From a virus (lineage: Duplodnaviria > Caudoviricetes): a stretch of 64,000 nt of DNA. The DNA is taken from the IMG/VR virus record IMGVR_UViG_3300013212_000088, positions 197,425 through 261,424 of that record. One strand, written 5' to 3'. Positions within the stretch are counted from its first letter, which is position 1. Each line of letters opens with the position of its first letter. Under the pieces are notes generated by a model. The model had not been told where the DNA came from. It ran no database searches and saw only the letters and a program-made list of their open reading frames with translations. A program made the position numbers and the translations under genes. Below, piece by piece: positions 1-64,000 of this stretch.

Positions 1-10
1 TCTTGTAAAG

Positions 11-16
11 TATAAT
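11..16 (+). promoter_or_regulatory. -10 hexamer TATAAT 6 nt before ATG (leaderless-type)
   Basis: TATAAT at 11-16, ATG at 23, no Shine-Dalgarno between. Confidence 0.55.
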
Positions 17-22
17 AGTTTC

Positions 23-613
23 ATGAAAAACTTTTTAGCAATAGATCTAGAGCTAAATAATAATGAAGAAAATAATCTTACTGAAAGAAAAATCATTCAA
101 GTAGGAGTAGCAATTGGTAATGTACATCAAAAGCAATCTGAATACTATCTTGCTAAATGGTATATAGACCCACATGAACCAATTTATCCATTCATTACTA
201 ATTTAACTGGAATTACCGATGAAGACATTTTAACTTTAGCTGTATCTCATCAACAAGTGGCAAATGAAATTTCCTATTTGATAGATGAATATAGTTGCTA
301 CGTCAATCCTGTAACTTGGGGTGGCGGAGATGTTGAAGAACTTAAAAAAGAGTTTAGCTACAGACATGTTGAGTTCAAGAAGTTTGGCAGAAGAGAAATT
401 GATGTCAAAACATTGAATACATTTCTAATGCTTGCTCAAAATAAATCTACTACATCTAGCTTAAAATCAGCTATGGGCAGATTCAAAATGCAATTCCAAG
501 GCACTCCACATAGAGCTGACGTTGATGCTTCTAATACATTAGCTTTGTTTTTTGGACTCTTAAGAAGGCAAAGTAAATTAGAAGAGTTTGTTGAAAATGT
601 AAGGCTAGTATAG
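23..613 (+). CDS. DEDDh 3'-5' exonuclease (DnaQ/ERI-1-like)
   Basis: ExoI DLELN, ExoII TWGGGD, ExoIII HRADVDA motifs. Confidence 0.85.
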   Translation: MKNFLAIDLELNNNEENNLTERKIIQVGVAIGNVHQKQSEYYLAKWYIDPHEPIYPFITNLTGITDEDILTLAVSHQQVANEISYLIDEYSCYVNPVTWGGGDVEELKKEFSYRHVEFKKFGRREIDVKTLNTFLMLAQNKSTTSSLKSAMGRFKMQFQGTPHRADVDASNTLALFFGLLRRQSKLEEFVENVRLV

Positions 614-641
614 AAAAAACCCATCGATTTCGATGGGTTTT
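614..641. terminator. bidirectional intrinsic terminator
   Basis: AAAACCCATCG-ATTT-CGATGGGTTTT between convergent genes. Confidence 0.8.
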
Positions 642-646
642 AACTT

Positions 647-979
647 TTATAAAGTGAGCTGTGTTACGGCAGCTACATGTCCACTTTGATCTCTAATTGC
701 AGAAGGGCCTGTATCTACACAAAATACATCTTCACGATCAAATGGAACAAAATCCATTACCACTCTGCTTACAATGTAATAAACACCGTCTTCAGGATCT
801 GGAAGGTTTGCAATTTTTTCAAAGTAAGTTTCTGCAATTGGAATACCTGCAACCTTACCTATGATTCTTTGCTTTGTTTCAACACGGCAAGGAAGTTCAG
901 ACCTGAATAAAGTTCCATAGCCTGAAATTGTAATGTCGTGTCCAATTAAGTTGACAAACTTTTTAAATTCTGGATACAT
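647..979 (-). CDS. hypothetical phage protein
   Basis: 110 aa ORF coupled to dut; NLxxHDI...LP..E.GVYYIVS pattern recalled from small viral proteins (unverified). Confidence 0.6.
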   Translation of the reverse strand: MYPEFKKFVNLIGHDITISGYGTLFRSELPCRVETKQRIIGKVAGIPIAETYFEKIANLPDPEDGVYYIVSRVVMDFVPFDREDVFCVDTGPSAIRDQSGHVAAVTQLTL

Positions 980-1455
980 TACTTTCCTGTGCTACCAAGT
1001 CCACCCTTGCGAGTTTTGTTAGCAGTTTGTCCAAACTCACTTACTTCTACTAGTTCATGAGCGGCTAACTTTGCTACGACCATTTGTGCAATTCGATCAC
1101 CATCATTAATTGTGAAAGGAATCTTGTTATGGTTGAAAAGGATAACCTTAAGTTCGAAATCCTCTCCATCACCAGAATAATCACAATCAATAGTTCCAGG
1201 TGTATTTAAAACAGTTACACCATGTTTTGCAGCTAGCCCAGAACGTGGACGAATTTGAATTTCATATCCTTCAGGAATATTTACATTCAATCCAGTTGGA
1301 ACAATTAAGCTATTATGAGGGTGAATCATCATCCCGCTTTTAAAATCTGGAATACAAGCACACAAATCATAACCTGCTGCTCCTTCAGTTGCCTTCTTAG
1401 GGATTACAGCCCCTTCACGAAATGCTTTAATCTCAACCTTTGCGACAATATCCAT
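979..1455 (-). CDS. dut: trimeric dUTPase
   Basis: AGYDL, RPRSGLA, GTIDCDY, RIAQ and RKGGLGSTG motifs. Confidence 0.97.
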   Translation of the reverse strand: MDIVAKVEIKAFREGAVIPKKATEGAAGYDLCACIPDFKSGMMIHPHNSLIVPTGLNVNIPEGYEIQIRPRSGLAAKHGVTVLNTPGTIDCDYSGDGEDFELKVILFNHNKIPFTINDGDRIAQMVVAKLAAHELVEVSEFGQTANKTRKGGLGSTGK

Positions 1456-1781
1456 TAGATAGATTCCTTCATAATTTGTTCTGGAGATACTTCAGCTTGA
1501 TTCAAATCAACAATTAATTTAATTGGATCAACTCTAGCTCTCAAGTTAGTAGCAAAATTATATAACTCTCTTCCTTGAAGAATTCTTGACATTCCAGTAA
1601 TTTCTTTTATGTCTTCTAAACTTAAAGGAGATTGAAATATAGCTTGTGTTTCAACATCTTGCAATACTAGCCAAAGAGTTTTCTTAACCACAGGAACTTC
1701 TTCAGTCCCTTCGTCTTCTTTAACAACTGCATCGATAATTTTTACCATTCTCTCTTGCAGATTTTGATTTTCTTTAGCCAT
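1455..1781 (-). CDS. hypothetical protein
   Basis: 108 aa ORF whose stop overlaps the dut start. Confidence 0.6.
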   Translation of the reverse strand: MAKENQNLQERMVKIIDAVVKEDEGTEEVPVVKKTLWLVLQDVETQAIFQSPLSLEDIKEITGMSRILQGRELYNFATNLRARVDPIKLIVDLNQAEVSPEQIMKESI

Positions 1782-1857
1782 TTATTTCTCCAATTAATTA
1801 TGCCACAAAACAACCTACTTGTAAAGAAAAAATAGAGGATTTCTCCTCTCTTTTTAT

Positions 1858-4314
1858 TTAACTACCACATGCTTCACAGTCCGGATTATCCAACGAGCAT
1901 ACTGCAGAATTAAAATCATCGGGATTAAAATCTGGATTTATTTCAGGCTTGGGTGTCTCTAAAACTGGAACTTTATCTAGTGACTGTATTCCAGAAGTAT
2001 CAATTCCAAGACCCTTAATTGCAGATGCCTTTGGCTTTGTTCGAAGATAATACATACCTGTCTTCAAGCCTAACTTCCACCCATAGAAGTGTGCAGAAGA
2101 TAATTTAGACATGGTGGGTTCAGCCATAAACATGTTCAAGGATTGGGACTGATCGATAAAGTAATTACGATCACGAGCCATTTCAAGAATAGTTTTGCCC
2201 TTCATTTCCCATACTGTCTTATAAACTTCACGAATCTCTGATGGGATTTCTTCAATTTCTTGAACAGAACCATTGTTAATAAATAATTTCATTCTGATAT
2301 TGTCAGTCCAAAGACCATTGTTGACTAAATCTTCCACTAAATGTTTATTTACAATTGCATACTCACCTGAAAGAGTATTTCTCTTATATAGGTTTGAAGT
2401 AAAAGGCTCAAAACACTCGTTATTACCAAGGATTTGTGCAGTAGAAGCTGTAGGCATAGGTGCAACAAGTAAAGAGTTTCTCAATCCAAATTGCTTGATT
2501 TCTTCCTTTAAAGCTAAAAAATCCCACATGCCAGATAAATTATTTGCAGTAATTCCCCATAAGTCATATTGTAATAAACCTTGAGATGCTGGAGATCCTT
2601 GGAATGAAGAATATGAACCCTCTTTAGCAGCCAAATCCTTTGATGCAGTAAGAGCAGCAAAATAAATTGTTTCAAAAATATCTTGGTTAAGCTTTCGTGC
2701 TTCATCAGATTCAAAAGCAATTCCCAACATAGCAAACGTATCTGCTAACCCTTGAACTCCCAAGCCAATAGGTCGATGCTTAAAGTTTGAATTTTGAGTT
2801 TCTTCTGTTGGATAGAAGTTTACATCAATAACTTGATTTAAATTTACTGTTGCTTGATAAACAACTTCATACAAGAATTTGAAATCATATCTACGTAATT
2901 TCTTATCCTTCTCACGAACTTTGCCAGATGGAATAATTACGTATTTGGGCAAAGCAATAGAAGCAAGATTACATACAGCAGTTTCGTTTTTGTTGCTTAC
3001 TTGCAAGATTTCTGTACATAAATTACTGCTATAAATCGTGCCAAGATTCTTCTGATTACTCTTATAATTACATGCATCCTTGTAAAGCATATAAGGTGTA
3101 CCAGTTTCAATTTGGGATGTAAGAACCTTTTCCCACAACTCACGAGCCTTAACAGTCTTTAACCCCTTACCTTCTGATTCATACTTCTCATAGAGCTCGG
3201 TAAAAGCTTTATTTTCAGGTGTATCGTAAGCATCAATAAGGCCAGGAACAGTGTCAGGAGAGAAAAGCGTCCAAACTCCATCTTCTTCAACTCGCTTCAT
3301 AAACAAATCGGGAATCCAAAGAGCCAAGAATAAATCCCTTGCTCTCATTTCTTCCTTACCATGATTCTTACGAAGGTCTATGAAATCAAAGACATCTCCA
3401 TGCCAAGGCTCAAGATAAACAGCAATTGAACCTTTGCGCTTTCCACCACCCTGATCTACATATCTTGCAGTCTCATTAAAGACACGTAACATAGGAACAA
3501 TACCATTTGACCAGCCATTAGTTCCCTTGATATATGCACCCTTGGCACGAATTTTATGAATATTTATTCCAATACCACCCGCTGACTGTGAAATCTTAGC
3601 ACAATCAGAAAGAGTCTTGTAAATACCTGGAATCGAGTCATCATCAATATCTAATAAGAAACAAGAAGACATTTGTGGTCTTTTTGTACCTGAATTAAAC
3701 AAAGTTGGGGTTGCATGAGTGAAAAGGCCTTGAGAAAGCAAATCATATGTCTTTTGAACCATTTCTAGATTGTCACGCCATATACCAACAGATACTCTCA
3801 TATACATTTGCTGAGGAGTTTCTGCAGGCTTTCCATGGCGTTGTAGAAGATAAGATTTTTCAAGAGTCTTATATCCAAAGTAATCGAAATTAAAATCACG
3901 ATCATGGACAATCATTGCATTGAGTGCTGTGGCATTCTTTTCAATAATTTCATAGACTTCATCAGAAATCAATCCAGCTGGTTCGTTATTAACTGGGTTG
4001 ATGTATTCATAAAGTTCTTTTGCAACTGTTGAAAACTCTTTTGCAACATCTTTGTAAAGGGATGTAATCGTAATTCTAGCAGCCAACTTACCATAATCAG
4101 GGTGAGTTGTGATCATTGATGCTGCTGTCTCAGCACTGAGTTTATCAAGTTCACTGCTTGTTACACCATCATAAAGACCAGATATAACCTTTTGAGCAAC
4201 CTGGAAATAATCTACATAATCTTCGTTTAATCCGTATGTTTGCTTACGGATTCTAGAAGAAATCTTGTCAAACTTTACTTGTTCAACTGTCCCGTCTCTT
4301 TTTACAACATTCAT
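1858..4314 (-). CDS. nrdA: ribonucleotide reductase class Ia large subunit with ATP cone
   Basis: N-terminal VVKRDG ATP cone, [29 protein letters not shown]-terminal CEACGS. Confidence 0.98.
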
Positions 4315-4325
4315 ATTTGCTTACC

Positions 4326-5288
4326 TTAAAAATCTTCTTCAGTGGAGAATTGAATTGTGTCTGGCTTTGTGCCTACACCTTGCTTTGAATATTCACCAAC
4401 ACGCTTCTCAAAGAAGTTTGTTTTGTTTTCCATTGCAATATTCTTCATGAAATCAAATGGGTTTTCAGAATTATAGATTTTTCCTACGCCCAAGTCAATC
4501 AAAAGACGGTCAGAAACATACTCTAAATATTGCTTCATCAAATCAGAATTCATTCCAATTAAAGATACAGGCAAAGCTTCAGTAATAAATTCTTTTTCAA
4601 TTGTAAGAGCAGAATCAATAATTTCAATCAAACGTTCACGAGAAAGCTTGTTCTCAATGTGATGATTATAAAGATGAACTGCAAAATCTGTATGCAATCC
4701 CTCATCACGAGAAATTAACTCATTTGAGAAGGATAAACCTGGCATTAAACCACGCTTCTTTAACCAGAAAATTGAACAGAAAGATCCAGAGAAGAAAATT
4801 CCCTCAACAGCAGCAAAAGCAATTAGACGCTCAACAAATGATTCAGAGCTGATCCACTTAAGAGCCCATTCAGCCTTCTTTTGAACTGCAGGAACAGTAT
4901 CAATAGCGTTAAATAAATAGTCTTGCTCTGCTTTGTCTTTGATGTATGTATCAATAAGCAAAGAATAAGTTTCTGAATGGATATTCTCCATCATAATTTG
5001 GAAGCCATAGAAAAACTTTGCTTCTGTATATTGAACTTCAGAGACAAAGTTTTCTGCAAGGTTTTCATTTACAATTCCATCAGATGCAGCAAAGAATGCT
5101 AGTACATGCTTTACGAAGTGTTGTTCTCCTGCATTAAGCTTCTCCCAGTCTGCCAAATCTGAAGATAAATCAATTTCTTCAGCAGTCCAAAATGATGCTT
5201 GGGACTTCTTATAAAACTCCCAGATATCATGGTACTGAAGTGGAAACAAAACAAACCTATTCTTATTCTCTTCTAAAATCTTTTCCAT
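4326..5288 (-). CDS. nrdB: ribonucleotide reductase class Ia small subunit
   Basis: [23 protein letters not shown] diiron motifs; KTNFFE tail. Confidence 0.98.
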
Positions 5289-5303
5289 TTTTGTCTTACT
5301 CTC

Positions 5304-5789
5304 TTAATTAAATAGTTCTTCGTGATCTAAGTCTCTTAATAATTTGATAATAGCTTTTACTTCTTTTCCGCTCATTCCATTATCAGAAAAATAGTTTTTA
5401 ATTGCTTCATAAATCTCGTGATAATCCCTTTCGGTTTCTTCACTTATCATGTATGTAGCTTTCTTAACGGCACAACTGAGTATGGCGTTTGCTTGATCAT
5501 TATCTGTGCTAAATATATCATGATTATGATAATTGTCACGCACGAAAACACGAGAATTCACCAGTGATGAATCTCTGATCAACGTTGTCCATGGAGTACC
5601 AGCAGCATATTTTTTATTCTGGCTTTCATTGCTGTCAACCTTAAAAAAATCACTTGTAGAAATATCATCTGTGGTAAAATAATCTTCTAAAAATTGCCTT
5701 TTCTTTTTATTCCAATCAGAGCTTTGCATACTTATAATTAATACTTTCTTTGTCGTTTGAGAGAGTAAGTTTATTACTTCCATCATCAC
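5304..5789 (-). CDS. hypothetical protein
   Basis: 161 aa ORF; start uncertain, overlaps upstream gene. Confidence 0.55.
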   Translation of the reverse strand: MMMEVINLLSQTTKKVLIISMQSSDWNKKKRQFLEDYFTTDDISTSDFFKVDSNESQNKKYAAGTPWTTLIRDSSLVNSRVFVRDNYHNHDIFSTDNDQANAILSCAVKKATYMISEETERDYHEIYEAIKNYFSDNGMSGKEVKAIIKLLRDLDHEELFN

Positions 5790-6183
5790 AAGTAATTGAC
5801 CACCAGACGTTATAATACCCTAAAATATCCAACACCTTTTGGCAATGAGGACATGGTTTTGCTAATCTAAACTCACCATTTCTGTTAATTCTTACGCTAA
5901 TAATTTCAATATCTGCTTGCGGGTATTTATCTTTAATCTGATATATAGCATCACACTCAGCATGAATATATGGGTATTCTTTCCATTTTGCTATATTTAA
6001 AGATCTTCCAATTTGTAATGCTGTTCTAGATCCATCAGAAATATTATTTTTACCAATTGCAACAACTTTAGATTTTTTAATTGCAAACGCATAATGAAAA
6101 GAAGCCCTAGATTTATCCTGTTTCCATTCCTGGGACATTAATCTAAGGGCTCTTTTTACTGCTAATTCTTCCATATTATTCAT
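5716..6183 (-). CDS. zinc-dependent cytidine/dCMP deaminase-like protein
   Basis: HAE ... PCPHC zinc motif; GKN motif near N-terminus. Confidence 0.8.
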   Translation of the reverse strand: MNNMEELAVKRALRLMSQEWKQDKSRASFHYAFAIKKSKVVAIGKNNISDGSRTALQIGRSLNIAKWKEYPYIHAECDAIYQIKDKYPQADIEIISVRINRNGEFRLAKPCPHCQKVLDILGYYNVWWSITCDDGSNKLTLSNDKESINYKYAKL

Positions 6184-6184
6184 T

Positions 6185-6210
6185 TGTAATTTAAGTTAAC
6201 TTAAATTACA
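6185..6210. promoter_or_regulatory. perfect 26-bp palindrome next to the deaminase start
   Basis: TGTAATTTAAGTTAACTTAAATTACA is its own reverse complement. Confidence 0.6.
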
Positions 6211-6228
6211 GAGTCGTTCTATGTTTGA

Positions 6229-6603
6229 TTATAGCGCAAATTTGATGTTGATTGCAAATATTCTTGTGGAAATCCCTTTTGCTTTCTTACCACCAATTTC
6301 AGCAGTGTATTCTGATTGACGGCAAACTAAAACAGAACCATTTGTCAGACTTTCAACTTCTCTTGAAGCTAATCTAAATGCACTCATTACAGCGTTTAAG
6401 GCTGTTGGGCCTACTGACAAAACTCTTACATATTCATTTTCTTTAAGAACATGCAAGATACTTCGAGAAAGGCCTACTGGATCTGTAGGACGCTTGTGAG
6501 GATCAGGATCGTTTGAATCTCCTCCCCTTGCACGTAAAGTTCTAACATCATTGAAACCTACTTTCTTTACTTCTGCGTCTTCAACTTTTGAAAAATCTTC
6601 CAT
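6229..6603 (-). CDS. spoVS: SpoVS-like (Alba-fold) protein
   Basis: PVGLSRSILHVLKENEYVRVLSVGPTALNAVMSAFRLA...LVC...AEIGG aligns by eye with B. subtilis SpoVS PNSVAGALAGVLRERGAAEIQAIGAGALNQAVKAVAIA...LIC...IQIDG. Confidence 0.65.
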   Translation of the reverse strand: MEDFSKVEDAEVKKVGFNDVRTLRARGGDSNDPDPHKRPTDPVGLSRSILHVLKENEYVRVLSVGPTALNAVMSAFRLASREVESLTNGSVLVCRQSEYTAEIGGKKAKGISTRIFAINIKFAL

Positions 6604-6617
6604 TTTAATTCCTTTGA

Positions 6618-7625
6618 TTATTCCAATCCAGCAAGTGACATTTTATCTTTTAAACCATCAATTGCATCATTAAACTCTTCGATAGAACAATTATACAAAG
6701 CTGCATCAAATTTTAATGTTGTAGACCCATTTAATATGTTTGAAAGAATTTTATTTTCAATTTCATTAAGATCCATGGACATAAGATTATTTAAATTATT
6801 TCTTTCTTGAACTTTATCATAATAACAGCCTTCGTCCCCATCTTCGTCTTCACCAGTGTAAATACTTAAAGCTCTTGGAGATACTGTTTGGTACCCTGGA
6901 TAAGTTTCATTGAATCTTTGAAATAGAAGTGTTGAGTGCTTAGACAACATATGCTTTCTAATTGCATTATTAATCCCTACACGTTTACATTCAGCGCAAT
7001 CTCCCGCACCGAAACATATCTCTTCTGGGTTAATTAAACAATTATATTGTCTGGGTAGTTTATGAGATTTGCATAGTGGACAATTAGTAAGAGTTTCAAT
7101 ATTATGTCCATTTATTTTTAATTGAGTCCATAATAAATCAATATGGCTTCCTCTTAAATGTGTTGATAAAGGATTGACCCATTTTTCGCATATAGGGCAT
7201 TTGCATGATGGGTTACGTTTTCCAGCATTGTCAGCTTTAACTAAATTAATATAATTGTGCTGCAGTGCTCCAATAAAATAATTCTTAAACTCACCTGTGC
7301 CATCATATCTAGATATTTTTCTGGCATTTCTTGGCTTCCATGCTGATAAAACATTACAAAATATTCTTATATAATCTTGTTGAAAATCTTCCAATGCATC
7401 ATATAAATAATGGTATTGGGTGTACCATTCTTGCAAGTGCATCATTGGCGGGTACAGCTTTATAACTTTTTTGTAAGCATTATCTATAATTCTTACATGA
7501 CCGCTTGCTAAAGCTTTCTGATAATTAAGAATAGCAAATTCTAGCTTTTCTTGATGACCTGTGTAACTCTTAACATTCTTGTTTGGTTGAACTTCAGTTT
7601 CTTGCATAATAGACCTATAAGCCAC
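6618..7625 (-). CDS. sigma70-family (SigH/ECF-like) factor with central zinc-finger insertion
   Basis: region 2-like EDFQQD...FKNYFIGALQHNYINLVKADNAGKR; region 4-like LNEIENKIL...NDAIDGLKDKM; CPIC..HLRGSH and further Cys/His clusters between them. Confidence 0.6.
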   Translation of the reverse strand: MAYRSIMQETEVQPNKNVKSYTGHQEKLEFAILNYQKALASGHVRIIDNAYKKVIKLYPPMMHLQEWYTQYHYLYDALEDFQQDYIRIFCNVLSAWKPRNARKISRYDGTGEFKNYFIGALQHNYINLVKADNAGKRNPSCKCPICEKWVNPLSTHLRGSHIDLLWTQLKINGHNIETLTNCPLCKSHKLPRQYNCLINPEEICFGAGDCAECKRVGINNAIRKHMLSKHSTLLFQRFNETYPGYQTVSPRALSIYTGEDEDGDEGCYYDKVQERNNLNNLMSMDLNEIENKILSNILNGSTTLKFDAALYNCSIEEFNDAIDGLKDKMSLAGLE

Positions 7626-7684
7626 ATTAAATAAACTTAATGTGACTATATTATAGTTTGCAACAATTAGAATGTAAATATAGT

Positions 7685-9484
7685 TTATTTTACATGAGGT
7701 TTAATATCAACAGTTGTCAACGTTAAACTCTTTCTACCTTGCCAATCATCAATTGACATAGTGAATGCTAAATCAATTAAGGATCCCTCTTTTAAGTGTT
7801 CAGCTAAATAGCCTTTTCTCCAAGCATTTACATTGATCCACTGTTTTGAGTCTGGATCAGAAACTTTTAATTTAAGATGCTTGCCACTTGTCAGAGTTTT
7901 AGTTTCTACAATTTTAAGTTTAGTACAAACAAAAATTGGAGTTTCATTTCCTGATCCAAATGGTGAGAGCCTAGTTAATTGACCAAAAACCTTTTCATTA
8001 ATATCACCAGGTTCTATTCTTGAATCAAAATCAATGACTTTTACTCCTGATAACTGTCCAATAATGTCTGAAGCATATTCGTTCAAAGCTTCTCTCATTG
8101 CAGGAATATTATCAATTGCAAGTTCAAAACCAGCAGCAAAAGCATGACCACCACACACAGTAGAACCATCTGATCTCTTCTTAAATAATGCCCAAGCCTT
8201 CTCAGACTTTAAAGCATTCAAAATATTGAAATCTCTTAATGATCTACAAGAACCTTTAGCATATCCATCATCTTTAAATGAACATACAAGAGTTGGCTTA
8301 TTAAACTTTTCAACCAACTTGCCAGCAATCAACCCTATCAATCCTGGGTGCCATTCTTTTTGACCAACAACAAGGATATAAGTGTTAGGCAGATCAAAGT
8401 TTTGTTCTACATAAGCAATAGCATCTTCGACAGCTTTTTCTTGCTCTAATTGTCTTTTTCTATTTGCGTTATCCAGCTCTTTTGCCAACTTTTCTGCTCT
8501 TATTTGACTTGTTTCTAATAAGAGATCTAAAGCTGTTCCTGCATCAGCTAAACGTCCAATAGCATTAATTCTTGGGCCTAACTGAAAACCAATACTAAAC
8601 GTATCAACTTCTTTTACACCAGCAATTTTAAGTAACTGTTGGATGCCAGGTTTCGATGTATTGGATAGCCTTTGACAACCATAAGCAACCATAGCCTTGT
8701 TTTCATCAAGCATAGGAGCAACGTCAGCAACAGTTCCTAGGGCTACGTATTCAATCAATTCATCAATCATCTCTCTAACATCATAACCACGTTCTTTTGC
8801 TAGAGCTAACATGACTTTAAACGCAATTCCAACACCAGCAAGAGCATCAAAAGGATATCTTACAAAATCTTTATTGGAATCATTGGTAAATAAATGTCCT
8901 GGATAATTTGGATCATCTCTATTAGGATTTACTACACCTATACAATCAGGAATCTTGCCATCTTCTGAAGGGTGGTGGTGATCTGTAATAATCAAATCAA
9001 GTCCGCATGTTTTAGCATATGCAGCAGTTTCAAAAGCAACAATTCCACAGTCAACAGAAAATAATAATTGTGCTTCTGCCTTAATTGCTTCATCAACAGA
9101 ATGTACTTTTATGTCATAACCGTCTTCCATTCTGTGAGGGACTTTATAAACTAGATTAGCTTTCATTTTGCGAAGAGCAGTAACTACCACTGATGTTGCA
9201 GTAATTCCGTCAACATCATAATCTCCCCAGACAAATATCTTCTCATTGTTATCTATAGCTTTATTCAAACGTGCTAAAACTGGTCGAATATCAGGGAGTA
9301 AGAATGGGTTTCGTAAAGCACTTATATCAGTCTTACAAAACTTCTCAACTTCTTTTACATCTTTCAAGCCTCTACCAGCAAGAATATTAGATATAGGTGT
9401 GGCTATTGATAAGTCTTCTGCCAATTGAGCTGAGACTTGTCTATCAAACTTTTTTAACTTCCAAACATTTTCAAATTCTTGCAT
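7685..9484 (-). CDS. recJ: ssDNA-specific exonuclease RecJ
   Basis: GDYDVDG, DCG, TDHH, GTVADV, GPRINAIGRL, GGHAFAAG (DHH/DHHA1). Confidence 0.97.
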   Translation of the reverse strand: MQEFENVWKLKKFDRQVSAQLAEDLSIATPISNILAGRGLKDVKEVEKFCKTDISALRNPFLLPDIRPVLARLNKAIDNNEKIFVWGDYDVDGITATSVVVTALRKMKANLVYKVPHRMEDGYDIKVHSVDEAIKAEAQLLFSVDCGIVAFETAAYAKTCGLDLIITDHHHPSEDGKIPDCIGVVNPNRDDPNYPGHLFTNDSNKDFVRYPFDALAGVGIAFKVMLALAKERGYDVREMIDELIEYVALGTVADVAPMLDENKAMVAYGCQRLSNTSKPGIQQLLKIAGVKEVDTFSIGFQLGPRINAIGRLADAGTALDLLLETSQIRAEKLAKELDNANRKRQLEQEKAVEDAIAYVEQNFDLPNTYILVVGQKEWHPGLIGLIAGKLVEKFNKPTLVCSFKDDGYAKGSCRSLRDFNILNALKSEKAWALFKKRSDGSTVCGGHAFAAGFELAIDNIPAMREALNEYASDIIGQLSGVKVIDFDSRIEPGDINEKVFGQLTRLSPFGSGNETPIFVCTKLKIVETKTLTSGKHLKLKVSDPDSKQWINVNAWRKGYLAEHLKEGSLIDLAFTMSIDDWQGRKSLTLTTVDIKPHVK

Positions 9485-9485
9485 T

Positions 9486-10265
9486 TTAACTCGCTAATAT
9501 ATTCAAATAAGGTGAATCACTGTTAAGCAATTCTTTGGTGGCATTTATTAGATTTTCTGGGCCGTATTCTATCACAAAATCATCTGGGTCACACTTTTCA
9601 GGTAGATATAAACTCTTCCCAATAAAATTGTTTTCTGAAAGTTTTTGAAATATCTTGTCAGTGGCTAATTTACCAGCGATATCTCCATCTAATAACAAAA
9701 CAATTCTGTTGCAATATCTATAAAGTAAAGCTAAATGAAAATCAGATAAAGCTGTTCCACATAAGGCAACAACATTATTTATGCCATTTTGTCTAAGAAC
9801 CAAAACATCAAAATAACCTTCAACAATATAAACAAAATTACTTTCACGGATATATTCTTTTGCTTTATCTAAATTAAATAAATGCTTAGACTTTTGATAG
9901 GGTTCATTTATCCACTTACCTTTCATCCATTTAGAAATCCTATCATCTGCTTTTGAAGGTTCGTAGCTATAAGTGTCCCAGAAAGATTTTATAGTTAGTT
10001 CAATATAATCAGGTAATTGCCTTCCTGCTAAAGCTATCAATCTTCCATGAACATCTCTAATAGGAACAATTACTCTGCCTCTGAGCAATGGAAAAACATA
10101 TCTAGAATATGGAGGGCAAAAACCCAAATCATTAGTTTCTAAATGACAGAGATTAAGGTTTCTAGATTTAATATATTTTTTAACAGTTTCATTTTCAATC
10201 AATTCCCTTGCAAATTGATTGAAAATAGTAGATCTAGATAAATCTTCCATAGTTAATTTTACCAT
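9486..10265 (-). CDS. dnaG: DNA primase catalytic (Toprim) core, no zinc-binding domain
   Basis: RVIVPI, AGR, VEGYFD, DGDIAG, DPDD motifs; no CHC2 finger. Confidence 0.9.
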   Translation of the reverse strand: MVKLTMEDLSRSTIFNQFARELIENETVKKYIKSRNLNLCHLETNDLGFCPPYSRYVFPLLRGRVIVPIRDVHGRLIALAGRQLPDYIELTIKSFWDTYSYEPSKADDRISKWMKGKWINEPYQKSKHLFNLDKAKEYIRESNFVYIVEGYFDVLVLRQNGINNVVALCGTALSDFHLALLYRYCNRIVLLLDGDIAGKLATDKIFQKLSENNFIGKSLYLPEKCDPDDFVIEYGPENLINATKELLNSDSPYLNILAS

Positions 10266-10303
10266 TCAAAAAAGAAGGTGCAGATTTCTCTACACCTCTT
10301 TTA

Positions 10304-11542
10304 TTAAACTAGCTTTGCAATATCTTCTAAACTTAGTCCAACATCATCATCATCGTCATCATCATCTTCATTAAGATCAGGATTAGATTCATCTGCTGGT
10401 GGCCCTTTAATAATTGCAGCTGTTAGATCTGCAAGAGGCTTGCCTACTACTTTAATTCTTCCACAGATGTATTCAAAAGCTGTGGCTGAATTATCTCCAC
10501 GAGTTTTCTTTTCAGGAGCTGGTTGTTTTTGAAGAAGTTTGCAGAACTCATATGGATCTTTAGTTTCTAATACTTCACCAGTGTTAGGGCAGACATAGCT
10601 GAACTTCTTTCGAATTTCCTTGATGTATTCAAAACCCTTAGCCTTAGCCTTAAATAAAAACTCGTCTACTAGATTTGTTGTTTCATCATTAGTAAACATA
10701 ATTTTAAACTCGCCTATTTGACCAGGCTGTCCATATCGAGTTTTCATAACAACAATTTTGGATTTACCACCAATGATAACATCTTTGCCTTCAGCATCCT
10801 TTTTGGTTACTTGGCCAGCTGCACCATTAATTTTGTTAATCCACAGCCTCATATGGGTAAAGTAATTCATTGCATTACCACCTGTAGCTGTCTTTGCCAT
10901 TGTTCCAGGCATAGCTCCAGCACCCATATATAGTTGGTTAATTAAAACAACAATCGTTCCAGTTGATGCTGTTTTTGCAGTTAGATCTTTAGCTAACCTC
11001 TTGACAAATCTTGCATGAAGACCAATTGTCTGAACTTGTTCAAGAGTTTTAGCAAGTTCATCCTGAGGAATCATTGCCGAAATGGAGTCAACTACAATTA
11101 ATCCATATTCTCCACTCTCAACAAAAAACTTTATCAACTCACCATACTTTTCAGCAGAGCCAACATTTTCAACAAGTAATAACTTGGAAATATCAACTCC
11201 ACAAGAAATTGCCCTTGGTGGATAATAGCTGTTCTCAATGTTAAAGAAAGCACAAGCCTTTCCTTTTTCCTGGGCTTGAGCAATTAGCTTATAAGCAAGC
11301 CAAGTCTTTCCTGATTGAGATTCACCACAGAACTCTACCAAGGTTCCAGTAGGAATACCCATACCTTCGCCCAAGATGGCATCAACCTCAAAAACACCAG
11401 TAGAAATAAATTCAGCTGGTTCTTGTTCCCCGTTTGTAACGGCTTTTTCATCAATTCCTAATGACTTAAGCTTTTGTTTTAAAAGCTTTTGATGCTCATT
11501 AGAAATCATGCTCAAATTGTCTGATTCGCTTTTTCTTGCCAT
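10304..11542 (-). CDS. recA: RecA/UvsX-like recombinase
   Basis: ISTG, Walker A GESQSGKT, VVDSI, INQ, GGNA motifs. Confidence 0.9.
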   Translation of the reverse strand: MARKSESDNLSMISNEHQKLLKQKLKSLGIDEKAVTNGEQEPAEFISTGVFEVDAILGEGMGIPTGTLVEFCGESQSGKTWLAYKLIAQAQEKGKACAFFNIENSYYPPRAISCGVDISKLLLVENVGSAEKYGELIKFFVESGEYGLIVVDSISAMIPQDELAKTLEQVQTIGLHARFVKRLAKDLTAKTASTGTIVVLINQLYMGAGAMPGTMAKTATGGNAMNYFTHMRLWINKINGAAGQVTKKDAEGKDVIIGGKSKIVVMKTRYGQPGQIGEFKIMFTNDETTNLVDEFLFKAKAKGFEYIKEIRKKFSYVCPNTGEVLETKDPYEFCKLLQKQPAPEKKTRGDNSATAFEYICGRIKVVGKPLADLTAAIIKGPPADESNPDLNEDDDDDDDDVGLSLEDIAKLV

Positions 11543-11555
11543 TTTATTCCTTAAA

Positions 11556-11583
11556 AATCAGGATGGCCTGAGCCATCCTGATT
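11556..11583. terminator. stem-loop, putative terminator
   Basis: AATCAGGATGGC-CTGA-GCCATCCTGATT. Confidence 0.65.
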
Positions 11584-11590
11584 GATTAAA

Positions 11591-12559
11591 TTAAGACCAG
11601 CTATCGATGTCATCTTCAGCATCAGCGTCTTCTTCAAAGACTGGTGCTGGCTTAGGAGCAGCAGCCTTCTTCACAGGCTTTACTGGCTCTTCTACATCTT
11701 CATCATTAAAGGTCTCAACCTTAGGAGGCTTAACCACAAATGTAGTGGTCTCAGGCTCTGAACGTGAGTAGTCATTTGAATTAGCTGTTCTAATTGGCGT
11801 ATGCTTGAAGATCTTTGAGAGATCGAAGCCATATGCAAAGTAGTCTTCCCATGGTGGCATAGATGGATCACTCTTGGCTTCCTTTTCGTACTTAAAACGC
11901 TCAGTCTTAAGTTCGTCAGCAGATGGCTCTCCAGCCTTGCGAAGCATTTCAAGCATTTCATCTGTAATTTTGATAGTCTTAACAGATGAAACATTTACTT
12001 CATATTCAACTGACTTAGGAGCTGGTTGACCAGTGGCATTTGCTGTAATTCTAACTGGGAAAGAATTACGAGTTCCAAGGTGGAAAATGAAAGCATTGCG
12101 CTCATCTTCATCGAGGTCTTCCATATCCTTAAGGCGACCATTCTGCCACTTTGCCAATTCCTGGAAAATAGACTTACCCTTCTTGAGGACCTTAGGCACC
12201 CAAGTACCATCTTCTTGCTGCTCAAGACAATTTTGAGCAAACTGAAGCGAAGAGATATAACCCATCTTCTTCCAAGGGCATTGATCAGGATCATCATGAC
12301 CAATTCGGGTCATAGACTTATTGATTTCTGCATCAGGAAAAGGAAGCTTCTGAGTCTTGCCCTTCTGACCTGGAACATAGACCTTGTCTTGATACTCAAG
12401 AAAAACTACAGGGTCACCAACGAGACGGAGCTTGCGCTCTACTTTAGGGCTGTCTCTGACAGACAGATTAACGAGGATTTCTCCAAGCTTCGGGAATGAC
12501 GATGAAGAAGTTAGTGGCTTCATATTCATCATCTGGGCAGTTGACATTCGTCTAAGCAT
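11591..12559 (-). CDS. putative ssDNA-binding protein (gp32-like)
   Basis: acidic tail ending EEDADAEDDIDSWS; next to recA; GGAG SD favours the ATG at 12559 over the TTG at 12574. Confidence 0.6.
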   Translation of the reverse strand: MLRRMSTAQMMNMKPLTSSSSFPKLGEILVNLSVRDSPKVERKLRLVGDPVVFLEYQDKVYVPGQKGKTQKLPFPDAEINKSMTRIGHDDPDQCPWKKMGYISSLQFAQNCLEQQEDGTWVPKVLKKGKSIFQELAKWQNGRLKDMEDLDEDERNAFIFHLGTRNSFPVRITANATGQPAPKSVEYEVNVSSVKTIKITDEMLEMLRKAGEPSADELKTERFKYEKEAKSDPSMPPWEDYFAYGFDLSKIFKHTPIRTANSNDYSRSEPETTTFVVKPPKVETFNDEDVEEPVKPVKKAAAPKPAPVFEEDADAEDDIDSWS

Positions 12560-12649
12560 TTTAATTTTCTCCAAGAGGGAGTACTATTGACTCCACTGTT
12601 TTAAGTTTATTGTATTTTTTGATATTTCGCAAGGACTAATTGAAATAAT

Positions 12650-13387
12650 TTATAATCTATTATTTCGGGTTTTAATCCCTACTTGATCGGCTTTTCTGAT
12701 CATACCTTTTGGGCCATCAGATTCAACAGCAGAGTTATAAAAATTACTCATACCTTCACTGTTGAAGTTTTGATTAATACGAGCAAGATTTTGTCTTTCA
12801 CGCATTAATCTTTCCAATTGAACAGCACCGAAGTCAATGTTCTTTTGGACATTTTCAAGATACGTTAAGCATCTTTTAGCTACAGTTACCTTGTGTAAAA
12901 ATGGTTGAACAGTAAAAGTAGCAATTGCATCTTTATCATGTTTTGGACCATTTGCCAACTTTACAGCCATTTCTTTTAATGATTTGTGAGCATTGGACAG
13001 TAATTCATGATGCGCATTTACTACATCAATCCACTGAACTAAATATGATCTATATTGTATCATTCTTGCATAAGATGTTGACAACATATCAAAACTAAAA
13101 TTATCATGTTTTGGAATTGAAAAATCCCAAGCATTCATTTCATTTTTTAATTTAGATTCAGTGAAAGGAGGAAGGCTGCCAATTACTTGCTGCCACATTT
13201 CTACTTCTTCTTTAAACTTTTCTTCGTCAATTCCGCTTAAACGATTGACAATATTATGCGAAAAGCTATCTGCACTTATATCAAAAGGATCGTTTTGTGG
13301 AGCCCATTTAATATCAGCTAGAAGTAAATGTGAGTCATTATTCTCTTCTATTTCATCATCAAAAAAATCGCTCATAATATTCCTCAA
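12650..13387 (-). CDS. hypothetical helical protein in replication module
   Basis: 245 aa ORF overlapping the dnaE stop. Confidence 0.6.
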   Translation of the reverse strand: MRNIMSDFFDDEIEENNDSHLLLADIKWAPQNDPFDISADSFSHNIVNRLSGIDEEKFKEEVEMWQQVIGSLPPFTESKLKNEMNAWDFSIPKHDNFSFDMLSTSYARMIQYRSYLVQWIDVVNAHHELLSNAHKSLKEMAVKLANGPKHDKDAIATFTVQPFLHKVTVAKRCLTYLENVQKNIDFGAVQLERLMRERQNLARINQNFNSEGMSNFYNSAVESDGPKGMIRKADQVGIKTRNNRL

Positions 13388-16300
13388 TCAAATAAGTCAT
13401 CAGAAATTAAACTTTTGATATTGCCTCTAAGTTTGATTGGTTGACGAACTTTATTTGTTCTATTTCTCTCAATTATAACATCACTTTCATCAATTTGAAA
13501 TGCTTCTGTTAAAGAAATAGCTGGCTTGAATTTCTTTTTAGCCTCTCTTGCAATTCTTTTATCTTCTTCACTTCTTTCTGCTACAAGAGAGTCGTAGTAT
13601 TCCATAAAGTCTTCAACTAATTCATATCCATGAGAGTCTGGAAGGCAATACAGTGCTCCTGAAAAAGCTAAAGCATCTACCATACCTCTGTTAGGTCTAG
13701 CTCTCATACAAAGGTCTTTACAGTCAACATACGGCTGATGGATAATTATATCTTCTGCTCTTGCTCCTACTCCCTTAATTGAAGACAAAGGAAGCATGAT
13801 CTCATTATTACTATTAACAAGAGTTATCAATCCAGATTCATTTACATTTGCATTTTTGATAACAATTCTTTCCATAGAGCATTCTTTTTTAAGCATAGCA
13901 ACTTTATCTTCATCATCTTTTGCCAGATGAATACAAGTAGCTAACCACTCATGAGGATAGTAATAACGAAGCCAAGCAGTCCAGAAAGACAGAATTGCAT
14001 ATGAACAAGCATGGGATCTATTAAAAGCATAACCTACGAACTTAGACATCAAGCTTAAAACAGAATCTACTGCCTTTTCATCAACGCCCCTGGCTAAAGA
14101 CTTTTGTTTAAATAAATCAGTTACTTCAGCAAACAATTTGTCATTTTTTTTAGAAATAGCCTTACGGAGTTTATCTACCTCATTATGATCAAATCCAGCC
14201 ATATCACGAGCTAATTGCATTCCTTGTTCTTGATAAACCATAATGCTATATGTAACTTCGAGATGTTTTTTAACAATTGGGTCTACATAATGAACTGCAG
14301 ATGGATTCATTTTGCCTTCAGCATATGTGTCAATGTATTCTAACGGTCCTGGTCTATACAAAGAAACAACAGCAATTAAGTCTTCCATGCTTGATGCGTT
14401 TACTTTTCTAAGCGCTTCTTGCATACCTCTTGAAGCAAATTGAAAGACAGAAGCAGTTTTCCCCTTAGCATATATATTTTTGTAAATCTTTGGATCTTCT
14501 AAATCGATATCCTTTCTTACATCAATATCAACGCCTCTGCGCTCTTTGATCATTTTTATAGTGTTGGCAATTTGAGTGAAAGTGTTAAGTCCAAGGTAGT
14601 CATATTTTACTAAACCTACCCTTTCAACATTGAACATATCAAAGCCAGAACACAAGTTGCCTTTTGAGTTTTCAATTGGAGCATGTTGACTTACAGGGTC
14701 TCCACAAATAATTACACCAGCAGCATGAACAGAGAAGTTAGAGATAGTGCCAACAAGTTGTTTAGCAATGTCAATTTCTTCTTTCCAGAATCTATAGTGG
14801 TTAGCAAATTCAGAACTATCTTTAAGCGCAGTATCAATTGTAATATCAGGAACCTTAGGAATAGAGCCAGACACTTTTAAAGCTTCATGATGTACTTGTG
14901 ATCCATATTTTTCAATAAATCTTTCAGATGTCTTCAAAGCCCCAACAACTGCTGCTTTTGCACCATATGTACCCCAAGCACCAATTTGAGCAACATGATC
15001 AGCTCCAAATCTTCCCACAGCCCAATCGATAACTTCAGATCTACGTGATGCATCAATATCTGTATCAACGTCAGGAAGAGTTGCTACCTTAGATATAATT
15101 AACTCACCTTCTGGCTCTTTTTCGCAAATGCCTAGTATATGAGCAGTCCAAAGGTTACTGTCATTATGTTTTGATTTAATACCCTTATTAGCCAAGTCAC
15201 AAACATATGATGCAAGACCTTGATTTTCTAAAACCCAAATCTCTTTTAATATATCTGGCTCATGTTTTGCATATTCAAGATTTTCACCAAGCCAAGTCTT
15301 GCATGCTTTTGTGATTGCTTTTGAATATGCAACTTGATCTTGCTTACCTTTATCAGCCAGCCACATTTTTGATGGATAGTCATAGATGTCAATTTGGTAT
15401 TGAGTTCCACGACCAGGATTCAAAAAGCGCTCAAACATCAAGTTCCATCGAATTGGATCAACAGAAGAAACATCTAAACAATAATTTACAAGTGAACCAA
15501 CTCCAGATCCACGAATCCCATAGTAAATATTTTGGGACTTCATAAAAGCGACCATTTCGTTTTGGATAAGGAAGTAGTCAGTTACACCCATGTACCAGAT
15601 CTGAGATAATTCAGACCTAAGCCTTTTCATATATTCTTTGTTTTTATCAAGACCAAGATTCTTTAATCCAGAAAATGCACGGTAAGCTAAATATGCTTCA
15701 TTTGCACTGTTATATGCCAAATTACTCTTCCAAAATGTCTTAAACTCTGGGTCATTTATTGGAATGTTTGCTTTAGGAAGAATGTGTTCTACATCTATCT
15801 TGAAGAAATCATCTACCATTTCTGAAATGAGAACACTATTTTTAAGTGCTGCAGGAACGGTGGAAAAAATCTTATTCATTTCCTCATAAGATTTTAGCCA
15901 GAATTGGTGTGTGCCATAAGCTTCTTTCTTGCCATTCTTTTTTGCAACACCGGAAGAAGCTTCTCTCTGATCTCTCATTTGAATTAAGACATCATGTAAT
16001 CTCCAGTCAAGCTTATCTAAATAGTGAACGTCATTGGAAGCACATAAAGGGATATCATATTTATTAGCTATATTAATTAAATGGTTGAGGTTATTCTTTT
16101 GCTCATCAATTCCATGATATTGAAGCTCCATAAAGTATCTATCACCAAAGACATTTTTAAATCTTTGCGCAACAGTTTCAGCATGTTCTATATCTTGCTT
16201 CATTAATGCTTGATTTACTTCAGAAGCTAAACAACCTGAAAGGGCTATAACTCCTTCTGAATGCTCTTGAATGCAGCCCCAATCAATACGAGGAGAATAG

Positions 16301-16680
16301 TAGAATGCGTTTGGATCATTGCCAAGAGCTGACAGTGCAAGAAGATTTCTATAGCCAGTTTCATTCTGTGCTAAAAGTGTAAGATGGTTTAATTTTCGTC
16401 TCTTTCCATCTTCAGTTTTAGACTTATCAAATCTATCTTCACAGGTATAGACTTCAATTCCAATGATAGGCTTAATTGCAGCTACATTATCAATAGGATT
16501 TCTGCAGCCATTGACAAACTCTACTGTTCCAGACATTTTTCCATGGTCAGTAATAGCAGTAGCACGAAAACCCATTTCTCTTGCTTTTTTGGCATAATTT
16601 GTAGGGGATGGCAAAGCATCTTGAACCGAGAAATGGGTGTGGGCATGTAAATGCACAAAGTCTTTATTTGAACTACACAT
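13384..16680 (-). CDS. dnaE: DNA polymerase III alpha subunit (C family) with intact PHP domain
   Basis: HLHAHTHFS, TDHG, SNDVHY (PHP); RGSGVGS, PDVDTD, HAAG, KYDYLGL, YAFNRSHA. Confidence 0.97.
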   Translation of the reverse strand: MCSSNKDFVHLHAHTHFSVQDALPSPTNYAKKAREMGFRATAITDHGKMSGTVEFVNGCRNPIDNVAAIKPIIGIEVYTCEDRFDKSKTEDGKRRKLNHLTLLAQNETGYRNLLALSALGNDPNAFYYSPRIDWGCIQEHSEGVIALSGCLASEVNQALMKQDIEHAETVAQRFKNVFGDRYFMELQYHGIDEQKNNLNHLINIANKYDIPLCASNDVHYLDKLDWRLHDVLIQMRDQREASSGVAKKNGKKEAYGTHQFWLKSYEEMNKIFSTVPAALKNSVLISEMVDDFFKIDVEHILPKANIPINDPEFKTFWKSNLAYNSANEAYLAYRAFSGLKNLGLDKNKEYMKRLRSELSQIWYMGVTDYFLIQNEMVAFMKSQNIYYGIRGSGVGSLVNYCLDVSSVDPIRWNLMFERFLNPGRGTQYQIDIYDYPSKMWLADKGKQDQVAYSKAITKACKTWLGENLEYAKHEPDILKEIWVLENQGLASYVCDLANKGIKSKHNDSNLWTAHILGICEKEPEGELIISKVATLPDVDTDIDASRRSEVIDWAVGRFGADHVAQIGAWGTYGAKAAVVGALKTSERFIEKYGSQVHHEALKVSGSIPKVPDITIDTALKDSSEFANHYRFWKEEIDIAKQLVGTISNFSVHAAGVIICGDPVSQHAPIENSKGNLCSGFDMFNVERVGLVKYDYLGLNTFTQIANTIKMIKERRGVDIDVRKDIDLEDPKIYKNIYAKGKTASVFQFASRGMQEALRKVNASSMEDLIAVVSLYRPGPLEYIDTYAEGKMNPSAVHYVDPIVKKHLEVTYSIMVYQEQGMQLARDMAGFDHNEVDKLRKAISKKNDKLFAEVTDLFKQKSLARGVDEKAVDSVLSLMSKFVGYAFNRSHACSYAILSFWTAWLRYYYPHEWLATCIHLAKDDEDKVAMLKKECSMERIVIKNANVNESGLITLVNSNNEIMLPLSSIKGVGARAEDIIIHQPYVDCKDLCMRARPNRGMVDALAFSGALYCLPDSHGYELVEDFMEYYDSLVAERSEEDKRIAREAKKKFKPAISLTEAFQIDESDVIIERNRTNKVRQPIKLRGNIKSLISDDLFD

Positions 16681-16727
16681 TTTAACTCCTTACTAGCGCC
16701 ATCAAAGATAGTCATTCACTAGTTGTT

Positions 16728-17564
16728 TTAAATGGTTCTTAATTTTATTAAGTTTTTAGAATCTGAAGTTTTCCATTCAGTATTCTTGTGTTTATGATAC
16801 CTTGCCGGAAGTAATAGTTCAAAGTTCTTCTGAACTGTTTTACTCAAAATATCAGGACGGCATTTAAGCGGTAATCTATCAAAATCTTTAATTATATAAG
16901 AATTAGGCAGTTGCTTAATCATAAAATAATTGTTGTCAATCTTTTTAATTTTGTATGCAGCTGAATTATCTTGAATTGATTTTGATGCCATAACCCCAAG
17001 AATGTTTTTAGAAACGGAAACTTTTTCAGTGTTAGTTTTATATTCTAAAAATGCACACTCTTTGATTGCATTTCTTACTGTATTTTCACTTTGACCTATA
17101 TTTTCTTGAATTGAGGCTAAGCTGATTGGTCTATGATCTACATACCGACCTGCAACACAACCAATTAGAAGATTTTTGATATTTTTGCTATTCTTATATC
17201 CATTTGCATTAAAGTAAGTGAATGGAATAACAACAGGTTCAGAACGAGCAATTTTTGGAGAAAGCCTTAGTACTATCTGCTTAAAACTGAATAAACCAAC
17301 AGTTTTACAGCCATTTTTACCTTTAGGCTCTCTCCAGTATTTTCCAATGCCCTTATTAATTTTTGAATAGGCGAAAGTGCTTTTCAATCCTAATACTTTT
17401 TCACAAAGCTTTAAGATATCACCCATCCATATAATTCCAGAGCCAGAAGAATCTATTTTTTTAAGAATACTCCAGATAATAAAAATATCTGATTCATTAT
17501 TCTTTAAAGCTTCTGCAGCAAGTTCTGGATAAAGTATTAAACAATTACAAGTCTGAATTCTCAT
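16728..17564 (-). CDS. hypothetical basic protein, possibly DNA-binding
   Basis: 278 aa Lys-rich ORF in replication operon. Confidence 0.55.
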   Translation of the reverse strand: MRIQTCNCLILYPELAAEALKNNESDIFIIWSILKKIDSSGSGIIWMGDILKLCEKVLGLKSTFAYSKINKGIGKYWREPKGKNGCKTVGLFSFKQIVLRLSPKIARSEPVVIPFTYFNANGYKNSKNIKNLLIGCVAGRYVDHRPISLASIQENIGQSENTVRNAIKECAFLEYKTNTEKVSVSKNILGVMASKSIQDNSAAYKIKKIDNNYFMIKQLPNSYIIKDFDRLPLKCRPDILSKTVQKNFELLLPARYHKHKNTEWKTSDSKNLIKLRTI

Positions 17565-17826
17565 TTTGCACTAAGTTCCAAACGTAAGCCAAGCGTTCAA
17601 TCTCTCGTTCCGCTCCAGCTCTTACTAGGAACTTAACTATATCAGATTCACTTAAATTAGGGTAGGCATTAGAAAGTAAAGATTTTGCAAAGTAAAATCT
17701 CTTAGCACCTTTACCAGTTAAAATTACATTGACAGCCACTTCTTTGGGGCAGTTTTTCATTGCCTTACTTAACTGTTCTGTTATCTCTGAAACTGGCGGC
17801 TTTTCCCAAATATCTTTTTCATCCAT
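17545..17826 (-). CDS. hypothetical protein
   Basis: 93 aa ORF overlapping its neighbours. Confidence 0.55.
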   Translation of the reverse strand: MDEKDIWEKPPVSEITEQLSKAMKNCPKEVAVNVILTGKGAKRFYFAKSLLSNAYPNLSESDIVKFLVRAGAEREIERLAYVWNLVQNENSDL

Positions 17827-18472
17827 TTTGTAATCTTTCTTTTATCTTTCTATTTAGATTTTTCCAAATGATGTTTAATTTCTTATCATCATTTACTAGT
17901 ATTGCATCATCCACAGCTTTATAAATAGATTCTGACCATTTTAATTGCTTTGGGTCATATTCCACATTATTCTCAAAGTTTTTAATTCTTTGAGCAATTG
18001 AAAATAAAAACCTTACTTCACTCATACCACCAGGCAAATTAGTTTCTAAAGATCTATTCAAAAACTCATCAATGGAAAGATTGATTTCCTTGAGTGCTTG
18101 CTTCATTCCTAATTCTGAAGTTTCTGTTTCTATTCCAGAGTAAACACATAACTTTTGAATAGTCTCGTAAAAGTTTAAGCCCTCTACATTTTGAATTAGG
18201 TTGACTATATTTCCACTAGCACCACAAGCAAAACAATTATAAAAATTACCCTCAATATTTATTCCAAAAGAAGGGCTTGAATCATTGTGGTTAGGCATTA
18301 AACAATTTGTCTTTACCCATCCATTACCAGATGGATACAACATAAGATCATATTCATCCTCAACAAACTCAGCCATATTTACTTCTTCGATAAGCTGATT
18401 AATAAGGGCTTTGGAAAATTTCTTCCTAAGCCCTGTTTCTTCTTTAAAGTGTGATGAATATACTTTCTTCAC
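17819..18472 (-). CDS. stand-alone primase CHC2 zinc-binding domain protein
   Basis: CLMPNHNDSSPSF...YNCFACGASGN...EGLNFYETIQKL. Confidence 0.88.
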   Translation of the reverse strand: MKKVYSSHFKEETGLRKKFSKALINQLIEEVNMAEFVEDEYDLMLYPSGNGWVKTNCLMPNHNDSSPSFGINIEGNFYNCFACGASGNIVNLIQNVEGLNFYETIQKLCVYSGIETETSELGMKQALKEINLSIDEFLNRSLETNLPGGMSEVRFLFSIAQRIKNFENNVEYDPKQLKWSESIYKAVDDAILVNDDKKLNIIWKNLNRKIKERLQNG

Positions 18473-20103
18473 TAAAGACTCCAGCTAGAAAGATCAAGCT
18501 CCATATCTATACTGGTATCAATTTGAGGTATTTCTTCATCTTCTTCAATTGATGTTGGTAATTCTCCTACAGGTACAGAAGGCATTGCATTTTTCTTGGG
18601 AGGAGTGCTGTCTTTTGTAGAACTTACTGGAAGACCATTAGACATAGCATGCATAGCCAAAATCTGCAGTTGTTCTTCTTCTGCAAGCTCTCTTACCTTA
18701 TTGTACTCTGGTTCCATTCTTACAGGAAACGGAGTAAAATAAGCGTCTCTCATTTTGACAGGGTGAAAAATACAATATCCTTGCTCTTTGTTAGGTTCCA
18801 TAGCAATTGCATAAGTACAAAGGTGCATCAATACTTGTCCACCTGAAACTGCTGCTTGATCGTAAGACATAAACTTATTAGCTTCTTTCGCCTTACGTGC
18901 ATCTCTGATTGTTTCACGATTAATCTGCTGCGCTGTAATAATTGGAATATTATATCTTTTGGCCATTTTAAATAACTCTTGAACAGCTTTAGATTGTAAT
19001 TCATAATCTTTAGCATTTTGAGGAGCATTACGAATGGTCATGTTTCCAATATAGTCAACTACAAGAAGATCTGGCTTACCTTTTGTAGCAATTAAATCTC
19101 TTATTCTAGAATCAATATAATCTGGAGTAGGATCTTCCATATTGACATCATATTCAAAATATGGTCCATCCTTTTTAGATTGCATCTTTTCTATAAGTTT
19201 ATTTAATTCTTGCTTACTCAATTCAACATTTTTAAGTTGGTTGTAAGGTATTTCGTATTGCAGAGAAATATGCCTCAACATACAAAGCCAAGAGTTCATT
19301 TCAAAAGACATGTAAAGCACATTCTTCTTTGCCACTGTGTTAGCATGTACAGCAGCATTCAGAAGCATTACAGACTTACCACCAGAAGAAGGGGCTAAGA
19401 ATACAATAATTTGGCCTGGTAAGAATCCAAAAGTTCTATTATCGATATTCTCTAAACCACAAGGTATCCCATGAAATAATTCTGGTTGTTGTACTCTTTT
19501 TGTGTATTCTTCCCTAAAATATTCAGCAGATTCAGATACATCAATGTTGTGAATGTCTGAAGCAAACTCATTCATCTGTTCATTGATTTTTTCTAATTTG
19601 TCTTGAATGATATTAACAGCACCAGAAACTCCAGTGGTTTCTAATTCGTTGAGACCATCAGCAAACATATCTTTTAATATTCTCAAACAATGTCTATTTT
19701 TGATTTGATGTATGACTTCATGTAAATTGTTTGGGTCTGTGTCAACACTTTCAATATCTGCCCATAAAGTCATCAATCTACCTCTACCTTTGTCTGGGAT
19801 TGCTTCTTCTACAATCTTAGACTCAAGGACAAATGAGGTAAATAAAGACCCACCACTTACTTTGTAATAATCTTTGATATAAGTGAAAATCTTTTTAGTC
19901 ATGGAGTTTTTGTAATTGCCTTCAACAAATACAAAATGTTCTTCACTTACTCCAGATGTTAAGGATTTTTCTATAGCCTTTGCATCACTTACAAGATGGG
20001 CTAATAAAGTAATTTCAAAATCTTCCTGATTGTTTTTCATGTCAATTACCTTATAGTTTGCGGGAGACGAATTATCAAGCAATGTCTCAGCAAAGATTGC
20101 CAA
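18472..20103 (-). CDS. dnaB: replicative helicase, DnaB family
   Basis: Walker A APSSGGKS, SFEM, VVDYIG, AQQINRE, KMR. Confidence 0.92.
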   Translation of the reverse strand: MAIFAETLLDNSSPANYKVIDMKNNQEDFEITLLAHLVSDAKAIEKSLTSGVSEEHFVFVEGNYKNSMTKKIFTYIKDYYKVSGGSLFTSFVLESKIVEEAIPDKGRGRLMTLWADIESVDTDPNNLHEVIHQIKNRHCLRILKDMFADGLNELETTGVSGAVNIIQDKLEKINEQMNEFASDIHNIDVSESAEYFREEYTKRVQQPELFHGIPCGLENIDNRTFGFLPGQIIVFLAPSSGGKSVMLLNAAVHANTVAKKNVLYMSFEMNSWLCMLRHISLQYEIPYNQLKNVELSKQELNKLIEKMQSKKDGPYFEYDVNMEDPTPDYIDSRIRDLIATKGKPDLLVVDYIGNMTIRNAPQNAKDYELQSKAVQELFKMAKRYNIPIITAQQINRETIRDARKAKEANKFMSYDQAAVSGGQVLMHLCTYAIAMEPNKEQGYCIFHPVKMRDAYFTPFPVRMEPEYNKVRELAEEEQLQILAMHAMSNGLPVSSTKDSTPPKKNAMPSVPVGELPTSIEEDEEIPQIDTSIDMELDLSSWSL

Positions 20104-20858
20104 CCCGATCCTGCTTTTATGTTAAATTGAGAGCCATTAGAAAATAGCATAAATGGTTTGCCAGAGTTTATTCTTGCCTTACATAATCTATCTAATTGCA
20201 TATAAAAATAAGGAGCAAAATATGGGTAATCTTCTATTCCATCAATTACCACAAAATCAAAAGTTTTGAATTTTTCTACTATAGATTCCGTTTGCTCTTT
20301 GTTATTAAAATCGCCTAGTGTTTGACAAAGTTCAGACCAATCAAAGTATTTAGCATTCATATTTAATTTTATTGCTTCTTTAACCATAACAGAGGCAATA
20401 AAAGTTTTTCCTGAACCAACACCACCTTCAAATAGTAAAGAGTGTAATTTGGTTGATTCTCTTTCTGAATGCTTTAAATTAGGAAGATGTCCATTTACTA
20501 TATTTGAAAACTGTTTAACATAGTATGATAAAAGGACATTTACCTTTTCACTGGCTTTCTTTTGTGGCCCTAAATCATTACCTAAAGAATCTGCGTTCGT
20601 ATTCCAATCTAACAATTCTTTAGATATGTAAGCTTGGGGTATGTCAGCTATAGCGTACATTGATTCCCAAAATCTTTTCTTAGTGCATGAACAGAGCGTA
20701 GCCTTGCCAAATGAGTTAATTACATGGCCTAAATAATCACAAGACTCGCACCCTTCACCTGACTGTTTTCTAACTCTCTTTGCTGATTCTTTTAAATCCT
20801 TGACAGTGATATTCATAGATTTTAGAAAATCGTCTTCGCTTGTTTGTTTCTCTGTCAT
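20046..20858 (-). CDS. DnaC/IstB-like helicase loader AAA+
   Basis: CESC...CSC zinc cluster, Walker A GGVGSGKT, Walker B VVIDGI. Confidence 0.8.
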   Translation of the reverse strand: MTEKQTSEDDFLKSMNITVKDLKESAKRVRKQSGEGCESCDYLGHVINSFGKATLCSCTKKRFWESMYAIADIPQAYISKELLDWNTNADSLGNDLGPQKKASEKVNVLLSYYVKQFSNIVNGHLPNLKHSERESTKLHSLLFEGGVGSGKTFIASVMVKEAIKLNMNAKYFDWSELCQTLGDFNNKEQTESIVEKFKTFDFVVIDGIEDYPYFAPYFYMQLDRLCKARINSGKPFMLFSNGSQFNIKAGSGWQSLLRHCLIIRLPQTIR

Positions 20859-22507
20859 AAATCTTCTTCTTCTTTCGGAATCCTTGATATCATGTATTTC
20901 TTAAGTTTACCAGAATTTGATGCATTCCTGGCTCTTTCAGAAGCCCATAATTTCAACGAATCTATCTCTTCTTTCATTGTAACAGCCAAGGGTACAATTT
21001 CATTTAGAGATTCCACTATATCATCTGTATTGAACTCTCTGCTTTCATTAAAAGCTTCATACATAGCGGATACAATAGCAGCTTCAATCTCAGCACCAGT
21101 AAAGTTGTGAGATTCTTCTGCCAATGTTAAAAGATCGAATTTGTTTATGTCTCTTTTTCTTTTATTTAAGTGAATATTAAAAATTACTTCACGTTCTGCG
21201 GAGCTTGGAAGATCAACAAAAAATATTTCATCAAATCTTCCCTTTCTCATTAATTCAGGTGGTAAATTGGATATATCATTTGCTGTTGCGACAATGAAAA
21301 CAGGAGATTGATTTTCCTGCATCCAAGTTAGCCAGGATCCCAAAACTCTAGATGTAGTACCACCATCAGATACAGAACTAGATCTAGAACCTGACATACC
21401 CTTATCAATTTCATCTAACCATAAAATACAAGGGGCAACAGATTCAGCAACTTTAAAAACCTGTCTCATATTATTTTCAGAACTACCAACAATTCCTGAA
21501 AACACTTTGCCCATATCAAGTTTAAGAAGAGGGAAGTTCCAAAAGCTGCTAACACCTCTGGCAAATAAAGATTTACCAGCACCTTGAATACCAACAAGAA
21601 GAATGCCTTTAGGATTAGGAGGTAAACCATAATCAACTGCTTCTTTTGTGAATGCTTTGGTTCTTTTATATAACCAATCTTTTAATTCGTTTAGACCACC
21701 AATGTTTTCAAGGTTTTCATTCACTTCAATCCAATCTAAAAGACCAGATTTTCGAATGATATCTCTCTTTTGGTGAGATATTGCTTCAGGATCTAAAGAC
21801 GTGTGTTTTATCATGCAATAGGTACATACTTGCTCACATTCATTTAAAGTCAAACCTCTGAATGAATTGACAATATGTTCTAATTCATCTTTAGAATATT
21901 TTGTCTTAAACTTCTCTGCTAAATCTTTTCTTTGTGAAGCTTTGTCTAATAAATCTTTAATTTTAGATTCGATATGTTCTTTTTCAGGTAGGGGAATATC
22001 GATAACACTAATATATTTATCTAGCTCATTAGGAAGATCAAAACTCTGAGAAATAATTATAAGAGCTTTGTTTTTAGTAACACATTTTTGAGCTATATTC
22101 TTAATGTTTCTAATCAATCTATACTCTATTTGACCTTGAGTATGCTGATTTCCAAAATACTTAGAAAAATCTTTAAGAACTAATAGTAAAAAATTGTCTT
22201 TTGGTATTTCTAGATTATCAAACCAAGTCAATACCTCTAGTTGATCCATAATGCGGTCATTCTCTTTTACAGGCAAGAATGCGCTATTTGTTGATTGTAA
22301 ACCTGATATTAAATCCCAAGTAATAAGATCCCATTTATGATCAGGTTTAGAACAAATTTGTTTTATGCCATCTTCAATTCTTTGCTCTTCAGGCGTGGTT
22401 AAGTAAAGGATGGGACGTTTTGACCTCAAGAACCAGTCAATTTCACGTAAAGTTTTTCTAAACGTGGATATTTCTAGTTGTTGATTCTTGAGGTCATTTT
22501 CTATCAT
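20855..22507 (-). CDS. Ycf46-like AAA+ ATPase
   Basis: inactive N-terminal AAA (FLRSKRPILYL, LKDF), IGGLNELKDWL, GIQGAGKS, LDEIDK, RKGRFDEIFFVDLP. Confidence 0.88.
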   Translation of the reverse strand: MIENDLKNQQLEISTFRKTLREIDWFLRSKRPILYLTTPEEQRIEDGIKQICSKPDHKWDLITWDLISGLQSTNSAFLPVKENDRIMDQLEVLTWFDNLEIPKDNFLLLVLKDFSKYFGNQHTQGQIEYRLIRNIKNIAQKCVTKNKALIIISQSFDLPNELDKYISVIDIPLPEKEHIESKIKDLLDKASQRKDLAEKFKTKYSKDELEHIVNSFRGLTLNECEQVCTYCMIKHTSLDPEAISHQKRDIIRKSGLLDWIEVNENLENIGGLNELKDWLYKRTKAFTKEAVDYGLPPNPKGILLVGIQGAGKSLFARGVSSFWNFPLLKLDMGKVFSGIVGSSENNMRQVFKVAESVAPCILWLDEIDKGMSGSRSSSVSDGGTTSRVLGSWLTWMQENQSPVFIVATANDISNLPPELMRKGRFDEIFFVDLPSSAEREVIFNIHLNKRKRDINKFDLLTLAEESHNFTGAEIEAAIVSAMYEAFNESREFNTDDIVESLNEIVPLAVTMKEEIDSLKLWASERARNASNSGKLKKYMISRIPKEEEDL

Positions 22508-23392
22508 TTAGTCCCTTTTGATTAATCTTTGATATTCTGATAATGGTTTGCCAGAATAGTCCTTTTCTCTCCACCAATTCTCTTTAGCATACGACTTTGT
22601 AAACTTTTCAAATTTCAATCGCCAATCTAAAAAACTAAACTCTTCTGGATAAGGGGACTTCATTACAGACTTTTGAAGAACCAATCCAATCTTTTCTTTA
22701 GATGAGAGGTCTCCTTGAGCAAGCTTGTTTAAAAAGTTTTCAATACCTTTTTGAACAACTTCAGGGCTAAAACCTCTTATTTGAATAAAGTAAGTTGAAG
22801 CAATTGGAATGCCAAATCTTATGTAGATTTCGCTTGCCTTACCCTCTTCATCTGCAAGTTTAATATCTTCAAGAATTGTAGATTCAAAATATGATCTATC
22901 AATGCTATTTTCCTCTACCTTAGGTATAACTTCCTCTTGATAAAAGTGATTTAGATAGTTTTTGATAGTAGTTGGCAAAAAATAACCGCTTTTCTTAATT
23001 ATTGACTGTGAATTTTCAAAACTCCAATCAATAAAGCGCTTGGTCCATTCTTGCTTTTGAAGTCCGTTAGATGACATAAACTTGCCAATTTCATTAAATA
23101 TGCTATTGTCCGAAGCATAGGTCTTCTTGTAATAACCATTGTTCTGTTTATAGTAACAATCAGCAAAATAGTCAACAAAAGATTTAACTGTCCAAAGAGT
23201 TACATCGTTAGACAGAGTATTATCTTTTTTATCTTCAGGGTTAAGGACAATTTTCTTCTTTCTCTTATTTGAGTTGAAAGGATTGGAAAGCTCTGATTGC
23301 AAGGGAACAGGAGTTGACATAATCCTATTTACAATTGCATAAGCTTGATCTTCTTCTATTTTACGCCTCATCTTCGTCCTCGCTAATATCAT
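22508..23392 (-). CDS. hypothetical protein
   Basis: 294 aa ORF; SD suggests the start is at 23371. Confidence 0.6.
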   Translation of the reverse strand: MILARTKMRRKIEEDQAYAIVNRIMSTPVPLQSELSNPFNSNKRKKKIVLNPEDKKDNTLSNDVTLWTVKSFVDYFADCYYKQNNGYYKKTYASDNSIFNEIGKFMSSNGLQKQEWTKRFIDWSFENSQSIIKKSGYFLPTTIKNYLNHFYQEEVIPKVEENSIDRSYFESTILEDIKLADEEGKASEIYIRFGIPIASTYFIQIRGFSPEVVQKGIENFLNKLAQGDLSSKEKIGLVLQKSVMKSPYPEEFSFLDWRLKFEKFTKSYAKENWWREKDYSGKPLSEYQRLIKRD

Positions 23393-24068
23393 AAGTAGCA
23401 GTATAATTTTCTATAATTTCTTGATAGGTAACTTCATTTGCACGAGCTACTCCATCAATTTTGTCTAGCTTTATGATCTTATCAGCATATTTACCAAAGA
23501 TGTCAGCTTTGTGAGTAATAAAAATAGATTGTCTCTTAGTTACTTTCAAATATTCAACTAAAGATTGATTTAGTAAGTCAATCTTGAAGTCAGATGAAAC
23601 CATGGAAAATTGTTCATCCATTACTAAAGGTTGTGGGGCATCTTCAAGTTCTAAAGCAGCTAGTCTAATACCAAAGCCTGCTACTTGTTGTAATCCTCCA
23701 CCAGTGCCTTTTTTCAAAGAAGATGCAAACTCTTCTCCTTCATATGGGCTAATTATAAGAGGGGTAAGTTTATCAAAAGTCGCTCCCTCTTCAGCAAAAA
23801 CAAACTTATGATCAACTCCATAAATCTGCTGAATGAATTTGTTAGTTATATTCTCAATAGATGTGACAATGTTAACTCTTCTTTCAGATGAGATTTTTTT
23901 GAGTAAATCCATAGAGCTTGAGTTCATTTTACTCATATCAGAAATTTTTTTGAGCTTGTCTTTATAGTCCTCAATACTTTTCTGAATAGTGTTTCTAACT
24001 CCACGTTTCTCTAGTAATTCATTTTTGCGTAAAACATTCTCACGCTTATTTGAAATGTAATCACTCAT
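23361..24068 (-). CDS. sbcC: SbcC/Rad50 C-terminal ABC-ATPase half
   Basis: signature-like GTGGGLQQ, Walker B LVMDE, H-switch FITH. Confidence 0.85.
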   Translation of the reverse strand: MSDYISNKRENVLRKNELLEKRGVRNTIQKSIEDYKDKLKKISDMSKMNSSSMDLLKKISSERRVNIVTSIENITNKFIQQIYGVDHKFVFAEEGATFDKLTPLIISPYEGEEFASSLKKGTGGGLQQVAGFGIRLAALELEDAPQPLVMDEQFSMVSSDFKIDLLNQSLVEYLKVTKRQSIFITHKADIFGKYADKIIKLDKIDGVARANEVTYQEIIENYTATYDISEDEDEA

Positions 24069-24336
24069 CTTTATTATCTAACTTTTCCAAATTGTTTTTA
24101 ATAATTTCAGCATTCTCATTAAATTCAGTTCTCAAATCTTCGATTTTACTTAGAAGATTTGTTGGATCTAAATTGTATTCAGTTTTAAGCTTGTCAGACA
24201 ATTTTGTGATCTCTTCTCTAATCTTGATTATTTCCTGATTTCTAGTTTCAATAGAACCTTCAGTCTTTGACTTTCGTTTCTGTAAATTATCAATAAACTT
24301 TAAGTTTTCATTATATTGTTCATGAATAGTCATCAT
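24061..24336 (-). CDS. coiled-coil protein, possibly an SbcC arm fragment
   Basis: 91 aa heptad-rich ORF between sbcD and the SbcC C-half. Confidence 0.6.
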   Translation of the reverse strand: MMTIHEQYNENLKFIDNLQKRKSKTEGSIETRNQEIIKIREEITKLSDKLKTEYNLDPTNLLSKIEDLRTEFNENAEIIKNNLEKLDNKDE

Positions 24337-25331
24337 ACTTTCTCCGCATTTAATTTATTTAAAGCCCTACATGCATTTTCAACAATGTCGATATCAAGGT
24401 TCATTTCTATGCCTGTACTTTTAACTTGATCAATAGGGTCTTGTAAGTATGCCATTTTGTCAAAGTTAAATTCAACTAATGATTTGGTAAAAGCTTTAAT
24501 TTCTTCTTTAATTGCCTTAATTTCTTCTCGTTTTTCCAAATCAAAAATAAGCTCATATGGTTGTGCTGTGTAAACATCTTGATATTTCACATCCAAATAA
24601 GTTCCATCCAAATCATAATCTACAATAGCTACCTTAACTTTTTTATTAGCATCATCACTTTTGAAGTTTCTTCTGCTTAAGCTTCCTGGATTAATAAATC
24701 TTGTATTGTCATCTCTCATAGAATCCATTTCAAAATGAAAATGTCCAGATGCTATCAATCTTGTTTTTGGGTTGACAGCAAAGCTATCAACAAGTATAGC
24801 ATCGACAACGAAAGGAGTAGGCTCATTAGCAATGTAAGCATGGGCACAAACAATAGGATAATCATAGTCTTTGAAAATACCGTCTAAAATAGTTTTCTCA
24901 ATTCTACCATTCCAGTGTTCAAAAACTAATCCTAATTCAGGCACTTCTTTAACATATTCAACACACCCAGAAACAATCAATGTCCAAAATGAAGTTTTGT
25001 CTAAATTGGACATTGTATTGTCTATATCGTGATTTCCTAGAAGGGTGTATTTTTTGAAAGGCCAAGGCTCTCCATAATCATTTGCATTTAAAGTTTGAAT
25101 AAGCTTTGATGTAACTTCTGCGTTAACTTGTATTCTGTCAAACATGTCGCCAAGAAAAACAATTGCATCGCATTTGTTCTCTTCTGCAATCATCAATGTG
25201 CATTTTAAATCTGCCAATGATGCTTCCATATAATTATCAAGCCTGCTTCCAGGTTGCTTATTATCTATATGTGGGTCGCCTACTATGCAAATCTTTTTAT
25301 GCATTATTCTTCCTCTGTCCACATGTATCAC
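24333..25331 (-). CDS. sbcD: SbcD/Mre11 metallophosphoesterase nuclease
   Basis: GDPH, LGDMFD, LGNHD, AH, SGHFH, NPGS. Confidence 0.92.
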   Translation of the reverse strand: MIHVDRGRIMHKKICIVGDPHIDNKQPGSRLDNYMEASLADLKCTLMIAEENKCDAIVFLGDMFDRIQVNAEVTSKLIQTLNANDYGEPWPFKKYTLLGNHDIDNTMSNLDKTSFWTLIVSGCVEYVKEVPELGLVFEHWNGRIEKTILDGIFKDYDYPIVCAHAYIANEPTPFVVDAILVDSFAVNPKTRLIASGHFHFEMDSMRDDNTRFINPGSLSRRNFKSDDANKKVKVAIVDYDLDGTYLDVKYQDVYTAQPYELIFDLEKREEIKAIKEEIKAFTKSLVEFNFDKMAYLQDPIDQVKSTGIEMNLDIDIVENACRALNKLNAEKV

Positions 25332-26490
25332 AGAACTCTAATTTTTTTGATAATTCTTCGTTTTCACTTTCGTATTGCTGAATCTCAATTTCTATACTGT
25401 CAATTAGAGCTTCATCAGATTCTTGAAGTTGGGTTAAAGAATCAACACCTTCATTCTTATCAATCAAATCTGTGTTTAAATTATCAAGAGCCTTTATAAA
25501 TAGAAAAGTTTTTCTTAGTCCATCCCATATACTTAAAAAGTCTGTTGAGATTAAGTACCCATCTTTGTCATTTTCAAGCTCTAATACATTTATTTTTTCA
25601 TTGTTAGATTCAATTTGTTTATGTATTTTTAGTAAATCATCAATTGAAGATGTGATTGTGATATAGTCATCTAAGTTATCAAGTTCATTTAAAAACTTTT
25701 GGTCATTATCATTCTCTGTCTTAAGATCTTTGATTCTTTTCTTTAGTGCAATTGCATCTTCTCTGATTTTTGATAAATTGGTGATTGTGTTTTCTATATC
25801 ATCGTTAATTTCAATAAGTTTGTCATTGTCTTCAACAATTTTAATTTGATCATCTAAACCAGAATACTTTTCTAATTCTGTTTCAAGCTTTCCAATTTCA
25901 GTTTCATTAGATTTGATAGTTGATGAATATGAGCTATTTTCTGACTTTAAGATTTTGACAGCATTGTCATAGTCAGCAGATTTAATAAGACGAGCAAAAA
26001 CTTCTGGGATTTTTGTACTTGTTAGCGATATCAAAAATGGTGCTTGGGATTGATCAACAAACGCCAAAGAACCCAATTCTTCATCATAAGAAGGGTCGCC
26101 TAAAAAGTCAGTAACAAATTGGTCGTATGTTTTATCAGCTTTTAACTTTTCATATATCAATTCATCTTTATCATTGTAAATATGAATTGAGTTTTTATCA
26201 CCTTTATGACCGCTTTTTATTCTGACTAATTTTGTTCCATCATAAAAATGAACAGTAATTTTACAGAAAGATGCTTTATGAGAAACATAGGAAGGATCAA
26301 AACTTCCATGCCCCTTTTTACCAAAGTTAAAGATGAAGTCAATTGCTCGCCAGATTGCAGTTTTTCCAGCATTATTAGTGCCAGTAATTACATTGAAACC
26401 TTCTGAAAGATTTAGTTTTAAATATTTATGAGATTGAAAGTTCTCTAACTCTAATGTTTTAATAAACTTGGTAGGTCTTTTAAGCTTCAT
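25297..26490 (-). CDS. sbcC: SbcC/Rad50 N-terminal half ending in a zinc hook
   Basis: LENFQSH, Walker A GTNNAGKT, Q-loop FVDQ, coiled coil, terminal CDTC. Confidence 0.87.
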   Translation of the reverse strand: MKLKRPTKFIKTLELENFQSHKYLKLNLSEGFNVITGTNNAGKTAIWRAIDFIFNFGKKGHGSFDPSYVSHKASFCKITVHFYDGTKLVRIKSGHKGDKNSIHIYNDKDELIYEKLKADKTYDQFVTDFLGDPSYDEELGSLAFVDQSQAPFLISLTSTKIPEVFARLIKSADYDNAVKILKSENSSYSSTIKSNETEIGKLETELEKYSGLDDQIKIVEDNDKLIEINDDIENTITNLSKIREDAIALKKRIKDLKTENDNDQKFLNELDNLDDYITITSSIDDLLKIHKQIESNNEKINVLELENDKDGYLISTDFLSIWDGLRKTFLFIKALDNLNTDLIDKNEGVDSLTQLQESDEALIDSIEIEIQQYESENEELSKKLEFCDTCGQRKNNA

Positions 26491-27002
26491 ACAGGATCAC
26501 CTAACATTATTGTATCGATTACAGATCCAAAATGCAAGCTCAGGAAGTCTATTTTAGAATTGTTTTTCTGATGTTCAAAATTGTCTTTGTTTAAAAAATC
26601 AACTTTATATATTTCACAATCATTTAAAATTATTAAGTTTGATTTCATTTGGCAGCATGATTGTTTTAAATCTTGTCCTTGATAAAAATGCTTACAAGAT
26701 GCACAAGAAAAGTCTTTGGATTTAAAATAAAATTGACAAAGCATATCTTCATGAAAATCATCTGTAATTTTTCTAAATCTTAAGTATATGTGACTATTTA
26801 AATCTTGAACCAAAGAACAAACCCTTGGGTGATGAATGCCATTGACACTTATTGATAATTGTTGACTAATCTTAACAGTATCTATATTTGAATAAGAAAA
26901 TCCAAATGTACTTTTTTGATATGCTTTACCAATATTGCAATAAACCATATCATCTATTATTTTTGTTTTTTCAAATTCTGGATACATAAGGACTTTGTTC
27001 AA
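26487..27002 (-). CDS. hypothetical Cys-containing protein
   Basis: 171 aa ORF with CASC. Confidence 0.55.
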   Translation of the reverse strand: MNKVLMYPEFEKTKIIDDMVYCNIGKAYQKSTFGFSYSNIDTVKISQQLSISVNGIHHPRVCSLVQDLNSHIYLRFRKITDDFHEDMLCQFYFKSKDFSCASCKHFYQGQDLKQSCCQMKSNLIILNDCEIYKVDFLNKDNFEHQKNNSKIDFLSLHFGSVIDTIMLGDPV

Positions 27003-27022
27003 CTCTCGTATAAATTATAAGT

Positions 27023-27226
27023 ATGATCATCAAAATTGACAAGGATATGTTGTTAGTCGAATTATATGAGCTAAGGTCTTTAGTTACTGACACATCTGTT
27101 CAAACTGAAGAAACTATTCAAGCTAGAAAAAAGCTAGATGAAATTGTCAATTTAATATCACTAGCACCAAGCGCAGAAAACAATCAATCATTCCCAAAAA
27201 TCAGTATACGTGGCTCAAAAAGATGA
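27023..27226 (+). CDS. hypothetical protein
   Basis: 67 aa; first gene after the strand switch. Confidence 0.55.
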   Translation: MIIKIDKDMLLVELYELRSLVTDTSVQTEETIQARKKLDEIVNLISLAPSAENNQSFPKISIRGSKR

Positions 27227-27702
27227 AAGAAATTATATATAAAATTAAAGAACTAGAAAAGCTAGGATATTTTAAGTTAGCTGATAAATTAGATTCTGAA
27301 TTAATTAAAATTGCTCAAATACTGCCAAAATCTCTAATGAGCCCTAATTTATTACCTACAATTGTAAATAATAATGCTCCATTAAACACATTTGAAACAG
27401 CTCAAATTAGAAATATGTTAAAGCAAAAGAAATCAGATTCTGCAGATGATACTAATGTTCTTTCACCAGGAAACCAAAATAATCAAAATCAAAGTACTGT
27501 AGAAAAAAGATTGAATGATCTTCTTGGTAAATATTTAGCACTTGACAAAAAATCTAAAAATACTATGGATAAAATTCCATCAATTATTTATGCTAATGAA
27601 GATCAAAGTACTGATATTGATACAAATACTCAAGATATTATGAATTTAAAAACGAAGATTGGAAATGCAGAAAACGTAGAGGAAGAAGAGCCAACATTAT
27701 GA
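27223..27702 (+). CDS. hypothetical protein with shared N-terminal leader
   Basis: ELEKLGYFKLADKLDSELIKIAQ leader. Confidence 0.65.
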   Translation: MKEIIYKIKELEKLGYFKLADKLDSELIKIAQILPKSLMSPNLLPTIVNNNAPLNTFETAQIRNMLKQKKSDSADDTNVLSPGNQNNQNQSTVEKRLNDLLGKYLALDKKSKNTMDKIPSIIYANEDQSTDIDTNTQDIMNLKTKIGNAENVEEEEPTL

Positions 27703-27941
27703 CACAATCAAGATTAGATTCCTTATTAGAAAATGCAAAAAATAATGAAACTACTCTTTCTGAAGTAACTGAAATAGTGGGTTCAGTTTTACTATCAAAT
27801 TCAAAACATTCAAAAGATATAAAAGAACTACTTACAAGAATTATTACCAAGTTAGAAAGTATAGAACAAAGAGTTAATTTTTTATATGAAAACAACTCGC
27901 CCGTGTTTGCTGCGGTTTTAGAAGATGAAAAGGAGGACTAA
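27699..27941 (+). CDS. hypothetical protein
   Basis: 80 aa, ATGA overlap with upstream gene. Confidence 0.6.
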   Translation: MTQSRLDSLLENAKNNETTLSEVTEIVGSVLLSNSKHSKDIKELLTRIITKLESIEQRVNFLYENNSPVFAAVLEDEKED

Positions 27942-27957
27942 AAAGTCCTCCTTTTTT
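27928..27957. terminator. bidirectional terminator
   Basis: AAAAGGAGGACT-AAAA-AGTCCTCCTTTT between convergent genes. Confidence 0.8.
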
Positions 27958-28747
27958 ATTGTGCAGTATCAGCTAAACTTAATTTTACTTTGAATGGCTG
28001 GTCTGTCTCGTAACTAGCAAATAAATTAGTTGATATTTGGTACACATTACTACTTCCGGTGTATGGACATTTAATTACATACTCACCTTGTTCGTCAATA
28101 AATACCTCGCCTGTTTGATATTCTTTTTTAATTTTCTTTACAGGTTCACCGTCTTCATTGTAAAGAGTAGAACTTGTAGAATCGTAATCAGAATCAATCA
28201 AGCCTAAAGCACGTTTGCCTTCGTCAGTAAAAGCTTCATCGTCTTCATCAAGATATTCAGCTAAGTCTTCCAGAAGATCAATATCATCATAAGCAATTCC
28301 ATCTAAATCATCTGCTTCTGTTAAATTAAAAACTTCTTCACTATTAGACAAGATCTCTTTATATGAGGAATCATCTACTATTTCTTTTTCAGTTTTTACT
28401 TTTGTTGATTCGTTAAATGAAACATGTTTAGGATAATATTCAAATACTTGTTCTATCATTTGGCGATAAGACATTTTTTCTTCTGCATTAGCATTTAAAT
28501 TAGCAACATGATAAACAGCTGAAGAAAGCTTCTTGTATGATGGAGTCCAATCATATGAAAGCATACAAGTTTCATCATCAAAATTAAATGTTGTTGAATG
28601 AGACTTTTCTTGCATCACACCAACATTAATTCCAAACAAAGCCCCAAGCTTCAAAATATCTTCGGCCAAATCAGAATTAGATGCGGCTAATTTGTTAAGT
28701 TCAATGAAATAAAGTTCTTGTCCACGTTCAAGATTGTAATTAGACAT
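27956..28747 (-). CDS. hypothetical acidic protein
   Basis: 263 aa with GGAG SD. Confidence 0.65.
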   Translation of the reverse strand: MSNYNLERGQELYFIELNKLAASNSDLAEDILKLGALFGINVGVMQEKSHSTTFNFDDETCMLSYDWTPSYKKLSSAVYHVANLNANAEEKMSYRQMIEQVFEYYPKHVSFNESTKVKTEKEIVDDSSYKEILSNSEEVFNLTEADDLDGIAYDDIDLLEDLAEYLDEDDEAFTDEGKRALGLIDSDYDSTSSTLYNEDGEPVKKIKKEYQTGEVFIDEQGEYVIKCPYTGSSNVYQISTNLFASYETDQPFKVKLSLADTAQ

Positions 28748-28873
28748 TTATATACTCCTTATATTGTATATTAATTTATTTTACATTCAGAATCTTAAAT
28801 AAGCAACTAAAGGATGCAGTGTTAAAATGAAAGAAATTATCATTAACTGTAAAACTTAATTGAGGTAAGTTGT

Positions 28874-31243
28874 ATGAAAAATAATTTCCGCTTTGCTCAA
28901 CCATTAGATAAACCTCTTAAGCCAGAACAAATACCTGGTGAGACAATTGAAGAAAAAATTAAATGGTTGGAAAAAAATGTAACTAAAGAATTAAAAGATC
29001 TAACTGTCCCACAATTATATAGAATAATTGGGGGAGATGTTTCAAAAGAATCAGAAGAAACAAAAAAAAGATTACTTCCATATGCAAAAACAATTCCAGC
29101 ATTAAAAGAAATGATGGTGAAATTGCAACAAGCTGAAGGCTCTAATATTGCACCAGAAGAGGCTGTAAATAGAATTATAGCCAGACTTCTAAAAAGAAAA
29201 AAATTAGTAGTTGTTGAAAAGTTAATTCCTTTATATACCAAGAAGACAAGAGCAATCCCTGATATTTCAGCATTACTTAGCATAAAAACAAAACAAGAAA
29301 TAGTTGCAGCAAAACATTTTATTGCAGAAGAAATAGCTGTTAAAAGGGCTGAAGTTAAAACTGGTTTCAATGAAGATGTCGAAAGATTATTAAAAGAATT
29401 ACCAGGACTAGAATATGAAGATATTTTAGCAGGACTTTTATCAGTACCAAATGTAAGTAAACTTGATTCTGTTATTAAAGCATATTCGCCCATAGGTGTT
29501 TCAGATAGTAGAGGATCTTTAGTTGAAAGATTGTCTCCACCTAGTTTAATCAAACTCGCTGATGAAATTAAAAACATGAAACAATCAGTGGCTTCTTTGG
29601 GACAGGCAAAAGTAAGACCTTGGAATGCAATATTAGCAAAAAATCCAAATCAAGAAGGCGTGGAACAATATGCACATTTAATTGACCAGCCTATCGTTTG
29701 GAATTTGAAAAGTATGCTAGAGCAATCAGGAGTAGACTTTTCTACCGCAGTTGACAGAAAGACATTTTTTAATCCTAATACTAAGCCAGATGGTTCTGCT
29801 ATGACAGATAAAGAAGCATACGACTATAGAGTTGGACAATTGAGAAAAGTTGTCATTGATGGTTATGACAATGAACATATCTTACCAATTGTTGAAAGAT
29901 TATTTGAAATGGACGAAGATGGTAATAGAGTTAAAATTGAACCTGAATTAAACGACCCTGCTTCAAAGTTAATTAAATTTTACTTTTTAAACATTTCTCA
30001 AAGAAGACCAAATAGTTTTACAGCTGATTTAGATGCATCTGGATTAGGTTATGTATCTGACATAATCAATCAATCATTCTTAGCACAATTAGATGAAAGA
30101 TATAAAGAGTTTAATTTTAAAATCTTATCAAATCAAGAAGGATCCATGCTTGAAACATTGAGAAGAGATTTTAAATTAGATGCAATTCCAATGCCAATCT
30201 CAATGAAAACACCATTAGGATGTCCAACAAATAAATCTTTCATTGTTGACTTTACAATTCCATGCGATATTTTAGAAAGCTTTGATGGGCAAGGAAGACC
30301 AGTAATTAAAAAGAAAGTTGTTTTGGTTGGTGAATATTTTGGATGGACTGGTGGAGAAGAATCAGTAATTGGTTTTGATCCAGATATAGAATGGAATCTT
30401 CCAGACGGCTCTCCAGCAACTCACTCAACTTCTGAATCTGATGAAACTCCTATTGTCCCTGGCAGCATTGTATCGGGGAAACAAATGTATAGTTTAAGAT
30501 CTGAATGGAAAGTTTTTACTCAAAATATCATTGGACATATGCTTAATACAGCAGCATTACACTTTACTCCAGAAGATTTAAATAACACTGATTCTGTTGC
30601 AGAGAAATTAAATACTAAATCAATTATTTATCATTATGACAAACAAGAAAATGCATGCAAGGCTCTAGGTTTAATTAAAAACTTTGTATCTACATGTAAA
30701 GATCCTAATGATTGTCCTGGTGCAGAGTATGTAAATACAAAGCAACTATTTGAAGAGAGATATTCTTCAGCTAAATCAATGCAAGTTAATGTAATTGATG
30801 CGTATATTACATTTATCAAATTATCTGAAGGATTAAAAACAACCGTGTCTCAGTATGGCGGTTCAGGAACATTTAATAGACAAACTGGATTTGATCACTT
30901 GGAATATATGAGAGAATTAGAAGAAGAAAAGAAAAGTCTCTTAGCTAATCCTTCACCAGACTCTTATAGAAGATTACAAGAATTAAATGAAGAAATCACT
31001 ACAATGCGCAACTCTCCTTTATCTGATTTCAAAAGAGCTTTAGATCAAACATTAGGAAGCGAAAAGTTCTCTAGAAGAATTAATGCATTAGAATTAGTTA
31101 AGGATAATATTCAAACTGACAAAATGCAATTATCAATGATGGATCTTAAATTGATTATTAATGAAGTTGTGAAGGGTGTAATTAGACCTGAACTTGTCAG
31201 ATCTGCATTTAATGTAAGAAGATATAAAAGAATCGGTTTTTAA
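28874..31243 (+). CDS. large hypothetical protein, putative virion protein
   Basis: 789 aa; begins MKNNFRFAQ; GAGG SD. Confidence 0.7.
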   Translation: MKNNFRFAQPLDKPLKPEQIPGETIEEKIKWLEKNVTKELKDLTVPQLYRIIGGDVSKESEETKKRLLPYAKTIPALKEMMVKLQQAEGSNIAPEEAVNRIIARLLKRKKLVVVEKLIPLYTKKTRAIPDISALLSIKTKQEIVAAKHFIAEEIAVKRAEVKTGFNEDVERLLKELPGLEYEDILAGLLSVPNVSKLDSVIKAYSPIGVSDSRGSLVERLSPPSLIKLADEIKNMKQSVASLGQAKVRPWNAILAKNPNQEGVEQYAHLIDQPIVWNLKSMLEQSGVDFSTAVDRKTFFNPNTKPDGSAMTDKEAYDYRVGQLRKVVIDGYDNEHILPIVERLFEMDEDGNRVKIEPELNDPASKLIKFYFLNISQRRPNSFTADLDASGLGYVSDIINQSFLAQLDERYKEFNFKILSNQEGSMLETLRRDFKLDAIPMPISMKTPLGCPTNKSFIVDFTIPCDILESFDGQGRPVIKKKVVLVGEYFGWTGGEESVIGFDPDIEWNLPDGSPATHSTSESDETPIVPGSIVSGKQMYSLRSEWKVFTQNIIGHMLNTAALHFTPEDLNNTDSVAEKLNTKSIIYHYDKQENACKALGLIKNFVSTCKDPNDCPGAEYVNTKQLFEERYSSAKSMQVNVIDAYITFIKLSEGLKTTVSQYGGSGTFNRQTGFDHLEYMRELEEEKKSLLANPSPDSYRRLQELNEEITTMRNSPLSDFKRALDQTLGSEKFSRRINALELVKDNIQTDKMQLSMMDLKLIINEVVKGVIRPELVRSAFNVRRYKRIGF

Positions 31244-31245
31244 TA

Positions 31246-32226
31246 ATGCCAATATTCTCTTCTAATTACATAAGTAATTGGTACAAAGTCCAAGACATAG
31301 ATAATAACAATATCTATGTCTTGGAGTCTATTAAGTCTTCAATCTCTACTAGTCAATCTAAAAAAGATTATATTCAAGGAGATGGAGGAACTCATGTCAT
31401 AGCTTCTCTACAAACTGTTTGGAGCACTGACATCTCTTCTCCAATTTTACTGATTACACAAGATGATAATCAGAAAGAAGAATTTAAAGACATTCTAGAT
31501 ATTTTTATTAAATCATACGATAAGTTAAAAAACTTTTATTTAAATGCTAGCGAAGCTACTATTGCTGATCCTAATAGCGAAATATTATTACAGCCAAAAG
31601 ATTTGCTCTCTAGTGCAATGCTAGATTTTACTGAACGAGGTAGCTCAGTTTCATTAACTTATAATTGTAAATATGATAAAAAGTTTGAAATAAACAAAAG
31701 TGATACTTTAAGCGAATCAATTTATAAAGACAACACAACTGGATTATATGGAGTTCAAAGGCTTAAACAATCACTTGACGAAAATAGTTTTATTGCAAGA
31801 ACGGTAAGGAATTATGATGTTAGCTTATTTGTTCATGAAAATGGCGAAAAATACGCTGTTAAAAATGCAAAGCTAAAATTTACTTTTGATTACAACGCAG
31901 TTAATTTTATTAATTCCAATACATCAATTCCATTTTTCGAGCCAAAAGGTTATTCAATTAGTGGTGAAGTAGAATTAATTATTCCACCTGATAAATTGGA
32001 CACATTTTTTTATCCTACAAAAAATGATGATACAAAACTTACTCCTGGTCAAAATTTTATGCAATTGGTAAGAGATAAAATTAATCTTTCAGTTGTTTTA
32101 TCAGATGGAAGAATTATAAAAGTAGGTCTGGCTAGTTTAAGTTCTCAAGTAAGTATTAGTATGAGAACAGAAACTGGTATAGCAACAGTTAATATGCAAT
32201 TTGAAACTTTTGCTAGTGTTATTTAG
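31246..32226 (+). CDS. beta-rich structural protein, tail tube-like candidate (paralog 1)
   Basis: aligns by eye with 32236-33150 (SNWY, IQGD.GTH, ART.R.YD, GYS..G). Confidence 0.55.
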   Translation: MPIFSSNYISNWYKVQDIDNNNIYVLESIKSSISTSQSKKDYIQGDGGTHVIASLQTVWSTDISSPILLITQDDNQKEEFKDILDIFIKSYDKLKNFYLNASEATIADPNSEILLQPKDLLSSAMLDFTERGSSVSLTYNCKYDKKFEINKSDTLSESIYKDNTTGLYGVQRLKQSLDENSFIARTVRNYDVSLFVHENGEKYAVKNAKLKFTFDYNAVNFINSNTSIPFFEPKGYSISGEVELIIPPDKLDTFFYPTKNDDTKLTPGQNFMQLVRDKINLSVVLSDGRIIKVGLASLSSQVSISMRTETGIATVNMQFETFASVI

Positions 32227-32235
32227 GAGATTCGC

Positions 32236-33150
32236 ATGCCACTATTAAACAGTGAATATTTATCAAACTGGTATACATTAAGCTTTGACGGTGTTGGTAT
32301 TGTTGGTACACGTATTTGTATTGCTGAATCTTTTACTCAAGCTAAAGTTCAAGAGGCGAGTAATAAGTCTGCTATTCAAGGTGACATTGGAACACATATA
32401 ATGGATATTGGAGGCAAATATTACACCTCCTCTGTTTCTGCTCCTGTTTTAATTGGATATACAGATGCAGATGTATTCGATGTATTTGACTTAATAGGAC
32501 ATTTCACTACATATCAATCTAACACTGTTCCAAATAATTTTTTTAATAATCCAGACGGAAACGCATATTTGTTAAAAAGTGCTACTATCGATATCAGTGC
32601 TGATGCAGTAAAAGCAACTGCTAATTTTGAAGGCGATAATAGAATTGATATTGCAACCTATGTAACCAACGCTCCAGATAATTTATATGCTCGTACTGCA
32701 AGATTTTATGACACAAAGTTTACTCTCGGACTTATTGGGACAACCCCTGAAACTTTTTCTTTCAACATTCTTTCTGGTAACATTAATATTAATTTTGATA
32801 TAGATAAAGTTTATATACTTAATTCTACTCAAGCACCAAGATTTGCCATTAGAGGGTATTCGGCTACTGGAAGCATTAAATTAGCTATTACACCAGAACT
32901 GTATGCAACTATTCTTGATGATCCTACTGTAATTACAGGCTCAGAACAAACTCCTGGATTTTTAAATACTACATTCTCTGGTGCTGAACTGTTAATAGCG
33001 CCATTTGTCAATGGCAGAAAACTTGTCCTCGGTGCTTATGCAGTTATAACTAAAATTGAATTCAATATGCAGCAAAATAGTATCATTACTGCTAATGTTG
33101 AATTTGCGGCTTACTTTAATAAGAGTTCAACAATCGTAACTAATATTTAA
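32236..33150 (+). CDS. beta-rich structural protein, tail tube-like candidate (paralog 2)
   Basis: paralog of the upstream gene; GGAG SD. Confidence 0.55.
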   Translation: MPLLNSEYLSNWYTLSFDGVGIVGTRICIAESFTQAKVQEASNKSAIQGDIGTHIMDIGGKYYTSSVSAPVLIGYTDADVFDVFDLIGHFTTYQSNTVPNNFFNNPDGNAYLLKSATIDISADAVKATANFEGDNRIDIATYVTNAPDNLYARTARFYDTKFTLGLIGTTPETFSFNILSGNININFDIDKVYILNSTQAPRFAIRGYSATGSIKLAITPELYATILDDPTVITGSEQTPGFLNTTFSGAELLIAPFVNGRKLVLGAYAVITKIEFNMQQNSIITANVEFAAYFNKSSTIVTNI

Positions 33151-33165
33151 ATGTACAAATAACGT

Positions 33166-33723
33166 ATGCAACCAGAGCATTTAACGTCTATTTATGCCTT
33201 CAACGAAGAGTCTAATAGTAGTAAACACTTAGAAGAATTACCTGATGACACTTTAATTTTGTCATTTAATATTCCAGGTCGTCCATCAACAAAGAAAACA
33301 TCACAAAGAGTAGTAAGACGAGGTGGTTTTACTAGGATTTTGCCATCTTTATTGTATGAAAAATACGAAAAGCATTGCAAATACTATTGTGAGTCTATTT
33401 GGAAAGATTTAGGCTATGAACCAATGGACTTTGGTGTTTCGATTAAATTAAAAGTATATTTAGATTCTTGGATTGTTGGTGATGAATGCGGATATCAACA
33501 AGCTAATGGAGATATTATTCAGTGTCATGGCATTATCAAAGATGACATGTGGATCCATTGGGTTGATAATGGAACTCATATGATTCATTACGATAAAGAA
33601 AATCCAAGAATTGAAGTTGAAATAAAAAGATTCAAACATCCTAAAGAAGCATACAGAAATGACAAAAATGAAAAGGAAGCAATAAAGGAAGCAAAGAAGA
33701 AAGCTAAAACAAAAAAGGAATAG
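33166..33723 (+). CDS. RusA-like Holliday junction resolvase
   Basis: IPGRP..KK, D...D...G...DD pattern, DKENPRIEV. Confidence 0.65.
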   Translation: MQPEHLTSIYAFNEESNSSKHLEELPDDTLILSFNIPGRPSTKKTSQRVVRRGGFTRILPSLLYEKYEKHCKYYCESIWKDLGYEPMDFGVSIKLKVYLDSWIVGDECGYQQANGDIIQCHGIIKDDMWIHWVDNGTHMIHYDKENPRIEVEIKRFKHPKEAYRNDKNEKEAIKEAKKKAKTKKE

Positions 33724-33726
33724 CTT

Positions 33727-34008
33727 ATGAGTAGGATTATTATTGTTGATTTCAGAGACGATGAAGACTTTGCAAATCATCCTTACATTTCATATTTAAA
33801 ACAAACATTAAATATGATTAATTTTATTGAACAAGTGCCTCAAATGTGGAAGCTCAATGATTTCTTTGTTGAATGTGTTTCTGATTATTTACAAATCAAA
33901 AGAGAAAAAGTTTCATTCACAAAACTATGGGATGTTTCTATAGATCTATCTTCAAATAGAGTAGGAATAATTACTGAAGAATCTTTTTATCCCATTATAA
34001 AACATTAA
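33727..34008 (+). CDS. hypothetical protein
   Basis: 93 aa ORF. Confidence 0.55.
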   Translation: MSRIIIVDFRDDEDFANHPYISYLKQTLNMINFIEQVPQMWKLNDFFVECVSDYLQIKREKVSFTKLWDVSIDLSSNRVGIITEESFYPIIKH

Positions 34009-34032
34009 AAGCAGGTCGAAAGACCTGCTTTT
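34007..34032. terminator. bidirectional terminator
   Basis: AAAAGCAGGTC-GAAA-GACCTGCTTTT. Confidence 0.85.
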
Positions 34033-34053
34033 AATTTGAAATGAAGCTTTATA

Positions 34054-34410
34054 TTATGCTTCGACTGTTTCACCAACTGCAACTGGCGCATTTGAGTTTG
34101 CGACAACGTAGTGTGGCTCTGTATCGGTAATAGTAAACTCACCGGATACGCCAAGTGGCTCAACTACTGACTTCATCTTATCCTGAAGAGCTTGTGTGTT
34201 CTCATTAATACCATCGTTGAGAAGATTCAATTGCTCTTGTGCTTGCTGAAGACGAGCAGCGTACTGCTGTGCAACATTTACAAACTCAAGGACATCAGCC
34301 TTCTGAGCCTTAAGCTCAAGGACTGCTTGTCGCATTGAAACCAACTCAAGATAATCCTCATGACTTACTGTCGGTTGCTCGTCAGCAACAACATCAACTA
34401 CATCTGACAT
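34054..34410 (-). CDS. hypothetical coiled-coil protein
   Basis: 118 aa, GAGG SD, higher-GC codons. Confidence 0.65.
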   Translation of the reverse strand: MSDVVDVVADEQPTVSHEDYLELVSMRQAVLELKAQKADVLEFVNVAQQYAARLQQAQEQLNLLNDGINENTQALQDKMKSVVEPLGVSGEFTITDTEPHYVVANSNAPVAVGETVEA

Positions 34411-34532
34411 AGTGTTATGTAACCTCTTTTTTGATTGGATGTTTAAACATCTGCAAATATTATAGACTCAAAAATTGTTTTGTCAAGGTATTGCATCGTG
34501 TTTGTATATGGTAAACTTATACAGAGGTTATC

Positions 34533-35216
34533 ATGAAGACAATTAATATTAGTCCATCTGATTTTGCATTTTTATATACAGAATCTAAATGGGGATTTTA
34601 TCAGAAATATAGGCAAGGTGTTAAGCGCCCTCCTTTTTCAATGCCAAAGATTTTTACAGTCATTGACAATTTGATTAAAAAGAATTATGAAAATGTAGAT
34701 ATTTCTACTATTGATAAGAACTTACCATCTGGTGTGATCTCTCATTCAGATTCATGGATTAAATGCAAGCCTATTCGTAATCCTGATTTTTCTGATATTG
34801 AAGTTTCTACTATTGGTAAGATAGATTCAATTTTAAAAACTGAAACTGGATATGCTGTCATTGACTTCAAGACTTGTGACATTGGAGAGTACTTGATCAA
34901 AAAGTATGAGCTTCAATTAAATGCATATGCTTATTCGATTTTAAATGCTAAGTCTGATGGCCTTTCTTTAAGTGAAATTAATCGTACTGGCTTGATTGTA
35001 TTTGAGCCTAATGAGTTTTTAGTCAATCAAGGTAGTACTGCATCTTTAAATGGAGTATTTAAATGGGTTGAGATTAATTTTGATCCAATTCAATTTGAAA
35101 ACTTTATCAAATATGAAGTAATTCCTCTACTAGCTGGCCCCGAACCAATTCCTGAAGAAACAGACCCTTGTTGGGTTTATTTAAAGCAATTAGGGATTGA
35201 ATATATTCCAGAGTAA
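34533..35216 (+). CDS. PD-(D/E)xK RecB-like nuclease
   Basis: GKID...VIDFKT...QLNAYA. Confidence 0.8.
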   Translation: MKTINISPSDFAFLYTESKWGFYQKYRQGVKRPPFSMPKIFTVIDNLIKKNYENVDISTIDKNLPSGVISHSDSWIKCKPIRNPDFSDIEVSTIGKIDSILKTETGYAVIDFKTCDIGEYLIKKYELQLNAYAYSILNAKSDGLSLSEINRTGLIVFEPNEFLVNQGSTASLNGVFKWVEINFDPIQFENFIKYEVIPLLAGPEPIPEETDPCWVYLKQLGIEYIPE

Positions 35217-35243
35217 GAAAAGGCCAGGAAACTGGCCTTTTTT
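35217..35243 (+). terminator. intrinsic terminator
   Basis: AAAAGGCCAG-GAAA-CTGGCCTTTT plus T-run. Confidence 0.8.
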
Positions 35244-35305
35244 ATAGGTATTAGCTTCTTTATAATTGAAAGTAAAGTTATATATTTTTATATAAGGACT
35301 AGATA

Positions 35306-36256
35306 ATGCTAAAGCCAGTTTATGACATGGTAGATACGATGCTTGATAAAACAGAAAAGAAATCTTATTGGATGATTGATGGCAAGCTTATCAAAACTGC
35401 GCTACATGTTAAAATTCATCAAGCAAAATCCGCAGATAGATTTGGGAACTTTCGTTTAGCAGACAATTTAGATAAATCTATTCGCTTTGCATATCAAGAG
35501 GATAAAGAAGAAGAAGAGAATTGGCATGCACAGTCTGGTGAATATTGGATTGACGATTATGGCAATGCTCAATATGCTGATGGTGATGTTGGTGATGTTG
35601 GCCACGAAGAATTAGCTGAACAAGAAATATTAGGTAGATTAGGCTTTGACCCTTATGACTTACAAGGTGATACTGATCTTACTCATAATTCATATACTGC
35701 AGGTCATTTGCTCGATTCATTATATGACGATCCTATTCTTGAAGACTATTATAAATATTTGATTGATAATGGTTTAACAAAAGAAGATTATGATATAGAA
35801 TCTTATCTTCGCTATCTTAGACATAGAAATAGACCACAAGAAAATCATGAAGAATATAACAAACAAACTGAATCATTAATTGCAGGACTCAAAGATCCAA
35901 GAAACCATGCAATATTTAATTTTGGTTGGATTAGAGTTGTAAAAAGAGGCTCCACAGTTGATTTGGAACTTGAAAAACTTAATCAAAAAACCTTAAAAAA
36001 TATCTCCAGTGCAATAGGTGAGATTACTAGTTATCAAGAGAATCCTGATAGACTAAAGTTCAATATAGAAGTATTTAGCCCTCGTCATATTTCTCTGAAT
36101 GATATAACACTAAAAGATATAGAAAATGGATCAGTGCAATCAAAATATCTCCAAGGAATAAGAGAGATGTTGCCTCCTCAAGTAGCAGAAGAATATTATA
36201 AAAACTTCTTTGGTGCTGTAGGCCATCCATATTATAAAGGGCGTGTAGGTGATTAA
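35306..36256 (+). CDS. hypothetical protein with shared leader module
   Basis: QAKSADRFGNFRLADNLDKSIRFAY at about residues 39-63. Confidence 0.65.
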   Translation: MLKPVYDMVDTMLDKTEKKSYWMIDGKLIKTALHVKIHQAKSADRFGNFRLADNLDKSIRFAYQEDKEEEENWHAQSGEYWIDDYGNAQYADGDVGDVGHEELAEQEILGRLGFDPYDLQGDTDLTHNSYTAGHLLDSLYDDPILEDYYKYLIDNGLTKEDYDIESYLRYLRHRNRPQENHEEYNKQTESLIAGLKDPRNHAIFNFGWIRVVKRGSTVDLELEKLNQKTLKNISSAIGEITSYQENPDRLKFNIEVFSPRHISLNDITLKDIENGSVQSKYLQGIREMLPPQVAEEYYKNFFGAVGHPYYKGRVGD

Positions 36257-36900
36257 TGAATGCCTTTATTGGGGCTATTCTTGGTAACATTTTTTTAAAT
36301 GATAGCTTAAATAGATTTGATATAGCTCAAGAGTATGAAAATAACTATCTTGAGTTTTCAATTAATAAATCCATTGAATACTTAAGCTATAAAATAATGC
36401 AAGATGAATACATTAATCAATCAAAATTAGAAAATATTACTTTAGAAAAGTTTTTAACAGATATTGATATTAATAGATACTTAACTACAGCTCTTGAAGA
36501 ATCATTCCTAATTAAAAATAAATATAGTAAGCTATTGCCAGATAATAAAAGATTTGTAGGTTTTTTATTTTCTGATGGAACAACTTCTCCAATACTTTGT
36601 AGACACTATAAGTTTGAAAGACATGTAGTAACTAAACTTGGATATAACCCCAATTTTATTACTTATAATGTTAATTTGTTGCCCATGTTAACTGGAGCAA
36701 TAAAAGTATGTCATGAAGATATTACAATTTTTACTAAACCAACTATTCAACAAATTAAGTGGTTGATTAAATATAACGCTAAGAAATATCATGTAAATAA
36801 TCAACTATTTATAGATATTTGCAGCGTAGAATTAAATACAGAAATTAAAAAACTCCCTTACTCACCAATTAAGTTTTCTTTACATAGACAAGCATATTAA
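36256..36900 (+). CDS. hypothetical protein
   Basis: 214 aa, TAATG coupling. Confidence 0.55.
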   Translation: MNAFIGAILGNIFLNDSLNRFDIAQEYENNYLEFSINKSIEYLSYKIMQDEYINQSKLENITLEKFLTDIDINRYLTTALEESFLIKNKYSKLLPDNKRFVGFLFSDGTTSPILCRHYKFERHVVTKLGYNPNFITYNVNLLPMLTGAIKVCHEDITIFTKPTIQQIKWLIKYNAKKYHVNNQLFIDICSVELNTEIKKLPYSPIKFSLHRQAY

Positions 36901-36919
36901 TATTCGTTATAATATTGTT

Positions 36920-37693
36920 ATGTTTAATTTTGACAATATTGAGCAAAACAAATCTCTGTGGCAAAACGGCAAGCCTTTTCATCATCTTGTAATAGATAAT
37001 TTTATGCCAGAAGATATTGCTGAAGAAGTGGCAAAACAATTTCCTGAAGCAGATAGTGATTTTTGGTACGAATACTCAAATCCACTAGAAATTAAAAAAG
37101 CTTGTTCAAATTGGAATGAATTTCCCTCAGATATTTACAAAGTTTTTATTGAATTATTTTCTCAAAAAGTAGTAGATTATTTAAGCTCTCTTACTGATAA
37201 AAAGTTAATTGGAGATATTGGTTTAAATGGTGGTGGATTACATTGCCATAAACCTGGTGGAAAATTAAATACTCACTTAGATTACAACCTACATCCTAAA
37301 CTTAATATGCAACGAAAATTAAATATTATAATTTATGTTGCTAAATATTGGAAAGATGAATTTGGTGGAGATTTAGGTCTTTGGGAACATGATAATTCAA
37401 CAAATCAGCCTGGAAAACTAGTAACAAGCATCCCATGTAAGTTTAATAGAGCAGTAATTTTTGATACAACTATGAACTCTTGGCATGGTTTACCTGATCC
37501 TGTTACATGTCCAGAGGGTATGTCAAGAAATTCACTGGCTGCATATTATTTATGTGAAGCACCAGAAGCAACTGAAAACAGAGGCAAAGCTCTATACGCT
37601 CCTACAGAAAATCAAAAGGGTGATGTAGCTATAGCAGAGTTGATTAAGAAACGTGCAAGTTTGACACACGCAAAAGAGGTTTATAAAAAATGA
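36920..37693 (+). CDS. 2OG-Fe(II) oxygenase (prolyl hydroxylase-like)
   Basis: HxD (HLD), distal His in SWHG, RNS 2OG-binding motif. Confidence 0.88.
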   Translation: MFNFDNIEQNKSLWQNGKPFHHLVIDNFMPEDIAEEVAKQFPEADSDFWYEYSNPLEIKKACSNWNEFPSDIYKVFIELFSQKVVDYLSSLTDKKLIGDIGLNGGGLHCHKPGGKLNTHLDYNLHPKLNMQRKLNIIIYVAKYWKDEFGGDLGLWEHDNSTNQPGKLVTSIPCKFNRAVIFDTTMNSWHGLPDPVTCPEGMSRNSLAAYYLCEAPEATENRGKALYAPTENQKGDVAIAELIKKRASLTHAKEVYKK

Positions 37694-38391
37694 GAGAACT
37701 AGACGTAATTATGACCGGTTTTACTGGTGATGATGAAATTAGAGAGATGACAGAAAACTCTTTGAAGTCACTTAGAGATAGTGAAGGTGGAGAAGATTTT
37801 AATATTATTTTTCTAGAATCTAATCCTGAAGCTGTTCCATATGATTCTGTTGATGTTTATGTAAAGCCAGGATTTCAATATCACTGCAATAAGTATTACA
37901 ATATTGGTGTTTCTCATGCAATTTCAGAATATACTGCTATTGTAAATAATGACACCTATTTTGACCCTAAATGGTGGACTAAAATGAAAGCAGTTATGAT
38001 TGAACATAATTTAGATTCTGCTTCACCAAGATCTATGATTCAACAAACTGGCCTTAATCCATCTGTAGAAATGAAACATAGATACACTCCAGTTACTAAG
38101 GTTGTGGAAGGTTATTCAGTTGCTTATACTTTCTGTGGATGGTGCTGGGTAATTAAAAAGGATGTTAGAGATTGGCTTTTTCCAGTTGATGAACAATTCT
38201 CATTCTTTTTCAATGATAATGATGTAGCAAAAATCCTAGAGTCTAAGGGATGCCGTCATGCTCTTGTAGCTAGTTCTATTGTTAATCACTTTGGACAAAA
38301 GTCTCACAAAGTATTAGCAGCTACAGGCGAATACCACAAACATACATTTGGTTTGGAAAAAAACTTCTTAGCCAAATGGGGAAAATATTAA
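37690..38391 (+). CDS. glycosyltransferase family 2
   Basis: YNIG...AIVNND, F.GWCW, FND.D, HFG. Confidence 0.75.
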   Translation: MRELDVIMTGFTGDDEIREMTENSLKSLRDSEGGEDFNIIFLESNPEAVPYDSVDVYVKPGFQYHCNKYYNIGVSHAISEYTAIVNNDTYFDPKWWTKMKAVMIEHNLDSASPRSMIQQTGLNPSVEMKHRYTPVTKVVEGYSVAYTFCGWCWVIKKDVRDWLFPVDEQFSFFFNDNDVAKILESKGCRHALVASSIVNHFGQKSHKVLAATGEYHKHTFGLEKNFLAKWGKY

Positions 38392-38414
38392 ACCCTCTTA
38401 ATTGAGGGTTTTTT
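38390..38414 (+). terminator. intrinsic terminator
   Basis: AAACCCTC-TTAATT-GAGGGTTT plus T-run. Confidence 0.7.
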
Positions 38415-38417
38415 ACT

Positions 38418-39353
38418 ATGAATATTTTATATGTTTCTAGAAAAGACGAAAATGGTTTTATCCATATAGACTACCTTGATGAATGTTTACTTACAGGACT
38501 CAAGGAATTATATGGAAACCAAGTTGTCGATATTAATAAAAAACTTTCTCTCTACACAGACTATCCTGATGAATTAAAGCACAGGGTTTATGGTAGAGGA
38601 TATACAATTACTCAAAATATCGAACCACATGAATGCGATAGAGATGATATAGAAAACAAAATTAAAAATAATTTCTATGACTATGTAGTGTATGCAAAAA
38701 TAGAAAATTGTCAAGATTATTTTGATCTTGTCAATGAATGTTATCCCAAAAATAGAATAGCATTGTTAGATGGTGGAGATTGGATGAACATACATCCTTC
38801 TATTACTCACAATACAATGTTTTTTAAAAGAGAATGTTTTTTAGGTTTATCAAATGTCAAATATTCAAGATACTTTAGTAATATTAAGCCGATATCTTTC
38901 GCATACCCAACAAAAAGAATATCGAGAAATACAAATAAAAGTAAATTACTATCAATTATTAACCCTTTAGACAGATCAACTTATTTTGAAAAAGATAATC
39001 CATCAGAATATATCTTTAAATCAGAAGAAGAATACTATAATGAGTACAAAACTTCTTCTTTTGCAATTACATGTCATAAAGCAGGCTGGGATTGCTTAAG
39101 ACACTATGAAATAATGGGAAATGGTTGCATCCCATTATTTCATAGAATAGAATCAGCTCCTCCTGGAACTATAAGTAGTTTACCAAGAAGATTATTGTTG
39201 CAAATAAAAACTCTTTGGGAAAGTAATCAAGAATATTTGATTAATAATTATGAAGAATATTCAGAAAGATTATTTGAACATTTTATTCAACACAACACAA
39301 CAATTAAATTAGCAGAATATTTCATTAAAGAAATGGAAGAAGCACAAAAATAA
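38418..39353 (+). CDS. glycosyltransferase-like (exostosin/GT47-like C-terminus), paralog A
   Basis: KAGWDCLRHYEIMGNGCIP. Confidence 0.6.
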   Translation: MNILYVSRKDENGFIHIDYLDECLLTGLKELYGNQVVDINKKLSLYTDYPDELKHRVYGRGYTITQNIEPHECDRDDIENKIKNNFYDYVVYAKIENCQDYFDLVNECYPKNRIALLDGGDWMNIHPSITHNTMFFKRECFLGLSNVKYSRYFSNIKPISFAYPTKRISRNTNKSKLLSIINPLDRSTYFEKDNPSEYIFKSEEEYYNEYKTSSFAITCHKAGWDCLRHYEIMGNGCIPLFHRIESAPPGTISSLPRRLLLQIKTLWESNQEYLINNYEEYSERLFEHFIQHNTTIKLAEYFIKEMEEAQK

Positions 39354-39374
39354 ACCCTCCGAAAGGAGGGTTTA
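39351..39374. terminator. bidirectional terminator
   Basis: AAACCCTCC-GAAA-GGAGGGTTT. Confidence 0.8.
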
Positions 39375-39377
39375 TTT

Positions 39378-40283
39378 TTACTTGTAAAGTTCGAGCTTAC
39401 TAACAAATCTTTTTGCTACAGCTTCAGTAGTACAGAATTTTACTACATACTTTTGCAATTCTTCAAGGTAGTAATTGTATTCACGCATTAACCACTTCTG
39501 ATCAGTTACATGCCAGAACATAATCTTTGTCAATAGAGCCTTTGGAACATGCATCATAACATGTCTAGGACATTCATGAATATTTTCGAACAATGGCATA
39601 CAACCATTACCCATAATTTCATAATGTCTTAAACAATCCCATCCAGCCTTAGCCTTAGTGATTCCAAATTGAGACTTTTGATAATCTGCATAATAATCTT
39701 TCTCATTATCAAAAACATATGTTTTAGGATTACCAGGAATTGATTGGGACATAAATTGGGTTTTCTTTTCACCAAAATTAAGTTTCTTTGTAGGAAAAGC
39801 AAAACCAACTGCAATTACATTCCCAAAATACTGTTCAAATTCCATGTTGTTCTCATACATTAACTCTCTCTTGAAATATAATGTGCCATGCTTAACTACA
39901 TGATTGAACTTAGTCTGATCGTCTCCATCAACAAAAGCAATCTTGTTCTTGTCATAATTATCTAAAACAAGTTTCAAATAATCAGTGTTTCGCCATACTG
40001 ATCCATAAATTACATAATCAAAATACTTGCTCTTGATCTTGTTTTCAATGTCTGTTCTGTCAGCATTGTCTTCTTCAATACAACGAGTAACGGTAAAACC
40101 CTTACCATAATTATTCGGAACAAGCTCTTCAGGATAATCTGTATATAAGTGCTTTCTGCGATTGACATCAACTACGTCACCACCATAAAGTTCTTTTAAA
40201 CCAATTAAAAGACAATCATTCTGGTAGTCAACAAGTGGATGCGCTGGTGTTTCTACATCTGTTCCGATATAAAGAATTTTCAT
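39378..40283 (-). CDS. glycosyltransferase-like, paralog B
   Basis: KAGWDCLRHYEIMGNGCMP; similar to 38418-39353 along its length. Confidence 0.6.
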   Translation of the reverse strand: MKILYIGTDVETPAHPLVDYQNDCLLIGLKELYGGDVVDVNRRKHLYTDYPEELVPNNYGKGFTVTRCIEEDNADRTDIENKIKSKYFDYVIYGSVWRNTDYLKLVLDNYDKNKIAFVDGDDQTKFNHVVKHGTLYFKRELMYENNMEFEQYFGNVIAVGFAFPTKKLNFGEKKTQFMSQSIPGNPKTYVFDNEKDYYADYQKSQFGITKAKAGWDCLRHYEIMGNGCMPLFENIHECPRHVMMHVPKALLTKIMFWHVTDQKWLMREYNYYLEELQKYVVKFCTTEAVAKRFVSKLELYK

Positions 40284-40314
40284 ATAAATCTTCCTCTAAT
40301 ATATTATAAAACAA

Positions 40315-40878
40315 TTACTCAATTTCAGCAATACCCCATTTTAAATCCACTTCATAAGATTGGCAATGTAAGGCTATTTCTTTTAAAATACGAAGTTGGG
40401 CTAAAAGATTTCGATTATCATCTTCTTGCAATTTAATTTTTTCTGTAATAAATTCTAATTGCTGCAAAAAAACAAATGGGAAAATAGAACCTGACTTTTT
40501 AAGATCTAATAATAAAAGTAATCCAATTATTTCATCTTGTGGCACTTCTAAAGAAAAATAACTGGTTTCTACATCACAGGCAAAAAGTTGAATGCAGGCA
40601 ACTATAAAATCACCATCTTCAAGTAAATATTCCATTACAAAATCGTGATCATAATTTTTCACTACTTTGTAATTGTGAACATTAAATTTCTCTTCCCATT
40701 GATGCAAAGTAAATCGATAATCATGACCACAAGCTTCTTTAAGATTTTTTAAATCTCTTTTGTGATTAACATCTATATCGTCAATTTGCCCCACCCAAAG
40801 AATATGTTCCTTAGGTGTTTTGTTTTTTATAGCAGGTTCGAATTTGAGGACTCTGTATCCCATAAACGTATTGTACAA
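40315..40878 (-). CDS. hypothetical protein
   Basis: 187 aa ORF. Confidence 0.55.
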   Translation of the reverse strand: MYNTFMGYRVLKFEPAIKNKTPKEHILWVGQIDDIDVNHKRDLKNLKEACGHDYRFTLHQWEEKFNVHNYKVVKNYDHDFVMEYLLEDGDFIVACIQLFACDVETSYFSLEVPQDEIIGLLLLLDLKKSGSIFPFVFLQQLEFITEKIKLQEDDNRNLLAQLRILKEIALHCQSYEVDLKWGIAEIE

Positions 40879-40934
40879 AGGAGAATTACGTTTATAAGAG
40901 AATTGTAAAGTAATGTCTTTTTAAGGTAACAAAG

Positions 40935-43900
40935 ATGCCTCGAATTAAAATAGCTTCAATTAAAACTTCATCAAATCAAAAAAGAATAATTAAAACAGCG
41001 CAAAGAGCTATTAATTTATCCACTGCATTTGATCAACAAGGCTCATATAAAAACTCTTCTGAATTTTTTGAACTTGCCTGTCGTTATGCTAGATTTATCA
41101 CAGCACAAGAAGAACCAATTGAAGAACCTAGACCTTCAGCAGACGAAGTTAATTGGGAGAGAGTTCATAAACAAAATGTAACTCCAGAACTTGAAGAAGC
41201 TTACAATTTATATCCTACTAGTAATAAAATAAATTATTCTGAACCAAGACCCATACTTACTCAACCAAAATATGGATCTTCTTATGAAGATGTTCATTTC
41301 CAAAATGCAAATAAATTAACAAAAAGTTTTTATGACCAACTTGTTGCAAATAATGGGAATGTTCTTCAGTCTTTAAATGCAGTTGAAGACTTGATTAAAT
41401 CTTTGAGAGGGACTTTTAATTCTAATAACCAAAATTTAGTAAGTAATTTTTTTATTGAAAGTTTAGGCTTGGCTTTAGCAGCATTTTATAAAGATAATAG
41501 TTTTTTATCAATAAACAATCGCACTACAAGTTATGCACATAGTTATGCAATAAATATTTATTCTAATGCTCTTGATAATAATCAAAATTTAAGCAGAGTT
41601 TTAGGTCAACCGACAATTGAAGTTGACAATCAAACTGAGCGTCATTCAAAATTATTAGCATACTTAAAAGATTTATTCAAAGAAGAACTTTCACAAAATT
41701 CTCAAAAGATTATGCCAATGATTTCTCATATCATGCATAAACCAGGTTATTTTATGACTGGTTCAGCTGAAAATCAAAGATTAAGTGTAGACAAAGATGA
41801 TTTTTTAACTGTTTATTTTGCAAACGATCATTTAGCTTACGATGATGGATATTCTGAAGGAATTGGTTTAGATGAAATTGTTCATAGATTGGATTTCATC
41901 AAAACATTCGGCAGAGAAAACTATGATAAATATATAGACAATGAGAATAATCAAGTTGCATTTAGTGATAGGAATCATTTACAAGAAAAATTTAAATCAT
42001 TTGAACAGAATCCAAGCCCTGAAGCATTAAAAAATGTAATGTCATTTTTGATGAAATACGAAAATGTTATTGGATACAGTGGATCTACTAGAGATGTATA
42101 TTATGAGAAGTTAAATCGAATTTTAAAACAATTCGGTGAAGACTTTGTAGCCCAATTCTTTTCAGCAGAAGAAAAAAATTATGATTTAGGTTACATTACT
42201 AATGTCGCATACTCATTAATGTTAAAAGGTAAATCTGCTGAAGAAATCACTGATACTTTAGTAAAAAATGAAAGCAGTTTGGCTAACTTAGCATACAATC
42301 TTCAAGGAACCGACCTAGCATATGAATATTTAGAACAAAGGCCTGAACAACTACAATTGTTTATGGATTATGTAAATAAAGAGTTGGTTGATGATGAGAT
42401 ATTTAAGAATTTTCCTGATGCTAAAAAAATCATAGACAACTCTTTAAAAACTTATCTTGATTGGCTAGTTAAGAATTCAAGAGGTGATGTTGACAAAACT
42501 CGTGCTTTAGCGCTTGGATATTCAAGTCTTTTCTCACATGCATATAGAGAATTTGGCGAAGATGTTATGAAAATAAGTGCATTTGGAATGTCTTTAATTG
42601 TGCAAAATGATGCATATGACAGAATAAGATACGAGCAGATTATTGAGAATAAACATATACCTAGTCCAGAGCAAGACCAAGCTAAAGGAAATGCAATTTA
42701 TCAGTTCATTGAAGACAACCATAAAAGTTATTCTTCTGATTATTATAGATATAATCAAAAAGATGATCCACACAAAAGTTCAGCATTAAGAAAAATTGCA
42801 GAAAATTCAGTCGTAATGTTTGGTAATAATCCGAATGCAAAATATTTATCTGCCAAAGTTCAACTCCCTTCACCCATAGATGAAGAAAATAGAAAAATTG
42901 GTGAAGATTTTCTTAACTTTAAAACTAAAGGCATTTATTCTTTTCAAAACCTTACACAGCTTTTTAAATTTATTCCACCAGAGATAAAGAGTAAATATGA
43001 TACCCATGAATTAGGTATTTTAGTAAGCTTTTTTGATGACACATATATGTCTGAAAATAATAATAAAGCAATAGAAAGATTTGAAAATGCTGTTAATACT
43101 ATAGCAAGAAAAAATCCTGAGCTATATCAAAGAAAAGGAGAAAAGTACTATACACTTCTTAAGCATTTTTATATGTCTCCTGGCACAAAAATTGACAATC
43201 TTGATGGATTATTTGGATTGTTAGAACTTGCAAGATCCTCTATCAAAGAACAAGAAGCAGTTAAGCATTTTGATAGATATGAAATGTTTTCCCCAAAAAA
43301 TCTAAGCTTATATGTTCAGACTACACAACTTAAATGCCCCGAATGTGAAAAACTAAGAACTTTTGATTCTCAAGCACAAAAATGGTCTTGTTCAAATTGT
43401 GGAAATTCAAATAGTTTAAATTTAGCTGACATTGCTGAACTTTTAAAAAATAAAAAAGGCAATATGCAACTTCTGGTTATTTCTAATATAATATCCTTAA
43501 GAGACGAATTAATTGCTCTTACTAAATCATTTAATGCTTTAACTCAATCCAATTTCAATATTACAAGTAATTGGCAAGATATGAATTCAAGAGCGTTATT
43601 GTTTTCACTGCCTCGTGATCCCGATAGCGGAAATTTTATTGGTACCGAAGAAGAAATAAATCACGCAAATACTGTAAGACAAACATTAGATATGATTTTG
43701 ACAAAACAAACTAATGTTCAAAATAGTGATGAAATTTTAAAAGAATTTTTATTGGCTAGAAATGATAATGATATTCAAACTTCAATTGAAAATTATCTGA
43801 CAAGCTGGATTAAGAAAACTTTGACAAATGTAAGTAATGAAGATTTTGAAAATATAAATATAGAAAAGTACATGAGTGACTTTTCAAATCTGGCAAATAC

Positions 43901-45407
43901 AGATTTTGGTGAACTAAACTTACACGATGTCAAAGAAGCCGAAATGTTGAATTCAAGCCAACATGACGTAAGCTTTTCTCCTAGAAGTAGTTATGATTAT
44001 TTGAGTGAAAATCACATTCGCTCTAATATGTATGAAAAATCTTTAGTTTCAGCAGAAGAAGTGTTCAAAAACACAGATTTACTTGTAGTAGTATTTGGCA
44101 ATGAATTATGGAAATGGCTTGACAAGTTTACTACACAAGTACATTTCAACCCTAATAGAACTAAAGATGACCCAGAAAATATTACAAAGTTTAATGAATT
44201 AACTGATGCAGAAAAAGAAAAGATAGTTCATGATTCATCTCAAGTAGTTCCAGTTTCTGCCAAATCTTCTAGAATTAAAGGAATTGGACGATATTTATTA
44301 CAGTTTTATAGAGATGCTTTAGCTCAAGATTTAAAGTTTATTGTAACTAACTGGAATAAAAAAGTTAAAGTTGACAGCGAAACAAGCAGCACAGAATATG
44401 TAGTTGCTGAAGCTGCATATATTGAGCCTTTTAAGTCAAACCCAAATTCTTTAGTCAATATTTTAAGATACCAAAACCTTATGAAATTTTTCGGAGACAA
44501 CCCACCGAAAAGTTTAGATTTTGCCTACGAAGTGTCTAAATGGTATACAGTTGAAGATGAGGATGACGAAGAAGACGATCGTGTAATAGAAACAGAAGAT
44601 GATGATAGTGCTCCAGATATAGAAGAACTTACAGATGCAAAATATAGAAGATTAGAAGAAATGTATCTTTTATCTCAACAAATTCCTCTACCTAAATGGG
44701 CTCAAATTAATCCCGTCAAAGTTGGTAAATATATTGGAAGATTTTTGCCAAGAGAAGATGCTAGGCCAATGTTCTTGGGACAATACACAGGATGTTGTCA
44801 GCACCCAGAAAATGCAGCTTATGGAGCAGCTTTTGATGCAGTATTATCTCCAAAGGCTTGTACATTTGTAATTGAAGACACATTTAAGAAAATACACCTT
44901 CAATCTTATGTTTGGGAAGACAGAGATGGAAATGTTTGTTTTGATTCATTTGAAACTGGATCTAGAGATTTTTTCTACAGCGAACAAAGAAAGGCAAATG
45001 CTTCACAAATTATTCGAGAATTAACTAGCCAAATGGGAAATATTAAAGTTACTGGTGGGAATGGATTGCAAAATATATTCAGAGATGTAACAAAAACATA
45101 CCCATTACAAAACACTGGTGAAGGTAGAGCAGTTTCATATAAAGCATTTGGCGGAGCATATCAAATTTACTCTGCAGACTCTAGTACTCAATATCTGATA
45201 GCTGACAATAGAAGCTCAGAGGATAGTATGATGCATGATATTCAAATGTATCCTCAAGTCAATTCAAGTGAAGTAATAGAACAGTTAACAGATAAAAAAA
45301 TGATCTACCCTAATATGATGGCTGATAATTGGGACGATGATTTTACTAACTATATAGAAAATCAAAACAGTTCTTATTATAATGATGATGACGATGATGA
45401 AGACTAA
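40935..45407 (+). CDS. 1490-aa multidomain protein: leader, helical body, zinc ribbon, C-terminal TGCCQ domain
   Basis: CPEC...CSNC; FLGQYTGCCQH...QSYVW...FDSFE; acidic tail. Confidence 0.75.
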   Translation: MPRIKIASIKTSSNQKRIIKTAQRAINLSTAFDQQGSYKNSSEFFELACRYARFITAQEEPIEEPRPSADEVNWERVHKQNVTPELEEAYNLYPTSNKINYSEPRPILTQPKYGSSYEDVHFQNANKLTKSFYDQLVANNGNVLQSLNAVEDLIKSLRGTFNSNNQNLVSNFFIESLGLALAAFYKDNSFLSINNRTTSYAHSYAINIYSNALDNNQNLSRVLGQPTIEVDNQTERHSKLLAYLKDLFKEELSQNSQKIMPMISHIMHKPGYFMTGSAENQRLSVDKDDFLTVYFANDHLAYDDGYSEGIGLDEIVHRLDFIKTFGRENYDKYIDNENNQVAFSDRNHLQEKFKSFEQNPSPEALKNVMSFLMKYENVIGYSGSTRDVYYEKLNRILKQFGEDFVAQFFSAEEKNYDLGYITNVAYSLMLKGKSAEEITDTLVKNESSLANLAYNLQGTDLAYEYLEQRPEQLQLFMDYVNKELVDDEIFKNFPDAKKIIDNSLKTYLDWLVKNSRGDVDKTRALALGYSSLFSHAYREFGEDVMKISAFGMSLIVQNDAYDRIRYEQIIENKHIPSPEQDQAKGNAIYQFIEDNHKSYSSDYYRYNQKDDPHKSSALRKIAENSVVMFGNNPNAKYLSAKVQLPSPIDEENRKIGEDFLNFKTKGIYSFQNLTQLFKFIPPEIKSKYDTHELGILVSFFDDTYMSENNNKAIERFENAVNTIARKNPELYQRKGEKYYTLLKHFYMSPGTKIDNLDGLFGLLELARSSIKEQEAVKHFDRYEMFSPKNLSLYVQTTQLKCPECEKLRTFDSQAQKWSCSNCGNSNSLNLADIAELLKNKKGNMQLLVISNIISLRDELIALTKSFNALTQSNFNITSNWQDMNSRALLFSLPRDPDSGNFIGTEEEINHANTVRQTLDMILTKQTNVQNSDEILKEFLLARNDNDIQTSIENYLTSWIKKTLTNVSNEDFENINIEKYMSDFSNLANTDFGELNLHDVKEAEMLNSSQHDVSFSPRSSYDYLSENHIRSNMYEKSLVSAEEVFKNTDLLVVVFGNELWKWLDKFTTQVHFNPNRTKDDPENITKFNELTDAEKEKIVHDSSQVVPVSAKSSRIKGIGRYLLQFYRDALAQDLKFIVTNWNKKVKVDSETSSTEYVVAEAAYIEPFKSNPNSLVNILRYQNLMKFFGDNPPKSLDFAYEVSKWYTVEDEDDEEDDRVIETEDDDSAPDIEELTDAKYRRLEEMYLLSQQIPLPKWAQINPVKVGKYIGRFLPREDARPMFLGQYTGCCQHPENAAYGAAFDAVLSPKACTFVIEDTFKKIHLQSYVWEDRDGNVCFDSFETGSRDFFYSEQRKANASQIIRELTSQMGNIKVTGGNGLQNIFRDVTKTYPLQNTGEGRAVSYKAFGGAYQIYSADSSTQYLIADNRSSEDSMMHDIQMYPQVNSSEVIEQLTDKKMIYPNMMADNWDDDFTNYIENQNSSYYNDDDDDED

Positions 45408-45846
45408 AAACTATACATACGATTCTGATAATAAGCTTTTAGCAGTGGAGTCTTACTTTCCAAAATATAAAGTAAAATTCGACAGATCTAAAGGCGAAAA
45501 AATGATATCAAGATGGCTTAAAAAACATAAGATACATTTTAAATCAGAATATTCATTTCCTAATCTTAAAGCAATTAAAAGACTTAGATATGATTTTGCA
45601 ATTTTAGATGAAAATAATAATCCCCTTGCACTTATAGAGTTTCAAGGGGACCAACATTTCCATCCTGTTCCTAGGTGGGGCGGTTTACATGGACATTTAT
45701 CAACAGCAAAACATGATCAAATAAAAGCTTTGTATGCAAGAAGAAATAATATTCCATTATTTTATATTACAGAATCAGAACAAAATAAAATCTATCCAAT
45801 GTTAGAGCAGTTAATTAATTATTTATTTCCAACAAGAATTAATTAA
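45382..45846 (+). CDS. free-standing endonuclease (PD-(D/E)xK / Vsr-like)
   Basis: LRYDFAI...LIEFQGDQH...DQIK..YA; start probably downstream of 45382. Confidence 0.7.
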   Translation: MMMTMMKTKNYTYDSDNKLLAVESYFPKYKVKFDRSKGEKMISRWLKKHKIHFKSEYSFPNLKAIKRLRYDFAILDENNNPLALIEFQGDQHFHPVPRWGGLHGHLSTAKHDQIKALYARRNNIPLFYITESEQNKIYPMLEQLINYLFPTRIN

Positions 45847-46484
45847 CGCCCCATTAAAGATTTCTGAAACATGTGATTGTAAGGTGCTAAGTGATGTCCG
45901 TGCATCATCATAGAAATACCCATAATTCTTTCCCAAATTTGTTCTTCTGCTTTATTTTTAGGAAATTTACTAGGATTTAAAACACCCTGATCGATCATCT
46001 GCTTAACTACTTCACGCTTACCCAAAAAACACATTGAGGTAAGAGAATAATATTTGAATAAACCCTTGTATATTTCTTCACCAAAATTAACTCTAAGCCA
46101 ATTTACTTGATTAAAACTTAAGAATCTAGCTGGTAAATACTCTACTGAAAAACACTTAACATGATCTTTTTTCTCATATAAAAAATTAATGTCAAGTAAT
46201 TCCATAGAATCTTGTGTGTTAAAATAATATTCTGCTTCATGATTCATAAAAGCATGATATAAAGCGCCAACCTCATATCCACCACCACAACAGCTTTTCT
46301 CCACAGTAAATCCATATTCATTTTTGATCTTTTCTAATCTTTCTAATGATTGTGGATCTGTAGTGCCATTGTCAACTAAAACAACTTCGTATTTATCTTT
46401 GTCTAGTTGTCTGTAAATCTCAATATTCTTAAAAATAAAATCCCCAGCATTATATGTGGGGATTACAATTACACATTCATACAT
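45843..46484 (-). CDS. glycosyltransferase family 2
   Basis: VIPTYN, VLVDNG; ATG at 46484 with TATAAT 6 nt upstream. Confidence 0.75.
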   Translation of the reverse strand: MYECVIVIPTYNAGDFIFKNIEIYRQLDKDKYEVVLVDNGTTDPQSLERLEKIKNEYGFTVEKSCCGGGYEVGALYHAFMNHEAEYYFNTQDSMELLDINFLYEKKDHVKCFSVEYLPARFLSFNQVNWLRVNFGEEIYKGLFKYYSLTSMCFLGKREVVKQMIDQGVLNPSKFPKNKAEEQIWERIMGISMMMHGHHLAPYNHMFQKSLMGR

Positions 46485-46491
46485 ACAAGAA

Positions 46492-46950
46492 TTATACCAA
46501 AATATAAGATTCGTAAAACTCCTTAGCAGCAATTCTATAAACTTCTTTACAATCAGGAAGCGGAGTGACAATCATATCTCCAGGTTTTAAAGTCATCATT
46601 CGCCCCCATTTTGCAACAAACGTTATCTCCTCACCCGAATAAATAGAAGCTTTAACTCTTCCTTTTGGTTTGTAAATACCACCAGCATCCAAATTGCAAA
46701 CAAACTCATATCTCTGAAACATCATATCTGCACTTACAATATACTCTTCCTTCATAGATGTATATAAGTTTTGAACAACATAATCCCCAATTTTTGCATA
46801 ATTAGTTGTTTCTAAACCATCTTCAGTCCAAGTTTCTATATATTCATTTTCAACTGCAATACGAGCATATATAGGAGATATTTTTCTATATATCTTTCCA
46901 GTGTCATTTATGTAAGGAATAAATTCATTGTAAGCTTGATCTTGAGTCAT
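46492..46950 (-). CDS. hypothetical protein with two internal GD repeats (PGDYG-like)
   Basis: AKIGDYVV..EEYIV..MFQRYE and LKPGDMIV..EVYRI..EFYESY. Confidence 0.55.
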   Translation of the reverse strand: MTQDQAYNEFIPYINDTGKIYRKISPIYARIAVENEYIETWTEDGLETTNYAKIGDYVVQNLYTSMKEEYIVSADMMFQRYEFVCNLDAGGIYKPKGRVKASIYSGEEITFVAKWGRMMTLKPGDMIVTPLPDCKEVYRIAAKEFYESYILV

Positions 46951-47031
46951 AAAGTAATATTCGACTTTAAAGGATAAACGACTTTTAGTTTATAATTATT
47001 TCTATAAGAAAGAATATTTAAGGAAATAATT

Positions 47032-48258
47032 ATGCCTTCATTCAATAATAGAAATTCAAATAAAGATTTTAAAAAAACAGCCTCATCCGACTCATTACTA
47101 AATTCTGGAAAAGAACTTGGAGCTGGTTTGTCTACTGGTTTAGTTGATGAAGCATTAATTGGTGCTGCAAAAAAAACTAACTTAGTTGATATTGCTAAAA
47201 ATGTTAAACCTAATATGTGGGCAAACTTGGGTGTAGGAGCTGTAGGTATAGCTGCAAATCCATTAATAAATCTTGCTGAGGCTAATGTAATTGGACCTCA
47301 AAATATGTATTTAACAAGATATAAAGATGTGCTAAAAAATATTCAAGCAATACAGAAACTAATTCCAAACGACAACAAAGTTAATAGCATAATTCAACAA
47401 TTACAACAAGCTCTTCAACAAGGCACTCAATTATTTCAAAAAAAAGCATCATACAATAATAAAAATGTTAAACTTGCTATAATTGGTGAATTTAATACTG
47501 GACAATATGCTAGAGATGCTGCAATTGGAGCTGGTACAGGACTATTGTCGGGTGCACTTGCTGGTGGAGTTGGAGCAATTCCTGGTGCAGCACTTGGCTT
47601 TGTTGGTGGAGGTTTGGGGTCTGCTGCATATGACATTGCATATCAATTTAAAAACAACTTCCAAAAAGCATCTTGGCAAGCCGGTGAGCTACAACTCAAT
47701 TTAAAAACATTAGCTGATCAACTAGAACATTTTTCACCTCAGTTAGGAAACATGCTTCAAAAATTAGGGCAAGATATAAAAAATGAAATTGAAGTTAGAT
47801 TTGAAAAAAAATCTGGAGCAAACTACAAAAACGAGTATGATCAAACTACTCAACAAGGACAGCAAGGACAAGGACAGCAGCAAGAAGGAATGCCACAACT
47901 TGATTCCTCTAATCTTGATCCAAATCTAGCCCAAGCAGTAACTAACGCATTACAAATATATTCTCAAGCAAAACAAGCTTACTATATGAATCCTCAGATG
48001 TATGAACAATTGAGAATGCAGTATCAACAAATACTACAAGAAATAAATGCTTACATTGCTCAAAATTATCCTGGTCAAGATGCTAATCAAATATTAGCTA
48101 TTTATATGAAACAAGCAAACTTCGGAATGCAAGAACAACAAATACAACAACAAATACAACAACCAATGCAACAACAACCAATGATGCAACAAACATTCAA
48201 TCAGCAAAATTATCAACAGCCAATGCAAAACAGTTATTTAAGAACTAACAATTTTTAA
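47032..48258 (+). CDS. glycine-zipper protein with Gln-rich C-terminus
   Basis: GAGTGLLSGALAGGVGAIPGAALGFVGGGLG; QQ-rich tail. Confidence 0.65.
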   Translation: MPSFNNRNSNKDFKKTASSDSLLNSGKELGAGLSTGLVDEALIGAAKKTNLVDIAKNVKPNMWANLGVGAVGIAANPLINLAEANVIGPQNMYLTRYKDVLKNIQAIQKLIPNDNKVNSIIQQLQQALQQGTQLFQKKASYNNKNVKLAIIGEFNTGQYARDAAIGAGTGLLSGALAGGVGAIPGAALGFVGGGLGSAAYDIAYQFKNNFQKASWQAGELQLNLKTLADQLEHFSPQLGNMLQKLGQDIKNEIEVRFEKKSGANYKNEYDQTTQQGQQGQGQQQEGMPQLDSSNLDPNLAQAVTNALQIYSQAKQAYYMNPQMYEQLRMQYQQILQEINAYIAQNYPGQDANQILAIYMKQANFGMQEQQIQQQIQQPMQQQPMMQQTFNQQNYQQPMQNSYLRTNNF

Positions 48259-48261
48259 GAC

Positions 48262-48292
48262 ATAAAAAAAGATCCCAAAAGGATCTTTTTTT
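48262..48292. terminator. bidirectional terminator
   Basis: AAAAAAAGATCC-CAAAA-GGATCTTTTTTT. Confidence 0.75.
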
Positions 48293-48920
48293 ATAATGGT
48301 AATTCAAACTGTTTACCATTCCAATATTCATTTCTGAAAGATTGAATTGAATTGTAATATTTCATTCGATCATCAAAATAAATAATTATTGGATCTTCTC
48401 CTAGCTCATGTAGAACTTTGTTTAGCAATAACCTTCCAGTTCTACCATTACCATCAATGAAAGGATGAATTACTTCAAACATATGATGAGAAACAATAGC
48501 ACAATCTATAGCTTTCATTTGTTTATCATAAACTAAATCCATAAGGTATTTAGTTTTCTCATGCCACACTCTCATCAAAGAATGGATCTGGTATGGGTAA
48601 GGACAATCTTCAAGCCCAATAAAACAATCAACTTTTCTGTAAACACCACTATTACCATGATCTTCAAAAAATGGAATGTCTCTAGTTAAAAACCTATGAA
48701 TATCCAATGGAGTGTTTTCATTTAATTCCCAACCATCTGATAAAACAAAGTTTAATGCATTCATATGGTTGTCATACATTGTGCAACCAGGCTTCGAACC
48801 AATATAACCTGGTTGTGGATCAATGTAATTACTTTCAACAACATATGTGTGCTTCCAGGATGAGTAATCAAAAGATACAACTTTTATATTCATGTTATTA
48901 CCTAGCCAAGTATACCACAT
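48291..48920 (-). CDS. Fic-domain protein (putative AMP transferase)
   Basis: canonical HPFIDGNGRTGR motif. Confidence 0.92.
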   Translation of the reverse strand: MWYTWLGNNMNIKVVSFDYSSWKHTYVVESNYIDPQPGYIGSKPGCTMYDNHMNALNFVLSDGWELNENTPLDIHRFLTRDIPFFEDHGNSGVYRKVDCFIGLEDCPYPYQIHSLMRVWHEKTKYLMDLVYDKQMKAIDCAIVSHHMFEVIHPFIDGNGRTGRLLLNKVLHELGEDPIIIYFDDRMKYYNSIQSFRNEYWNGKQFELPL

Positions 48921-48980
48921 AAAAGGATAAAGTAATTATTTATAAAGAAAAATAGAAATAGAATTAGTTGGAGAAAAAAA

Positions 48981-49184
48981 ATGTTCCAAATACAATCATT
49001 ACTTTCAAAGCTTTTAAAAAGAACTACTGGCATTCCAGAAGTCAATTTAACTAAAGTTCCATTTGTAGGCACTCTTGTTTCTGATATGCAAGAAGGACCT
49101 ATGAGAGATGTTTTAAAACAATTTTCTAAAGAAACATTGCAACAAATAATTAAAATTGCAAATGATGAACTTAAGAAAAAATAA
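48981..49184 (+). CDS. hypothetical protein
   Basis: 67 aa with GGAG SD. Confidence 0.6.
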   Translation: MFQIQSLLSKLLKRTTGIPEVNLTKVPFVGTLVSDMQEGPMRDVLKQFSKETLQQIIKIANDELKKK

Positions 49185-49249
49185 TCAAAAAGGTTTGCAT
49201 AAAAGTTTAATCGTATAAAAATACAATAACGGAAACGTAGAGGAATTAT

Positions 49250-50164
49250 ATGGAAATTAGAAGTTTAATTATTTTAGCTGCAAAAGCTGACTCAGAAGGA
49301 AATTTTAGAGTTGCTGATAGATTAACTGCAAAAATTGAAACAATGTCGAGAGAGGCAAGTTTCAGTTTTAGTCCAGCTTTTAAAGCACTTATTGAAAAAA
49401 TACCTGGTGTAGCAGATGGAGTAAAAAGAAGTGATTCGATTCCTGAGGGTTTTGAATTTTACAACGGAATGCATATACCTAAAGCAAGTATGCCCTCAGT
49501 CCAAGCAGCAGCTGCAGAAGCAGTTAAGGCAGCTAAAGAAGCAGCTAAGGCAGCTAAGGCAGCTGGAGGAGCAGCTAAGGCAGCTGGAGGAGCAGCTAAG
49601 GCAGCTGGCGGCGGTGGTGGCGGTGGTGGCGGTGGTGGCGGTGCTTCCATTGGTGATATAAATATTACTGGATTTAAAGGCGACGCAGGGGCCAGAGGAC
49701 TTAGAGGTTTAAGAGGATTGGCAGGGGCTGCAGGACCTGCAGGTTTAAGAGGATTGGCAGGGGCTGCAGGACCTGCAGGTCCCGCTGGGGCATGGTGGCC
49801 AGGCCTTCTTGCTGGCTTATTAAGTGGTGCTATCGGGGCTGGTGGAGTTGCAGCCTGGTTGGCTAGCAAAGGTGCCGATAATGCTGTTGTAAGAGATATG
49901 GAAAAACACTTAGAAAAACTCCCGCAGTATCAAATGATGACAAGAAGAACAAATTCTGGCGATTTGACAGGTGCTAAAGCAATACAAGCACAAAACTTTG
50001 TTGATACCAATTCAACAAATACAAGATTGAAGAATCAAAGAGACTGGTACAATCTTGCACTCCAACAGTCAGGTGGAGACTCAAACTTTGCTAATAACGT
50101 TATTTCTTTAGTTAAAGCAACTCCACAAATGCCTTCATCAATTGGTGGCGGCCCAAACATATAA
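49250..50164 (+). CDS. leader-bearing Gly/Ala-rich protein with short collagen-like segment
   Basis: LAAKADSEGNFRVADRL leader; AAKAAGG repeats, poly-Gly, 13 G-X-Y triplets, hydrophobic helix. Confidence 0.75.
   Translation: MEIRSLIILAAKADSEGNFRVADRLTAKIETMSREASFSFSPAFKALIEKIPGVADGVKRSDSIPEGFEFYNGMHIPKASMPSVQAAAAEAVKAAKEAAKAAKAAGGAAKAAGGAAKAAGGGGGGGGGGGGASIGDINITGFKGDAGARGLRGLRGLAGAAGPAGLRGLAGAAGPAGPAGAWWPGLLAGLLSGAIGAGGVAAWLASKGADNAVVRDMEKHLEKLPQYQMMTRRTNSGDLTGAKAIQAQNFVDTNSTNTRLKNQRDWYNLALQQSGGDSNFANNVISLVKATPQMPSSIGGGPNI
49550..49777 (+). repeat. in-frame tandem repeats: 21-bp unit x about 3, GGY run, exact 36-bp duplication
   Basis: GCAGCTAAGGCAGCTGGAGGA at 49550 and 49571, partial at 49592; 49706-49741 identical to 49742-49777. 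Confidence 0.9.
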
Positions 50165-50169
50165 TCAAA

Positions 50170-51429
50170 ATGAATACTAATGAATTAATTAAATTAGCAA
50201 AACAAGCTGATTTTGAAGGCGATTATGATTTAGCTGATTATATTGATAATCAGCTAAGAACATCATCAAATAATAAAAATATTAGAGAAGCTGTAGATTT
50301 AGGAGCTACTTTTGGTAAAGTCTTTAAACCAATAGGAAATGCCTTAGGAAAAATCCCTGAGTTTTTTGGTTATGGTAAATATAAAGCTCCTTTAAATTGG
50401 TCAAAACCCGCTGTTGATTTGGCGACTAGTAACCCAAATATATCTGGTAACGCTTTTCAAAAGGCATTAGGTTCTATAAACAAAGAAATTAATTTAGATG
50501 CAAATCAAGTTAAAAACCTAGAAACTACTTTGATCCAGCAAATGACTAGTTCAATTGGTCAAGCAGATGTTCCTACTGTTAAAGCTCTTGAAAAATTAGT
50601 TAATAAAGAATTTAGTAAGCTAACCATTGCAGAGAAAGGATTAATTGCAAAATATGCTAGAGAAACTGGAATTGTTGGCAGAAGAACTGATGCAGACTTT
50701 ACTGATATATTAGATTTGGTAAGCGGTAAATCCTTACAAGTTAGACCAAGAACAGTCCAAAGAGTTAATAGAAATACAAAACTATTAGGCGGAGGTGCTG
50801 CTGCTGCAATGGCCGCTCCAGGTTTATATGGAGCGTTTGGTCCACAGGCTCCAGACGCTACTGGTTCTTCTATTCCTGACGGACCTGCAATGACTGGTAT
50901 GCCTCAACTTGGTCCAGGAATGGGTGGATTCGGTGGTGGCATGGGTGGATATAATGGTCCTCAGGCTAACGGCCCTAATATGGGCAACTTTGCTCCAACA
51001 CAGCCTATTGGTTTAGGTTATGGAAGCACCATGACAGATCCAGCATCTCAAAGAGGTAGAGAATCTGGTGGTTATGCACCTACATCTGGATACACAGGCA
51101 GAAGTGAAAGAGAAATCAATCCTGCTGCAAAGTTTAGAACAAATGAAGTTGGAATGATGAGAGGTGAAGCACCTCCAGTATATAATAATTTTAATGCTGG
51201 TTATAATCCTGGTATTCAACCTTCAGCAGCTCCTATGGCACAACAGTCAGTGTCAATTCCACCTGTAAATAATGCAGTGGGTCCTCAAGCATTACCAGCT
51301 AAATTTGCAGATGATTTAAGACCAGCAACTCCTGCAGAAGCAGCAAAATACGAAGAACCTGAAACTCCTCCAATGACACCAGGACAAATTCAAAATGCAT
51401 TGAATCCTCTGTCAGGAGCAGGTTATTAA
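50170..51429 (+). CDS. leader-bearing protein with Gly/Pro-rich C-terminus
   Basis: LAKQADFEGDYDLADYIDNQL leader. Confidence 0.7.
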   Translation: MNTNELIKLAKQADFEGDYDLADYIDNQLRTSSNNKNIREAVDLGATFGKVFKPIGNALGKIPEFFGYGKYKAPLNWSKPAVDLATSNPNISGNAFQKALGSINKEINLDANQVKNLETTLIQQMTSSIGQADVPTVKALEKLVNKEFSKLTIAEKGLIAKYARETGIVGRRTDADFTDILDLVSGKSLQVRPRTVQRVNRNTKLLGGGAAAAMAAPGLYGAFGPQAPDATGSSIPDGPAMTGMPQLGPGMGGFGGGMGGYNGPQANGPNMGNFAPTQPIGLGYGSTMTDPASQRGRESGGYAPTSGYTGRSEREINPAAKFRTNEVGMMRGEAPPVYNNFNAGYNPGIQPSAAPMAQQSVSIPPVNNAVGPQALPAKFADDLRPATPAEAAKYEEPETPPMTPGQIQNALNPLSGAGY

Positions 51430-51505
51430 AAACTAATTCCCATATAACAGTGGGGATTTTTTATAACTAAATTAATATCAACAATTTTTTAAGGAGATAT
51501 ATCTG

Positions 51506-51679
51506 ATGACAAAAAGAAAAAAAATTTTAACACCAGAACAAGAAGCTTTACTAAATCAATTTCAAAATAACAATAATGATAATAACGATAATAATAAGTT
51601 AGATGAAAATAATAATGTGAAAGCTAATTCTTCGGGATTTAAACCAATGATAAACAGAAGTGGGGCAAGAGGAAAGTAA
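51506..51679 (+). CDS. 57-aa Asn-rich peptide (not in ORF track)
   Basis: AAGGAG SD; MTKRKKILTPEQEALLNQFQNNNND...RSGARGK. Confidence 0.6.
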   Translation: MTKRKKILTPEQEALLNQFQNNNNDNNDNNKLDENNNVKANSSGFKPMINRSGARGK

Positions 51680-51695
51680 TTAAGCTTTGACTTCA

Positions 51696-51734
51696 AAAAA
51701 AATAAGGCCCCATTTTTGGGGGCCTTATTTTTTT
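51696..51734 (+). terminator. intrinsic terminator
   Basis: AAAAATAAGGCCCC-ATTTTT-GGGGCCTTATTTTT. Confidence 0.75.
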
Positions 51735-51800
51735 CTCATCAGCTTAATTTAAAAAAAACCCCTCTAAAAAAATCAAAAAAACTCTATGCTTTAAATTATC

Positions 51801-51838
51801 ATAAATCAATAAAAATCAACATATTTTTATTGATTTAT
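51801..51838. repeat. perfect 16-bp inverted repeat with 6-nt spacer
   Basis: ATAAATCAATAAAAAT-CAACAT-ATTTTTATTGATTTAT. Confidence 0.8.
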
Positions 51839-51861
51839 TGATCTATCCACTTACCCAAATA

Positions 51862-51892
51862 AAAAAAGGAGAAACAATAGTTTCTCCTTTTT
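51862..51892 (-). terminator. terminator downstream of pilin-like gene
   Basis: AAAAAGGAGAAAC-AATA-GTTTCTCCTTTTT. Confidence 0.75.
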
Positions 51893-51908
51893 CTTGGGTT
51901 AATAAGAA

Positions 51909-52877
51909 TTACCTTACTGGAAAACCTGCCTGATCAAGAACTTGCTGACCTGTTGGGTAGTAGCTCTTTCCCCATAGGAAGTTATTAGGATTAATTGTAG
52001 TGTCAAATTTGAAGAACTTAGCATGTCCATCTGCAAAAACATAGTTAGATCCTCCTGTATGACGACCTGGTTCCATGAAACGAATATGGTATCCAAAATC
52101 AGCAGAAACTGTACGACATCCACCAGTACCATTTGATGCAGTGGAATCAGAAGGACCACCCCATCCAAGTGCACCTTGTGCTTCGTTCTTTGTAATTGCA
52201 TAAACAGGTCCTGTTGCATCCGCAACATTCTGTCCGGCCCATGCACCACCTGCGGCGGTACGCATCATAGCGTTGACAGGGCGGTGAGACTTGTTACGCT
52301 TTTCATTGTTTGTCTGGCCAGTTGAGCCGAGGAGGATACAGCTCAGACTACCTGTCATCTCAGCAATAGCAATCACATCTGCAGGTGCATCGACAGCGGC
52401 GATAGAAACGATGTTTGGCGCATCCTGTGGACCACGCTTGCGTGGAAGGATTGCAGAGTTTGGAATGTATGACAAGCGAGGTACCTGTGCTTCGCATCCA
52501 AGGGTATTAACATCAAGCCAGTTTGCACATGGAGCATTATCTGGACGAATGCCTCTAGTTGGATCTGATGGACAAACCCAAACTTGCTCATTCTTAATAT
52601 ATGGATGAATCATTGCTGTGAAGTGAACATAACCACCAGCTGATCCGCCATTTGTAGTTGCAGTGTTATTCTTATAGAAGTAAGCAGTTGGATATGTTTC
52701 ATCATAATCCTGTGTGTACATCATTAAACCCAAACCAATTTGCTTCTCATTTGATAAACAACTAGCAGAACGAGCCTTGTCTCTTGCCTGTGCGAAAACA
52801 GGGAACAAGATAGCGGCCAAAATTGCGATAATGGCAATGACAACGAGTAATTCAATAAGTGTAAATGCTTTTTTCAT
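51909..52877 (-). CDS. prepilin N-methylation domain protein (DUF1559-like) with C-terminal H-X9-DG motif
   Basis: [33 protein letters not shown]...CLSN.KQIG; [16 protein letters not shown]. Confidence 0.92.
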
Positions 52878-52982
52878 TTTTTAATCATTTCCTTTCAGAG
52901 ATTCATTAGTATTATTCCAACTTTTAATTAGATAAATATTAAATAAATATTAAGAAATTAAATTATTGTATATCTACTACAA

Positions 52983-53510
52983 ATGATAAGAATAAATCCA
53001 ATATATAAGAGTGAAATTACAACACAGTCATATAAGCCTAAAGACACTATAGAAGATGTAAAATTAATTGATCTTCCCCTATATAATGATGACTGCGGGG
53101 GCTTTACAGAAATAGTGCGGCTCAATGAAAACAATACAGTGATAAATCTAGAACAATTCCAAGCAAAACAATTATCATGGTCAATTGTTCATCCAGGTGT
53201 TATTAAAGCATTTCATCTACATTACACACAAGATGATTTATGGTTTGTTCCGCCCACAGAAACTCTCCTAATAGGTTTGTTTGATTGTAGAGAGGATAAA
53301 AGCGGAAAAATGCGGTTTGTAATGGGGGCAGGTAAAGCACAAATCCTATACATTCCAAAAGGGGTGGCACATGGATATACAAATCACACAAATGAAAAAC
53401 AATCAATTATTTATTTAACAAGCCAACATTATAACAGAGAAGAGCCAGATGAAAGAAGATTGCCTTGGGACACATTAGGTAAAGACTTCTGGGATATACA
53501 AAAAGGCTAG
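52983..53510 (+). CDS. rmlC: dTDP-4-dehydrorhamnose 3,5-epimerase family (cupin)
   Basis: GGFTE, PGVIKAFHLH..QDD, LYIPKGVAHGY. Confidence 0.85.
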   Translation: MIRINPIYKSEITTQSYKPKDTIEDVKLIDLPLYNDDCGGFTEIVRLNENNTVINLEQFQAKQLSWSIVHPGVIKAFHLHYTQDDLWFVPPTETLLIGLFDCREDKSGKMRFVMGAGKAQILYIPKGVAHGYTNHTNEKQSIIYLTSQHYNREEPDERRLPWDTLGKDFWDIQKG

Positions 53511-53519
53511 ATTTGCCCC

Positions 53520-53822
53520 TCAAATTGGACCAGACATAAACAAGAAATCAATTATTCTACATAAACAAATAATAGTGAAAATTATTAAAGAATAAAACTC
53601 ATATGCTTTTTTATAATGTGGGCGGAAATCATAATAGCTCTTGTATCCATAATAAACAGTGACACATAAACACAGGATATAAAGAAACCAAGAAATAAAA
53701 TCACTAGATGTTAATGCCCAAATATAATATAGAACACATTGAAATAAGAAGAATAACATACTATTCTTATACCTAGAGTAAAAAATATTAGCACTGTAGA
53801 ATATTAATGGTATGTGGTACAA
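53520..53822 (-). CDS. small membrane protein
   Basis: several hydrophobic aromatic-rich segments; start uncertain. Confidence 0.4.
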   Translation of the reverse strand: MYHIPLIFYSANIFYSRYKNSMLFFLFQCVLYYIWALTSSDFISWFLYILCLCVTVYYGYKSYYDFRPHYKKAYEFYSLIIFTIICLCRIIDFLFMSGPI

Positions 53823-54723
53823 ATTAGCAGCTCAAGGCATTATCGAACACAAAGCAACAGACCAAGAAATTGATGCGCTTGTTGATAGTAGTTTGATTGA
53901 TAATGGCGAAAATTATATAATCAATCAAGCTAATCTAAAAAATGGCTTGATGAGTATATTTCCAAACTTAAAAAACGTGGAATTTGAAAATTTGTCTGAT
54001 TGTTTTGGTGAATATATCTTAGAACTTTCATCAATAACATTACCAATTGAAATTTCTAAAAATAATGTTCCAATATTTAAAGCTACACTACATCACGAAC
54101 TCCAACATGCACAAGACCCAAGAATGCAAAATGTACCTGAAAAAGTGCAAGCAAAAAGCGACGAAGCTAATCTTGCAAACTATTTAGGTGTTTCTAAAAT
54201 TGATGAAAATACTCAAATACCAACATATGAAGAAGTTGTTGAAAATGTATTCCAAAGTTTCGAAGGCAGAGAATCAACACCAGAAGACCAAGATTTTATA
54301 AATCAAATCAAACAGAAATATACACCAGAAAAATATAATCTAGTAATTGAAAGAATCAAAGCTGGTGATCATCCTTATTTAAATGCAGAATACGAAAAAC
54401 CAGCCAATTTGAAGGATTTTAGAACCTTATTTTCTATCTTTAATCTAATGTCAGTAAAGGAAATTATTTCTTCAAATCCATCATATGACAATCAACAACA
54501 CATTAAAACAATTATTAATATTTTAAGAAAGCCATCTTCTCCCACTTTTAAAAAATTAGAAGAATTAATAATACAAAAAAACCCATCTTTTGCTGAAACA
54601 TTTCCTCCAACATTTTTAAGAGAAATGAATACAAACTCAAAATATGAAATACAATTTAAAAAACAAATGGGAAATATTATCAACGAATTACAACAACTAT
54701 TAGAATCAGGTAAAGGTAACTAA
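53812..54723 (+). CDS. MWY-leader protein with HExxH zincin motif
   Basis: MWYKLAAQ; TLHHELQHAQD. Confidence 0.7.
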   Translation: MWYKLAAQGIIEHKATDQEIDALVDSSLIDNGENYIINQANLKNGLMSIFPNLKNVEFENLSDCFGEYILELSSITLPIEISKNNVPIFKATLHHELQHAQDPRMQNVPEKVQAKSDEANLANYLGVSKIDENTQIPTYEEVVENVFQSFEGRESTPEDQDFINQIKQKYTPEKYNLVIERIKAGDHPYLNAEYEKPANLKDFRTLFSIFNLMSVKEIISSNPSYDNQQHIKTIINILRKPSSPTFKKLEELIIQKNPSFAETFPPTFLREMNTNSKYEIQFKKQMGNIINELQQLLESGKGN

Positions 54724-54724
54724 A

Positions 54725-55423
54725 ATGTGGTATCGAAAAGCAATGGATTTGAGTAATCTTAATAGAGAATTCTCAATTGAAAAAGAAAATGCAGTTGAAG
54801 ATTACGATGAGCAATCAATGAAAGAAAGCGTGGAAGATTTGTTTGCTAAAGTAAGAGCAGGCGAAGAATATACATCTCCTTCCGGCGCAATTAAAGTTAT
54901 GCCACCAAGAGAAGAACCACCATTTACAGATGAAGAAGTGGATGGCAGATTTGATAGCGAAAGCACCGATGCATATGATGTTTATGAGGGAATAAAAGAG
55001 TTCCCATCTACAATAACCACTCTAAAAAATACAGCTCAAATTATATCCAGATATATCGATAGCGGAGTGTTACAAGAGTTTAATAGAAAAATTGATTCAT
55101 TATCTCCTATGTTAGAAAAGATAATTCAATCAGCTTTTGAAAAAGTACAATTGATTGAATCTTCTTTCAACAACCCTGAACTATCTAGACAATTTGATAG
55201 AGAAGGTTATCCAAAACTAACTGAAGCTGAAGTAATGAACTCTAATATATTAACACTCCAAATTACAAAAGCTATCAACGAATTATATAACTCTATAAGA
55301 AATGAAGATGCTCGACAAGAATGGCTTAATACAATGGCAAGAAAAAGTGTGGCTGCAAACTTTTTAAGACCTGCAGATAAAACAAGATACAAAGAAACAA
55401 TGAATAATATTTGGGGCCTATAA
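54725..55423 (+). CDS. MWY-leader hypothetical protein
   Basis: MWYRKAMD. Confidence 0.7.
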   Translation: MWYRKAMDLSNLNREFSIEKENAVEDYDEQSMKESVEDLFAKVRAGEEYTSPSGAIKVMPPREEPPFTDEEVDGRFDSESTDAYDVYEGIKEFPSTITTLKNTAQIISRYIDSGVLQEFNRKIDSLSPMLEKIIQSAFEKVQLIESSFNNPELSRQFDREGYPKLTEAEVMNSNILTLQITKAINELYNSIRNEDARQEWLNTMARKSVAANFLRPADKTRYKETMNNIWGL

Positions 55424-55425
55424 TT

Positions 55426-55932
55426 ATGTGGTATAGATTAGCAATAATTATCAACGATGGACAATTAGAATCAGAACTTCTCAATAACGCAAAAACTACT
55501 GATGATATTAAAAGCAACTATAGAATGCTTGTAAAAAAATACCACCCAGATGTAAACCAAGATCCTGATTCCACAGAAAACTTAAAAAACCTTACTAGAG
55601 TTTATGAAGAAGTGAGAGATCAACCACTATACACTACAAATGAAATAAGAAATGAAACTACTGAAGATTCTGTTAGAGATGATATAGAACTTCAAGATAA
55701 TTTCTTAAACACAGATGAAGAAGCTTTAAAAATGGGAATAGTTCAGTCTGTAGAAACATATTTCAATAATAATGTTCCTGAAATGTATGACACTCCTGGC
55801 TTTGATGTCTACGAAAATATAACAGAAATAATTTTCGAAAATACTAAAAATATAAACCCAACACCATATAAAACAATTTCAAATCTTATTAACTCTATAG
55901 CTGGAAAATATATAAGGGAGAATTATAACTAA
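55426..55932 (+). CDS. MWY-leader J-domain (DnaJ-like) protein
   Basis: MWYRLA; DDIKSNYRMLVKKYHPDVNQDP with HPD motif. Confidence 0.8.
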   Translation: MWYRLAIIINDGQLESELLNNAKTTDDIKSNYRMLVKKYHPDVNQDPDSTENLKNLTRVYEEVRDQPLYTTNEIRNETTEDSVRDDIELQDNFLNTDEEALKMGIVQSVETYFNNNVPEMYDTPGFDVYENITEIIFENTKNINPTPYKTISNLINSIAGKYIRENYN

Positions 55933-56156
55933 TTCTTCTTTAAACTCTTAGCATATTTTAACATAGAATCTACTTGGGCCTTACTTGGCTTCTCACTACT
56001 ATCAACTCTATACATATCATAAATAGTCTTACGTAAATCTTTAGTCTTTAACTTACCACCAAACAAAACCGCAGCAGGTTCATGGCATTTAATACACCGA
56101 TCCCTAAACTCAACTTTAGGATCAACTAATAACAAAAATATTAAAATTGCATTCAT
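55929..56156 (-). CDS. small monoheme c-type cytochrome-like protein
   Basis: hydrophobic N-terminus MNAILIFLLL, CIKCH, candidate axial Met in IYDM; ATG at 56156. Confidence 0.65.
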   Translation of the reverse strand: MNAILIFLLLVDPKVEFRDRCIKCHEPAAVLFGGKLKTKDLRKTIYDMYRVDSSEKPSKAQVDSMLKYAKSLKKN

Positions 56157-56229
56157 ATCTGTTTTATAAAAGGACAGATAAAACAAAATCAGTAAAATAA
56201 TACTATCAACCCTCAAAAAGGAAAAAAAT

Positions 56230-56565
56230 ATGAATAAAAGAACTGTAATGGCATCCTTGAACAAGATTGCTAACGAACTCGACAACAATGGCTTACACAA
56301 TGAAGCCGATACAGTAACCAAAGTTATGTCCAGATTAGCTTATGATGATTTTGATGAAAGAGATTATTATGCTGACAAAATGGAAGATAACATTGAAGAT
56401 TACATGCCATATGGTGATGAAGACGATGATATGGACATGGACGAAGATGATGACTTTGACATGGGTCCAGAATCAGAACCATTCGACTTTAGTTCACCAG
56501 AAGATAAAGACGACATGTATGGTAATGATATGAAAGGATACATGGACAAAGATACCGATTTTTAA
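56230..56565 (+). CDS. NKR-leader protein 1 with Asp/Met-rich acidic body
   Basis: MNKRTVMASLNKIANELDNNGLHNEADTVTKVMSRLAY. Confidence 0.75.
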   Translation: MNKRTVMASLNKIANELDNNGLHNEADTVTKVMSRLAYDDFDERDYYADKMEDNIEDYMPYGDEDDDMDMDEDDDFDMGPESEPFDFSSPEDKDDMYGNDMKGYMDKDTDF

Positions 56566-56582
56566 TCTTAAATAAAATCAAA

Positions 56583-56624
56583 AATAAATAAGTGGCAATA
56601 AAACAATTTTGCCACTTATTTATT
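56583..56624 (+). terminator. 16-bp stem-loop between NKR genes
   Basis: AATAAATAAGTGGCAA ... TTGCCACTTATTTATT. Confidence 0.55.
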
Positions 56625-56638
56625 TATTAGGTAAACAA

Positions 56639-57067
56639 ATGAATAAAAGACAAATAATAGCATCTTTAATCAAGATTGCTAATGAATTAGATAATAATGG
56701 TATGAACAATGAAGCAGATGCATTAACCAATGTAGCTGAAAGATTTGAAGATACTAGATCACCTATTGAAAAACGTGCTTCAGAAAAAATTAAATTATTA
56801 CAAGATAAATTGAGAAAAATAATTTATAAGTCATATAAAACATCTAAAGATGGAGATATGACAAGAACTGATGATATTCAAGCTGTTCTTATGAAAATAT
56901 TATTTGAAAAAGATTTAGGAACATTCTTGAGAGATGAAGCTTACAAAACTGGAGCTAACCTTCCTGCTGGCCAAATCATGACAATAGTTCATTATATTAA
57001 TATGCTCAAAGAAAATCCATATGCCCCATCTGAAATTTATAATTATATTGACACATTATTAGATTAA
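56639..57067 (+). CDS. NKR-leader protein 2
   Basis: MNKRQIIASLIKIANELDNNGMNNEADALTNVAERF; ATG at 56639. Confidence 0.75.
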   Translation: MNKRQIIASLIKIANELDNNGMNNEADALTNVAERFEDTRSPIEKRASEKIKLLQDKLRKIIYKSYKTSKDGDMTRTDDIQAVLMKILFEKDLGTFLRDEAYKTGANLPAGQIMTIVHYINMLKENPYAPSEIYNYIDTLLD

Positions 57068-57072
57068 ATAAA

Positions 57073-57428
57073 ATAAATAAAAGACAAATCATAGCATCAT
57101 TAAATAATATAGCCAGCACATTAGATAATTCAGGTTTATTTTGCGAAGCTAATACAATCACCAAAGTAATGATAAAATTAGCTCAAGAGGAAAAAATAAA
57201 ACAAAATATTCTGATGATGAGTTAAATGAAGCTATGACAGAACAAGGCATTCAAAAAGCCTTCGAAACATACAAAAGCAAAGGCGGAAGCGCAAGCCAAG
57301 ATTCATTTGCATCACAATTCAAATTTTTAATTGGAAGAATGCTTGAAGGCTTTACTAACAATATGGGTGTTGCTATTGCTGAAGAAAAATACAAAACAAA
57401 TAATCCATTCTGGGATCCTAGAGACTAA
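57073..57428 (+). pseudogene. NKR-leader protein 3 with ATA start and a frameshift
   Basis: ATA-AAT-AAA-AGA-CAA-ATC... reads INKRQIIASLNNIASTLDNSGLFCEANTITKVMIKLAQ and stops at 57223-57225; the -1 frame continues into ORF 57234-57428. Confidence 0.65.
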
Positions 57429-57430
57429 AT

Positions 57431-57462
57431 AAAAAAAGGGAGAATAAAATCTCCCTTTTTTT
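57431..57462. terminator. bidirectional terminator
   Basis: AAAAAAAGGGAGA-ATAAAA-TCTCCCTTTTTTT. Confidence 0.8.
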
Positions 57463-57622
57463 ATATCTTGTCAATCTTTTTCAATTCATATAATAAATTG
57501 CCAACCACATAATTAGGCACATTTATAATATCAGCTACCAAAACCCTCAACGCATCATTCTTTAATACAACAATCGCAATCTTTAAAATTATATTCTGAT
57601 AGTCCTTAGATAAATTTTCCAT
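57461..57622 (-). CDS. 53-aa hypothetical protein (not in ORF track)
   Basis: AGGGG SD; MENLSKDYQNIILKIAIVV...KKIDKI. Confidence 0.45.
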   Translation of the reverse strand: MENLSKDYQNIILKIAIVVLKNDALRVLVADIINVPNYVVGNLLYELKKIDKI

Positions 57623-57721
57623 TCTAATATCCCCTAATGTAAAATTATCTTTTATTTTTTATTGAATACTTTACTCTACTATAATTAAAAATATATCCCT
57701 GCCAAATTCTCTTAATGTACT

Positions 57722-58663
57722 TTATGTCTCTAATGATAATTGTTTATCTTCTTGCTTAGTATTGTCTAAAATAAAAGCTTCAATTAATTCTGGAATCCTA
57801 TGAAAATCTAAATAAGATATCACCAACAATGGAATGCATCTCTCAGTACACCATTCAATTTTTTTTGCATCCCTTAATTTATATAAAGTGAAATTCTTTA
57901 TATTCAATTCCATATCCTTGCTTCGATTAACTTGAATATAATGCTGCTTGCCATTTAACTCAATAGCATACTTTTTGCCATCCAAAAAAACCATAAAATC
58001 AATCTTTAATACATTTGTTAATTTCAATGAAGGATCTGTAAATTGTGGAGTGTAGCTGTAACCATTATCAGTCAAATAACTCTCAGCTAAAATCTCGGCC
58101 TTACTTCTACAGCAATAAGGACATCCAATAGGTCTAGTAAGGTGTATATGAGCTTGTGCAAAACTATCAAAATACTTACCACAAAGAGTGCATAAAATAT
58201 TCTCAACTTTATGACCACCATCAATAAATTTAATGCCACTATAATCACAATGTCTATGTAATGGTTTTGCTCTTCTTATAAACTCAGACTTTTTTAATTT
58301 TTTTCTTGCAGCCTGTTCTATTCTGGCACAATCAAAACAACCATATTGAGTGTGGTTCTTAGCTGTCTGGTAAAAATATTTCTGACAAGCCTTACAAAAT
58401 ATAATTACATAAGTGTTGGCATTATAATAAACAGTATACTTATAATCATACTTATCACCATGAAATAATTTACTCTGTTTTATAAATATTGGAGTGTTTT
58501 TAAATTTTGGAGATTGTAATTCTTTCTCGGTTGGAAAATAATCTCTAGAGTAAACGAATTCTCTTAACTTATTCAACTTCTCAAAAAAATCAGTAGCATC
58601 AACATTAGGCACCATATGATTTATATTATGCAAAGGTACTGGTCTTAAATCAGCAAATTTCAT
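57722..58663 (-). CDS. homing-type endonuclease with repeated zinc-binding units (DUF723-like)
   Basis: HGDKYDY..., CKAC, CFDC, CTLC, CPYC; IDFMV...IELNGKQHY. Confidence 0.75.
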   Translation of the reverse strand: MKFADLRPVPLHNINHMVPNVDATDFFEKLNKLREFVYSRDYFPTEKELQSPKFKNTPIFIKQSKLFHGDKYDYKYTVYYNANTYVIIFCKACQKYFYQTAKNHTQYGCFDCARIEQAARKKLKKSEFIRRAKPLHRHCDYSGIKFIDGGHKVENILCTLCGKYFDSFAQAHIHLTRPIGCPYCCRSKAEILAESYLTDNGYSYTPQFTDPSLKLTNVLKIDFMVFLDGKKYAIELNGKQHYIQVNRSKDMELNIKNFTLYKLRDAKKIEWCTERCIPLLVISYLDFHRIPELIEAFILDNTKQEDKQLSLET

Positions 58664-58741
58664 AAAAATATTCTAACATATACCCAGATAAAAAAGATAC
58701 CTAATTTTACAGAAAACGATAATTTTTTACTACCCCCTACC

Positions 58742-58975
58742 CTATCTCCCAAAATATTCAGACACAACACACCTCTCACATTCCAACATATTTCTATAAG
58801 GCATACCATAGTGATCTAAAGCAACAGAATAAATCTCTAACCAATAATCAACACCATCAAATAATAAACAATAATCAAAATCAATGTTGCCAAAGTTTAT
58901 AGGACAATCTTTACTAACAGATATAGATAAAACATAATCCAAAAACTCACTAACAAAAACACTTAAACCTGACAT
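58742..58975 (-). CDS. hypothetical protein
   Basis: 77 aa, GGGGAG SD. Confidence 0.5.
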   Translation of the reverse strand: MSGLSVFVSEFLDYVLSISVSKDCPINFGNIDFDYCLLFDGVDYWLEIYSVALDHYGMPYRNMLECERCVVSEYFGR

Positions 58976-59086
58976 AAAATAATCTCCCCATATACTCTGA
59001 GATAAAATGCAGCTGAACGATGAAATAACAACATATACAAAGATATATTACACACAAAACTTCTCAGCTACAATTATCTCAGAAAC

Positions 59087-59184
59087 TCTCCCAAAATAAT
59101 CTCACAAAAGAATTAATTAAAAAACTAAAACATATACAAAAATACTTAAAAGATATATATAGCTTTTGTGAGAGTTTTGGGAGA
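59087..59184. repeat. long imperfect inverted repeat around a 52-nt AT-rich loop
   Basis: TCTCCCAAAA-TAA-TCTCACAAAAG ... CTTTTGTGAGA-G-TTTTGGGAGA. Confidence 0.8.
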
Positions 59185-59697
59185 ATGATAAAGGGGAGAA
59201 AATTATACCCACATACCTAGATAAAAAAGATACCTAATTTCTGGGAAAACGATAAAAATATAAGCCCCCCCCCTATGATCTCTGGGAAAAAATGTGGGGG
59301 AAGATGGATTTACACTGTGGGGGAAAATTGGGGGAAAAGTGGATTTCGATAGGGGAGGGTATGGACGAAAATTTCTGGCCCACGCAACACTCTTCCTTAT
59401 GGTACCTAAATGTCAAAGTACCCCCCCCTATCAGTGTTTATATATATTAGAGACAATACATTACATATATATTGTTATAGATGCTAAACTATTATGCTTA
59501 TCATTTTTAACTAGAGGAATACATAGCTTATCTCTTATCTGCATTGTTTTTTAATACCATATAGATAAATACAAATAGCCACATCATTACACATAGCATT
59601 AATGTATTCAGGAGTATGTTAGTAATAGATGGTGACATATCATTATTATACTTTTAATTACAAACGATAGCCTATTTATAATGGGATTTCAATTTCT

Positions 59698-59716
59698 AAA
59701 AAATCTATGATTTTTT
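59698..59716. promoter_or_regulatory. palindrome AAAAAATC-NNN-GATTTTTT copy 1
   Basis: seen five times between 59698 and 63272. Confidence 0.75.
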
Positions 59717-59744
59717 AGGTTTTTATTTTCAATAATATTTTGGT

Positions 59745-59770
59745 TATCCCTTGACTTTTGCCAAGGGATA
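59745..59770 (-). terminator. hairpin of the ATCCCTTG..CAAGGGAT family
   Basis: TATCCCTTG-N8-CAAGGGATA. Confidence 0.65.
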
Positions 59771-59777
59771 TGATAGG

Positions 59778-59984
59778 TCAATAACCGAGAATAACTCTTA
59801 CTGTTTTGTACTCGGTGCTGATTTCATAAAGGTGAGTATCCTTGCCAGTAATATCTGCTATTGCTTTTAACGCTTCTTCAAGGTTTGCAGATGAAGAAAA
59901 TTTGGTTATTGGAAATGAATCCCAATAGAAATTACCATAGTCAACAAGTAGGCTAAAGCCCTCTAGGTTTGTAGTGTTTTTCAT
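59778..59984 (-). CDS. small early-type hypothetical protein
   Basis: 68 aa; GCTGTAATAT-N6-ATG upstream. Confidence 0.6.
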   Translation of the reverse strand: MKNTTNLEGFSLLVDYGNFYWDSFPITKFSSSANLEEALKAIADITGKDTHLYEISTEYKTVRVILGY

Positions 59985-60110
59985 ACAGTTATATTACAGC
60001 ATAACACAGCCCTATGCCACAAATAATATATTGATGGCTCTATGTTTTAATTTTTGATAATATTTTTTAAAAGTATGGCGAAGCCCTTGTTTTGGCTGTA
60101 ATATATAGAC

Positions 60111-60575
60111 ATGGAAAACACTACTATGCAACTCTGGGAAGTCAAGGGCTTCCAATCCTCGTCGGTCAAGACTCTGTTCATCGGTAAGACAGCCAACGGT
60201 CAAGATTGTATTGGATGCGCTTGGGACGCATACACAACCTACATCTACGCCTATGAAGGTATCGTAGACACCTTCCTGTACTACATGGAAAAATTCAACT
60301 CTGTTGGAAAGGCTATGTCCGCAACCAAGTTGCGTGATGGTATGCAAAACCAAACATACTACTCGCCTTACTGGGCTACTATGCCTAGCAAGGTTCATAA
60401 CCAACTCTATCGCTTTAGCCGATATGACATGGTTCGTCATATGTCAAACATCGTGGTTCATCAAAACGTGTGCTTTGATACTCCTGAGAATGCAATCAAG
60501 AATCTCATCTCAAGCGGTGATATTGAAGCAGAACGAAGCCGCTTAGTAGACTGTATGGCAAGACGGATAGGCTAA
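60111..60575 (+). CDS. early-type hypothetical protein
   Basis: 154 aa; GCTGTAATAT-N6-ATG upstream. Confidence 0.65.
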   Translation: MENTTMQLWEVKGFQSSSVKTLFIGKTANGQDCIGCAWDAYTTYIYAYEGIVDTFLYYMEKFNSVGKAMSATKLRDGMQNQTYYSPYWATMPSKVHNQLYRFSRYDMVRHMSNIVVHQNVCFDTPENAIKNLISSGDIEAERSRLVDCMARRIG

Positions 60576-60581
60576 CCGCTA

Positions 60582-60613
60582 CCACATCCCTTGGCGAGAG
60601 TCAAGGGATGTGG
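60582..60613 (+). terminator. hairpin of the ATCCCTTG..CAAGGGAT family
   Basis: CCACATCCCTTG-N8-CAAGGGATGTGG. Confidence 0.65.
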
Positions 60614-60638
60614 GAAATATTATTGAAAATAAAAAGCT

Positions 60639-60657
60639 AAAAAATCTACGATTTTTT
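60639..60657. promoter_or_regulatory. palindrome copy 2
   Basis: AAAAAATC-TAC-GATTTTTT. Confidence 0.75.
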
Positions 60658-60680
60658 TATAAATTAATTTTGCATAATAA

Positions 60681-60707
60681 TTCCTCCCCTGCAAAGCAGG
60701 GGAGGAA
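60681..60707. terminator. GC-rich hairpin
   Basis: TTCCTCCCCTGC-AAA-GCAGGGGAGGAA. Confidence 0.6.
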
Positions 60708-60736
60708 GGGTGTGAACTATCTCACATAGAAATATG

Positions 60737-60764
60737 TTGTAAGCCTGTTCCCAGATGATATACT
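60737..60764 (+). promoter_or_regulatory. sigma70-type promoter, leaderless
   Basis: TTGTAA-N16-TATACT with extended TG; ATG 6 nt downstream. Confidence 0.7.
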
Positions 60765-60770
60765 ATAGCC

Positions 60771-60971
60771 ATGAACACTACAGACAAGGTAATCGTAAAG
60801 TTTCGGTTCCGTACTCCTCGCATGGTTTATTCGGTCTACTTCAATGGTATGTTGCTTACCTCTGGGTATGATGCACAACAGTTGGGTGAAGACTATTCCC
60901 GTAAGTATGGCGTAGAATGGTTGTTGCAGGATGGCGACAAGTTTTATTCACAGAAAGGTCTCGTCAAGTAA
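60771..60971 (+). CDS. small hypothetical protein
   Basis: 66 aa. Confidence 0.6.
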   Translation: MNTTDKVIVKFRFRTPRMVYSVYFNGMLLTSGYDAQQLGEDYSRKYGVEWLLQDGDKFYSQKGLVK

Positions 60972-61210
60972 TGGCACACTTTTATCTTAATCAGGGTGGA
61001 ACACGTTGGGTAACAGACAGCAAGATTCTAGTTACAGGAATCGCTAACGGCAAGCATTATCACAGGATGCGTAAGCCATTGTATTGGGAACAGTGTGGTA
61101 ACTTTGTCCGCTGTTGTGTAAAGGTTGGGAGTTCTGTTTACCTTGGCGCAACTTACGACAGGGACGGTGTTACTACTTTGGATATCATGAAGTGTGGAAG
61201 GATAAGATAA
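60971..61210 (+). CDS. small hypothetical protein
   Basis: MAHFYLNQGG; TAATG coupling. Confidence 0.55.
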   Translation: MAHFYLNQGGTRWVTDSKILVTGIANGKHYHRMRKPLYWEQCGNFVRCCVKVGSSVYLGATYDRDGVTTLDIMKCGRIR

Positions 61211-61437
61211 TGTCAAACTGGACTAAAGGTTTCATCTGTGTAGCAATTGCATCCCATGCTTTTTTGTTTGTAATCTTGTTTGGTTGCAAGTTAGGAGATG
61301 CGTTCTATATCTCTGGCGTTGACTTGTTTGGTATGGTAATGTCATCTGCTTGCTCCTTGGTTTATATTCCTGCAATCTTGGTGTCTTATGATTCGGATAA
61401 GACACGAAAGAAACTTGATGAACAATTACAGGCATAA
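61210..61437 (+). CDS. small two-helix membrane protein
   Basis: MSNWTKGFICVAIASHAFLFVILFG; TAATG coupling. Confidence 0.55.
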   Translation: MSNWTKGFICVAIASHAFLFVILFGCKLGDAFYISGVDLFGMVMSSACSLVYIPAILVSYDSDKTRKKLDEQLQA

Positions 61438-61663
61438 GGCTCTCTCTCTTTGGTCGGCTTTGCTGGCTGAAGAGAGAGAGCATAAGTTTGAAAGCACCAA
61501 TTGTAAACCATCATGTAAAGGGTGGAATGGTTGGGCACCTTATTGCGAGTGTTTTGAGAATCATTGCACATTCGTTCCTAAAGGTAATATTGATGATATG
61601 GAATTGGTTATTATTGCAAAACCAATTGATGAAGTCTTAAGGAATATACAGGTCATTCCTTAA
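61388..61663 (+). CDS. small Cys-rich hypothetical protein
   Basis: CKPSCKGW...CECFENHC; start uncertain. Confidence 0.5.
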   Translation: MIRIRHERNLMNNYRHKALSLWSALLAEEREHKFESTNCKPSCKGWNGWAPYCECFENHCTFVPKGNIDDMELVIIAKPIDEVLRNIQVIP

Positions 61664-61666
61664 GAT

Positions 61667-61708
61667 AAACCCTCCCAGTTTAGTAGTGTTTGCTGGGAGG
61701 GTTTTTTA
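61667..61708 (+). terminator. intrinsic terminator
   Basis: AAACCCTCCCAG ... CTGGGAGGGTTT plus T-run. Confidence 0.7.
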
Positions 61709-61727
61709 TTATCAGTATTTAATTCCT

Positions 61728-61746
61728 AAAAAATCGTAGATTTTTT
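61728..61746. promoter_or_regulatory. palindrome copy 3
   Basis: AAAAAATC-GTA-GATTTTTT. Confidence 0.75.
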
Positions 61747-61772
61747 TATAATTTTATTTTTGATAATAAAAG

Positions 61773-61803
61773 CCCATCCCCTTGACAAAGTCAAGGGGAT
61801 GGG
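61773..61803 (-). terminator. hairpin of the ATCCC(C)TTG..CAAGGG(G)AT family
   Basis: CCCATCCCCTTGAC-AAA-GTCAAGGGGATGGG. Confidence 0.7.
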
Positions 61804-61814
61804 GAGAAGACTTA

Positions 61815-61979
61815 TCAGTCCTCTCCTTCACTATCATCATTTACATCTGCCCATTTGTCTTCACAATCTGGTTCAACATCAAATTGTTCATCCAGTTCTT
61901 CATCTGTCATATAATCCATTGGGTCAACGTCAACACTAGGGAAGATTCTTGCTTCCAATTCTGCTTCAAGATAATCCAT
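61815..61979 (-). CDS. 54-aa extremely acidic peptide (not in ORF track)
   Basis: GGAG SD; MDYLEAELEARIFPSVDVDPMDYMTDEELDEQFDVEPDCEDKWADVNDDSEGED; 23 D/E versus 2 K/R. Confidence 0.7.
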   Translation of the reverse strand: MDYLEAELEARIFPSVDVDPMDYMTDEELDEQFDVEPDCEDKWADVNDDSEGED

Positions 61980-62062
61980 AACTATTCTCCATTACATACA
62001 TCTTACAGCATAGTCAAAAGAAAAACAAGAAGAATCTGTAAAATAAATATATTGTTTTGCCC

Positions 62063-62090
62063 TTGTAATCGCCCATTGTTTTGATATAAT
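62063..62090 (+). promoter_or_regulatory. sigma70-type promoter
   Basis: TTGTAA-N16-TATAAT with extended TG. Confidence 0.7.
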
Positions 62091-62111
62091 AATGCTGTAA
62101 GGAACAAAGAC

Positions 62112-62324
62112 ATGGAAATCAAAGATTACGACAAAGATAGATCCACAGTTCTCAACGCATTGTACTGTAGTGTAAAGTCTGCATTGGAAATGAACTATGT
62201 ATCGGAAACCTGCAAGTTACACTGGATTGCAGATGACTTCAAAGTTGCAAAAGATAAGTTGGAAAAGATTGAAGAAGAGATGAGAGTTTTGCTTGGAGAC
62301 CCGTTTGCTGAGGAGGAGAAGTAA
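62112..62324 (+). CDS. small hypothetical protein
   Basis: 70 aa; AAGGA SD. Confidence 0.6.
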   Translation: MEIKDYDKDRSTVLNALYCSVKSALEMNYVSETCKLHWIADDFKVAKDKLEKIEEEMRVLLGDPFAEEEK

Positions 62325-62413
62325 TGGAAAGCATTGTGATGTCAACTCTAGTAACTTTGGGCTTGTTGTCAATCGTTTTCGGTATCATATCAGTAAAGGT
62401 TGAGGTAAAGTAA
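62324..62413 (+). CDS. 29-aa single-helix membrane peptide (not in ORF track)
   Basis: MESIVMSTLVTLGLLSIVFGIISVKVEVK; TAATG overlaps at both ends; GGAGG SD. Confidence 0.6.
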   Translation: MESIVMSTLVTLGLLSIVFGIISVKVEVK

Positions 62414-62673
62414 TGGCAGTAGAAATTATTGGTTATTGGAACGCTTCTTACATTTTTGAAAGTATTGAGTTGGGCGATGATGAACAGGAACAGTTTTTGG
62501 AAAAGTTCACTACAGGTGATACTAATACTGCTTTGACATTAGTTTCCAGACACAAGTTCTTTACAATGTTGAAAGACTTTGTGAAGGATCTTACTGATCA
62601 GGAACCACAAGAAGCAGTACAGATGGTTCAATACTGGTATCCCGAGGCCAAGTATGTGAATGTAGAAGCATAA
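62413..62673 (+). CDS. small hypothetical protein
   Basis: 86 aa; GAGG SD. Confidence 0.6.
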   Translation: MAVEIIGYWNASYIFESIELGDDEQEQFLEKFTTGDTNTALTLVSRHKFFTMLKDFVKDLTDQEPQEAVQMVQYWYPEAKYVNVEA

Positions 62674-62710
62674 AAAGAAAGGGAGGGCGAAAGCCCTCCC
62701 TTTCTTTTTT
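62672..62710 (+). terminator. intrinsic terminator
   Basis: AAAAAGAAAGGGAGGGC-GAAA-GCCCTCCCTTTCTTTTT. Confidence 0.85.
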
Positions 62711-62745
62711 GATCCTAAGCTTTTTATTATTGATTTTCAATTTCT

Positions 62746-62764
62746 AAAAAATCTATGATTTTTT
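62746..62764. promoter_or_regulatory. palindrome copy 4
   Basis: AAAAAATC-TAT-GATTTTTT within an approximately 57-bp near-copy of the copy 1 spacer. Confidence 0.75.
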
Positions 62765-62779
62765 TAGGTTTTTATTTTG

Positions 62780-62807
62780 AATAATATTTTTGCATACCTA
62801 TATTTAT
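62780..62807 (+). promoter_or_regulatory. sigma70-type promoter
   Basis: TTGCAT-N16-TATAAT with extended TG. Confidence 0.7.
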
Positions 62808-62841
62808 TTGATATAATAAGACATCACTGAAGGAGATAGCA

Positions 62842-63201
62842 ATGGCTACAAAAACTGGTTTGACAACGATGGATGCGGTAGTAAAGTTGATGGAATTCAA
62901 CAAGCTTTACAACACAATTGTCACTACTTCTGTCAATGAGAAGAACAATCTTACTCAAGCAGAATGGGCATTGGAAGATGCAAAGTTTGAAATTCTGCGT
63001 ACAGTTGATGTCAAGGAATTGGGTTCTAATTCTGAACAGCGTGAAGCAAAACTCGCTGGTATGCTTGCAGAACAGGTGAAGGCTGTGCGGTCTATAACTC
63101 TTCGTTATGAATTGATAAAGGCAGAAGAGCAAAAGTGCCGTGCTAATCTAGAATTTGCAAAGCACTTGGTTCGTGCTTCCGAATCCTTGATGGAAGCCTA
63201 A
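62842..63201 (+). CDS. coiled-coil hypothetical protein
   Basis: 119 aa; AAGGAG SD. Confidence 0.65.
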   Translation: MATKTGLTTMDAVVKLMEFNKLYNTIVTTSVNEKNNLTQAEWALEDAKFEILRTVDVKELGSNSEQREAKLAGMLAEQVKAVRSITLRYELIKAEEQKCRANLEFAKHLVRASESLMEA

Positions 63202-63205
63202 AACC

Positions 63206-63232
63206 AAAAGGAGGGCGAAAGCCCTCCTTTTT
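63206..63232 (+). terminator. intrinsic terminator
   Basis: AAAAGGAGGGC-GAAA-GCCCTCCTTTT. Confidence 0.85.
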
Positions 63233-63253
63233 ATTATTGAAAATTAAAGCCTT

Positions 63254-63272
63254 AAAAAATCGTAGATTTTTT
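63254..63272. promoter_or_regulatory. palindrome copy 5
   Basis: AAAAAATC-GTA-GATTTTTT. Confidence 0.75.
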
Positions 63273-63303
63273 AGCAATTTAAATTACATAATAAAATGTC
63301 AAG

Positions 63304-63331
63304 AAAATACCCCATTACTGGGGTATTTTTT
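63304..63331 (-). terminator. terminator of the minus-strand operon
   Basis: AAAATACCCCA-TTAC-TGGGGTATTTT. Confidence 0.7.
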
Positions 63332-63603
63332 TAATCCATTATGTTGGCTAGTCGGTCTTCCTTGGTTTTGATATGACCTGAGAACCAACCATTGCGTTTT
63401 GGCTCTGCATTTTCTGCCTGAGTAACAAGAGATAGTTGATGCTTGTAAACCTCTTCCAATGCAGAGATTTGGGTGGCTACTTGATTTGCCACCTTTGCAT
63501 CATGACGCAATAGGTCAATCTGGATGTCCTTAAGAGCGACAATCTGATGACGAGTTGAGAGCAAAATCTCACGAAGCCTATCCGAATTTCTAGCTGATTT
63601 CAT
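63331..63603 (-). CDS. hypothetical protein
   Basis: 90 aa; GGAG SD. Confidence 0.6.
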   Translation of the reverse strand: MKSARNSDRLREILLSTRHQIVALKDIQIDLLRHDAKVANQVATQISALEEVYKHQLSLVTQAENAEPKRNGWFSGHIKTKEDRLANIMD

Positions 63604-63605
63604 AA

Positions 63606-63998
63606 TTATACTCCTACCAATTTCATATGAATCTCTGCGTTCTCAAACTCTGTGCTTGGGGTATTGGTCTCTGTCAAGAACCCAACCCCCACTTTGTAAA
63701 TATAACCCTTGATGTTTGGTGTGTCTTCAAGGTTGTCACAATACTCGGCAACTTCTTCATCAATCACATTCTCAAAGTTGTTGAACCGAGTGTTGAACTG
63801 CTCAATAATACCATCCCCAACATAAAAGAAGACCAATGGTCTGATGTCAGAGAAGGCAATGAACTCTTTACCATTGAAGAATGTGCCTTGCCCAACAAAG
63901 CCTTCTTCCATGTACTGCTCATAAACGTCTGGCTTGCCTTCCGAAAAGAAAGGTCTCAACTCTACAGTGAGAGACATTGGTTGTGAAACTGTTTGCAT
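63606..63998 (-). CDS. hypothetical protein
   Basis: 130 aa; start at the window edge. Confidence 0.55.
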   Translation of the reverse strand: MQTVSQPMSLTVELRPFFSEGKPDVYEQYMEEGFVGQGTFFNGKEFIAFSDIRPLVFFYVGDGIIEQFNTRFNNFENVIDEEVAEYCDNLEDTPNIKGYIYKVGVGFLTETNTPSTEFENAEIHMKLVGV

Positions 63999-64000
63999 AT

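What the first reader, a model, noticed from the sequence alone, without database searches (positions are those of the whole stretch)
27223..57428. A portable ~30-aa N-terminal tag shared by at least eight otherwise unrelated proteins: candidate capsid-targeting system
Seen: consensus hAxx[AL]DxxGx[FY]xxA[DN]xh...[KR]xA. Examples: 27223 ELEKLGYFKLADKLDSELIKIAQ; 35306 QAKSADRFGNFRLADNLDKSIRFAY; 40935 LSTAFDQQGSYKNSSEFF...FITAQ (more divergent); 49250 LAAKADSEGNFRVADRL...REAS; 50170 LAKQADFEGDYDLADYID...REAV; 56230 IANELDNNGLHNEADTVTKVMSRLAY; 56639 IANELDNNGMNNEADALT; 57073 IASTLDNSGLFCEANTITKVMIKLAQ. The bodies differ completely (acidic, collagen-like, Gly/Pro-rich, 1490-aa multidomain). Known: T4 internal proteins use a short N-terminal capsid-targeting sequence removed by gp21. 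Inference: this helical-hairpin tag loads diverse cargo into the head for injection and can be grafted onto new genes.
Basis: partly seen in the sequence, partly recalled or inferred. Interest (0 to 1): 0.85.

Follow-up and report, generated by a model that had tools for sequence, protein, structure and literature searches.

The report
Portable helical-hairpin tag on phage proteins
An uncultivated freshwater giant phage and its relatives put the same 38-residue, TPR-like helical hairpin on the ends of many unrelated proteins, which looks like an undescribed address label, possibly for loading cargo into the virus head, though where it sends them is not shown.

Summary
The tag is real. Leave-one-out profiles recover nine intact genes in this 261-kb phage genome, six of them in the window, plus one decayed copy at 57073. 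Their bodies are unrelated. The 1490-aa example at 40935 is not statistically supported.

The tag folds as a confident helical hairpin (pLDDT 95) and resembles a single TPR unit (hhalign 95%). No Pfam or PHROG family covers it. A profile finds 1313 protein clusters in metagenomes, almost all with the tag at residues 1-39. Related 300-358 kb phage contigs give 8-22 tag matches each. Bacillus phage G, the closest cultured relative, has none.

The tag ends in a nearly invariant [KR]-[LIV]-[AS]-Q, after which conservation stops. The tripeptide [KR]-T-A is about 6-fold enriched in this phage's head-gene block only. K-x-A is similarly enriched in phage G's head block. One orthologous body carries either the full hairpin or only MWYKLAAQ.

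This fits a T4-like capsid-targeting leader that the head protease removes, but every link to the virion is inferred. Internal, repeated and C-terminal copies show the hairpin is a docking module in its own right, not just a cleavable signal.

Verdict: a genuine, widespread, undescribed phage module. Capsid targeting is the leading hypothesis but is unproven. Other readers of this scan noted the short motif in other windows of this genome.

The parts
27223..27318 (+). Tag (aa 1-32, ends KIAQ) of the 159-aa protein at 27223-27702
   Evidence: Leave-one-out profile E 5e-5, rank 9 of 2827; translation
35393..35494 (+). Tag (aa 30-63, ends RFAY) of the 316-aa protein at 35306-36256, followed by an acidic linker
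   Evidence: Leave-one-out E 2.9e-3, above all decoys. An ortholog in a related contig, L038:976-1977, keeps the tag
49250..49357 (+). Tag (aa 1-36) of the 304-aa Ala/Gly/Lys-rich, collagen-like protein at 49250-50164
   Evidence: Leave-one-out E 6.8e-7. The body gives only low-complexity 'tail fibre' PHROG hits
50170..50274 (+). Tag (aa 1-35) of the 419-aa Gly/Pro-rich protein at 50170-51429
   Evidence: Leave-one-out E 1.3e-5. A tagged Gly-rich protein lies at the matching place in syntenic L004 (1485-2588); its orthology was not tested
56230..56343 (+). NKR-type tag (aa 1-38, ends RLAY) of the 111-aa protein at 56230-56565, whose body is 45% Asp+Glu
   Evidence: Fold of this tag has pLDDT 94.7
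56639..56752 (+). NKR-type tag (aa 1-38) of the 142-aa protein at 56639-57067
   Evidence: Hairpin at 3-19 / 23-37 in the whole-protein model
57073..57428 (+). Decayed tagged gene: tag at 57073-57186 starts with ATA, the frame ends after 57 aa, and the body continues out of frame as ORF 57234-57428
   Evidence: Intact 127-aa homologs at L025:910-1290, L011:7332-7703 and L013:6437-6883 join both parts
40935..41108 (+). 58-aa leader of the 1490-aa protein. It is not a supported tag member, but it is nearly invariant among orthologs that are 36-47% identical elsewhere. It holds KIAS, KTAQ and ITAQ and is followed by a Glu/Pro-rich linker
   Evidence: Profile score below noise; hhalign probability 4%; ortholog alignment
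53812..53835 (+). Short form of the tag (MWYKLAAQ) on the 303-aa protein, whose body has an HExxH motif. Neighbouring genes start the same way: 54725 (MWYRKAM) and 55426 (MWYRLAI, a J-domain protein)
   Evidence: The L021 ortholog has the full hairpin before the same AAQ. Starts with MWY occur 7 times against 0.1 expected; the same starts are kept in L004 and L021
28874..28900 (+). Short N-terminal [KR]-h-A-Q motif (MKNNFRFAQ) on the 789-aa protein
   Evidence: [KR][TILFVM]A[QY] occurs 10 times in the first 70 residues of all genes against 2.8±1.7 expected
56171..56198 (+). Promoter-like element AGGA-N17-GTAAAA, ending 33 nt before the 56230 start codon and conserved in front of the first gene of NKR arrays in relatives
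56583..56624 (+). 16-bp hairpin followed by a U-rich run, between 56230 and 56639 (terminator-like), also present in relatives
   Evidence: Folding energy -18.8 kcal/mol, z -7.25. The same GTGGCAA...TTGCCAC element is seen in L009, L011, L013 and L021

Best explanation
The tag is a self-folding, 38-residue antiparallel helical hairpin with the sequence pattern of one TPR unit. It acts as a portable docking module at protein termini. All proteins that carry it are brought to one phage-specified destination. The most likely destination is the interior (scaffold core) of the assembling head. There the head maturation protease would cut after the [KR]-h-A that ends the tag, releasing the cargo for co-packaging and perhaps injection. 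A short form (MWY-[KR]-h-A-x-Q) keeps only the last turn of helix B plus the junction, and would be the minimal signal.

Shown: the family, its fold, its portability, its restriction to phage sequences, the conserved junction, and the head-block-specific enrichment of the same tripeptide.

Inferred: binding to a head component, cleavage, and packaging.
For: Family and fold.

TPR-like pattern: hhalign probability 95%, E 2e-8.

Conserved polar residues (N2, K3, R4, D18, E25, T30) beyond what a hairpin core needs, which suggests a common binding partner.

Junction: position 35 is K/R in 97%, position 36 is L/I/V in 98%, position 37 is A/S in 96%, position 38 is Q in 47%; nothing is conserved after that.

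Head-block motif: [KR]TA occurs 21 times against 3.7±1.9 expected, and [KR]hA 43 times against 17.1±4.2, in the 17 head-block proteins. The rest of the proteome is at expectation, 31 against 28.9. The same K-h-A excess is seen in phage G gp12-gp21 (13 against 3.4±2.0) but not in gp28-52. K-x-A sites sit at domain boundaries of a scaffold-like protein in four genomes.

Head genes: the major capsid protein, portal and a protease-like domain were identified and the large terminase. The tagged gene at genome 185012 lies between terminase and portal, and its ortholog in G001 keeps both the position and the tag. An MWY protein lies next to the portal.

Portability: swap of the full and the short tag on one orthologous body.

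Copy number: 8-22 tag matches per related giant-phage contig, often in arrays. No match in 185,579 prokaryote genomes.

Promoter: the NKR-array promoter shares its -35 box, spacing and distance to the start codon with promoters in front of tail and head genes.
Against: There is no virion proteome, so cleavage and packaging are untested.

Only 5 of the 9 intact tags in this genome end in a strict [KR]-h-A-[QY]; 56639 has RFE and 46840 has KDI.

In the model, K35-L36-A37 lie inside helix B. Their conservation may therefore be structural, and the abrupt loss of conservation may simply mark a domain boundary.

Internal, tandem and C-terminal copies would not be released by one cut.

The bodies show neither enrichment nor depletion of the motif.

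Most tagged genes lie outside the head block, next to replication or unknown genes.

The recognisable bodies (FHA, AP2, zinc ribbons, ferritin, a J-domain on the short tag) look like intracellular effectors.

The -10 box of the NKR promoter differs from the head/tail one.
Confidence: 0.4

Rival explanations
1. The hairpin is an intracellular docking or oligomerisation module. It joins many small effector proteins to one hub, or to each other by TPR-like stacking, inside the infected cell. The hub could be a host machine such as RNA polymerase, the ribosome or the nucleoid, or a phage factory. The virion plays no part.
For: The bodies look like regulators or effectors: very acidic tails, zinc ribbons, FHA, AP2, ferritin. 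Copies occur inside proteins, in tandem with a TPR-like period, and at C-termini. The nearest structures are generic binding or dimerising hairpins such as ROP and designed binders. The genes form hypervariable arrays outside the head block, with their own promoter variant.
Against: It does not explain why the tag ends in the tripeptide that is enriched only in head proteins. It does not explain why a tagged gene is a conserved member of the head block. It does not explain why a 7-residue remnant of the tag is kept on orthologs.
Confidence: 0.27
2. The tag and its short form are chaperone-recruiting leaders. A hydrophobic core flanked by Lys/Arg (for example WYKLA or RFA) is what Hsp70 binds. 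The phage encodes its own DnaK-like protein and J-domain proteins.
For: The genome has an Hsp70-like gene at 76298 and J-domain genes at 81960 and window 55426; the last itself starts MWYRLA. A paper cites T4 propeptide roles that include recruiting chaperonins (PMC10052503).
Against: A stably folded hairpin (pLDDT 95) with conserved polar surface residues is not a typical Hsp70 client segment. Nothing links the tags specifically to the chaperone genes.
Confidence: 0.1
3. There is no shared function. The hairpin is a stable N-terminal cap inherited through duplication of one founder gene, with later replacement of the 3' parts by recombination.
For: The genes form tandem arrays with frequent fusion and decay: P0023 looks like two members fused, and 57073 is a pseudogene.
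Against: The tag is kept under strong purifying selection while bodies turn over completely. Members within one genome are only 21-32% identical to the 56230 tag yet keep the pattern. The paralogs differ at synonymous sites. The tag also occurs at C-termini and on single-copy, syntenic genes.
Confidence: 0.1
4. The tag is a leader peptide for export or for RiPP-type maturation: one conserved leader with many variable cores, as in prochlorosins.
For: Arrays of small genes have an almost invariant leader and hypervariable remainder.
Against: The bodies are 73-378 aa in this genome and up to about 1000 aa in relatives, not short Cys/Ser/Thr-rich cores. No maturase, peptidase-transporter or double-Gly site turned up among the proteins scanned against Pfam. 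The tag also occurs at C-termini.
Confidence: 0.03

Closest known systems
Phage T4 capsid-targeting sequence (CTS) of the internal proteins IPI-III and Alt (Mullaney & Black 1996, as cited in PMC10052503)
   Same: A portable N-terminal element sits on unrelated, partly hypervariable cargo. It ends at a motif that matches the candidate head-protease site. The short MWY-[KR]-h-A-x-Q form has about the length of the T4 CTS.
   Different: The full tag is a folded 38-residue hairpin, not a roughly 10-residue peptide. The junction is [KR]-h-A, not the T4 site ending in Glu (from my own knowledge). The tag also occurs internally, repeated and at C-termini. Packaging and cleavage are not shown here.
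N-terminal propeptides of phiKZ / 201phi2-1 / SPN3US head and ejection proteins, cut by the prohead protease at a three-residue motif (PMC10052503)
   Same: It is a giant phage. A short cleavage-like motif is over-represented in many head proteins, often several times per protein. The motif also occurs in the region of the portal's N-terminus.
   Different: Those propeptides are not a shared sequence family. Here one conserved domain is reused on many proteins. The motif chemistry differs: Ala rather than Glu at the presumed P1 position.
C-terminal helix-turn-helix coat-binding domain of the P22 scaffolding protein, and the shared capsid-binding C-terminal helix of the 80alpha scaffold and SaPI1 CpmB (from my own knowledge)
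   Same: A small terminal helical element docks a protein to the inside of an HK97-fold shell and can be borrowed by other proteins.
   Different: No sequence relation was tested or seen. The partner of the present tag is unknown. The phage's own scaffold-like proteins do not carry the tag.
TPR repeats of the TPR_10/TPR_12 (kinesin-light-chain) type
   Same: The tag has the same helix A, Gly turn and helix B pattern. The profile-profile match has probability 95% over 27 columns. Two tags in tandem in P0028 are spaced at roughly a TPR period.
   Different: The tag is solitary rather than part of an array of three or more repeats. The second half of helix B (T-x-V-M-x-[KR]-h-A-Q) is specific to the tag. 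The Pfam TPR models do not match it.

Membership tests
T4-type capsid-targeting sequence | The element is necessary and sufficient to load a protein into the prohead | not testable with these tools
   This needs virion proteomics or a fusion-packaging assay. The phage is uncultivated.
T4-type capsid-targeting sequence | It ends at a site cut by the head maturation protease | tested here: inconclusive
   The tag ends in [KR]-[LIV]-[AS] in 96-98% of 133 tags. The same tripeptide class is enriched only in head-block proteins. Cleavage itself is not shown, and 4 of 9 local tags lack the strict motif.
T4-type capsid-targeting sequence | It sits at the N-terminus of internal head proteins | tested here: inconclusive
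   138 of 168 profile matches are N-terminal, 27 internal and 3 C-terminal. One tagged gene is a conserved member of the head block. Most tagged genes lie elsewhere.
TPR repeat (Pfam TPR_10/TPR_12) | Helix-turn-helix unit with the TPR small/large residue pattern | tested here: met
   hhalign probability 95.3%, E 2.2e-8. Hairpin model pLDDT 94.7.
TPR repeat (Pfam TPR_10/TPR_12) | Occurs as a tandem array of three or more units forming a solenoid | tested here: not met
   There is one unit per protein in all ten genomic copies. Only rare metagenomic proteins have 2-3 copies, and these are mostly dispersed.
TPR repeat (Pfam TPR_10/TPR_12) | Recognised by the curated Pfam models | tested here: not met
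   TPR_12 has no match in the genome even at E 10. No TPR family is listed for the tagged proteins.
RiPP or bacteriocin leader peptide | A short modified core peptide, with a maturase or peptidase-transporter encoded nearby | tested here: not met
   The bodies are 73-378 aa. No such enzyme turned up among the tagged proteins and relatives scanned against Pfam.
Scaffolding-protein coat-binding hairpin (P22 type) | Binds the inner face of the major capsid protein | not testable with these tools
   No usable computational answer was obtained; see Tried and rejected.

The most novel reading that the evidence does not exclude
A two-tier, exchangeable address code of a large clade of freshwater giant phages. 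A solitary TPR-like hairpin (the long form) or only its last turn (the MWY short form) marks dozens of unrelated proteins per genome. The hairpins of different cargo proteins would stack on each other in trans, like TPR units, to build a mixed protein body inside the head. The head protease would then free that body at [KR]-h-A. This would be a new way to co-package an evolving arsenal of injected effectors.
Probability: 0.12. Interest if true: 0.85.

Novelty: new variant of a known kind. Interest (0 to 1): 0.62.

Why it matters
Giant phages carry many proteins in their heads, and how those proteins are selected is largely unknown outside T4. Here one folded, recognisable module marks up to about twenty proteins per genome in an abundant, uncultivated freshwater phage clade. 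It has at least 1313 sequence clusters and is absent from Pfam, PHROGs and cultured phages.

If the module is the loading signal, it gives a direct sequence-based way to list the injected cargo of uncultivated giant phages. It would also be a ready-made tag for packaging foreign proteins.

If it instead docks effectors to a host target, it points to a common hub of host takeover. Either way the module defines a large family of fast-evolving phage proteins, and it makes a long-open question (how cargo is addressed) testable with one fusion experiment.

Tried and rejected
Complex prediction of the capsid protein (alignment A6) with the tag (A2) gave no verdict. It is not evidence either way.

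Pfam and PHROGs gave nothing informative for the tagged proteins, for 147 representatives, or for large tagged proteins from relatives.

tblastn of the tag against 50,697 phage records found no match. The profile has no match in phage G, Tunturiibacter phage Tunturi_5 or LR745208.

The phage G particle-proteome paper (PMC12484599) has no held supplement and reports no cleavage sites, so the K-h-A motif could not be compared with detected proteins.

A full-text search for the motif string returned only irrelevant papers.

Foldseek of the 40-residue model returned only generic hairpins, all with E above 1.

A promoter scan for AGGR-N17-19 boxes did not separate tagged genes from other genes, because most lie inside operons.

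Counting the motif in cargo bodies showed neither enrichment nor depletion.

The protein-atlas look-up for 35306 gave no lead. Orthologs of 40935 were not found in G001-G003.

A DNA-level explanation (a conserved 5' cassette or recombination box) was rejected, because the paralogs differ at synonymous sites and their upstream DNA is unrelated.

The 'ribosomal protein S21' name on one tagged metagenomic protein rests on a Pfam hit with E 0.064, well below the cut-off. It was not used.
Full report
**Context.** The window is the last 64 kb of a single 261,424-bp virus contig (GC 33.6%; CheckV completeness 73%). It encodes RNR, a DnaE-type polymerase, a helicase and SbcCD in window 1-26.5 kb. A head block lies at genome 169-191 kb, with the major capsid protein, a 1401-aa protein with a protease-like N-terminal domain, the portal and the large terminase. 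The capsid protein is 48% identical to Bacillus phage G gp27. It has more than 1000 close metagenomic relatives, on contigs up to 421 kb. Near-identical DNA occurs in lake, river, estuary, aquifer and wastewater metagenomes from 11 studies.

- A profile of the three obvious paralogs alone finds only one further ORF.
- An iterative search converges on ten ORFs. It admits no decoy from a database with seven times as many sequences.
- A profile built only from the divergent members finds genome 185012, which links the two groups.
- In leave-one-out tests each divergent member ranks directly behind the training sequences and above 2570 decoys, with E from 6e-9 to 3e-3.
- The bodies are unrelated. 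They range from 45% Asp+Glu to 43% Gly+Ala+Pro.
- The paralogs differ at many synonymous sites and their upstream DNA does not align, so the constraint is on the protein.
- The 1490-aa protein at 40935 is not a supported member. Its 58-residue leader is nevertheless far more conserved than the rest of the protein, and it contains KIAS, KTAQ and ITAQ.
- The copy at 57073 lacks a canonical start codon and is frameshifted relative to intact 127-aa homologs.

**What is the tag?** AlphaFold2 with the 17-row alignment gives a hairpin with helix 3-19, a turn at 20-22 and helix 23-38, at pLDDT 94.7. The whole-protein model of 56639 shows the same hairpin. A search of 1.84 billion representative proteins finds 1313 clusters at E≤1e-3 and 211 at E≤1e-10. 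Nearly all are short proteins with the tag at residues 1-39. Two hits are true TPR_10/12 proteins. Profile-profile comparison of the tag with their 42-residue units gives probability 95% and E 2e-8 over helix A, the turn and half of helix B. So the tag has the pattern of one TPR unit, but it is solitary and the Pfam TPR models do not match it. No Pfam or PHROG family covers it. The NKR-type tag was found on 23 IMG/VR contigs and in none of 185,579 prokaryote genomes. Three related 300-358 kb contigs give 17, 22 and 8 profile matches, while phage G, Tunturi_5 and LR745208 have none. Within 12-kb loci, up to 7 tag matches occur, often as adjacent genes. Contigs L004/L005 are syntenic with window 51.9-58.7 kb and carry four adjacent NKR genes where the window has two plus the pseudogene.

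**Anatomy that bears on function.**
1. In 133 N-terminal tags, position 35 is K/R (97%), position 36 is L/I/V (98%), position 37 is A/S (96%) and position 38 is Q (47%). After that nothing is conserved, and the linker is rich in Asp, Glu and Pro.
2. The window protein 53812 begins MWYKLAAQ. Its 58%-identical ortholog in L021 has a 28-residue hairpin ending ...RIITAAQ, and the alignment starts exactly at AAQ. The MWY starts are thus the last turn of the tag. They occur 7 times against 0.1 expected. They are conserved in relatives, and one lies next to the portal gene.
3. [KR][TILFVM]A[QY] is enriched in the first 70 residues of the proteome (10 against 2.8±1.7) and not beyond (12 against 10.4).
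4. [KR]TA occurs 21 times in the 17 head-block proteins against 3.7±1.9 expected, while the other 77,390 residues are at expectation (31 against 28.9). [KR]hA shows the same contrast, 43 against 17.1.
5. Phage G shows the same excess of K-h-A in gp12-gp21, including the N- and C-terminal parts of its maturation protease gp19, but not in gp28-52.
6. In a scaffold-like 351-aa protein, K-x-A sites are kept at the boundary between the acidic spacer and the conserved domain in four genomes.
7. The tagged gene at genome 185012 lies between terminase and portal. Its G001 ortholog (37% identical) keeps both the place and the tag.

**Points that do not fit a simple leader.** 27 of 168 profile matches are internal and 3 are C-terminal. 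Proteins such as P0024, P0025, P0028 and P0079 carry three copies. In G001, three tandem paralogs of about 900-1000 aa end in the tag, and the protein stops within one to three residues of where N-terminal tags end. The genomic copy at 65174 is also C-terminal, and that protein starts MKRLKIAQ. Only five of nine local tags end in a strict [KR]-h-A-[QY]. The junction residues are helical in the model. Cargo bodies are neither enriched nor depleted in the motif. The recognisable bodies are FHA, AP2, ferritin-like and zinc-ribbon domains, and the short tag sits on a J-domain protein and on a protein with an HExxH motif.

**Expression.** The first gene of each NKR array has a conserved AAAGGA-N17-GTAAAA(A)TA element about 33 nt before the start codon. 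In this genome it shares its -35 box, spacing and distance with AGGA-N17/18-AGAATA sites in front of a tail gene, a gene that another window's note calls an S8 protease, and a head-block gene. The -10 box differs. The gene at 56230 is closed by a strong hairpin followed by a U-rich run. This is weak evidence for co-regulation with structural genes.

**Reading.** The shown facts are best joined by one model. The hairpin is a terminal docking module, and the [KR]-h-A junction is a processing site of the head protease. The protease is related by profile to known maturation proteases. The closest working analogue is the T4 capsid-targeting sequence, and the propeptides of phiKZ-like phages are a second analogue (PMC10052503). 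I put this model at 0.40. The main rival (0.27) is a docking or oligomerisation module for intracellular effectors. It explains the bodies and the non-terminal copies better, but not the link to the head-specific motif. Chaperone recruitment (0.10), no shared function (0.10) and a RiPP or export leader (0.03) follow. The tag is not filed as a TPR repeat or as a T4 CTS, because defining features were either not met or could not be tested.

**Earlier notes of this scan.** First readers of other windows of this genome had proposed a short N-terminal K/R-x-small-Q signal and a [KR]-x-A-[SQA] cleavage code. I tested both here and they hold statistically. A follow-up on another phage G relative reported an h-x-K-h-A leader. 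The phage G count agrees with it.

**Novelty.** Portable loading tags are known, but this folded, TPR-like, clade-wide module and its long and short forms appear undescribed.

Noticed in passing
genome 169,800-191,200 (head block; loci L006, L007), outside the window: [KR]-T-A is about 6-fold over-represented in the 17 head-block proteins only (21 against 3.7 expected). Up to 6 sites occur in the 1401-aa protease-fusion protein and 5 in a 351-aa acidic scaffold-like protein. Bacillus phage G gp12-gp21 show the same K-h-A excess. This is a candidate cleavage code (Ala at P1) of the maturation protease in phage G-like viruses.
   Followed up: partly
window 51909-52877 (-): The phage encodes a DUF1559 / prepilin-type N-terminal methylation protein (Pfam SBP_bac_10 E 5e-10, N_methyl E 2.5e-7). 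From my own knowledge this type is typical of Planctomycetes and Verrucomicrobia. The gene is conserved at the same place in relatives L004/L005 and may hint at the host.
   Followed up: partly
window 53812-55932 (+): Three consecutive genes all start with MWY[KR]. The first has an HHELQH (HExxH, metalloprotease-like) motif and the third is a J-domain protein. The trio is conserved in L004 and L021.
   Followed up: partly
window 57073-57428 (+): A tagged gene is decaying. It has ATA in place of the start codon and a frameshift that separates the tag from the body (ORF 57234-57428). Intact 127-aa versions exist in several related contigs; one of them uses GTG as its start.
   Followed up: yes
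window 56171-56624 (+): The 111-aa, 45% acidic tagged protein is a self-contained unit. It has a conserved AGGA-N17-GTAAAA promoter-like box and a 16-bp terminator-like hairpin (-18.8 kcal/mol, z -7.25). Both are conserved in relatives.
   Followed up: partly
L032:642-9064 (G001, 33.5-45.5 kb): Three tandem paralogs of 997, 909 and 905 aa have no recognisable domain. Each ends in a C-terminal copy of the tag.
   Followed up: partly
window 38418-39353 (+) and 39378-40283 (-): Two convergently oriented paralogs (311 and 301 aa) have very similar N-terminal regions (...DYLDECLLTGLKELYG / ...DYQNDCLLIGLKELYG). Their function is unknown.
   Followed up: no
genome 65174-65854 (L003), outside the window: A 226-aa protein starts MKRLKIAQ, continues with a Gly/Met/Pro-rich low-complexity stretch, and ends in the tag. 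It lies directly upstream of the gyrase B-like gene.
   Followed up: partly
window 59,000-64,000: GC content rises from about 0.30 to 0.38-0.40 and the genes become short and of unknown function. One of them (60111-60575) has an ortholog in L021.
   Followed up: no

Follow-up and report, generated by a model that had tools for sequence, protein, structure and literature searches.

The capsid targeting sequence (CTS) carried by the phage T4 internal proteins IPI-III and Alt was reportedly described by Mullaney and Black in 1996. In encapsulins, a C-terminal cargo-loading peptide of about 10 residues suffices to bring unrelated enzymes into a shell of the HK97 fold. Within the T4 CTS, a tag of 10 residues, the positions for targeting are distinct from those for processing (PMC9026906). 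The N-terminal propeptides of the phiKZ-like phage SPN3US share no sequence, the two shortest spanning 20 and 24 residues and the rest 111–254 (PMC10052503), and polyvalent proteins, together with T4 Alt, serve in the literature as models for effectors that are packaged and injected (PMC5512222).

The locus analyzed here comes from an uncultivated 261-kb phage from a lake that is related to Bacillus phage G. The stretch of 64,000 nucleotides that contains it (hereafter, the window) is present in 19 DNA runs (8 studies, covering lake, freshwater and estuary samples) and in one RNA run in which its share is too small for use. At positions 53812–55932, the plus strand encompasses three adjoining, translationally coupled genes whose products share the start Met-Trp-Tyr-Lys/Arg-x-Ala (hereafter, the MWY tag), with ATG TGG TAY as the opening codons of all three: gene 1 (53812..54723, 303 aa, MWYKLAAQ, tag MWYKLA at 53812–53829), gene 2 (54725..55423, 232 aa, MWYRKAMD, tag MWYRKA at 54725–54742) and gene 3 (55426..55932, 168 aa, MWYRLAII, tag MWYRLA at 55426–55443). 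The stop codon of gene 1 ends at 54723, leaving a 1-nt spacer before the ATG at 54725, and that of gene 2 ends at 55423, leaving a 2-nt spacer before the ATG at 55426; gene 1 has no adjoining plus-strand gene on its upstream side. Past the tag, the proteins continue as AQGIIEHK.., MDLSNLNR.. and IIINDGQLESELLNNAK.., and their bodies fall into three separate BLAST groups. The original prediction of three consecutive MWY[K/R]xA starts, located 1–2 nt past the preceding plus-strand stop where there is one and fused to unrelated bodies, is thus confirmed. With 6–9 residues, no hydrophobic core and polar residues following (AQGIIEHK, MDLSNLNR), the tags lack the features of Sec or Tat signals, which consist of a basic N-terminal region and then a hydrophobic core of at least 10 residues ahead of an A-x-A site.

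Eight MWY starts were detected in the genome, compared to the 0.12–0.18 expected from the W and Y frequencies over 242–350 genes (P ~1e-11 to 1e-12), and residue positions 2–3 are most often filled by WY in this genome; the genome-wide count of such starts that had been suggested as a check therefore comes out far above chance. A ninth MWY start, that of a Fic-domain gene on the minus strand (48291..48920, ORF start MWYTWLG), is probably an upstream extension of an untagged gene, given that its orthologs start at an internal MNI. Among the 29 ATGTGGTAY sites in four partial relatives, 24 are the starts of ORFs that span 60 aa or more, 23 of them beginning with MWY[KR]x[AS]; the reversed pattern, used as a control, gave 9 hits. 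The tagged ORFs of the genome and the four partial relatives form 19 BLAST-unlinked groups. The six-residue form proposed originally as a minimal tag is indeed the commonest, but there are longer forms of up to 9 residues (MWYSRIKTA, MWYRIKKA, MWYRNTKTA), so that the tag is better described as consisting of two parts, MWY plus [KR]-x-[AS].

Codon usage within the tag is variable, with TAT (20) and TAC (16) for tyrosine, AAA, AAG, AGA, AGG or CGA at position 4, and GCA, GCT or GCG for alanine, and the remote homologs of protein 1 that are detectable by profile only (E 1e-10) still start with MWYKKA or MWYRNTKTA. Given that synonymous codons vary and that the tag is kept even in homologs this distant, the sequences indicate that selection on the tag acts at the protein level. 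Alternatively, what the genes share could be a signal in the nucleic acid, ATGTGGTA, used either to initiate translation of mRNAs that are leaderless or poor in Shine-Dalgarno sequences or as microhomology in cassette recombination, with the peptide as a by-product. A -10-like element 8–10 nt before the ATG is indeed combined with the lack of a Shine-Dalgarno sequence in gene 1 and in several MWY genes of relatives that come first in their operons. In the case of gene 1, the element, TGTAGAATA (53795..53803, plus strand), ends 8 nt before the ATG, with no Shine-Dalgarno sequence between the two, is also kept in the relative L018, and could possibly be the promoter of a leaderless or near-leaderless operon transcript. 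Of the presumed late promoter (WAGG-N17-19-AGAAWA), only the -10 half is matched upstream of gene 1, and a scan for this pattern yielded a full match before only one MWY gene (genome position 150615). However, just 8 nt of the putative signal are fixed, codons 3, 4 and 6 varying synonymously or conservatively (CGA vs AGA among others); Shine-Dalgarno-like sequences are similarly common in tagged (16/36) and other (129/241) genes; and the internally coupled genes 2 and 3 are tagged as well.

Of 102 orthologs of protein 1, 70 start with MWY, and the remaining 32 carry a 31-residue helical leader. MWYK[LF]A and this leader are exchanged at the identical ..A|AQGII junction, and well-supported branches force at least 7 switches between the two, whereas none of 500 label shuffles needs so few. 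This natural tag swap at a single junction is a new result of the present analysis and, in effect, amounts to the tag-swap experiment that had been proposed earlier: the tag is modular and is exchanged without any change of the body. The swaps make addressing and cargo separable modules and mark an exact junction for engineering. With respect to a nucleic-acid signal, they show that recombination takes place at the junction, but the replacement is a 31-residue leader that is conserved as a protein. Together, the codon variation and the natural swap disfavor the DNA-level translation signal that the original prediction had named as the competing explanation of its tag, and we consider a nucleic-acid origin of the shared start highly improbable.

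The 31-residue leader is the window's other tag family. The gene at 56230..56565 (plus strand) carries the 31–37-residue helical leader MNKR..ASL.KIANELD..G..EAD.VT.VMSRLA, a member of the family that replaces MWY in the orthologs of gene 1, and in a second long-leader gene (56639..57067, plus strand), the leader end lacks [KR]-x-A. Two more long-leader genes, encoding proteins of 304 and 419 aa (49250..51429, plus strand; leader HMM E 7e-9 and 1e-9), match no Pfam family; this pair shares the island with the tagged genes. The long leader is a folded helical hairpin that is also seen at a C-terminus. In the long-leader form of protein 1, which ends with ..TRIITA|AQ, the basic residue is at P5 rather than P3; given this shift and the window leader without [KR]-x-A, cleavage cannot be obligatory.

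The body of protein 1 contains the invariant motifs HHELQHxxDP (residues 94–103) and GDHPY (residues 185–189), HELQH (residues 95–99) being invariant across 32 aligned homologs. In an AF2 model of moderate confidence (pLDDT 76.6, pTM 0.39), strands 57–61, 74–78 and 80–82 are followed by a helix (83–100) with the HExxH, and residues 1–12 have pLDDT below 50; the tag is disordered in the models of both protein 1 and protein 2. Asp102, three residues past HExxH, matches a variant described for polyvalent proteins (PMC5512222). No Pfam family matched protein 1, and MPTase-PolyVal was not found in the genome by Pfam search; fold searches with protein 1 (pdb, afdb_clusters, pdb_via_wide) returned nothing significant, the Foldseek matches to zincins being all below the threshold (DUF4157, IrrE/ImmA, selecase, ATP23 and M48; E 0.03–2). 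The ESM Atlas provided only weak leads (LPD23, and SprT-like/Zn_peptidase_2 at 0.86–0.88), an hhalign comparison with the zincin region of gp321 of the cultivated Tunturi 5 (a Tunturiibacter phage) aligned the HExxH helix alone, with a probability of 2.5%, and tblastn detected no match among 50,697 phage records. The zincin motif assigned to protein 1 in the original prediction stands as an invariant HExxHxxDP on a modeled helix after a small beta-sheet, but no significant Pfam or fold match assigns the protein to a zincin family.

Protein 2, past the tag, consists of a conserved MDLxxLN, the SGEEYTSPSGAI segment and a confidently modeled C-terminal helical bundle. Searches for related folds (pdb, viral) yielded nothing significant and the ESM Atlas gave no leads for this protein; the uncharacterized domain predicted for gene 2 is accordingly borne out as a helical bundle without a known relative. 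Conservation in protein 2 is strongest across the tag plus the seven residues that follow, even at 26% identity. Three homologs (226 aa) were called without the tag and start with MDL.., probably through a choice made in gene calling because the gap to the gene upstream, 19 nt, has exactly the size of the tag.

In protein 3, a J-domain (residues 21–65, with HPD at 40–42) precedes a conserved C-terminal domain of unknown function. The match to Pfam DnaJ (PF00226; E 8e-10, 39.1 bits, gathering threshold 27.8) and the HPD, with H40, P41 and D42 invariant in 24 homologs, bear out the predicted J-domain. The mechanical ORF of gene 3 opens earlier, with a TTG at 55411; the MWY methionine begins or lies within 120 of 120 homologs among the matches listed. 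The J-domain protein could equally work within the infected cell.

The tag appears to be connected with the head module. An MWY gene that encodes a 170-aa protein directly precedes the portal gene, both here and in relatives, and the [KR]-x-[AS] end of the tag is the ending of the short N-terminal peptides of the portal (..VLKTA|A), the protease-scaffold (..MLKTA|S) and other head-module proteins. Proteins of 533 aa (MKNSTKTA|G) and 317 aa (MSSKKNIKIA|A) begin with peptides of this kind as well, as does one with the long leader (..LTKIA|Q), and a 786-aa protein contains KFVK[IV]A at the N-terminus plus two internal sites. The same endings recur in the head module of phage G (gp13, MKRLISKTA; gp20, ..RLKKTA; gp19, ..LVKTA..VVKIA), without an MWY tag; none of the cultivated phages carries the tag. 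At N-termini, [KR]-x-A is only about twice as common as in internal windows (20/219 vs 7–13), and comparison of the 170-aa protein with gp10 and gp13 of phage G detected nothing significant beyond the motif. For the protease domain, there was no Pfam or PDB sequence match, and no MEROPS family could be assigned; a predicted complex of this domain (residues 40–270 of the 1408-aa protein) with residues 1–45 of protein 2 scored 0.02, which weighs neither way. The N-termini were not mapped in the 2025 phage G particle proteome.

The tagged proteins also include a 456-aa protein, encoded outside the window, that is identified as ART-PolyVal (PF18760; 41.9 bits vs a gathering threshold of 31.2, E 2e-10), the match covering the first third of the model only (profile positions 8–49 of 140); its ortholog scores 45.3 bits (E 2e-11). 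In Tunturi 5, which has a 30% identical MCP, gp321 is a 1362-aa polyvalent protein with a homologous ART-PolyVal domain as well as SprT-like zincin, 2H and GNAT domains, and its gene is placed among virion genes, between those for the head-tail connector and the tail; the Tunturi phage paper contains no proteomics.

The conserved MWY gene abutting the portal gene, the end motif that the tag has in common with the portal, the protease-scaffold and other head N-termini, in phage G as well, and the ART-PolyVal cargo, encoded within the virion module in Tunturi 5, all speak against a reading in which MWY and the 31-residue leader serve in docking to, or processing by, a non-capsid partner, such as other phage proteases (S8, S1, S26), DnaK/DnaJ chaperones or another intracellular assembly, with the tagged enzymes acting unpackaged in the producing cell. 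There is nevertheless evidence on the side of such a partner. The tagged trio is separated from the head module by about 55 kb; one of the tagged proteins itself carries a J-domain; and modularity and swapping imply a shared partner without naming it. Hsp70 binds peptides with a hydrophobic core and flanking basic residues, and the W-Y-basic-hydrophobic pattern of the tag resembles this type of peptide. On balance, we regard a non-capsid partner as rather unlikely.

We assign a still lower likelihood to the tag being an N-terminal degron for host or phage AAA+ proteases that would keep potentially toxic enzymes short-lived. N-terminal recognition motifs are described for E. coli ClpX substrates, and the aromatic-aromatic-basic-hydrophobic N-terminus resembles these motifs. 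Phage G encodes ClpP and ClpX (PMC12484599), but no ClpP gene was found in the present genome, which is 73% complete by estimate. Furthermore, a degron would be unexpected on a conserved gene wedged within the head module, as would be its exchange with a folded 31-residue hairpin that is also found at a C-terminus.

Packaging and cleavage are suggested by gene position, motif sharing and cargo type, and we see an about even chance that the MWY tag is a two-part head-loading and cleavage tag resembling the T4 capsid targeting sequence. Against head loading, the trio occupies an island close to the end of the contig, next to early-looking genes, and the match of its promoter to the presumed late promoter is confined to the -10 half. 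If the tag functions in head loading, a clade of freshwater relatives of phage G would mark accessory enzymes (the zincin-like protein, the J-domain co-chaperone and the ADP-ribosyltransferase) such that the aromatic MWY, or the 31-residue leader instead, docks the protein to the core of the head during assembly, in the protease-scaffold or portal region. The docked protein would thereby be enclosed in the procapsid, the head protease would afterwards cut the tag off at [KR]-x-[AS], and, along with the DNA, the enzymes would enter the next host, in the way that Alt and the internal proteins of T4 do. A tag that addresses proteins to the capsid would be among the shortest such signals known. 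More tentatively, this clade might specify its injected proteome by the MWY plus [KR]-x-[AS] code (6–9 residues), interchangeable with a 31-residue docking leader, so that effectors that are fused elsewhere would be made as separate, individually addressed proteins. Should such a code exist, packaged host-takeover enzymes would be readable directly from metagenomic sequence, and the injected proteins of uncultivated, globally distributed lake jumbo phages could be listed from sequence alone; besides a J-domain protein, an ADP-ribosyltransferase and a putative metallopeptidase, the list would comprise about 16 families without a known function.

Among the known systems, the T4 CTS is similar in being a short N-terminal peptide common to unrelated proteins (here, 8 in the genome and 19 groups) and in having two halves, which in T4 are the targeting residues followed by the prohead-protease site and here are predicted to be so; in both cases, the cargo includes an ADP-ribosyltransferase, and the cargo set differs between related phages. 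The two tags differ in length (6–9 residues vs 10–19) and in the end motif ([KR]-x-[AS] vs L/I-x-E), without any sequence relation; unlike the CTS, the MWY tag is interchangeable with a folded 31-residue leader, and unlike T4, the present phage, of the phage G lineage, has an HK97-type MCP without the delta domain, and its protease is fused to a scaffold of 1400 residues. The encapsulin peptides, which are C-terminal and uncleaved and bind the shell protein directly, show no similarity to the MWY tag in sequence or position. In SPN3US, itself a jumbo phage, a protease motif marks many internal head proteins (the gp245 substrates), which are trimmed at maturation (PMC10052503), whereas here a uniform tag of 6–9 residues is present on about 19 families. 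The polyvalent proteins (Iyer et al. 2017, PMC5512222), for example, Tunturi 5 gp321, share with the present system the ART-PolyVal domain and a zincin, putative in the present case, with Asp three residues after HExxH, the linkage with virion genes and the predicted delivery to the host. Their domains, however, are parts of a single giant and presumably processed polypeptide, whereas here they are separate small proteins, each with its own tag, which can be viewed as an 'unbundled' polyvalent arrangement. Compared in this manner, the tagged single-domain cargo and the polyvalent fusions of Tunturi 5 would be two solutions to one delivery problem.

The window is the final 64 kb of a single contig of 261,424 bp (33.6% GC). 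The major capsid protein (MCP) shares 48% identity with gp27 of Bacillus phage G and 30% with the MCP of Tunturiibacter phage Tunturi 5, and on these identities we assign the source, an uncultivated jumbo phage, to the phage G lineage. Metagenomes from eight studies of lakes, freshwater, and estuaries contain the studied stretch. Three consecutive plus-strand genes (window 53812–55932), separated by 1 and 2 nt, start with MWYKLA, MWYRKA, and MWYRLA, and no relation among the bodies of the encoded proteins is detected by BLAST, in agreement with the original prediction of adjacent MWY[K/R]xA genes on unrelated bodies. Protein 1 (303 aa) contains the motifs HHELQHxxDP and GDHPY, both invariant among its homologs; its HExxHxxD is a form matching a zincin variant described previously (PMC5512222). 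Protein 2 (232 aa) has a C-terminal helical bundle, confidently folded in the AlphaFold model, for which a fold search found no structural relative. Protein 3 (168 aa) is indeed a J-domain protein with the HPD motif, as had been claimed.

These genes are part of an island in which tagged genes occur together with effector-like ones (window 48291–57067, both strands) and which encompasses Fic, two genes with the long leader (a helical N-terminal leader of 31–37 residues), a DUF1559 pilin-like gene, RmlC, the three MWY genes, a small minus-strand CxxCH protein, and two further long-leader genes. Relatives keep the island with varying contents (L001, L003). In one of these, an additional tagged gene (L001:11735–12418, plus strand) sits between the orthologs of genes 2 and 3 and begins with GTG, read as Met, and continues with WYRTA; the tag is thus retained even with an alternative start codon.

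The original prediction had proposed counting MWY starts across the genome. Eight ORFs begin with MWY and contain [KR]-x-[AS] within the next six residues, compared to 0.12–0.18 expected from amino acid frequencies (P ~1e-11 to 1e-12 for eight), and WY is the most frequent pair at positions 2–3 genome-wide. Five of the eight are outside the window (genome 54227, 56160, 149134, 150506, and 179576). A ninth MWY start occurs in the Fic gene at window 48920; as the orthologs start further in, it is probably due to an extension of the ORF. Four partial relatives, one of them a 300-kb contig, contain 29 ATGTGGTAY sites; 24 of these open ORFs of 60 aa or more, 23 of which start with MWY[KR]x[AS]; the reversed control pattern gave 9 hits. 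All collected tagged ORFs fall into 19 groups unlinked by BLAST. A full-text literature search for MWYK and MWYR yielded nothing relevant.

Such recurrence could reflect a nucleic acid signal, which we consider highly improbable. Codon 3 of the tag is TAT in 20 cases and TAC in 16, codon 4 varies among AAA, AAG, AGA, AGG, and CGA, and the Ala codon among GCA, GCT, and GCG, and the Shine-Dalgarno-like content upstream of MWY genes differs little from that of other genes. The tag is kept throughout the homologs of proteins 2 and 3, for protein 2 even where identity has fallen to 26%. Searching 1.8 billion representatives with a profile detected very distant protein 1 homologs (E 1e-10) that start with MWYKKA-QQG or MWYRNTKTA-QQG and keep HEIRHxxDPR. 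The first 12–13 residues are disordered in the AlphaFold models of both proteins 1 and 2. Taken together, codon variation, Shine-Dalgarno content, retention in homologs, and modeled disorder identify the tag as an N-terminal peptide that is flexible and under selection and that consists of two parts, MWY and [KR]-x-[AS], with zero or three residues between them. That this peptide acts as a degron appears improbable to us. Separately, a -10-like TAGAAT/TGAATA element lies 8–10 nt ahead of the ATG of first-in-operon MWY genes (window 53795–53811, plus strand; also in L018, L001, L003, and L015), and these genes lack a Shine-Dalgarno sequence, which suggests leaderless or near-leaderless transcripts.

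Among 102 full-length orthologs of protein 1, 70 begin with MWYK[LFI]A-AQGII, and the remaining 32 carry a 31-residue leader (M[YH]IKDLLEQAYLLDKKGYYKEADNVTRIIT[AS]) fused to the identical AQGII. This leader is the other tag family of the window (MNKR..ASL.KIANELD..G..EAD.VT..), found by HMM in about 10 proteins of this genome, with one copy C-terminal. In a maximum-likelihood tree built from the bodies alone, leader type must have switched at least seven times to fit the well-supported branches; none of 500 shuffles of the leader-type labels required so few switches. Given these switches at one junction and the co-occurrence of both types within single genomes, MWY and the long leader can replace each other as modules and presumably serve a common partner. 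The C-terminal copy (residues 200–227) is in a 226-aa protein that starts with MKRLKIA-Q (genome 65174–65854, plus strand), and because of this location, the long-leader module seems to be a portable docking domain, beyond an N-terminal signal. A third long-leader copy (window 57052–57222, plus strand; ..NKINKRQIIASLNNIASTLDNSG..KVMIKLAQEE..) has Ile (ATA) in place of the start Met of relatives and a stop after about 45 residues, compared to 118 aa encoded in relatives, and is probably decayed.

The head module (genome 169–190 kb, minus strand) encodes the MCP, a 1408-residue protease-scaffold, and a portal fused to a DUF559 nuclease. A 170-aa MWY gene (MWYRIKKA-QFGGG) is located directly upstream of the portal gene, a position conserved in relatives. 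Short N-terminal peptides of head-module proteins end like the MWY tag: ..NVLKTA-AQ in the portal, ..HMLKTA-SK in the protease-scaffold, MKNSTKTA-G in a 533-aa protein, MSSKKNIKIA-A in a 317-aa protein, ..KLTKIA-Q in a long-leader protein, and KFVK[IV]A, at the start and at two internal sites, in a 786-aa protein. No MWY start was found in phage G, and these endings recur in its head module (gp13, encoded just upstream of the portal, MKRLISKTA-A; gp20, ..RLKKTA; gp19, ..LVKTA..VVKIA). What is established is a modular tag, shared among proteins, whose end motif is of the head type; for the later steps, we infer that MWY, or the helical leader instead, would dock the tagged protein to the assembling core, that the docked protein would become enclosed, and that the head protease would then cut after [KR]-x-[AS]. 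Several observations weaken this scheme: [KR]-x-A is enriched only about twofold at N-termini relative to internal windows, the canonical form is missing from some long leaders, and the island of MWY genes lies far away from the head genes, with a promoter of which only half resembles the presumed late promoter. A different docking partner or protease strikes us as rather unlikely.

The putative cargo under the proposed head-loading scheme includes a 456-aa MWY protein with an ART-PolyVal ADP-ribosyltransferase domain (genome 149139–150506, minus strand; L008:9139–10506), and the adjoining 278-aa gene is also tagged (MWYSRIKTA). In Tunturi 5, the homolog of the 456-aa protein forms one domain of gp321 (L085:16761–20849), a protein of 1362 residues that is annotated as a MutT/NUDIX hydrolase and is a polyvalent protein by Pfam, with a SprT-like zincin (just under the cut-off), 2H phosphoesterase, ART-PolyVal (E 6e-48), GNAT, and a second ART-like region; no NUDIX domain was detected by Pfam at E up to 0.001. 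The gp321 gene sits between the genes for the head-tail connector and those for the tail. In published work, the paradigms of head-packaged, injected effectors are polyvalent proteins and T4 Alt (PMC5512222).

The principle of a capsid targeting sequence (CTS) is already known from T4, and the case of the MWY tag is interesting but unproven. New here are the finding that the tag has repeatedly been exchanged in nature with a second leader, always at one fixed junction, the retention of the tag in homologs detectable only by profile, the codon evidence, and the link between ART-PolyVal cargo and the Tunturi 5 polyvalent protein. In the T4 CTS, targeting is directed by residues 4 and 7, whereas residues 8 and 10 control processing (PMC9026906); the proposed docking and cleavage parts of the MWY tag would parallel these targeting and processing residues.

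Follow-up and report, generated by a model that had tools for sequence, protein, structure and literature searches.

Palindrome-centred junction modules probably bound shuffled accessory-gene cassettes in an uncultured giant freshwater phage

Five palindromic spacers separate small transcription units

The window analysed here is the 64-kb end of a virus contig of 261,424 bp, whose source is an uncultured freshwater giant phage. It contains five exact matches to the palindrome AAAAAATC-N3-GATTTTTT, at positions 59698, 60639, 61728, 62746 and 63254. The chance expectation in shuffled sequence is 0.04 matches, five copies were reached in none of 100 shuffles, and no sixth copy with at most one mismatch is present in the window. 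Every copy lies in an AT-rich spacer adjoined by one or two GC-rich hairpins, and the alignment of copies 1 and 4 extends for about 80 bp and contains one indel and a few mismatches. A preliminary description of this DNA had reported the same five positions, the AT-rich setting beside one or two GC hairpins and about 57 nearly identical bp shared by copies 1 and 4; the positions all proved exact, the setting is true of every copy, and the estimate of the shared stretch was fair.

Around each palindrome extends a longer conserved element, referred to here as a junction module. The first copy, module 1 (59674–59741, palindrome 59698–59716, no strand assigned), stands at the cluster boundary. It has an A-type arm on the left and a B-type arm with an ATAAT box on the right, and it is faced by the terminator hairpin (59745–59770, minus strand) of the minus-strand gene at 59778–59984, the tail of which enters the right outer box. 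Module 2 (60615–60681, palindrome 60639–60657, unstranded) has two B-like arms and is faced from the left by the terminator hairpin (60582–60613, plus strand) of the plus-strand gene at 60111–60575 and from the right by a GC hairpin (60681–60707, minus strand). An extended -10 promoter (TGATATACT, 60756–60764) is found downstream of the latter hairpin, followed by a leaderless start at 60771. The operon beginning there (60771–61663, plus strand) ends in a terminator (61670–61701, plus strand) which faces module 3 (61704–61770, palindrome 61728–61746, unstranded). This module is flanked by two convergent terminators, the second one (61773–61803, minus strand) belonging to the minus-strand gene at 61815–61979. 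Module 4 (62722–62788, plus strand, palindrome 62746–62764) is the sole terminator-to-promoter copy within the window: on its left is the terminator (62680–62701, plus strand) of the plus-strand genes at 62112–62673, and on its right, where arm and box match the UP-element consensus in register, is a putative sigma70-type promoter (62790–62817, plus strand; TTGCAT, 16-nt spacer, TGATATAAT) of the gene at 62842–63201. The terminator of that gene (63210–63227, plus strand) faces module 5 (63230–63296, palindrome 63254–63272, unstranded), again flanked by convergent terminators, with that of the minus-strand gene at 63331–63603 (63307–63326, minus strand) on the other side. This arrangement supports the earlier proposal that the spacers partition small autonomous transcription units.

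Most genes of the cluster have no Pfam or PHROG match, and genes for an EcoRI-like nuclease, a ClpP-like protease and a GHKL ATPase, as well as a tRNA array, are found in the cassettes bounded by modules. These cassettes carry predicted promoters and terminators of their own, and both orientations are present.

The palindrome is confined to one region of the phage genome

The preliminary description had not seen the palindrome in the first 59 kb of the window, which was borne out, and a scan of the rest of the record extends the restriction to the whole 261-kb contig: neither the motif or a near-match to it nor an nhmmer profile covering the entire element gave a hit outside the five places. 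In this record the contig ends within the cluster. There are at least 17 copies in a near-identical strain (at least 14 in its contig) and at least 21 copies in a related phage (21 within 22 kb of its contig G001); the cluster extends over 22 to 30 kb in these two. In a relative's contig the cluster is internal, with other genes on both flanks, and thus there is no evidence that it is located at a physical end of the genome.

These data bear on the idea that the element is a selfish miniature repeat of MITE or REPIN kind, or an injection-stop or packaging signal as proposed for T5. It is short, has inverted ends and exists in many copies, its cluster stands at the contig end in the window's record, and module 2 together with its right hairpin recurs as a 95% identical copy between unrelated genes at a different locus of the near-identical strain (L062:5922-6041). 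Like the REP/BIME and REPIN sequences of bacteria, the elements are short palindromic repeats 3' of genes, often between convergent genes. However, those sequences are spread over extragenic sites genome-wide, whereas here the copies are restricted to a single phage region, have an AT-only stem and keep a constant register to terminators and promoter elements. Furthermore, no empty and filled sites were seen between the relatives compared, the cluster is internal in one of them, and no Y1 (RAYT-type) transposase (PF01797) was found in the 261 kb, which represent 73% of the genome. We therefore give this idea very little credence.

A module of about 67 bp surrounds the palindrome

The conserved unit measures about 67 bp, as against 19 bp for the palindrome which forms its core, and its two arms are asymmetric. 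This block extends from -24 to +24 around the palindrome; its stems carry 1.98 bits of information, its loop 0.7 and its arms 1.1, against 0.1–0.2 outside. The outer boxes stand at a constant distance of 15±1 nt from the palindrome on both sides, and read TTATTAT...ATAATAA in the window clade and TTAAC...GTTAA in the sister clade. On one side the module is joined by an inward-facing intrinsic terminator whose U-tail is the fixed outer box, and on the other either by a sigma70-type promoter with an UP element formed by the other arm, or by a second convergent terminator. Read in the usual direction, the order is as follows: the intrinsic terminator of the upstream gene, first its GC hairpin and then its U-tail, which doubles as the left outer box (TTTTTATTAT); a 15-nt arm rich in T; the perfect AT-only palindrome T-A6-TC-N3-GA-T6-A; the second arm with the ATAAT box, serving as a putative UP element in the correct register; and a sigma70-type promoter (TTGCAT, 16–17 nt, TGnTATAAT), often with a leaderless start next to it.

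Among 82 elements classified, 39 join a terminator to a promoter, 20 (24%) lie between convergent terminators without a promoter, 17 join a terminator to something else, and none lies between two promoters. At least one inward-facing terminator is present at 76 of the 82 (93%). In the window clade the promoter is found exclusively on the B-arm side, and only few copies with two B arms were seen.

Since nearly every copy follows a terminator and none lies between divergent promoters, the palindrome might be transcribed into a weak bidirectional back-up terminator or insulator, which halts read-through toward the next promoter or the convergent gene. The hairpin is present in all predicted folds, and the genuine bidirectional terminators of the sister clade share the A6-stem-loop-stem-T6 layout. 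Nevertheless, the stem would consist of A-U pairs only, with no stable G+C-rich part and with the U6 run consumed by pairing to A6, and the palindrome was not called in the terminator scan. Beside strong terminators such a device would be redundant. The predicted folding energies of the modules are modest, from -6 to -12 kcal/mol (z-scores from -0.7 to -4). We regard this alternative as quite unlikely, also in view of the pairing pattern described below.

The promoter side of the module resembles an UP element and is helically phased

Strong sigma70 promoters of the rrnB P1 type have an UP element with the consensus AAAWWTWTTTTNNNAAA (PMC2412878). The B arm and its box are AT-only and match 11–12 of the 14 specified UP positions in 12 of 13 promoter-side arms, the background 99th percentile of this score being 12; the match has a near-constant offset and stops some 5 nt short of the -35 hexamer. 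In window copy 4 it amounts to 10 of 14, one base further on. The B arm and ATAAT box thus resemble an UP element, a putative binding site for the RNA polymerase alpha subunit, in being directly upstream of the -35 hexamer in the right register. Unlike an UP element as such, the match covers only half of the module, and the module's arm also adjoins terminators which lack any promoter. Early timing of these genes is suggested only by the sigma70-type promoters, and host RNA polymerase is presumably used.

Distances from the dyad to the -10 hexamer fall into classes of 55.5, 66 and 76–78 bp. By this spacing, the palindrome is on a constant face of the helix upstream of the promoter. Such phasing suggests a transcriptional role, which a view based on cassette shuffling leaves unexplained. 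One candidate is an operator for a symmetric dimeric regulator of phage or host, which would boost or silence adjacent early promoters in concert from an upstream position dependent on the face of the helix. It agrees with distance classes about 10.5 bp apart, with half-site centres separated by one helical turn, and with a promoter at that distance in about half of the copies. However, about a quarter of the copies have no promoter and lie between convergent terminators, a centre near -68 is incompatible with repression by occlusion, and no candidate binding protein was identified.

Dyad symmetry of the core is maintained while its sequence varies

One argument for an operator comes from the window clade, where about 47 copies share the same 16 core bases around a free 3-base centre, with a single-base substitution in two copies only. 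Elements were also searched for by anchoring on the outer boxes alone, with the core left free. In the window clade every in-cluster copy found in this way has at its centre a perfect palindrome with 8 bp or more, while 23 chance box matches outside the clusters have stems of at most 5 bp. In the sister clade, such a palindrome, with 9 bp or more, is present in 43 of 44 copies. Two main core lengths occur there (A6-N7-T6 and A6-N10-T6), with few intermediates, one class has a changed A-tract, and the inner bases vary within one genome with complementarity kept. All 340 aligned stem cells are paired (100%), and double changes were observed at 4 of 10 stem pairs, e.g., AACAAA with TTTGTT. None of 500 shuffles reaches this level, and slid controls pair at 40–69%. 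Further metagenome elements gave 45 perfect palindromes out of 48, with 26 distinct cores.

On this comparison it is the dyad symmetry itself, and not one fixed sequence, that is maintained, because the inner bases of the sister clade vary and still remain complementary. This counts against a single operator sequence: a fixed half-site and spacing hold in the window clade but fail within one sister-clade genome. The operator suggested in the preliminary description is weakened accordingly by these varied, perfectly palindromic cores and by the promoterless copies, and we consider it unlikely. The pairing pattern is unusual for an RNA stem, as G.U pairs number only four among the 340 stem cells, all adjoining the loop, and mismatches are near-absent in the other approximately 100 cores listed.

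Breakpoints between related phages cluster at the modules

The earlier suggestion that gene-content breakpoints of relatives fall in these spacers was tested, with a positive outcome. Of 185 ends of BLAST high-scoring pairs, 47 lie within 60 bp of a palindrome centre (18.8 expected; peak at 28–47 bp), and Logan contigs from two runs on lakes and one on a river gave 30 joint endpoints, 14 of which are at most 36 bp away from a centre (7.9% expected, p=1.7e-8). Such clustering is partly built in, as alignments always run through the shared repeat to its far edge, and endpoints were counted on both partners and are not independent. Among the joints are permutations, an inversion joint, deletions between palindromes 2 and 3, and the insertion at 63296, where relatives carry 229–271 bp precisely at the right edge of module 5. 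A cassette for a small acidic protein occupies a different slot in G001, in reversed orientation. Breakpoints that can be placed fall at the outer edges of modules or at recurrent terminator hairpins, and not demonstrably within the palindrome. Judged by these joints, the modules mark where related phages swapped, deleted and flipped small accessory cassettes.

A dedicated site- or structure-specific recombination system of integron or shufflon type, which excises, inserts and inverts cassettes, would account for breakpoints, inversions and permutations at modules. Every contig of this phage group breaks inside the cluster, which is in keeping with such a system. Integron attC arrays likewise have small cassettes between sites of about 60 bp that are imperfect palindromes and have inverted outer boxes, and conserve the symmetry of the folded strand rather than its sequence; a perfect palindrome within inverted boxes is found here, and the TTAAC...GTTAA of the sister clade recalls attC R boxes. 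On the other hand, the attC boxes read RYYYAAC...GTTRRRY while those of the window clade lack AAC/GTT, the arms between boxes and core are unpaired here, and the cassettes, which lie in both orientations, are each equipped with a promoter and a terminator. Tyrosine integrase (PF00589) is absent from the 261 kb, i.e., 73% of the genome (the control was positive in 14 of 14 genomes), and in the same sequence neither a serine recombinase, an IntI-type recombinase nor a Y1 transposase was found; endonuclease VII had no match there either, with an uninformative control. Orthologous modules moreover keep their positions between relatives. We consider a dedicated system highly improbable. As to the recombination site proposed earlier, the data can be explained without a dedicated one, and short homology is enough in the precedent discussed next.

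Cassette shuffling of the PeSL type

In T4-type phages (RB49/phi1, T4/PST, KVP40/nt-1), promoter-early stem-loop (PeSL) elements delimit cassettes which are shuffled by homologous recombination between copies, and recombination of neighbouring copies gives mini-circles (PMC2839356, PMC4122927). The analogy to PeSL, already drawn in the preliminary description, is apt. Both are composites of a terminator stem-loop and a sigma70-like promoter with AT-rich DNA upstream of the -35 hexamer, both exist as many conserved copies in a hyperplastic region of small ORFan cassettes that are transcriptionally self-contained, and in both indels, replacements and displacements between relatives occur at or beside the copies. 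The differences are that here terminator and promoter are separated by some 60 bp of conserved AT-only spacer containing a perfect covarying palindrome, that roughly a quarter of copies join two convergent terminators, and that cassettes are flipped as well. Also the phage does not look T4-like. BLAST gave no match to cultured phages; the T4-type capsid protein Gp23 (PF07068) had no match in the 261 kb, but the control genomes for this search were uninformative.

We conclude that the palindromes are probably the centres of portable junction modules of about 67 bp, which bound accessory-gene cassettes and allow PeSL-like shuffling. According to this explanation, the modules would bound autonomous cassettes in a hyperplastic region of 25–30 kb, and general homologous recombination between them, the presumed pathway, would delete, insert, permute or flip cassettes. 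Expression would stay intact, since each cassette has its own promoter and terminator and the same module stands at each junction. Should this explanation hold, we propose only tentatively that the palindrome acts at the DNA level as a hairpin- or cruciform-prone core; it would be kept self-complementary through selection or hairpin-templated correction. On this reading it provides every junction with 19–24 bp which are identical in both orientations, so that recombination could occur between inverted copies and not just between direct ones. Two further observations sit uneasily with PeSL-like shuffling. Compact terminator-promoter junctions without a palindrome, i.e., the classical PeSL layout, are present in the same cluster, so the palindrome is dispensable for such a junction. 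Inversions via the palindrome predict that A-A and B-B arm pairs are common, but no more than a few B-B copies were seen. It is also conceivable, though very unlikely, that a structure-specific enzyme of the host, or encoded in the remaining approximately 27% of the genome, recognises the palindrome as a DNA hairpin or cruciform. If so, the cluster would be a phage-borne, orientation-independent exchange system of integron kind, in which each cassette has its own promoter and terminator.

PeSL-like shuffling in this phage would extend the phenomenon from T4-like phages to an apparently unrelated giant freshwater phage group, with evidence from natural populations in the form of contig joints, taken from independent studies of a river and two lakes, and of partial matches in 13 studies. 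It also presents a clean puzzle, namely a short AT-only palindrome that conserves symmetry rather than sequence and is helically phased to host-type promoters. Provided that its parts work as read, the module may offer a compact insulated junction for synthetic constructs. Because the cassettes include a nuclease, a protease, an ATPase and a tRNA array, the modules may mark trading sites for genes of host takeover and competition. Some RNA-library contigs cross a module, which may reflect DNA carry-over.

The palindrome is confined to one cluster that runs past the contig end

The preliminary description reported palindromes of the form AAAAAATC-N3-GATTTTTT at 59698, 60639, 61728, 62746 and 63254 of the window, and we found exact matches at these five places, against 0.04 expected by chance (dinucleotide-preserving shuffles). 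The pattern is thus real, local and strongly non-random, and allowing one mismatch added no further site in the window. The palindrome had not been noticed in the first 59 kb, which is confirmed and extended here: it was absent from the remainder of the source contig (linear, 261,424 bp, IMG/VR; completeness 73% by CheckV) in a motif search of the whole contig, where the next-best sites have two or three mismatches and are chance-like, and an nhmmer profile of the whole element returned the same five places only. Since the cluster runs into the contig end, five copies represent a lower bound. An Rfam search gave no match at any gathering score; its weak matches were terminator hairpins.

A motif scan of IMG/VR led to two multi-copy contigs. 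The contig of a related phage, G001 (36,357 bp), is homologous to the last 19 kb of the window in reverse orientation (70-88% nucleotide identity) and carries 19 copies with a 3-base centre and 2 with a 4-base centre, all within 334-22,023. The second contig, from a near-identical strain, overlaps the window from about 61.7 kb onward and encodes a protein 99% identical to that of window gene 62842-63201. It holds at least 14 copies, lengthens the cluster by more than 20 kb and, past its last copy, runs on into other genes, outside the 261-kb contig. Judging from these contigs, the cluster is internal to the genome and spans about 25-30 kb, with one copy of the junction block centred on the palindrome (hereafter the module; copies 1-5 from left to right in the window) per approximately 1.1 kb. 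BLAST of the region, one module and one neighbouring protein against 50,697 phage records revealed no relative, and a related-locus search with the 303-aa neighbour protein found none. The element is absent from Bacillus phage G, whose A6...T6 matches number just four, all scattered and none of them palindromic. In every assembly of this phage group the break falls inside the cluster, namely at the window end (64000), at the starts of G001 and of contig 3300032214_001361, and in the contigs behind two other related loci, L126 and L128; this pattern agrees with a region that varies structurally within natural populations.

The module is a directional junction of terminators and promoters

Alignment of 39 copies, oriented by their arms, delimits a conserved block of about 67 bp, with 24 nt on each side of the palindrome. 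Information content is 1.98 bits in the two 8-base stems, 0.7 bits in the 3-base centre, 1.1 bits in the arms and 0.1-0.2 bits outside the block. The consensus reads tTTTATTAT-(3)-atTTnaATTtCT-AAAAAATC-nnn-GATTTTTT-AcnatTTtAtTTTnaATAATA, with ATTAT/ATAAT boxes at a constant 15±1 nt on either side. Two types of arms, A (AGAAATACAAAT) and B (ACAATTTTATTTTG), both read outward, do not pair with each other, thus the element is directional and not a single long palindrome. The idea of a long hairpin was rejected for the same reason, both arms being T-rich and the symmetry limited to boxes and core. Static curvature was also set aside: with 13 or 16 bp between them, the A6 and T6 tracts are not in phase with the helix, which would make a simple phased-A-tract bend unlikely.

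Two types of features are found beyond the boxes. One is a GC-rich hairpin with the box itself as its T-tail, a predicted intrinsic terminator facing the module; the other is a predicted promoter (TTGCAT, 16-17 nt, TGnTAYAAT), located on the B side only in the window's clade (the window, its near-identical strain and the G001 type). Among 82 elements typed in seven sequences, 39 are terminator|promoter junctions, 20 terminator|terminator and 17 terminator|other, five have neither feature, a single one is promoter|other and none is promoter|promoter. Within the window, copy 4 belongs to the terminator|promoter type, copies 2, 3 and 5 have hairpins on both flanks, and copy 1 forms the cluster boundary. 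The terminator hairpins form a few recurrent families (GGAGGGC-GAAA-GCCCTCC; ATCCCTTGAC-N3-6-GTCAAGGGAT), seen in the window at 62680-62701, 63210-63227, 59745-59770, 60582-60613 and 61773-61803, and in L123, a sequence of the related-phage cluster, at 11497-11520, 15513-15530, 16768-16791 and 17289-17312. As these families are common to several cassettes and phages, they offer additional homology for recombination.

In 12 of 13 promoter-side arms, 11-12 of the 14 positions specified by the published consensus of the UP element, promoter-boosting upstream DNA (AAAWWTWTTTTNNNAAA; PMC2412878), are matched; window copy 4 matches 10/14, and the 99th percentile of the score in surrounding AT-rich DNA is 12. 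The match keeps a nearly constant offset and leaves approximately 5 nt between its end and the -35 hexamer, a register also found in E. coli UP elements. On this basis, the B half of the module is a predicted UP element. The module-linked promoters are of a putative host sigma70/sigmaA type; transcription of the cluster by the host polymerase, presumably early, would fit. Contigs from RNA libraries cross one module, and DNA carry-over may explain them.

Measured from the dyad centre, the -10 hexamer begins 55.5 bp away in the window's clade. In the sister clade, that is, more distant relatives whose modules have variable palindrome cores, it begins at 66 bp (22 cases exactly, 27 to within 2 bp), and in four further cases at 76-78 bp. 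These classes differ by about one helical turn, and the extra turn of the sister clade consists of a longer palindrome plus a AAATTTATTTT tract beside the -35 hexamer. Such phasing is suggestive of a coupling of palindrome to promoter, and none of the readings considered below accounts for it. Many cassette genes look leaderless, with an extended -10 box, exactly 6 nt and ATG without a Shine-Dalgarno sequence (window 60756-60773, 60097-60113 and 59982-59998, minus strand; L123 around 6290, 11810 and 12950), and other cassettes have a normal GGAG leader.

Symmetry of the core is kept while its sequence varies in the sister clade

In order to avoid circularity, the search for cores was anchored on the outer boxes alone. 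At each in-cluster box match in the window's clade the central inverted repeat is perfect over 8 bp or more, with a single-base substitution in the 16-base core in two copies only, and stems at 23 chance box matches elsewhere in the genome do not exceed 5 bp. Three more distant relatives were found via protein 62842-63201. In this sister clade the module is the same but for its outer boxes, TTATTAAC...GTTAATAA, and has a constant length of 62 bp; 43 of its 44 centres are perfect palindromes no shorter than 9 bp (T-A6-N10-T6-A or T-A6-N7-T6-A). Among copies of one genome the inner bases vary (TTCTATAGAA, TTTAaaTAAA, TATttatATA, TTCAaaTGAA, TCTAgaTAGA), and in one core class AACAAA is paired with TTTGTT. 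Searching IMG/VR with the outer-box pattern TTATTAAC-N13-TAAAAAA proved too unspecific, chance matches being among the matches listed.

In a gapless alignment of 36 sister-clade elements, all 340 of 340 stem cells are in standard pairs, with two-sided changes at 4 of 10 pairs (28 cells). None of 500 shuffles reached the observed covariation, and slid controls gave pairing of 40-69% only. Metagenome contigs added 48 distinct elements with 26 core variants, 45 of the elements being perfect. Dyad symmetry, and not sequence, is therefore what is conserved in the palindrome. An operator had been among the functions proposed in the preliminary description; the uniform core of the window's clade agrees with it, but the sister-clade cores vary and yet stay palindromic. 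The same variability weighs against a site for a phased upstream regulator, as it would be hard to reconcile with one sequence-specific dimeric protein. To our knowledge, none of the sites of CodY, FNR/CRP, Fis, IHF, Fur or LexA fits the module.

The palindrome could also act in the transcript as a weak bidirectional insulator, and single-strand folds do contain the central hairpin in every case, with modest energy. However, an RNA stem would tolerate G.U, and G.T states are nearly absent against many fully compensated core variants: there are four in the aligned set, all beside the loop, and next to none in about 100 other listed cores, where mismatches are too few for a G.T versus A.C comparison of strand asymmetry (RNA versus DNA). 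We thus read the constraint as acting on DNA, where it could reflect selection for a hairpin or cruciform, or hairpin-templated correction of quasi-palindromes, a known mutational process. The reading we favour is that the palindrome would serve as a DNA-level, structure-prone and orientation-neutral core.

Breakpoints between relatives concentrate at the modules

When the window was compared with the near-identical strain, aligned blocks started 29 nt left of palindrome 3 and ended 24 nt right of palindrome 5, at the right edge of whose block the strain has 229 extra bases. The sole break away from a module or its terminator was a replacement inside one operon. In seven pairwise comparisons covering both clades, 47 of 185 HSP ends lay within 60 bp of a module centre (18.8 expected) and peaked at 28-47 bp, which corresponds to the module's outer edge; ends at the far edge of a shared repeat are partly built in, as alignments run through the repeat. 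Of the 13 studies listed, 12 contributed a total of 19 DNA runs from lake, river, waste and drinking water. In every one of these runs about 29-48% of the words of the region were present, a share that a mosaic would be expected to give.

The stretch 59400-64000 was then compared with Logan contigs from two lake runs, a river run and a metatranscriptome. Among the 15 joints listed, 14 of 30 endpoints were no more than 36 bp from a centre, against 7.9% expected (p=1.7e-8), or 12 of 26 with each place counted once, the endpoints not being independent of one another. One joint is a deletion that starts inside palindrome 2 and ends inside palindrome 3. Others include edge-to-edge deletions between further modules, a joint between opposite strands at two module edges, three permutations that return from 63604 to a point immediately left of palindrome 3 or 4 (three studies) and a 271-base insertion at 63296. 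The enrichment of endpoints at modules is nevertheless large in two kinds of data, and the expectation that gene-content breakpoints of relatives fall in these spacers was borne out by both.

The cassette of a small, very acidic protein (61815-61979, minus strand) occupies another slot in G001, where the homologue (L123:19482-19667; 52% identity across 44 aligned residues) also has the opposite relative orientation. Orthologous modules hold their position between relatives, thus the element is not hypermobile. The module might also be a dedicated recombination site, which would suit the breakpoints; however, the 261 kb of the 73% complete contig contain no gene for a tyrosine integrase, serine recombinase or Y1 transposase. 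Endonuclease VII and Gp23 gave no match in the 261 kb, with uninformative controls. Taken together, the evidence supports well the view that the modules are insulated cassette junctions which double as recombination patches.

Comparison with PeSL cassette junctions

Promoter-early stem-loop (PeSL) elements combine a strong sigma70-like promoter with AT-rich upstream DNA and a stem-loop terminator in one conserved unit. In T4-type phages they are concentrated in hyperplastic regions and associated with indels and replacements between close relatives (PMC2839356, PMC4122927). Their copies can recombine into mini-circles, help by a dedicated protein being an open question (PMC2839356, PMC4122927). 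The present modules share all sequence-level features of PeSLs. They differ in their covarying AT palindrome, in that some are terminator|terminator junctions, in the flipped cassettes and in a carrier phage that does not look T4-like. What is particular to them is that the evidence points to maintained symmetry and not to a maintained sequence. We found nothing on similar jumbo-phage repeats in the literature beyond the PeSL papers.

Compact junctions that lack the palindrome and have a terminator immediately next to TTGACA-16/18-TATAAT are also present in the cluster (L123:2530-2587, 4184-4243 and 16436-16495) and represent the classical PeSL layout. The palindrome is thus an addition and not a requirement. 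The junction at 4184-4243 is predicted to drive an array of five tRNAs (Asn, Glu, Gln, Thr, Arg; L123:4253-4815), and the sister clade has these same tRNAs on the flanks of its cluster.

Cargo and surroundings of the cluster

Cluster cargo in the related phage includes an EcoRI-family restriction endonuclease (L123:6317-7162, Pfam E=5e-20), a ClpP-like protease (1568-2200), a GHKL-type ATPase (9596-10930) and a TPR protein (7487-7996), which suggests genes of host takeover or inter-phage competition. An HNH or homing-type endonuclease (window 57722-58663, minus strand; PHROG 559, E=9e-28) lies 1 kb outside the first module, in a stretch with no alignment to G001. Directly before the first module, about 480 bp (59220-59697) lack a convincing gene and are partly conserved in G001 (72-79% identity). 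G+C content rises to 0.38-0.40 inside the cluster (60001-64000) from 0.29-0.31 at 54001-60000, and a codon model trained on the rest of the genome gives cluster genes low scores, thus the cassettes differ compositionally from the core genome.
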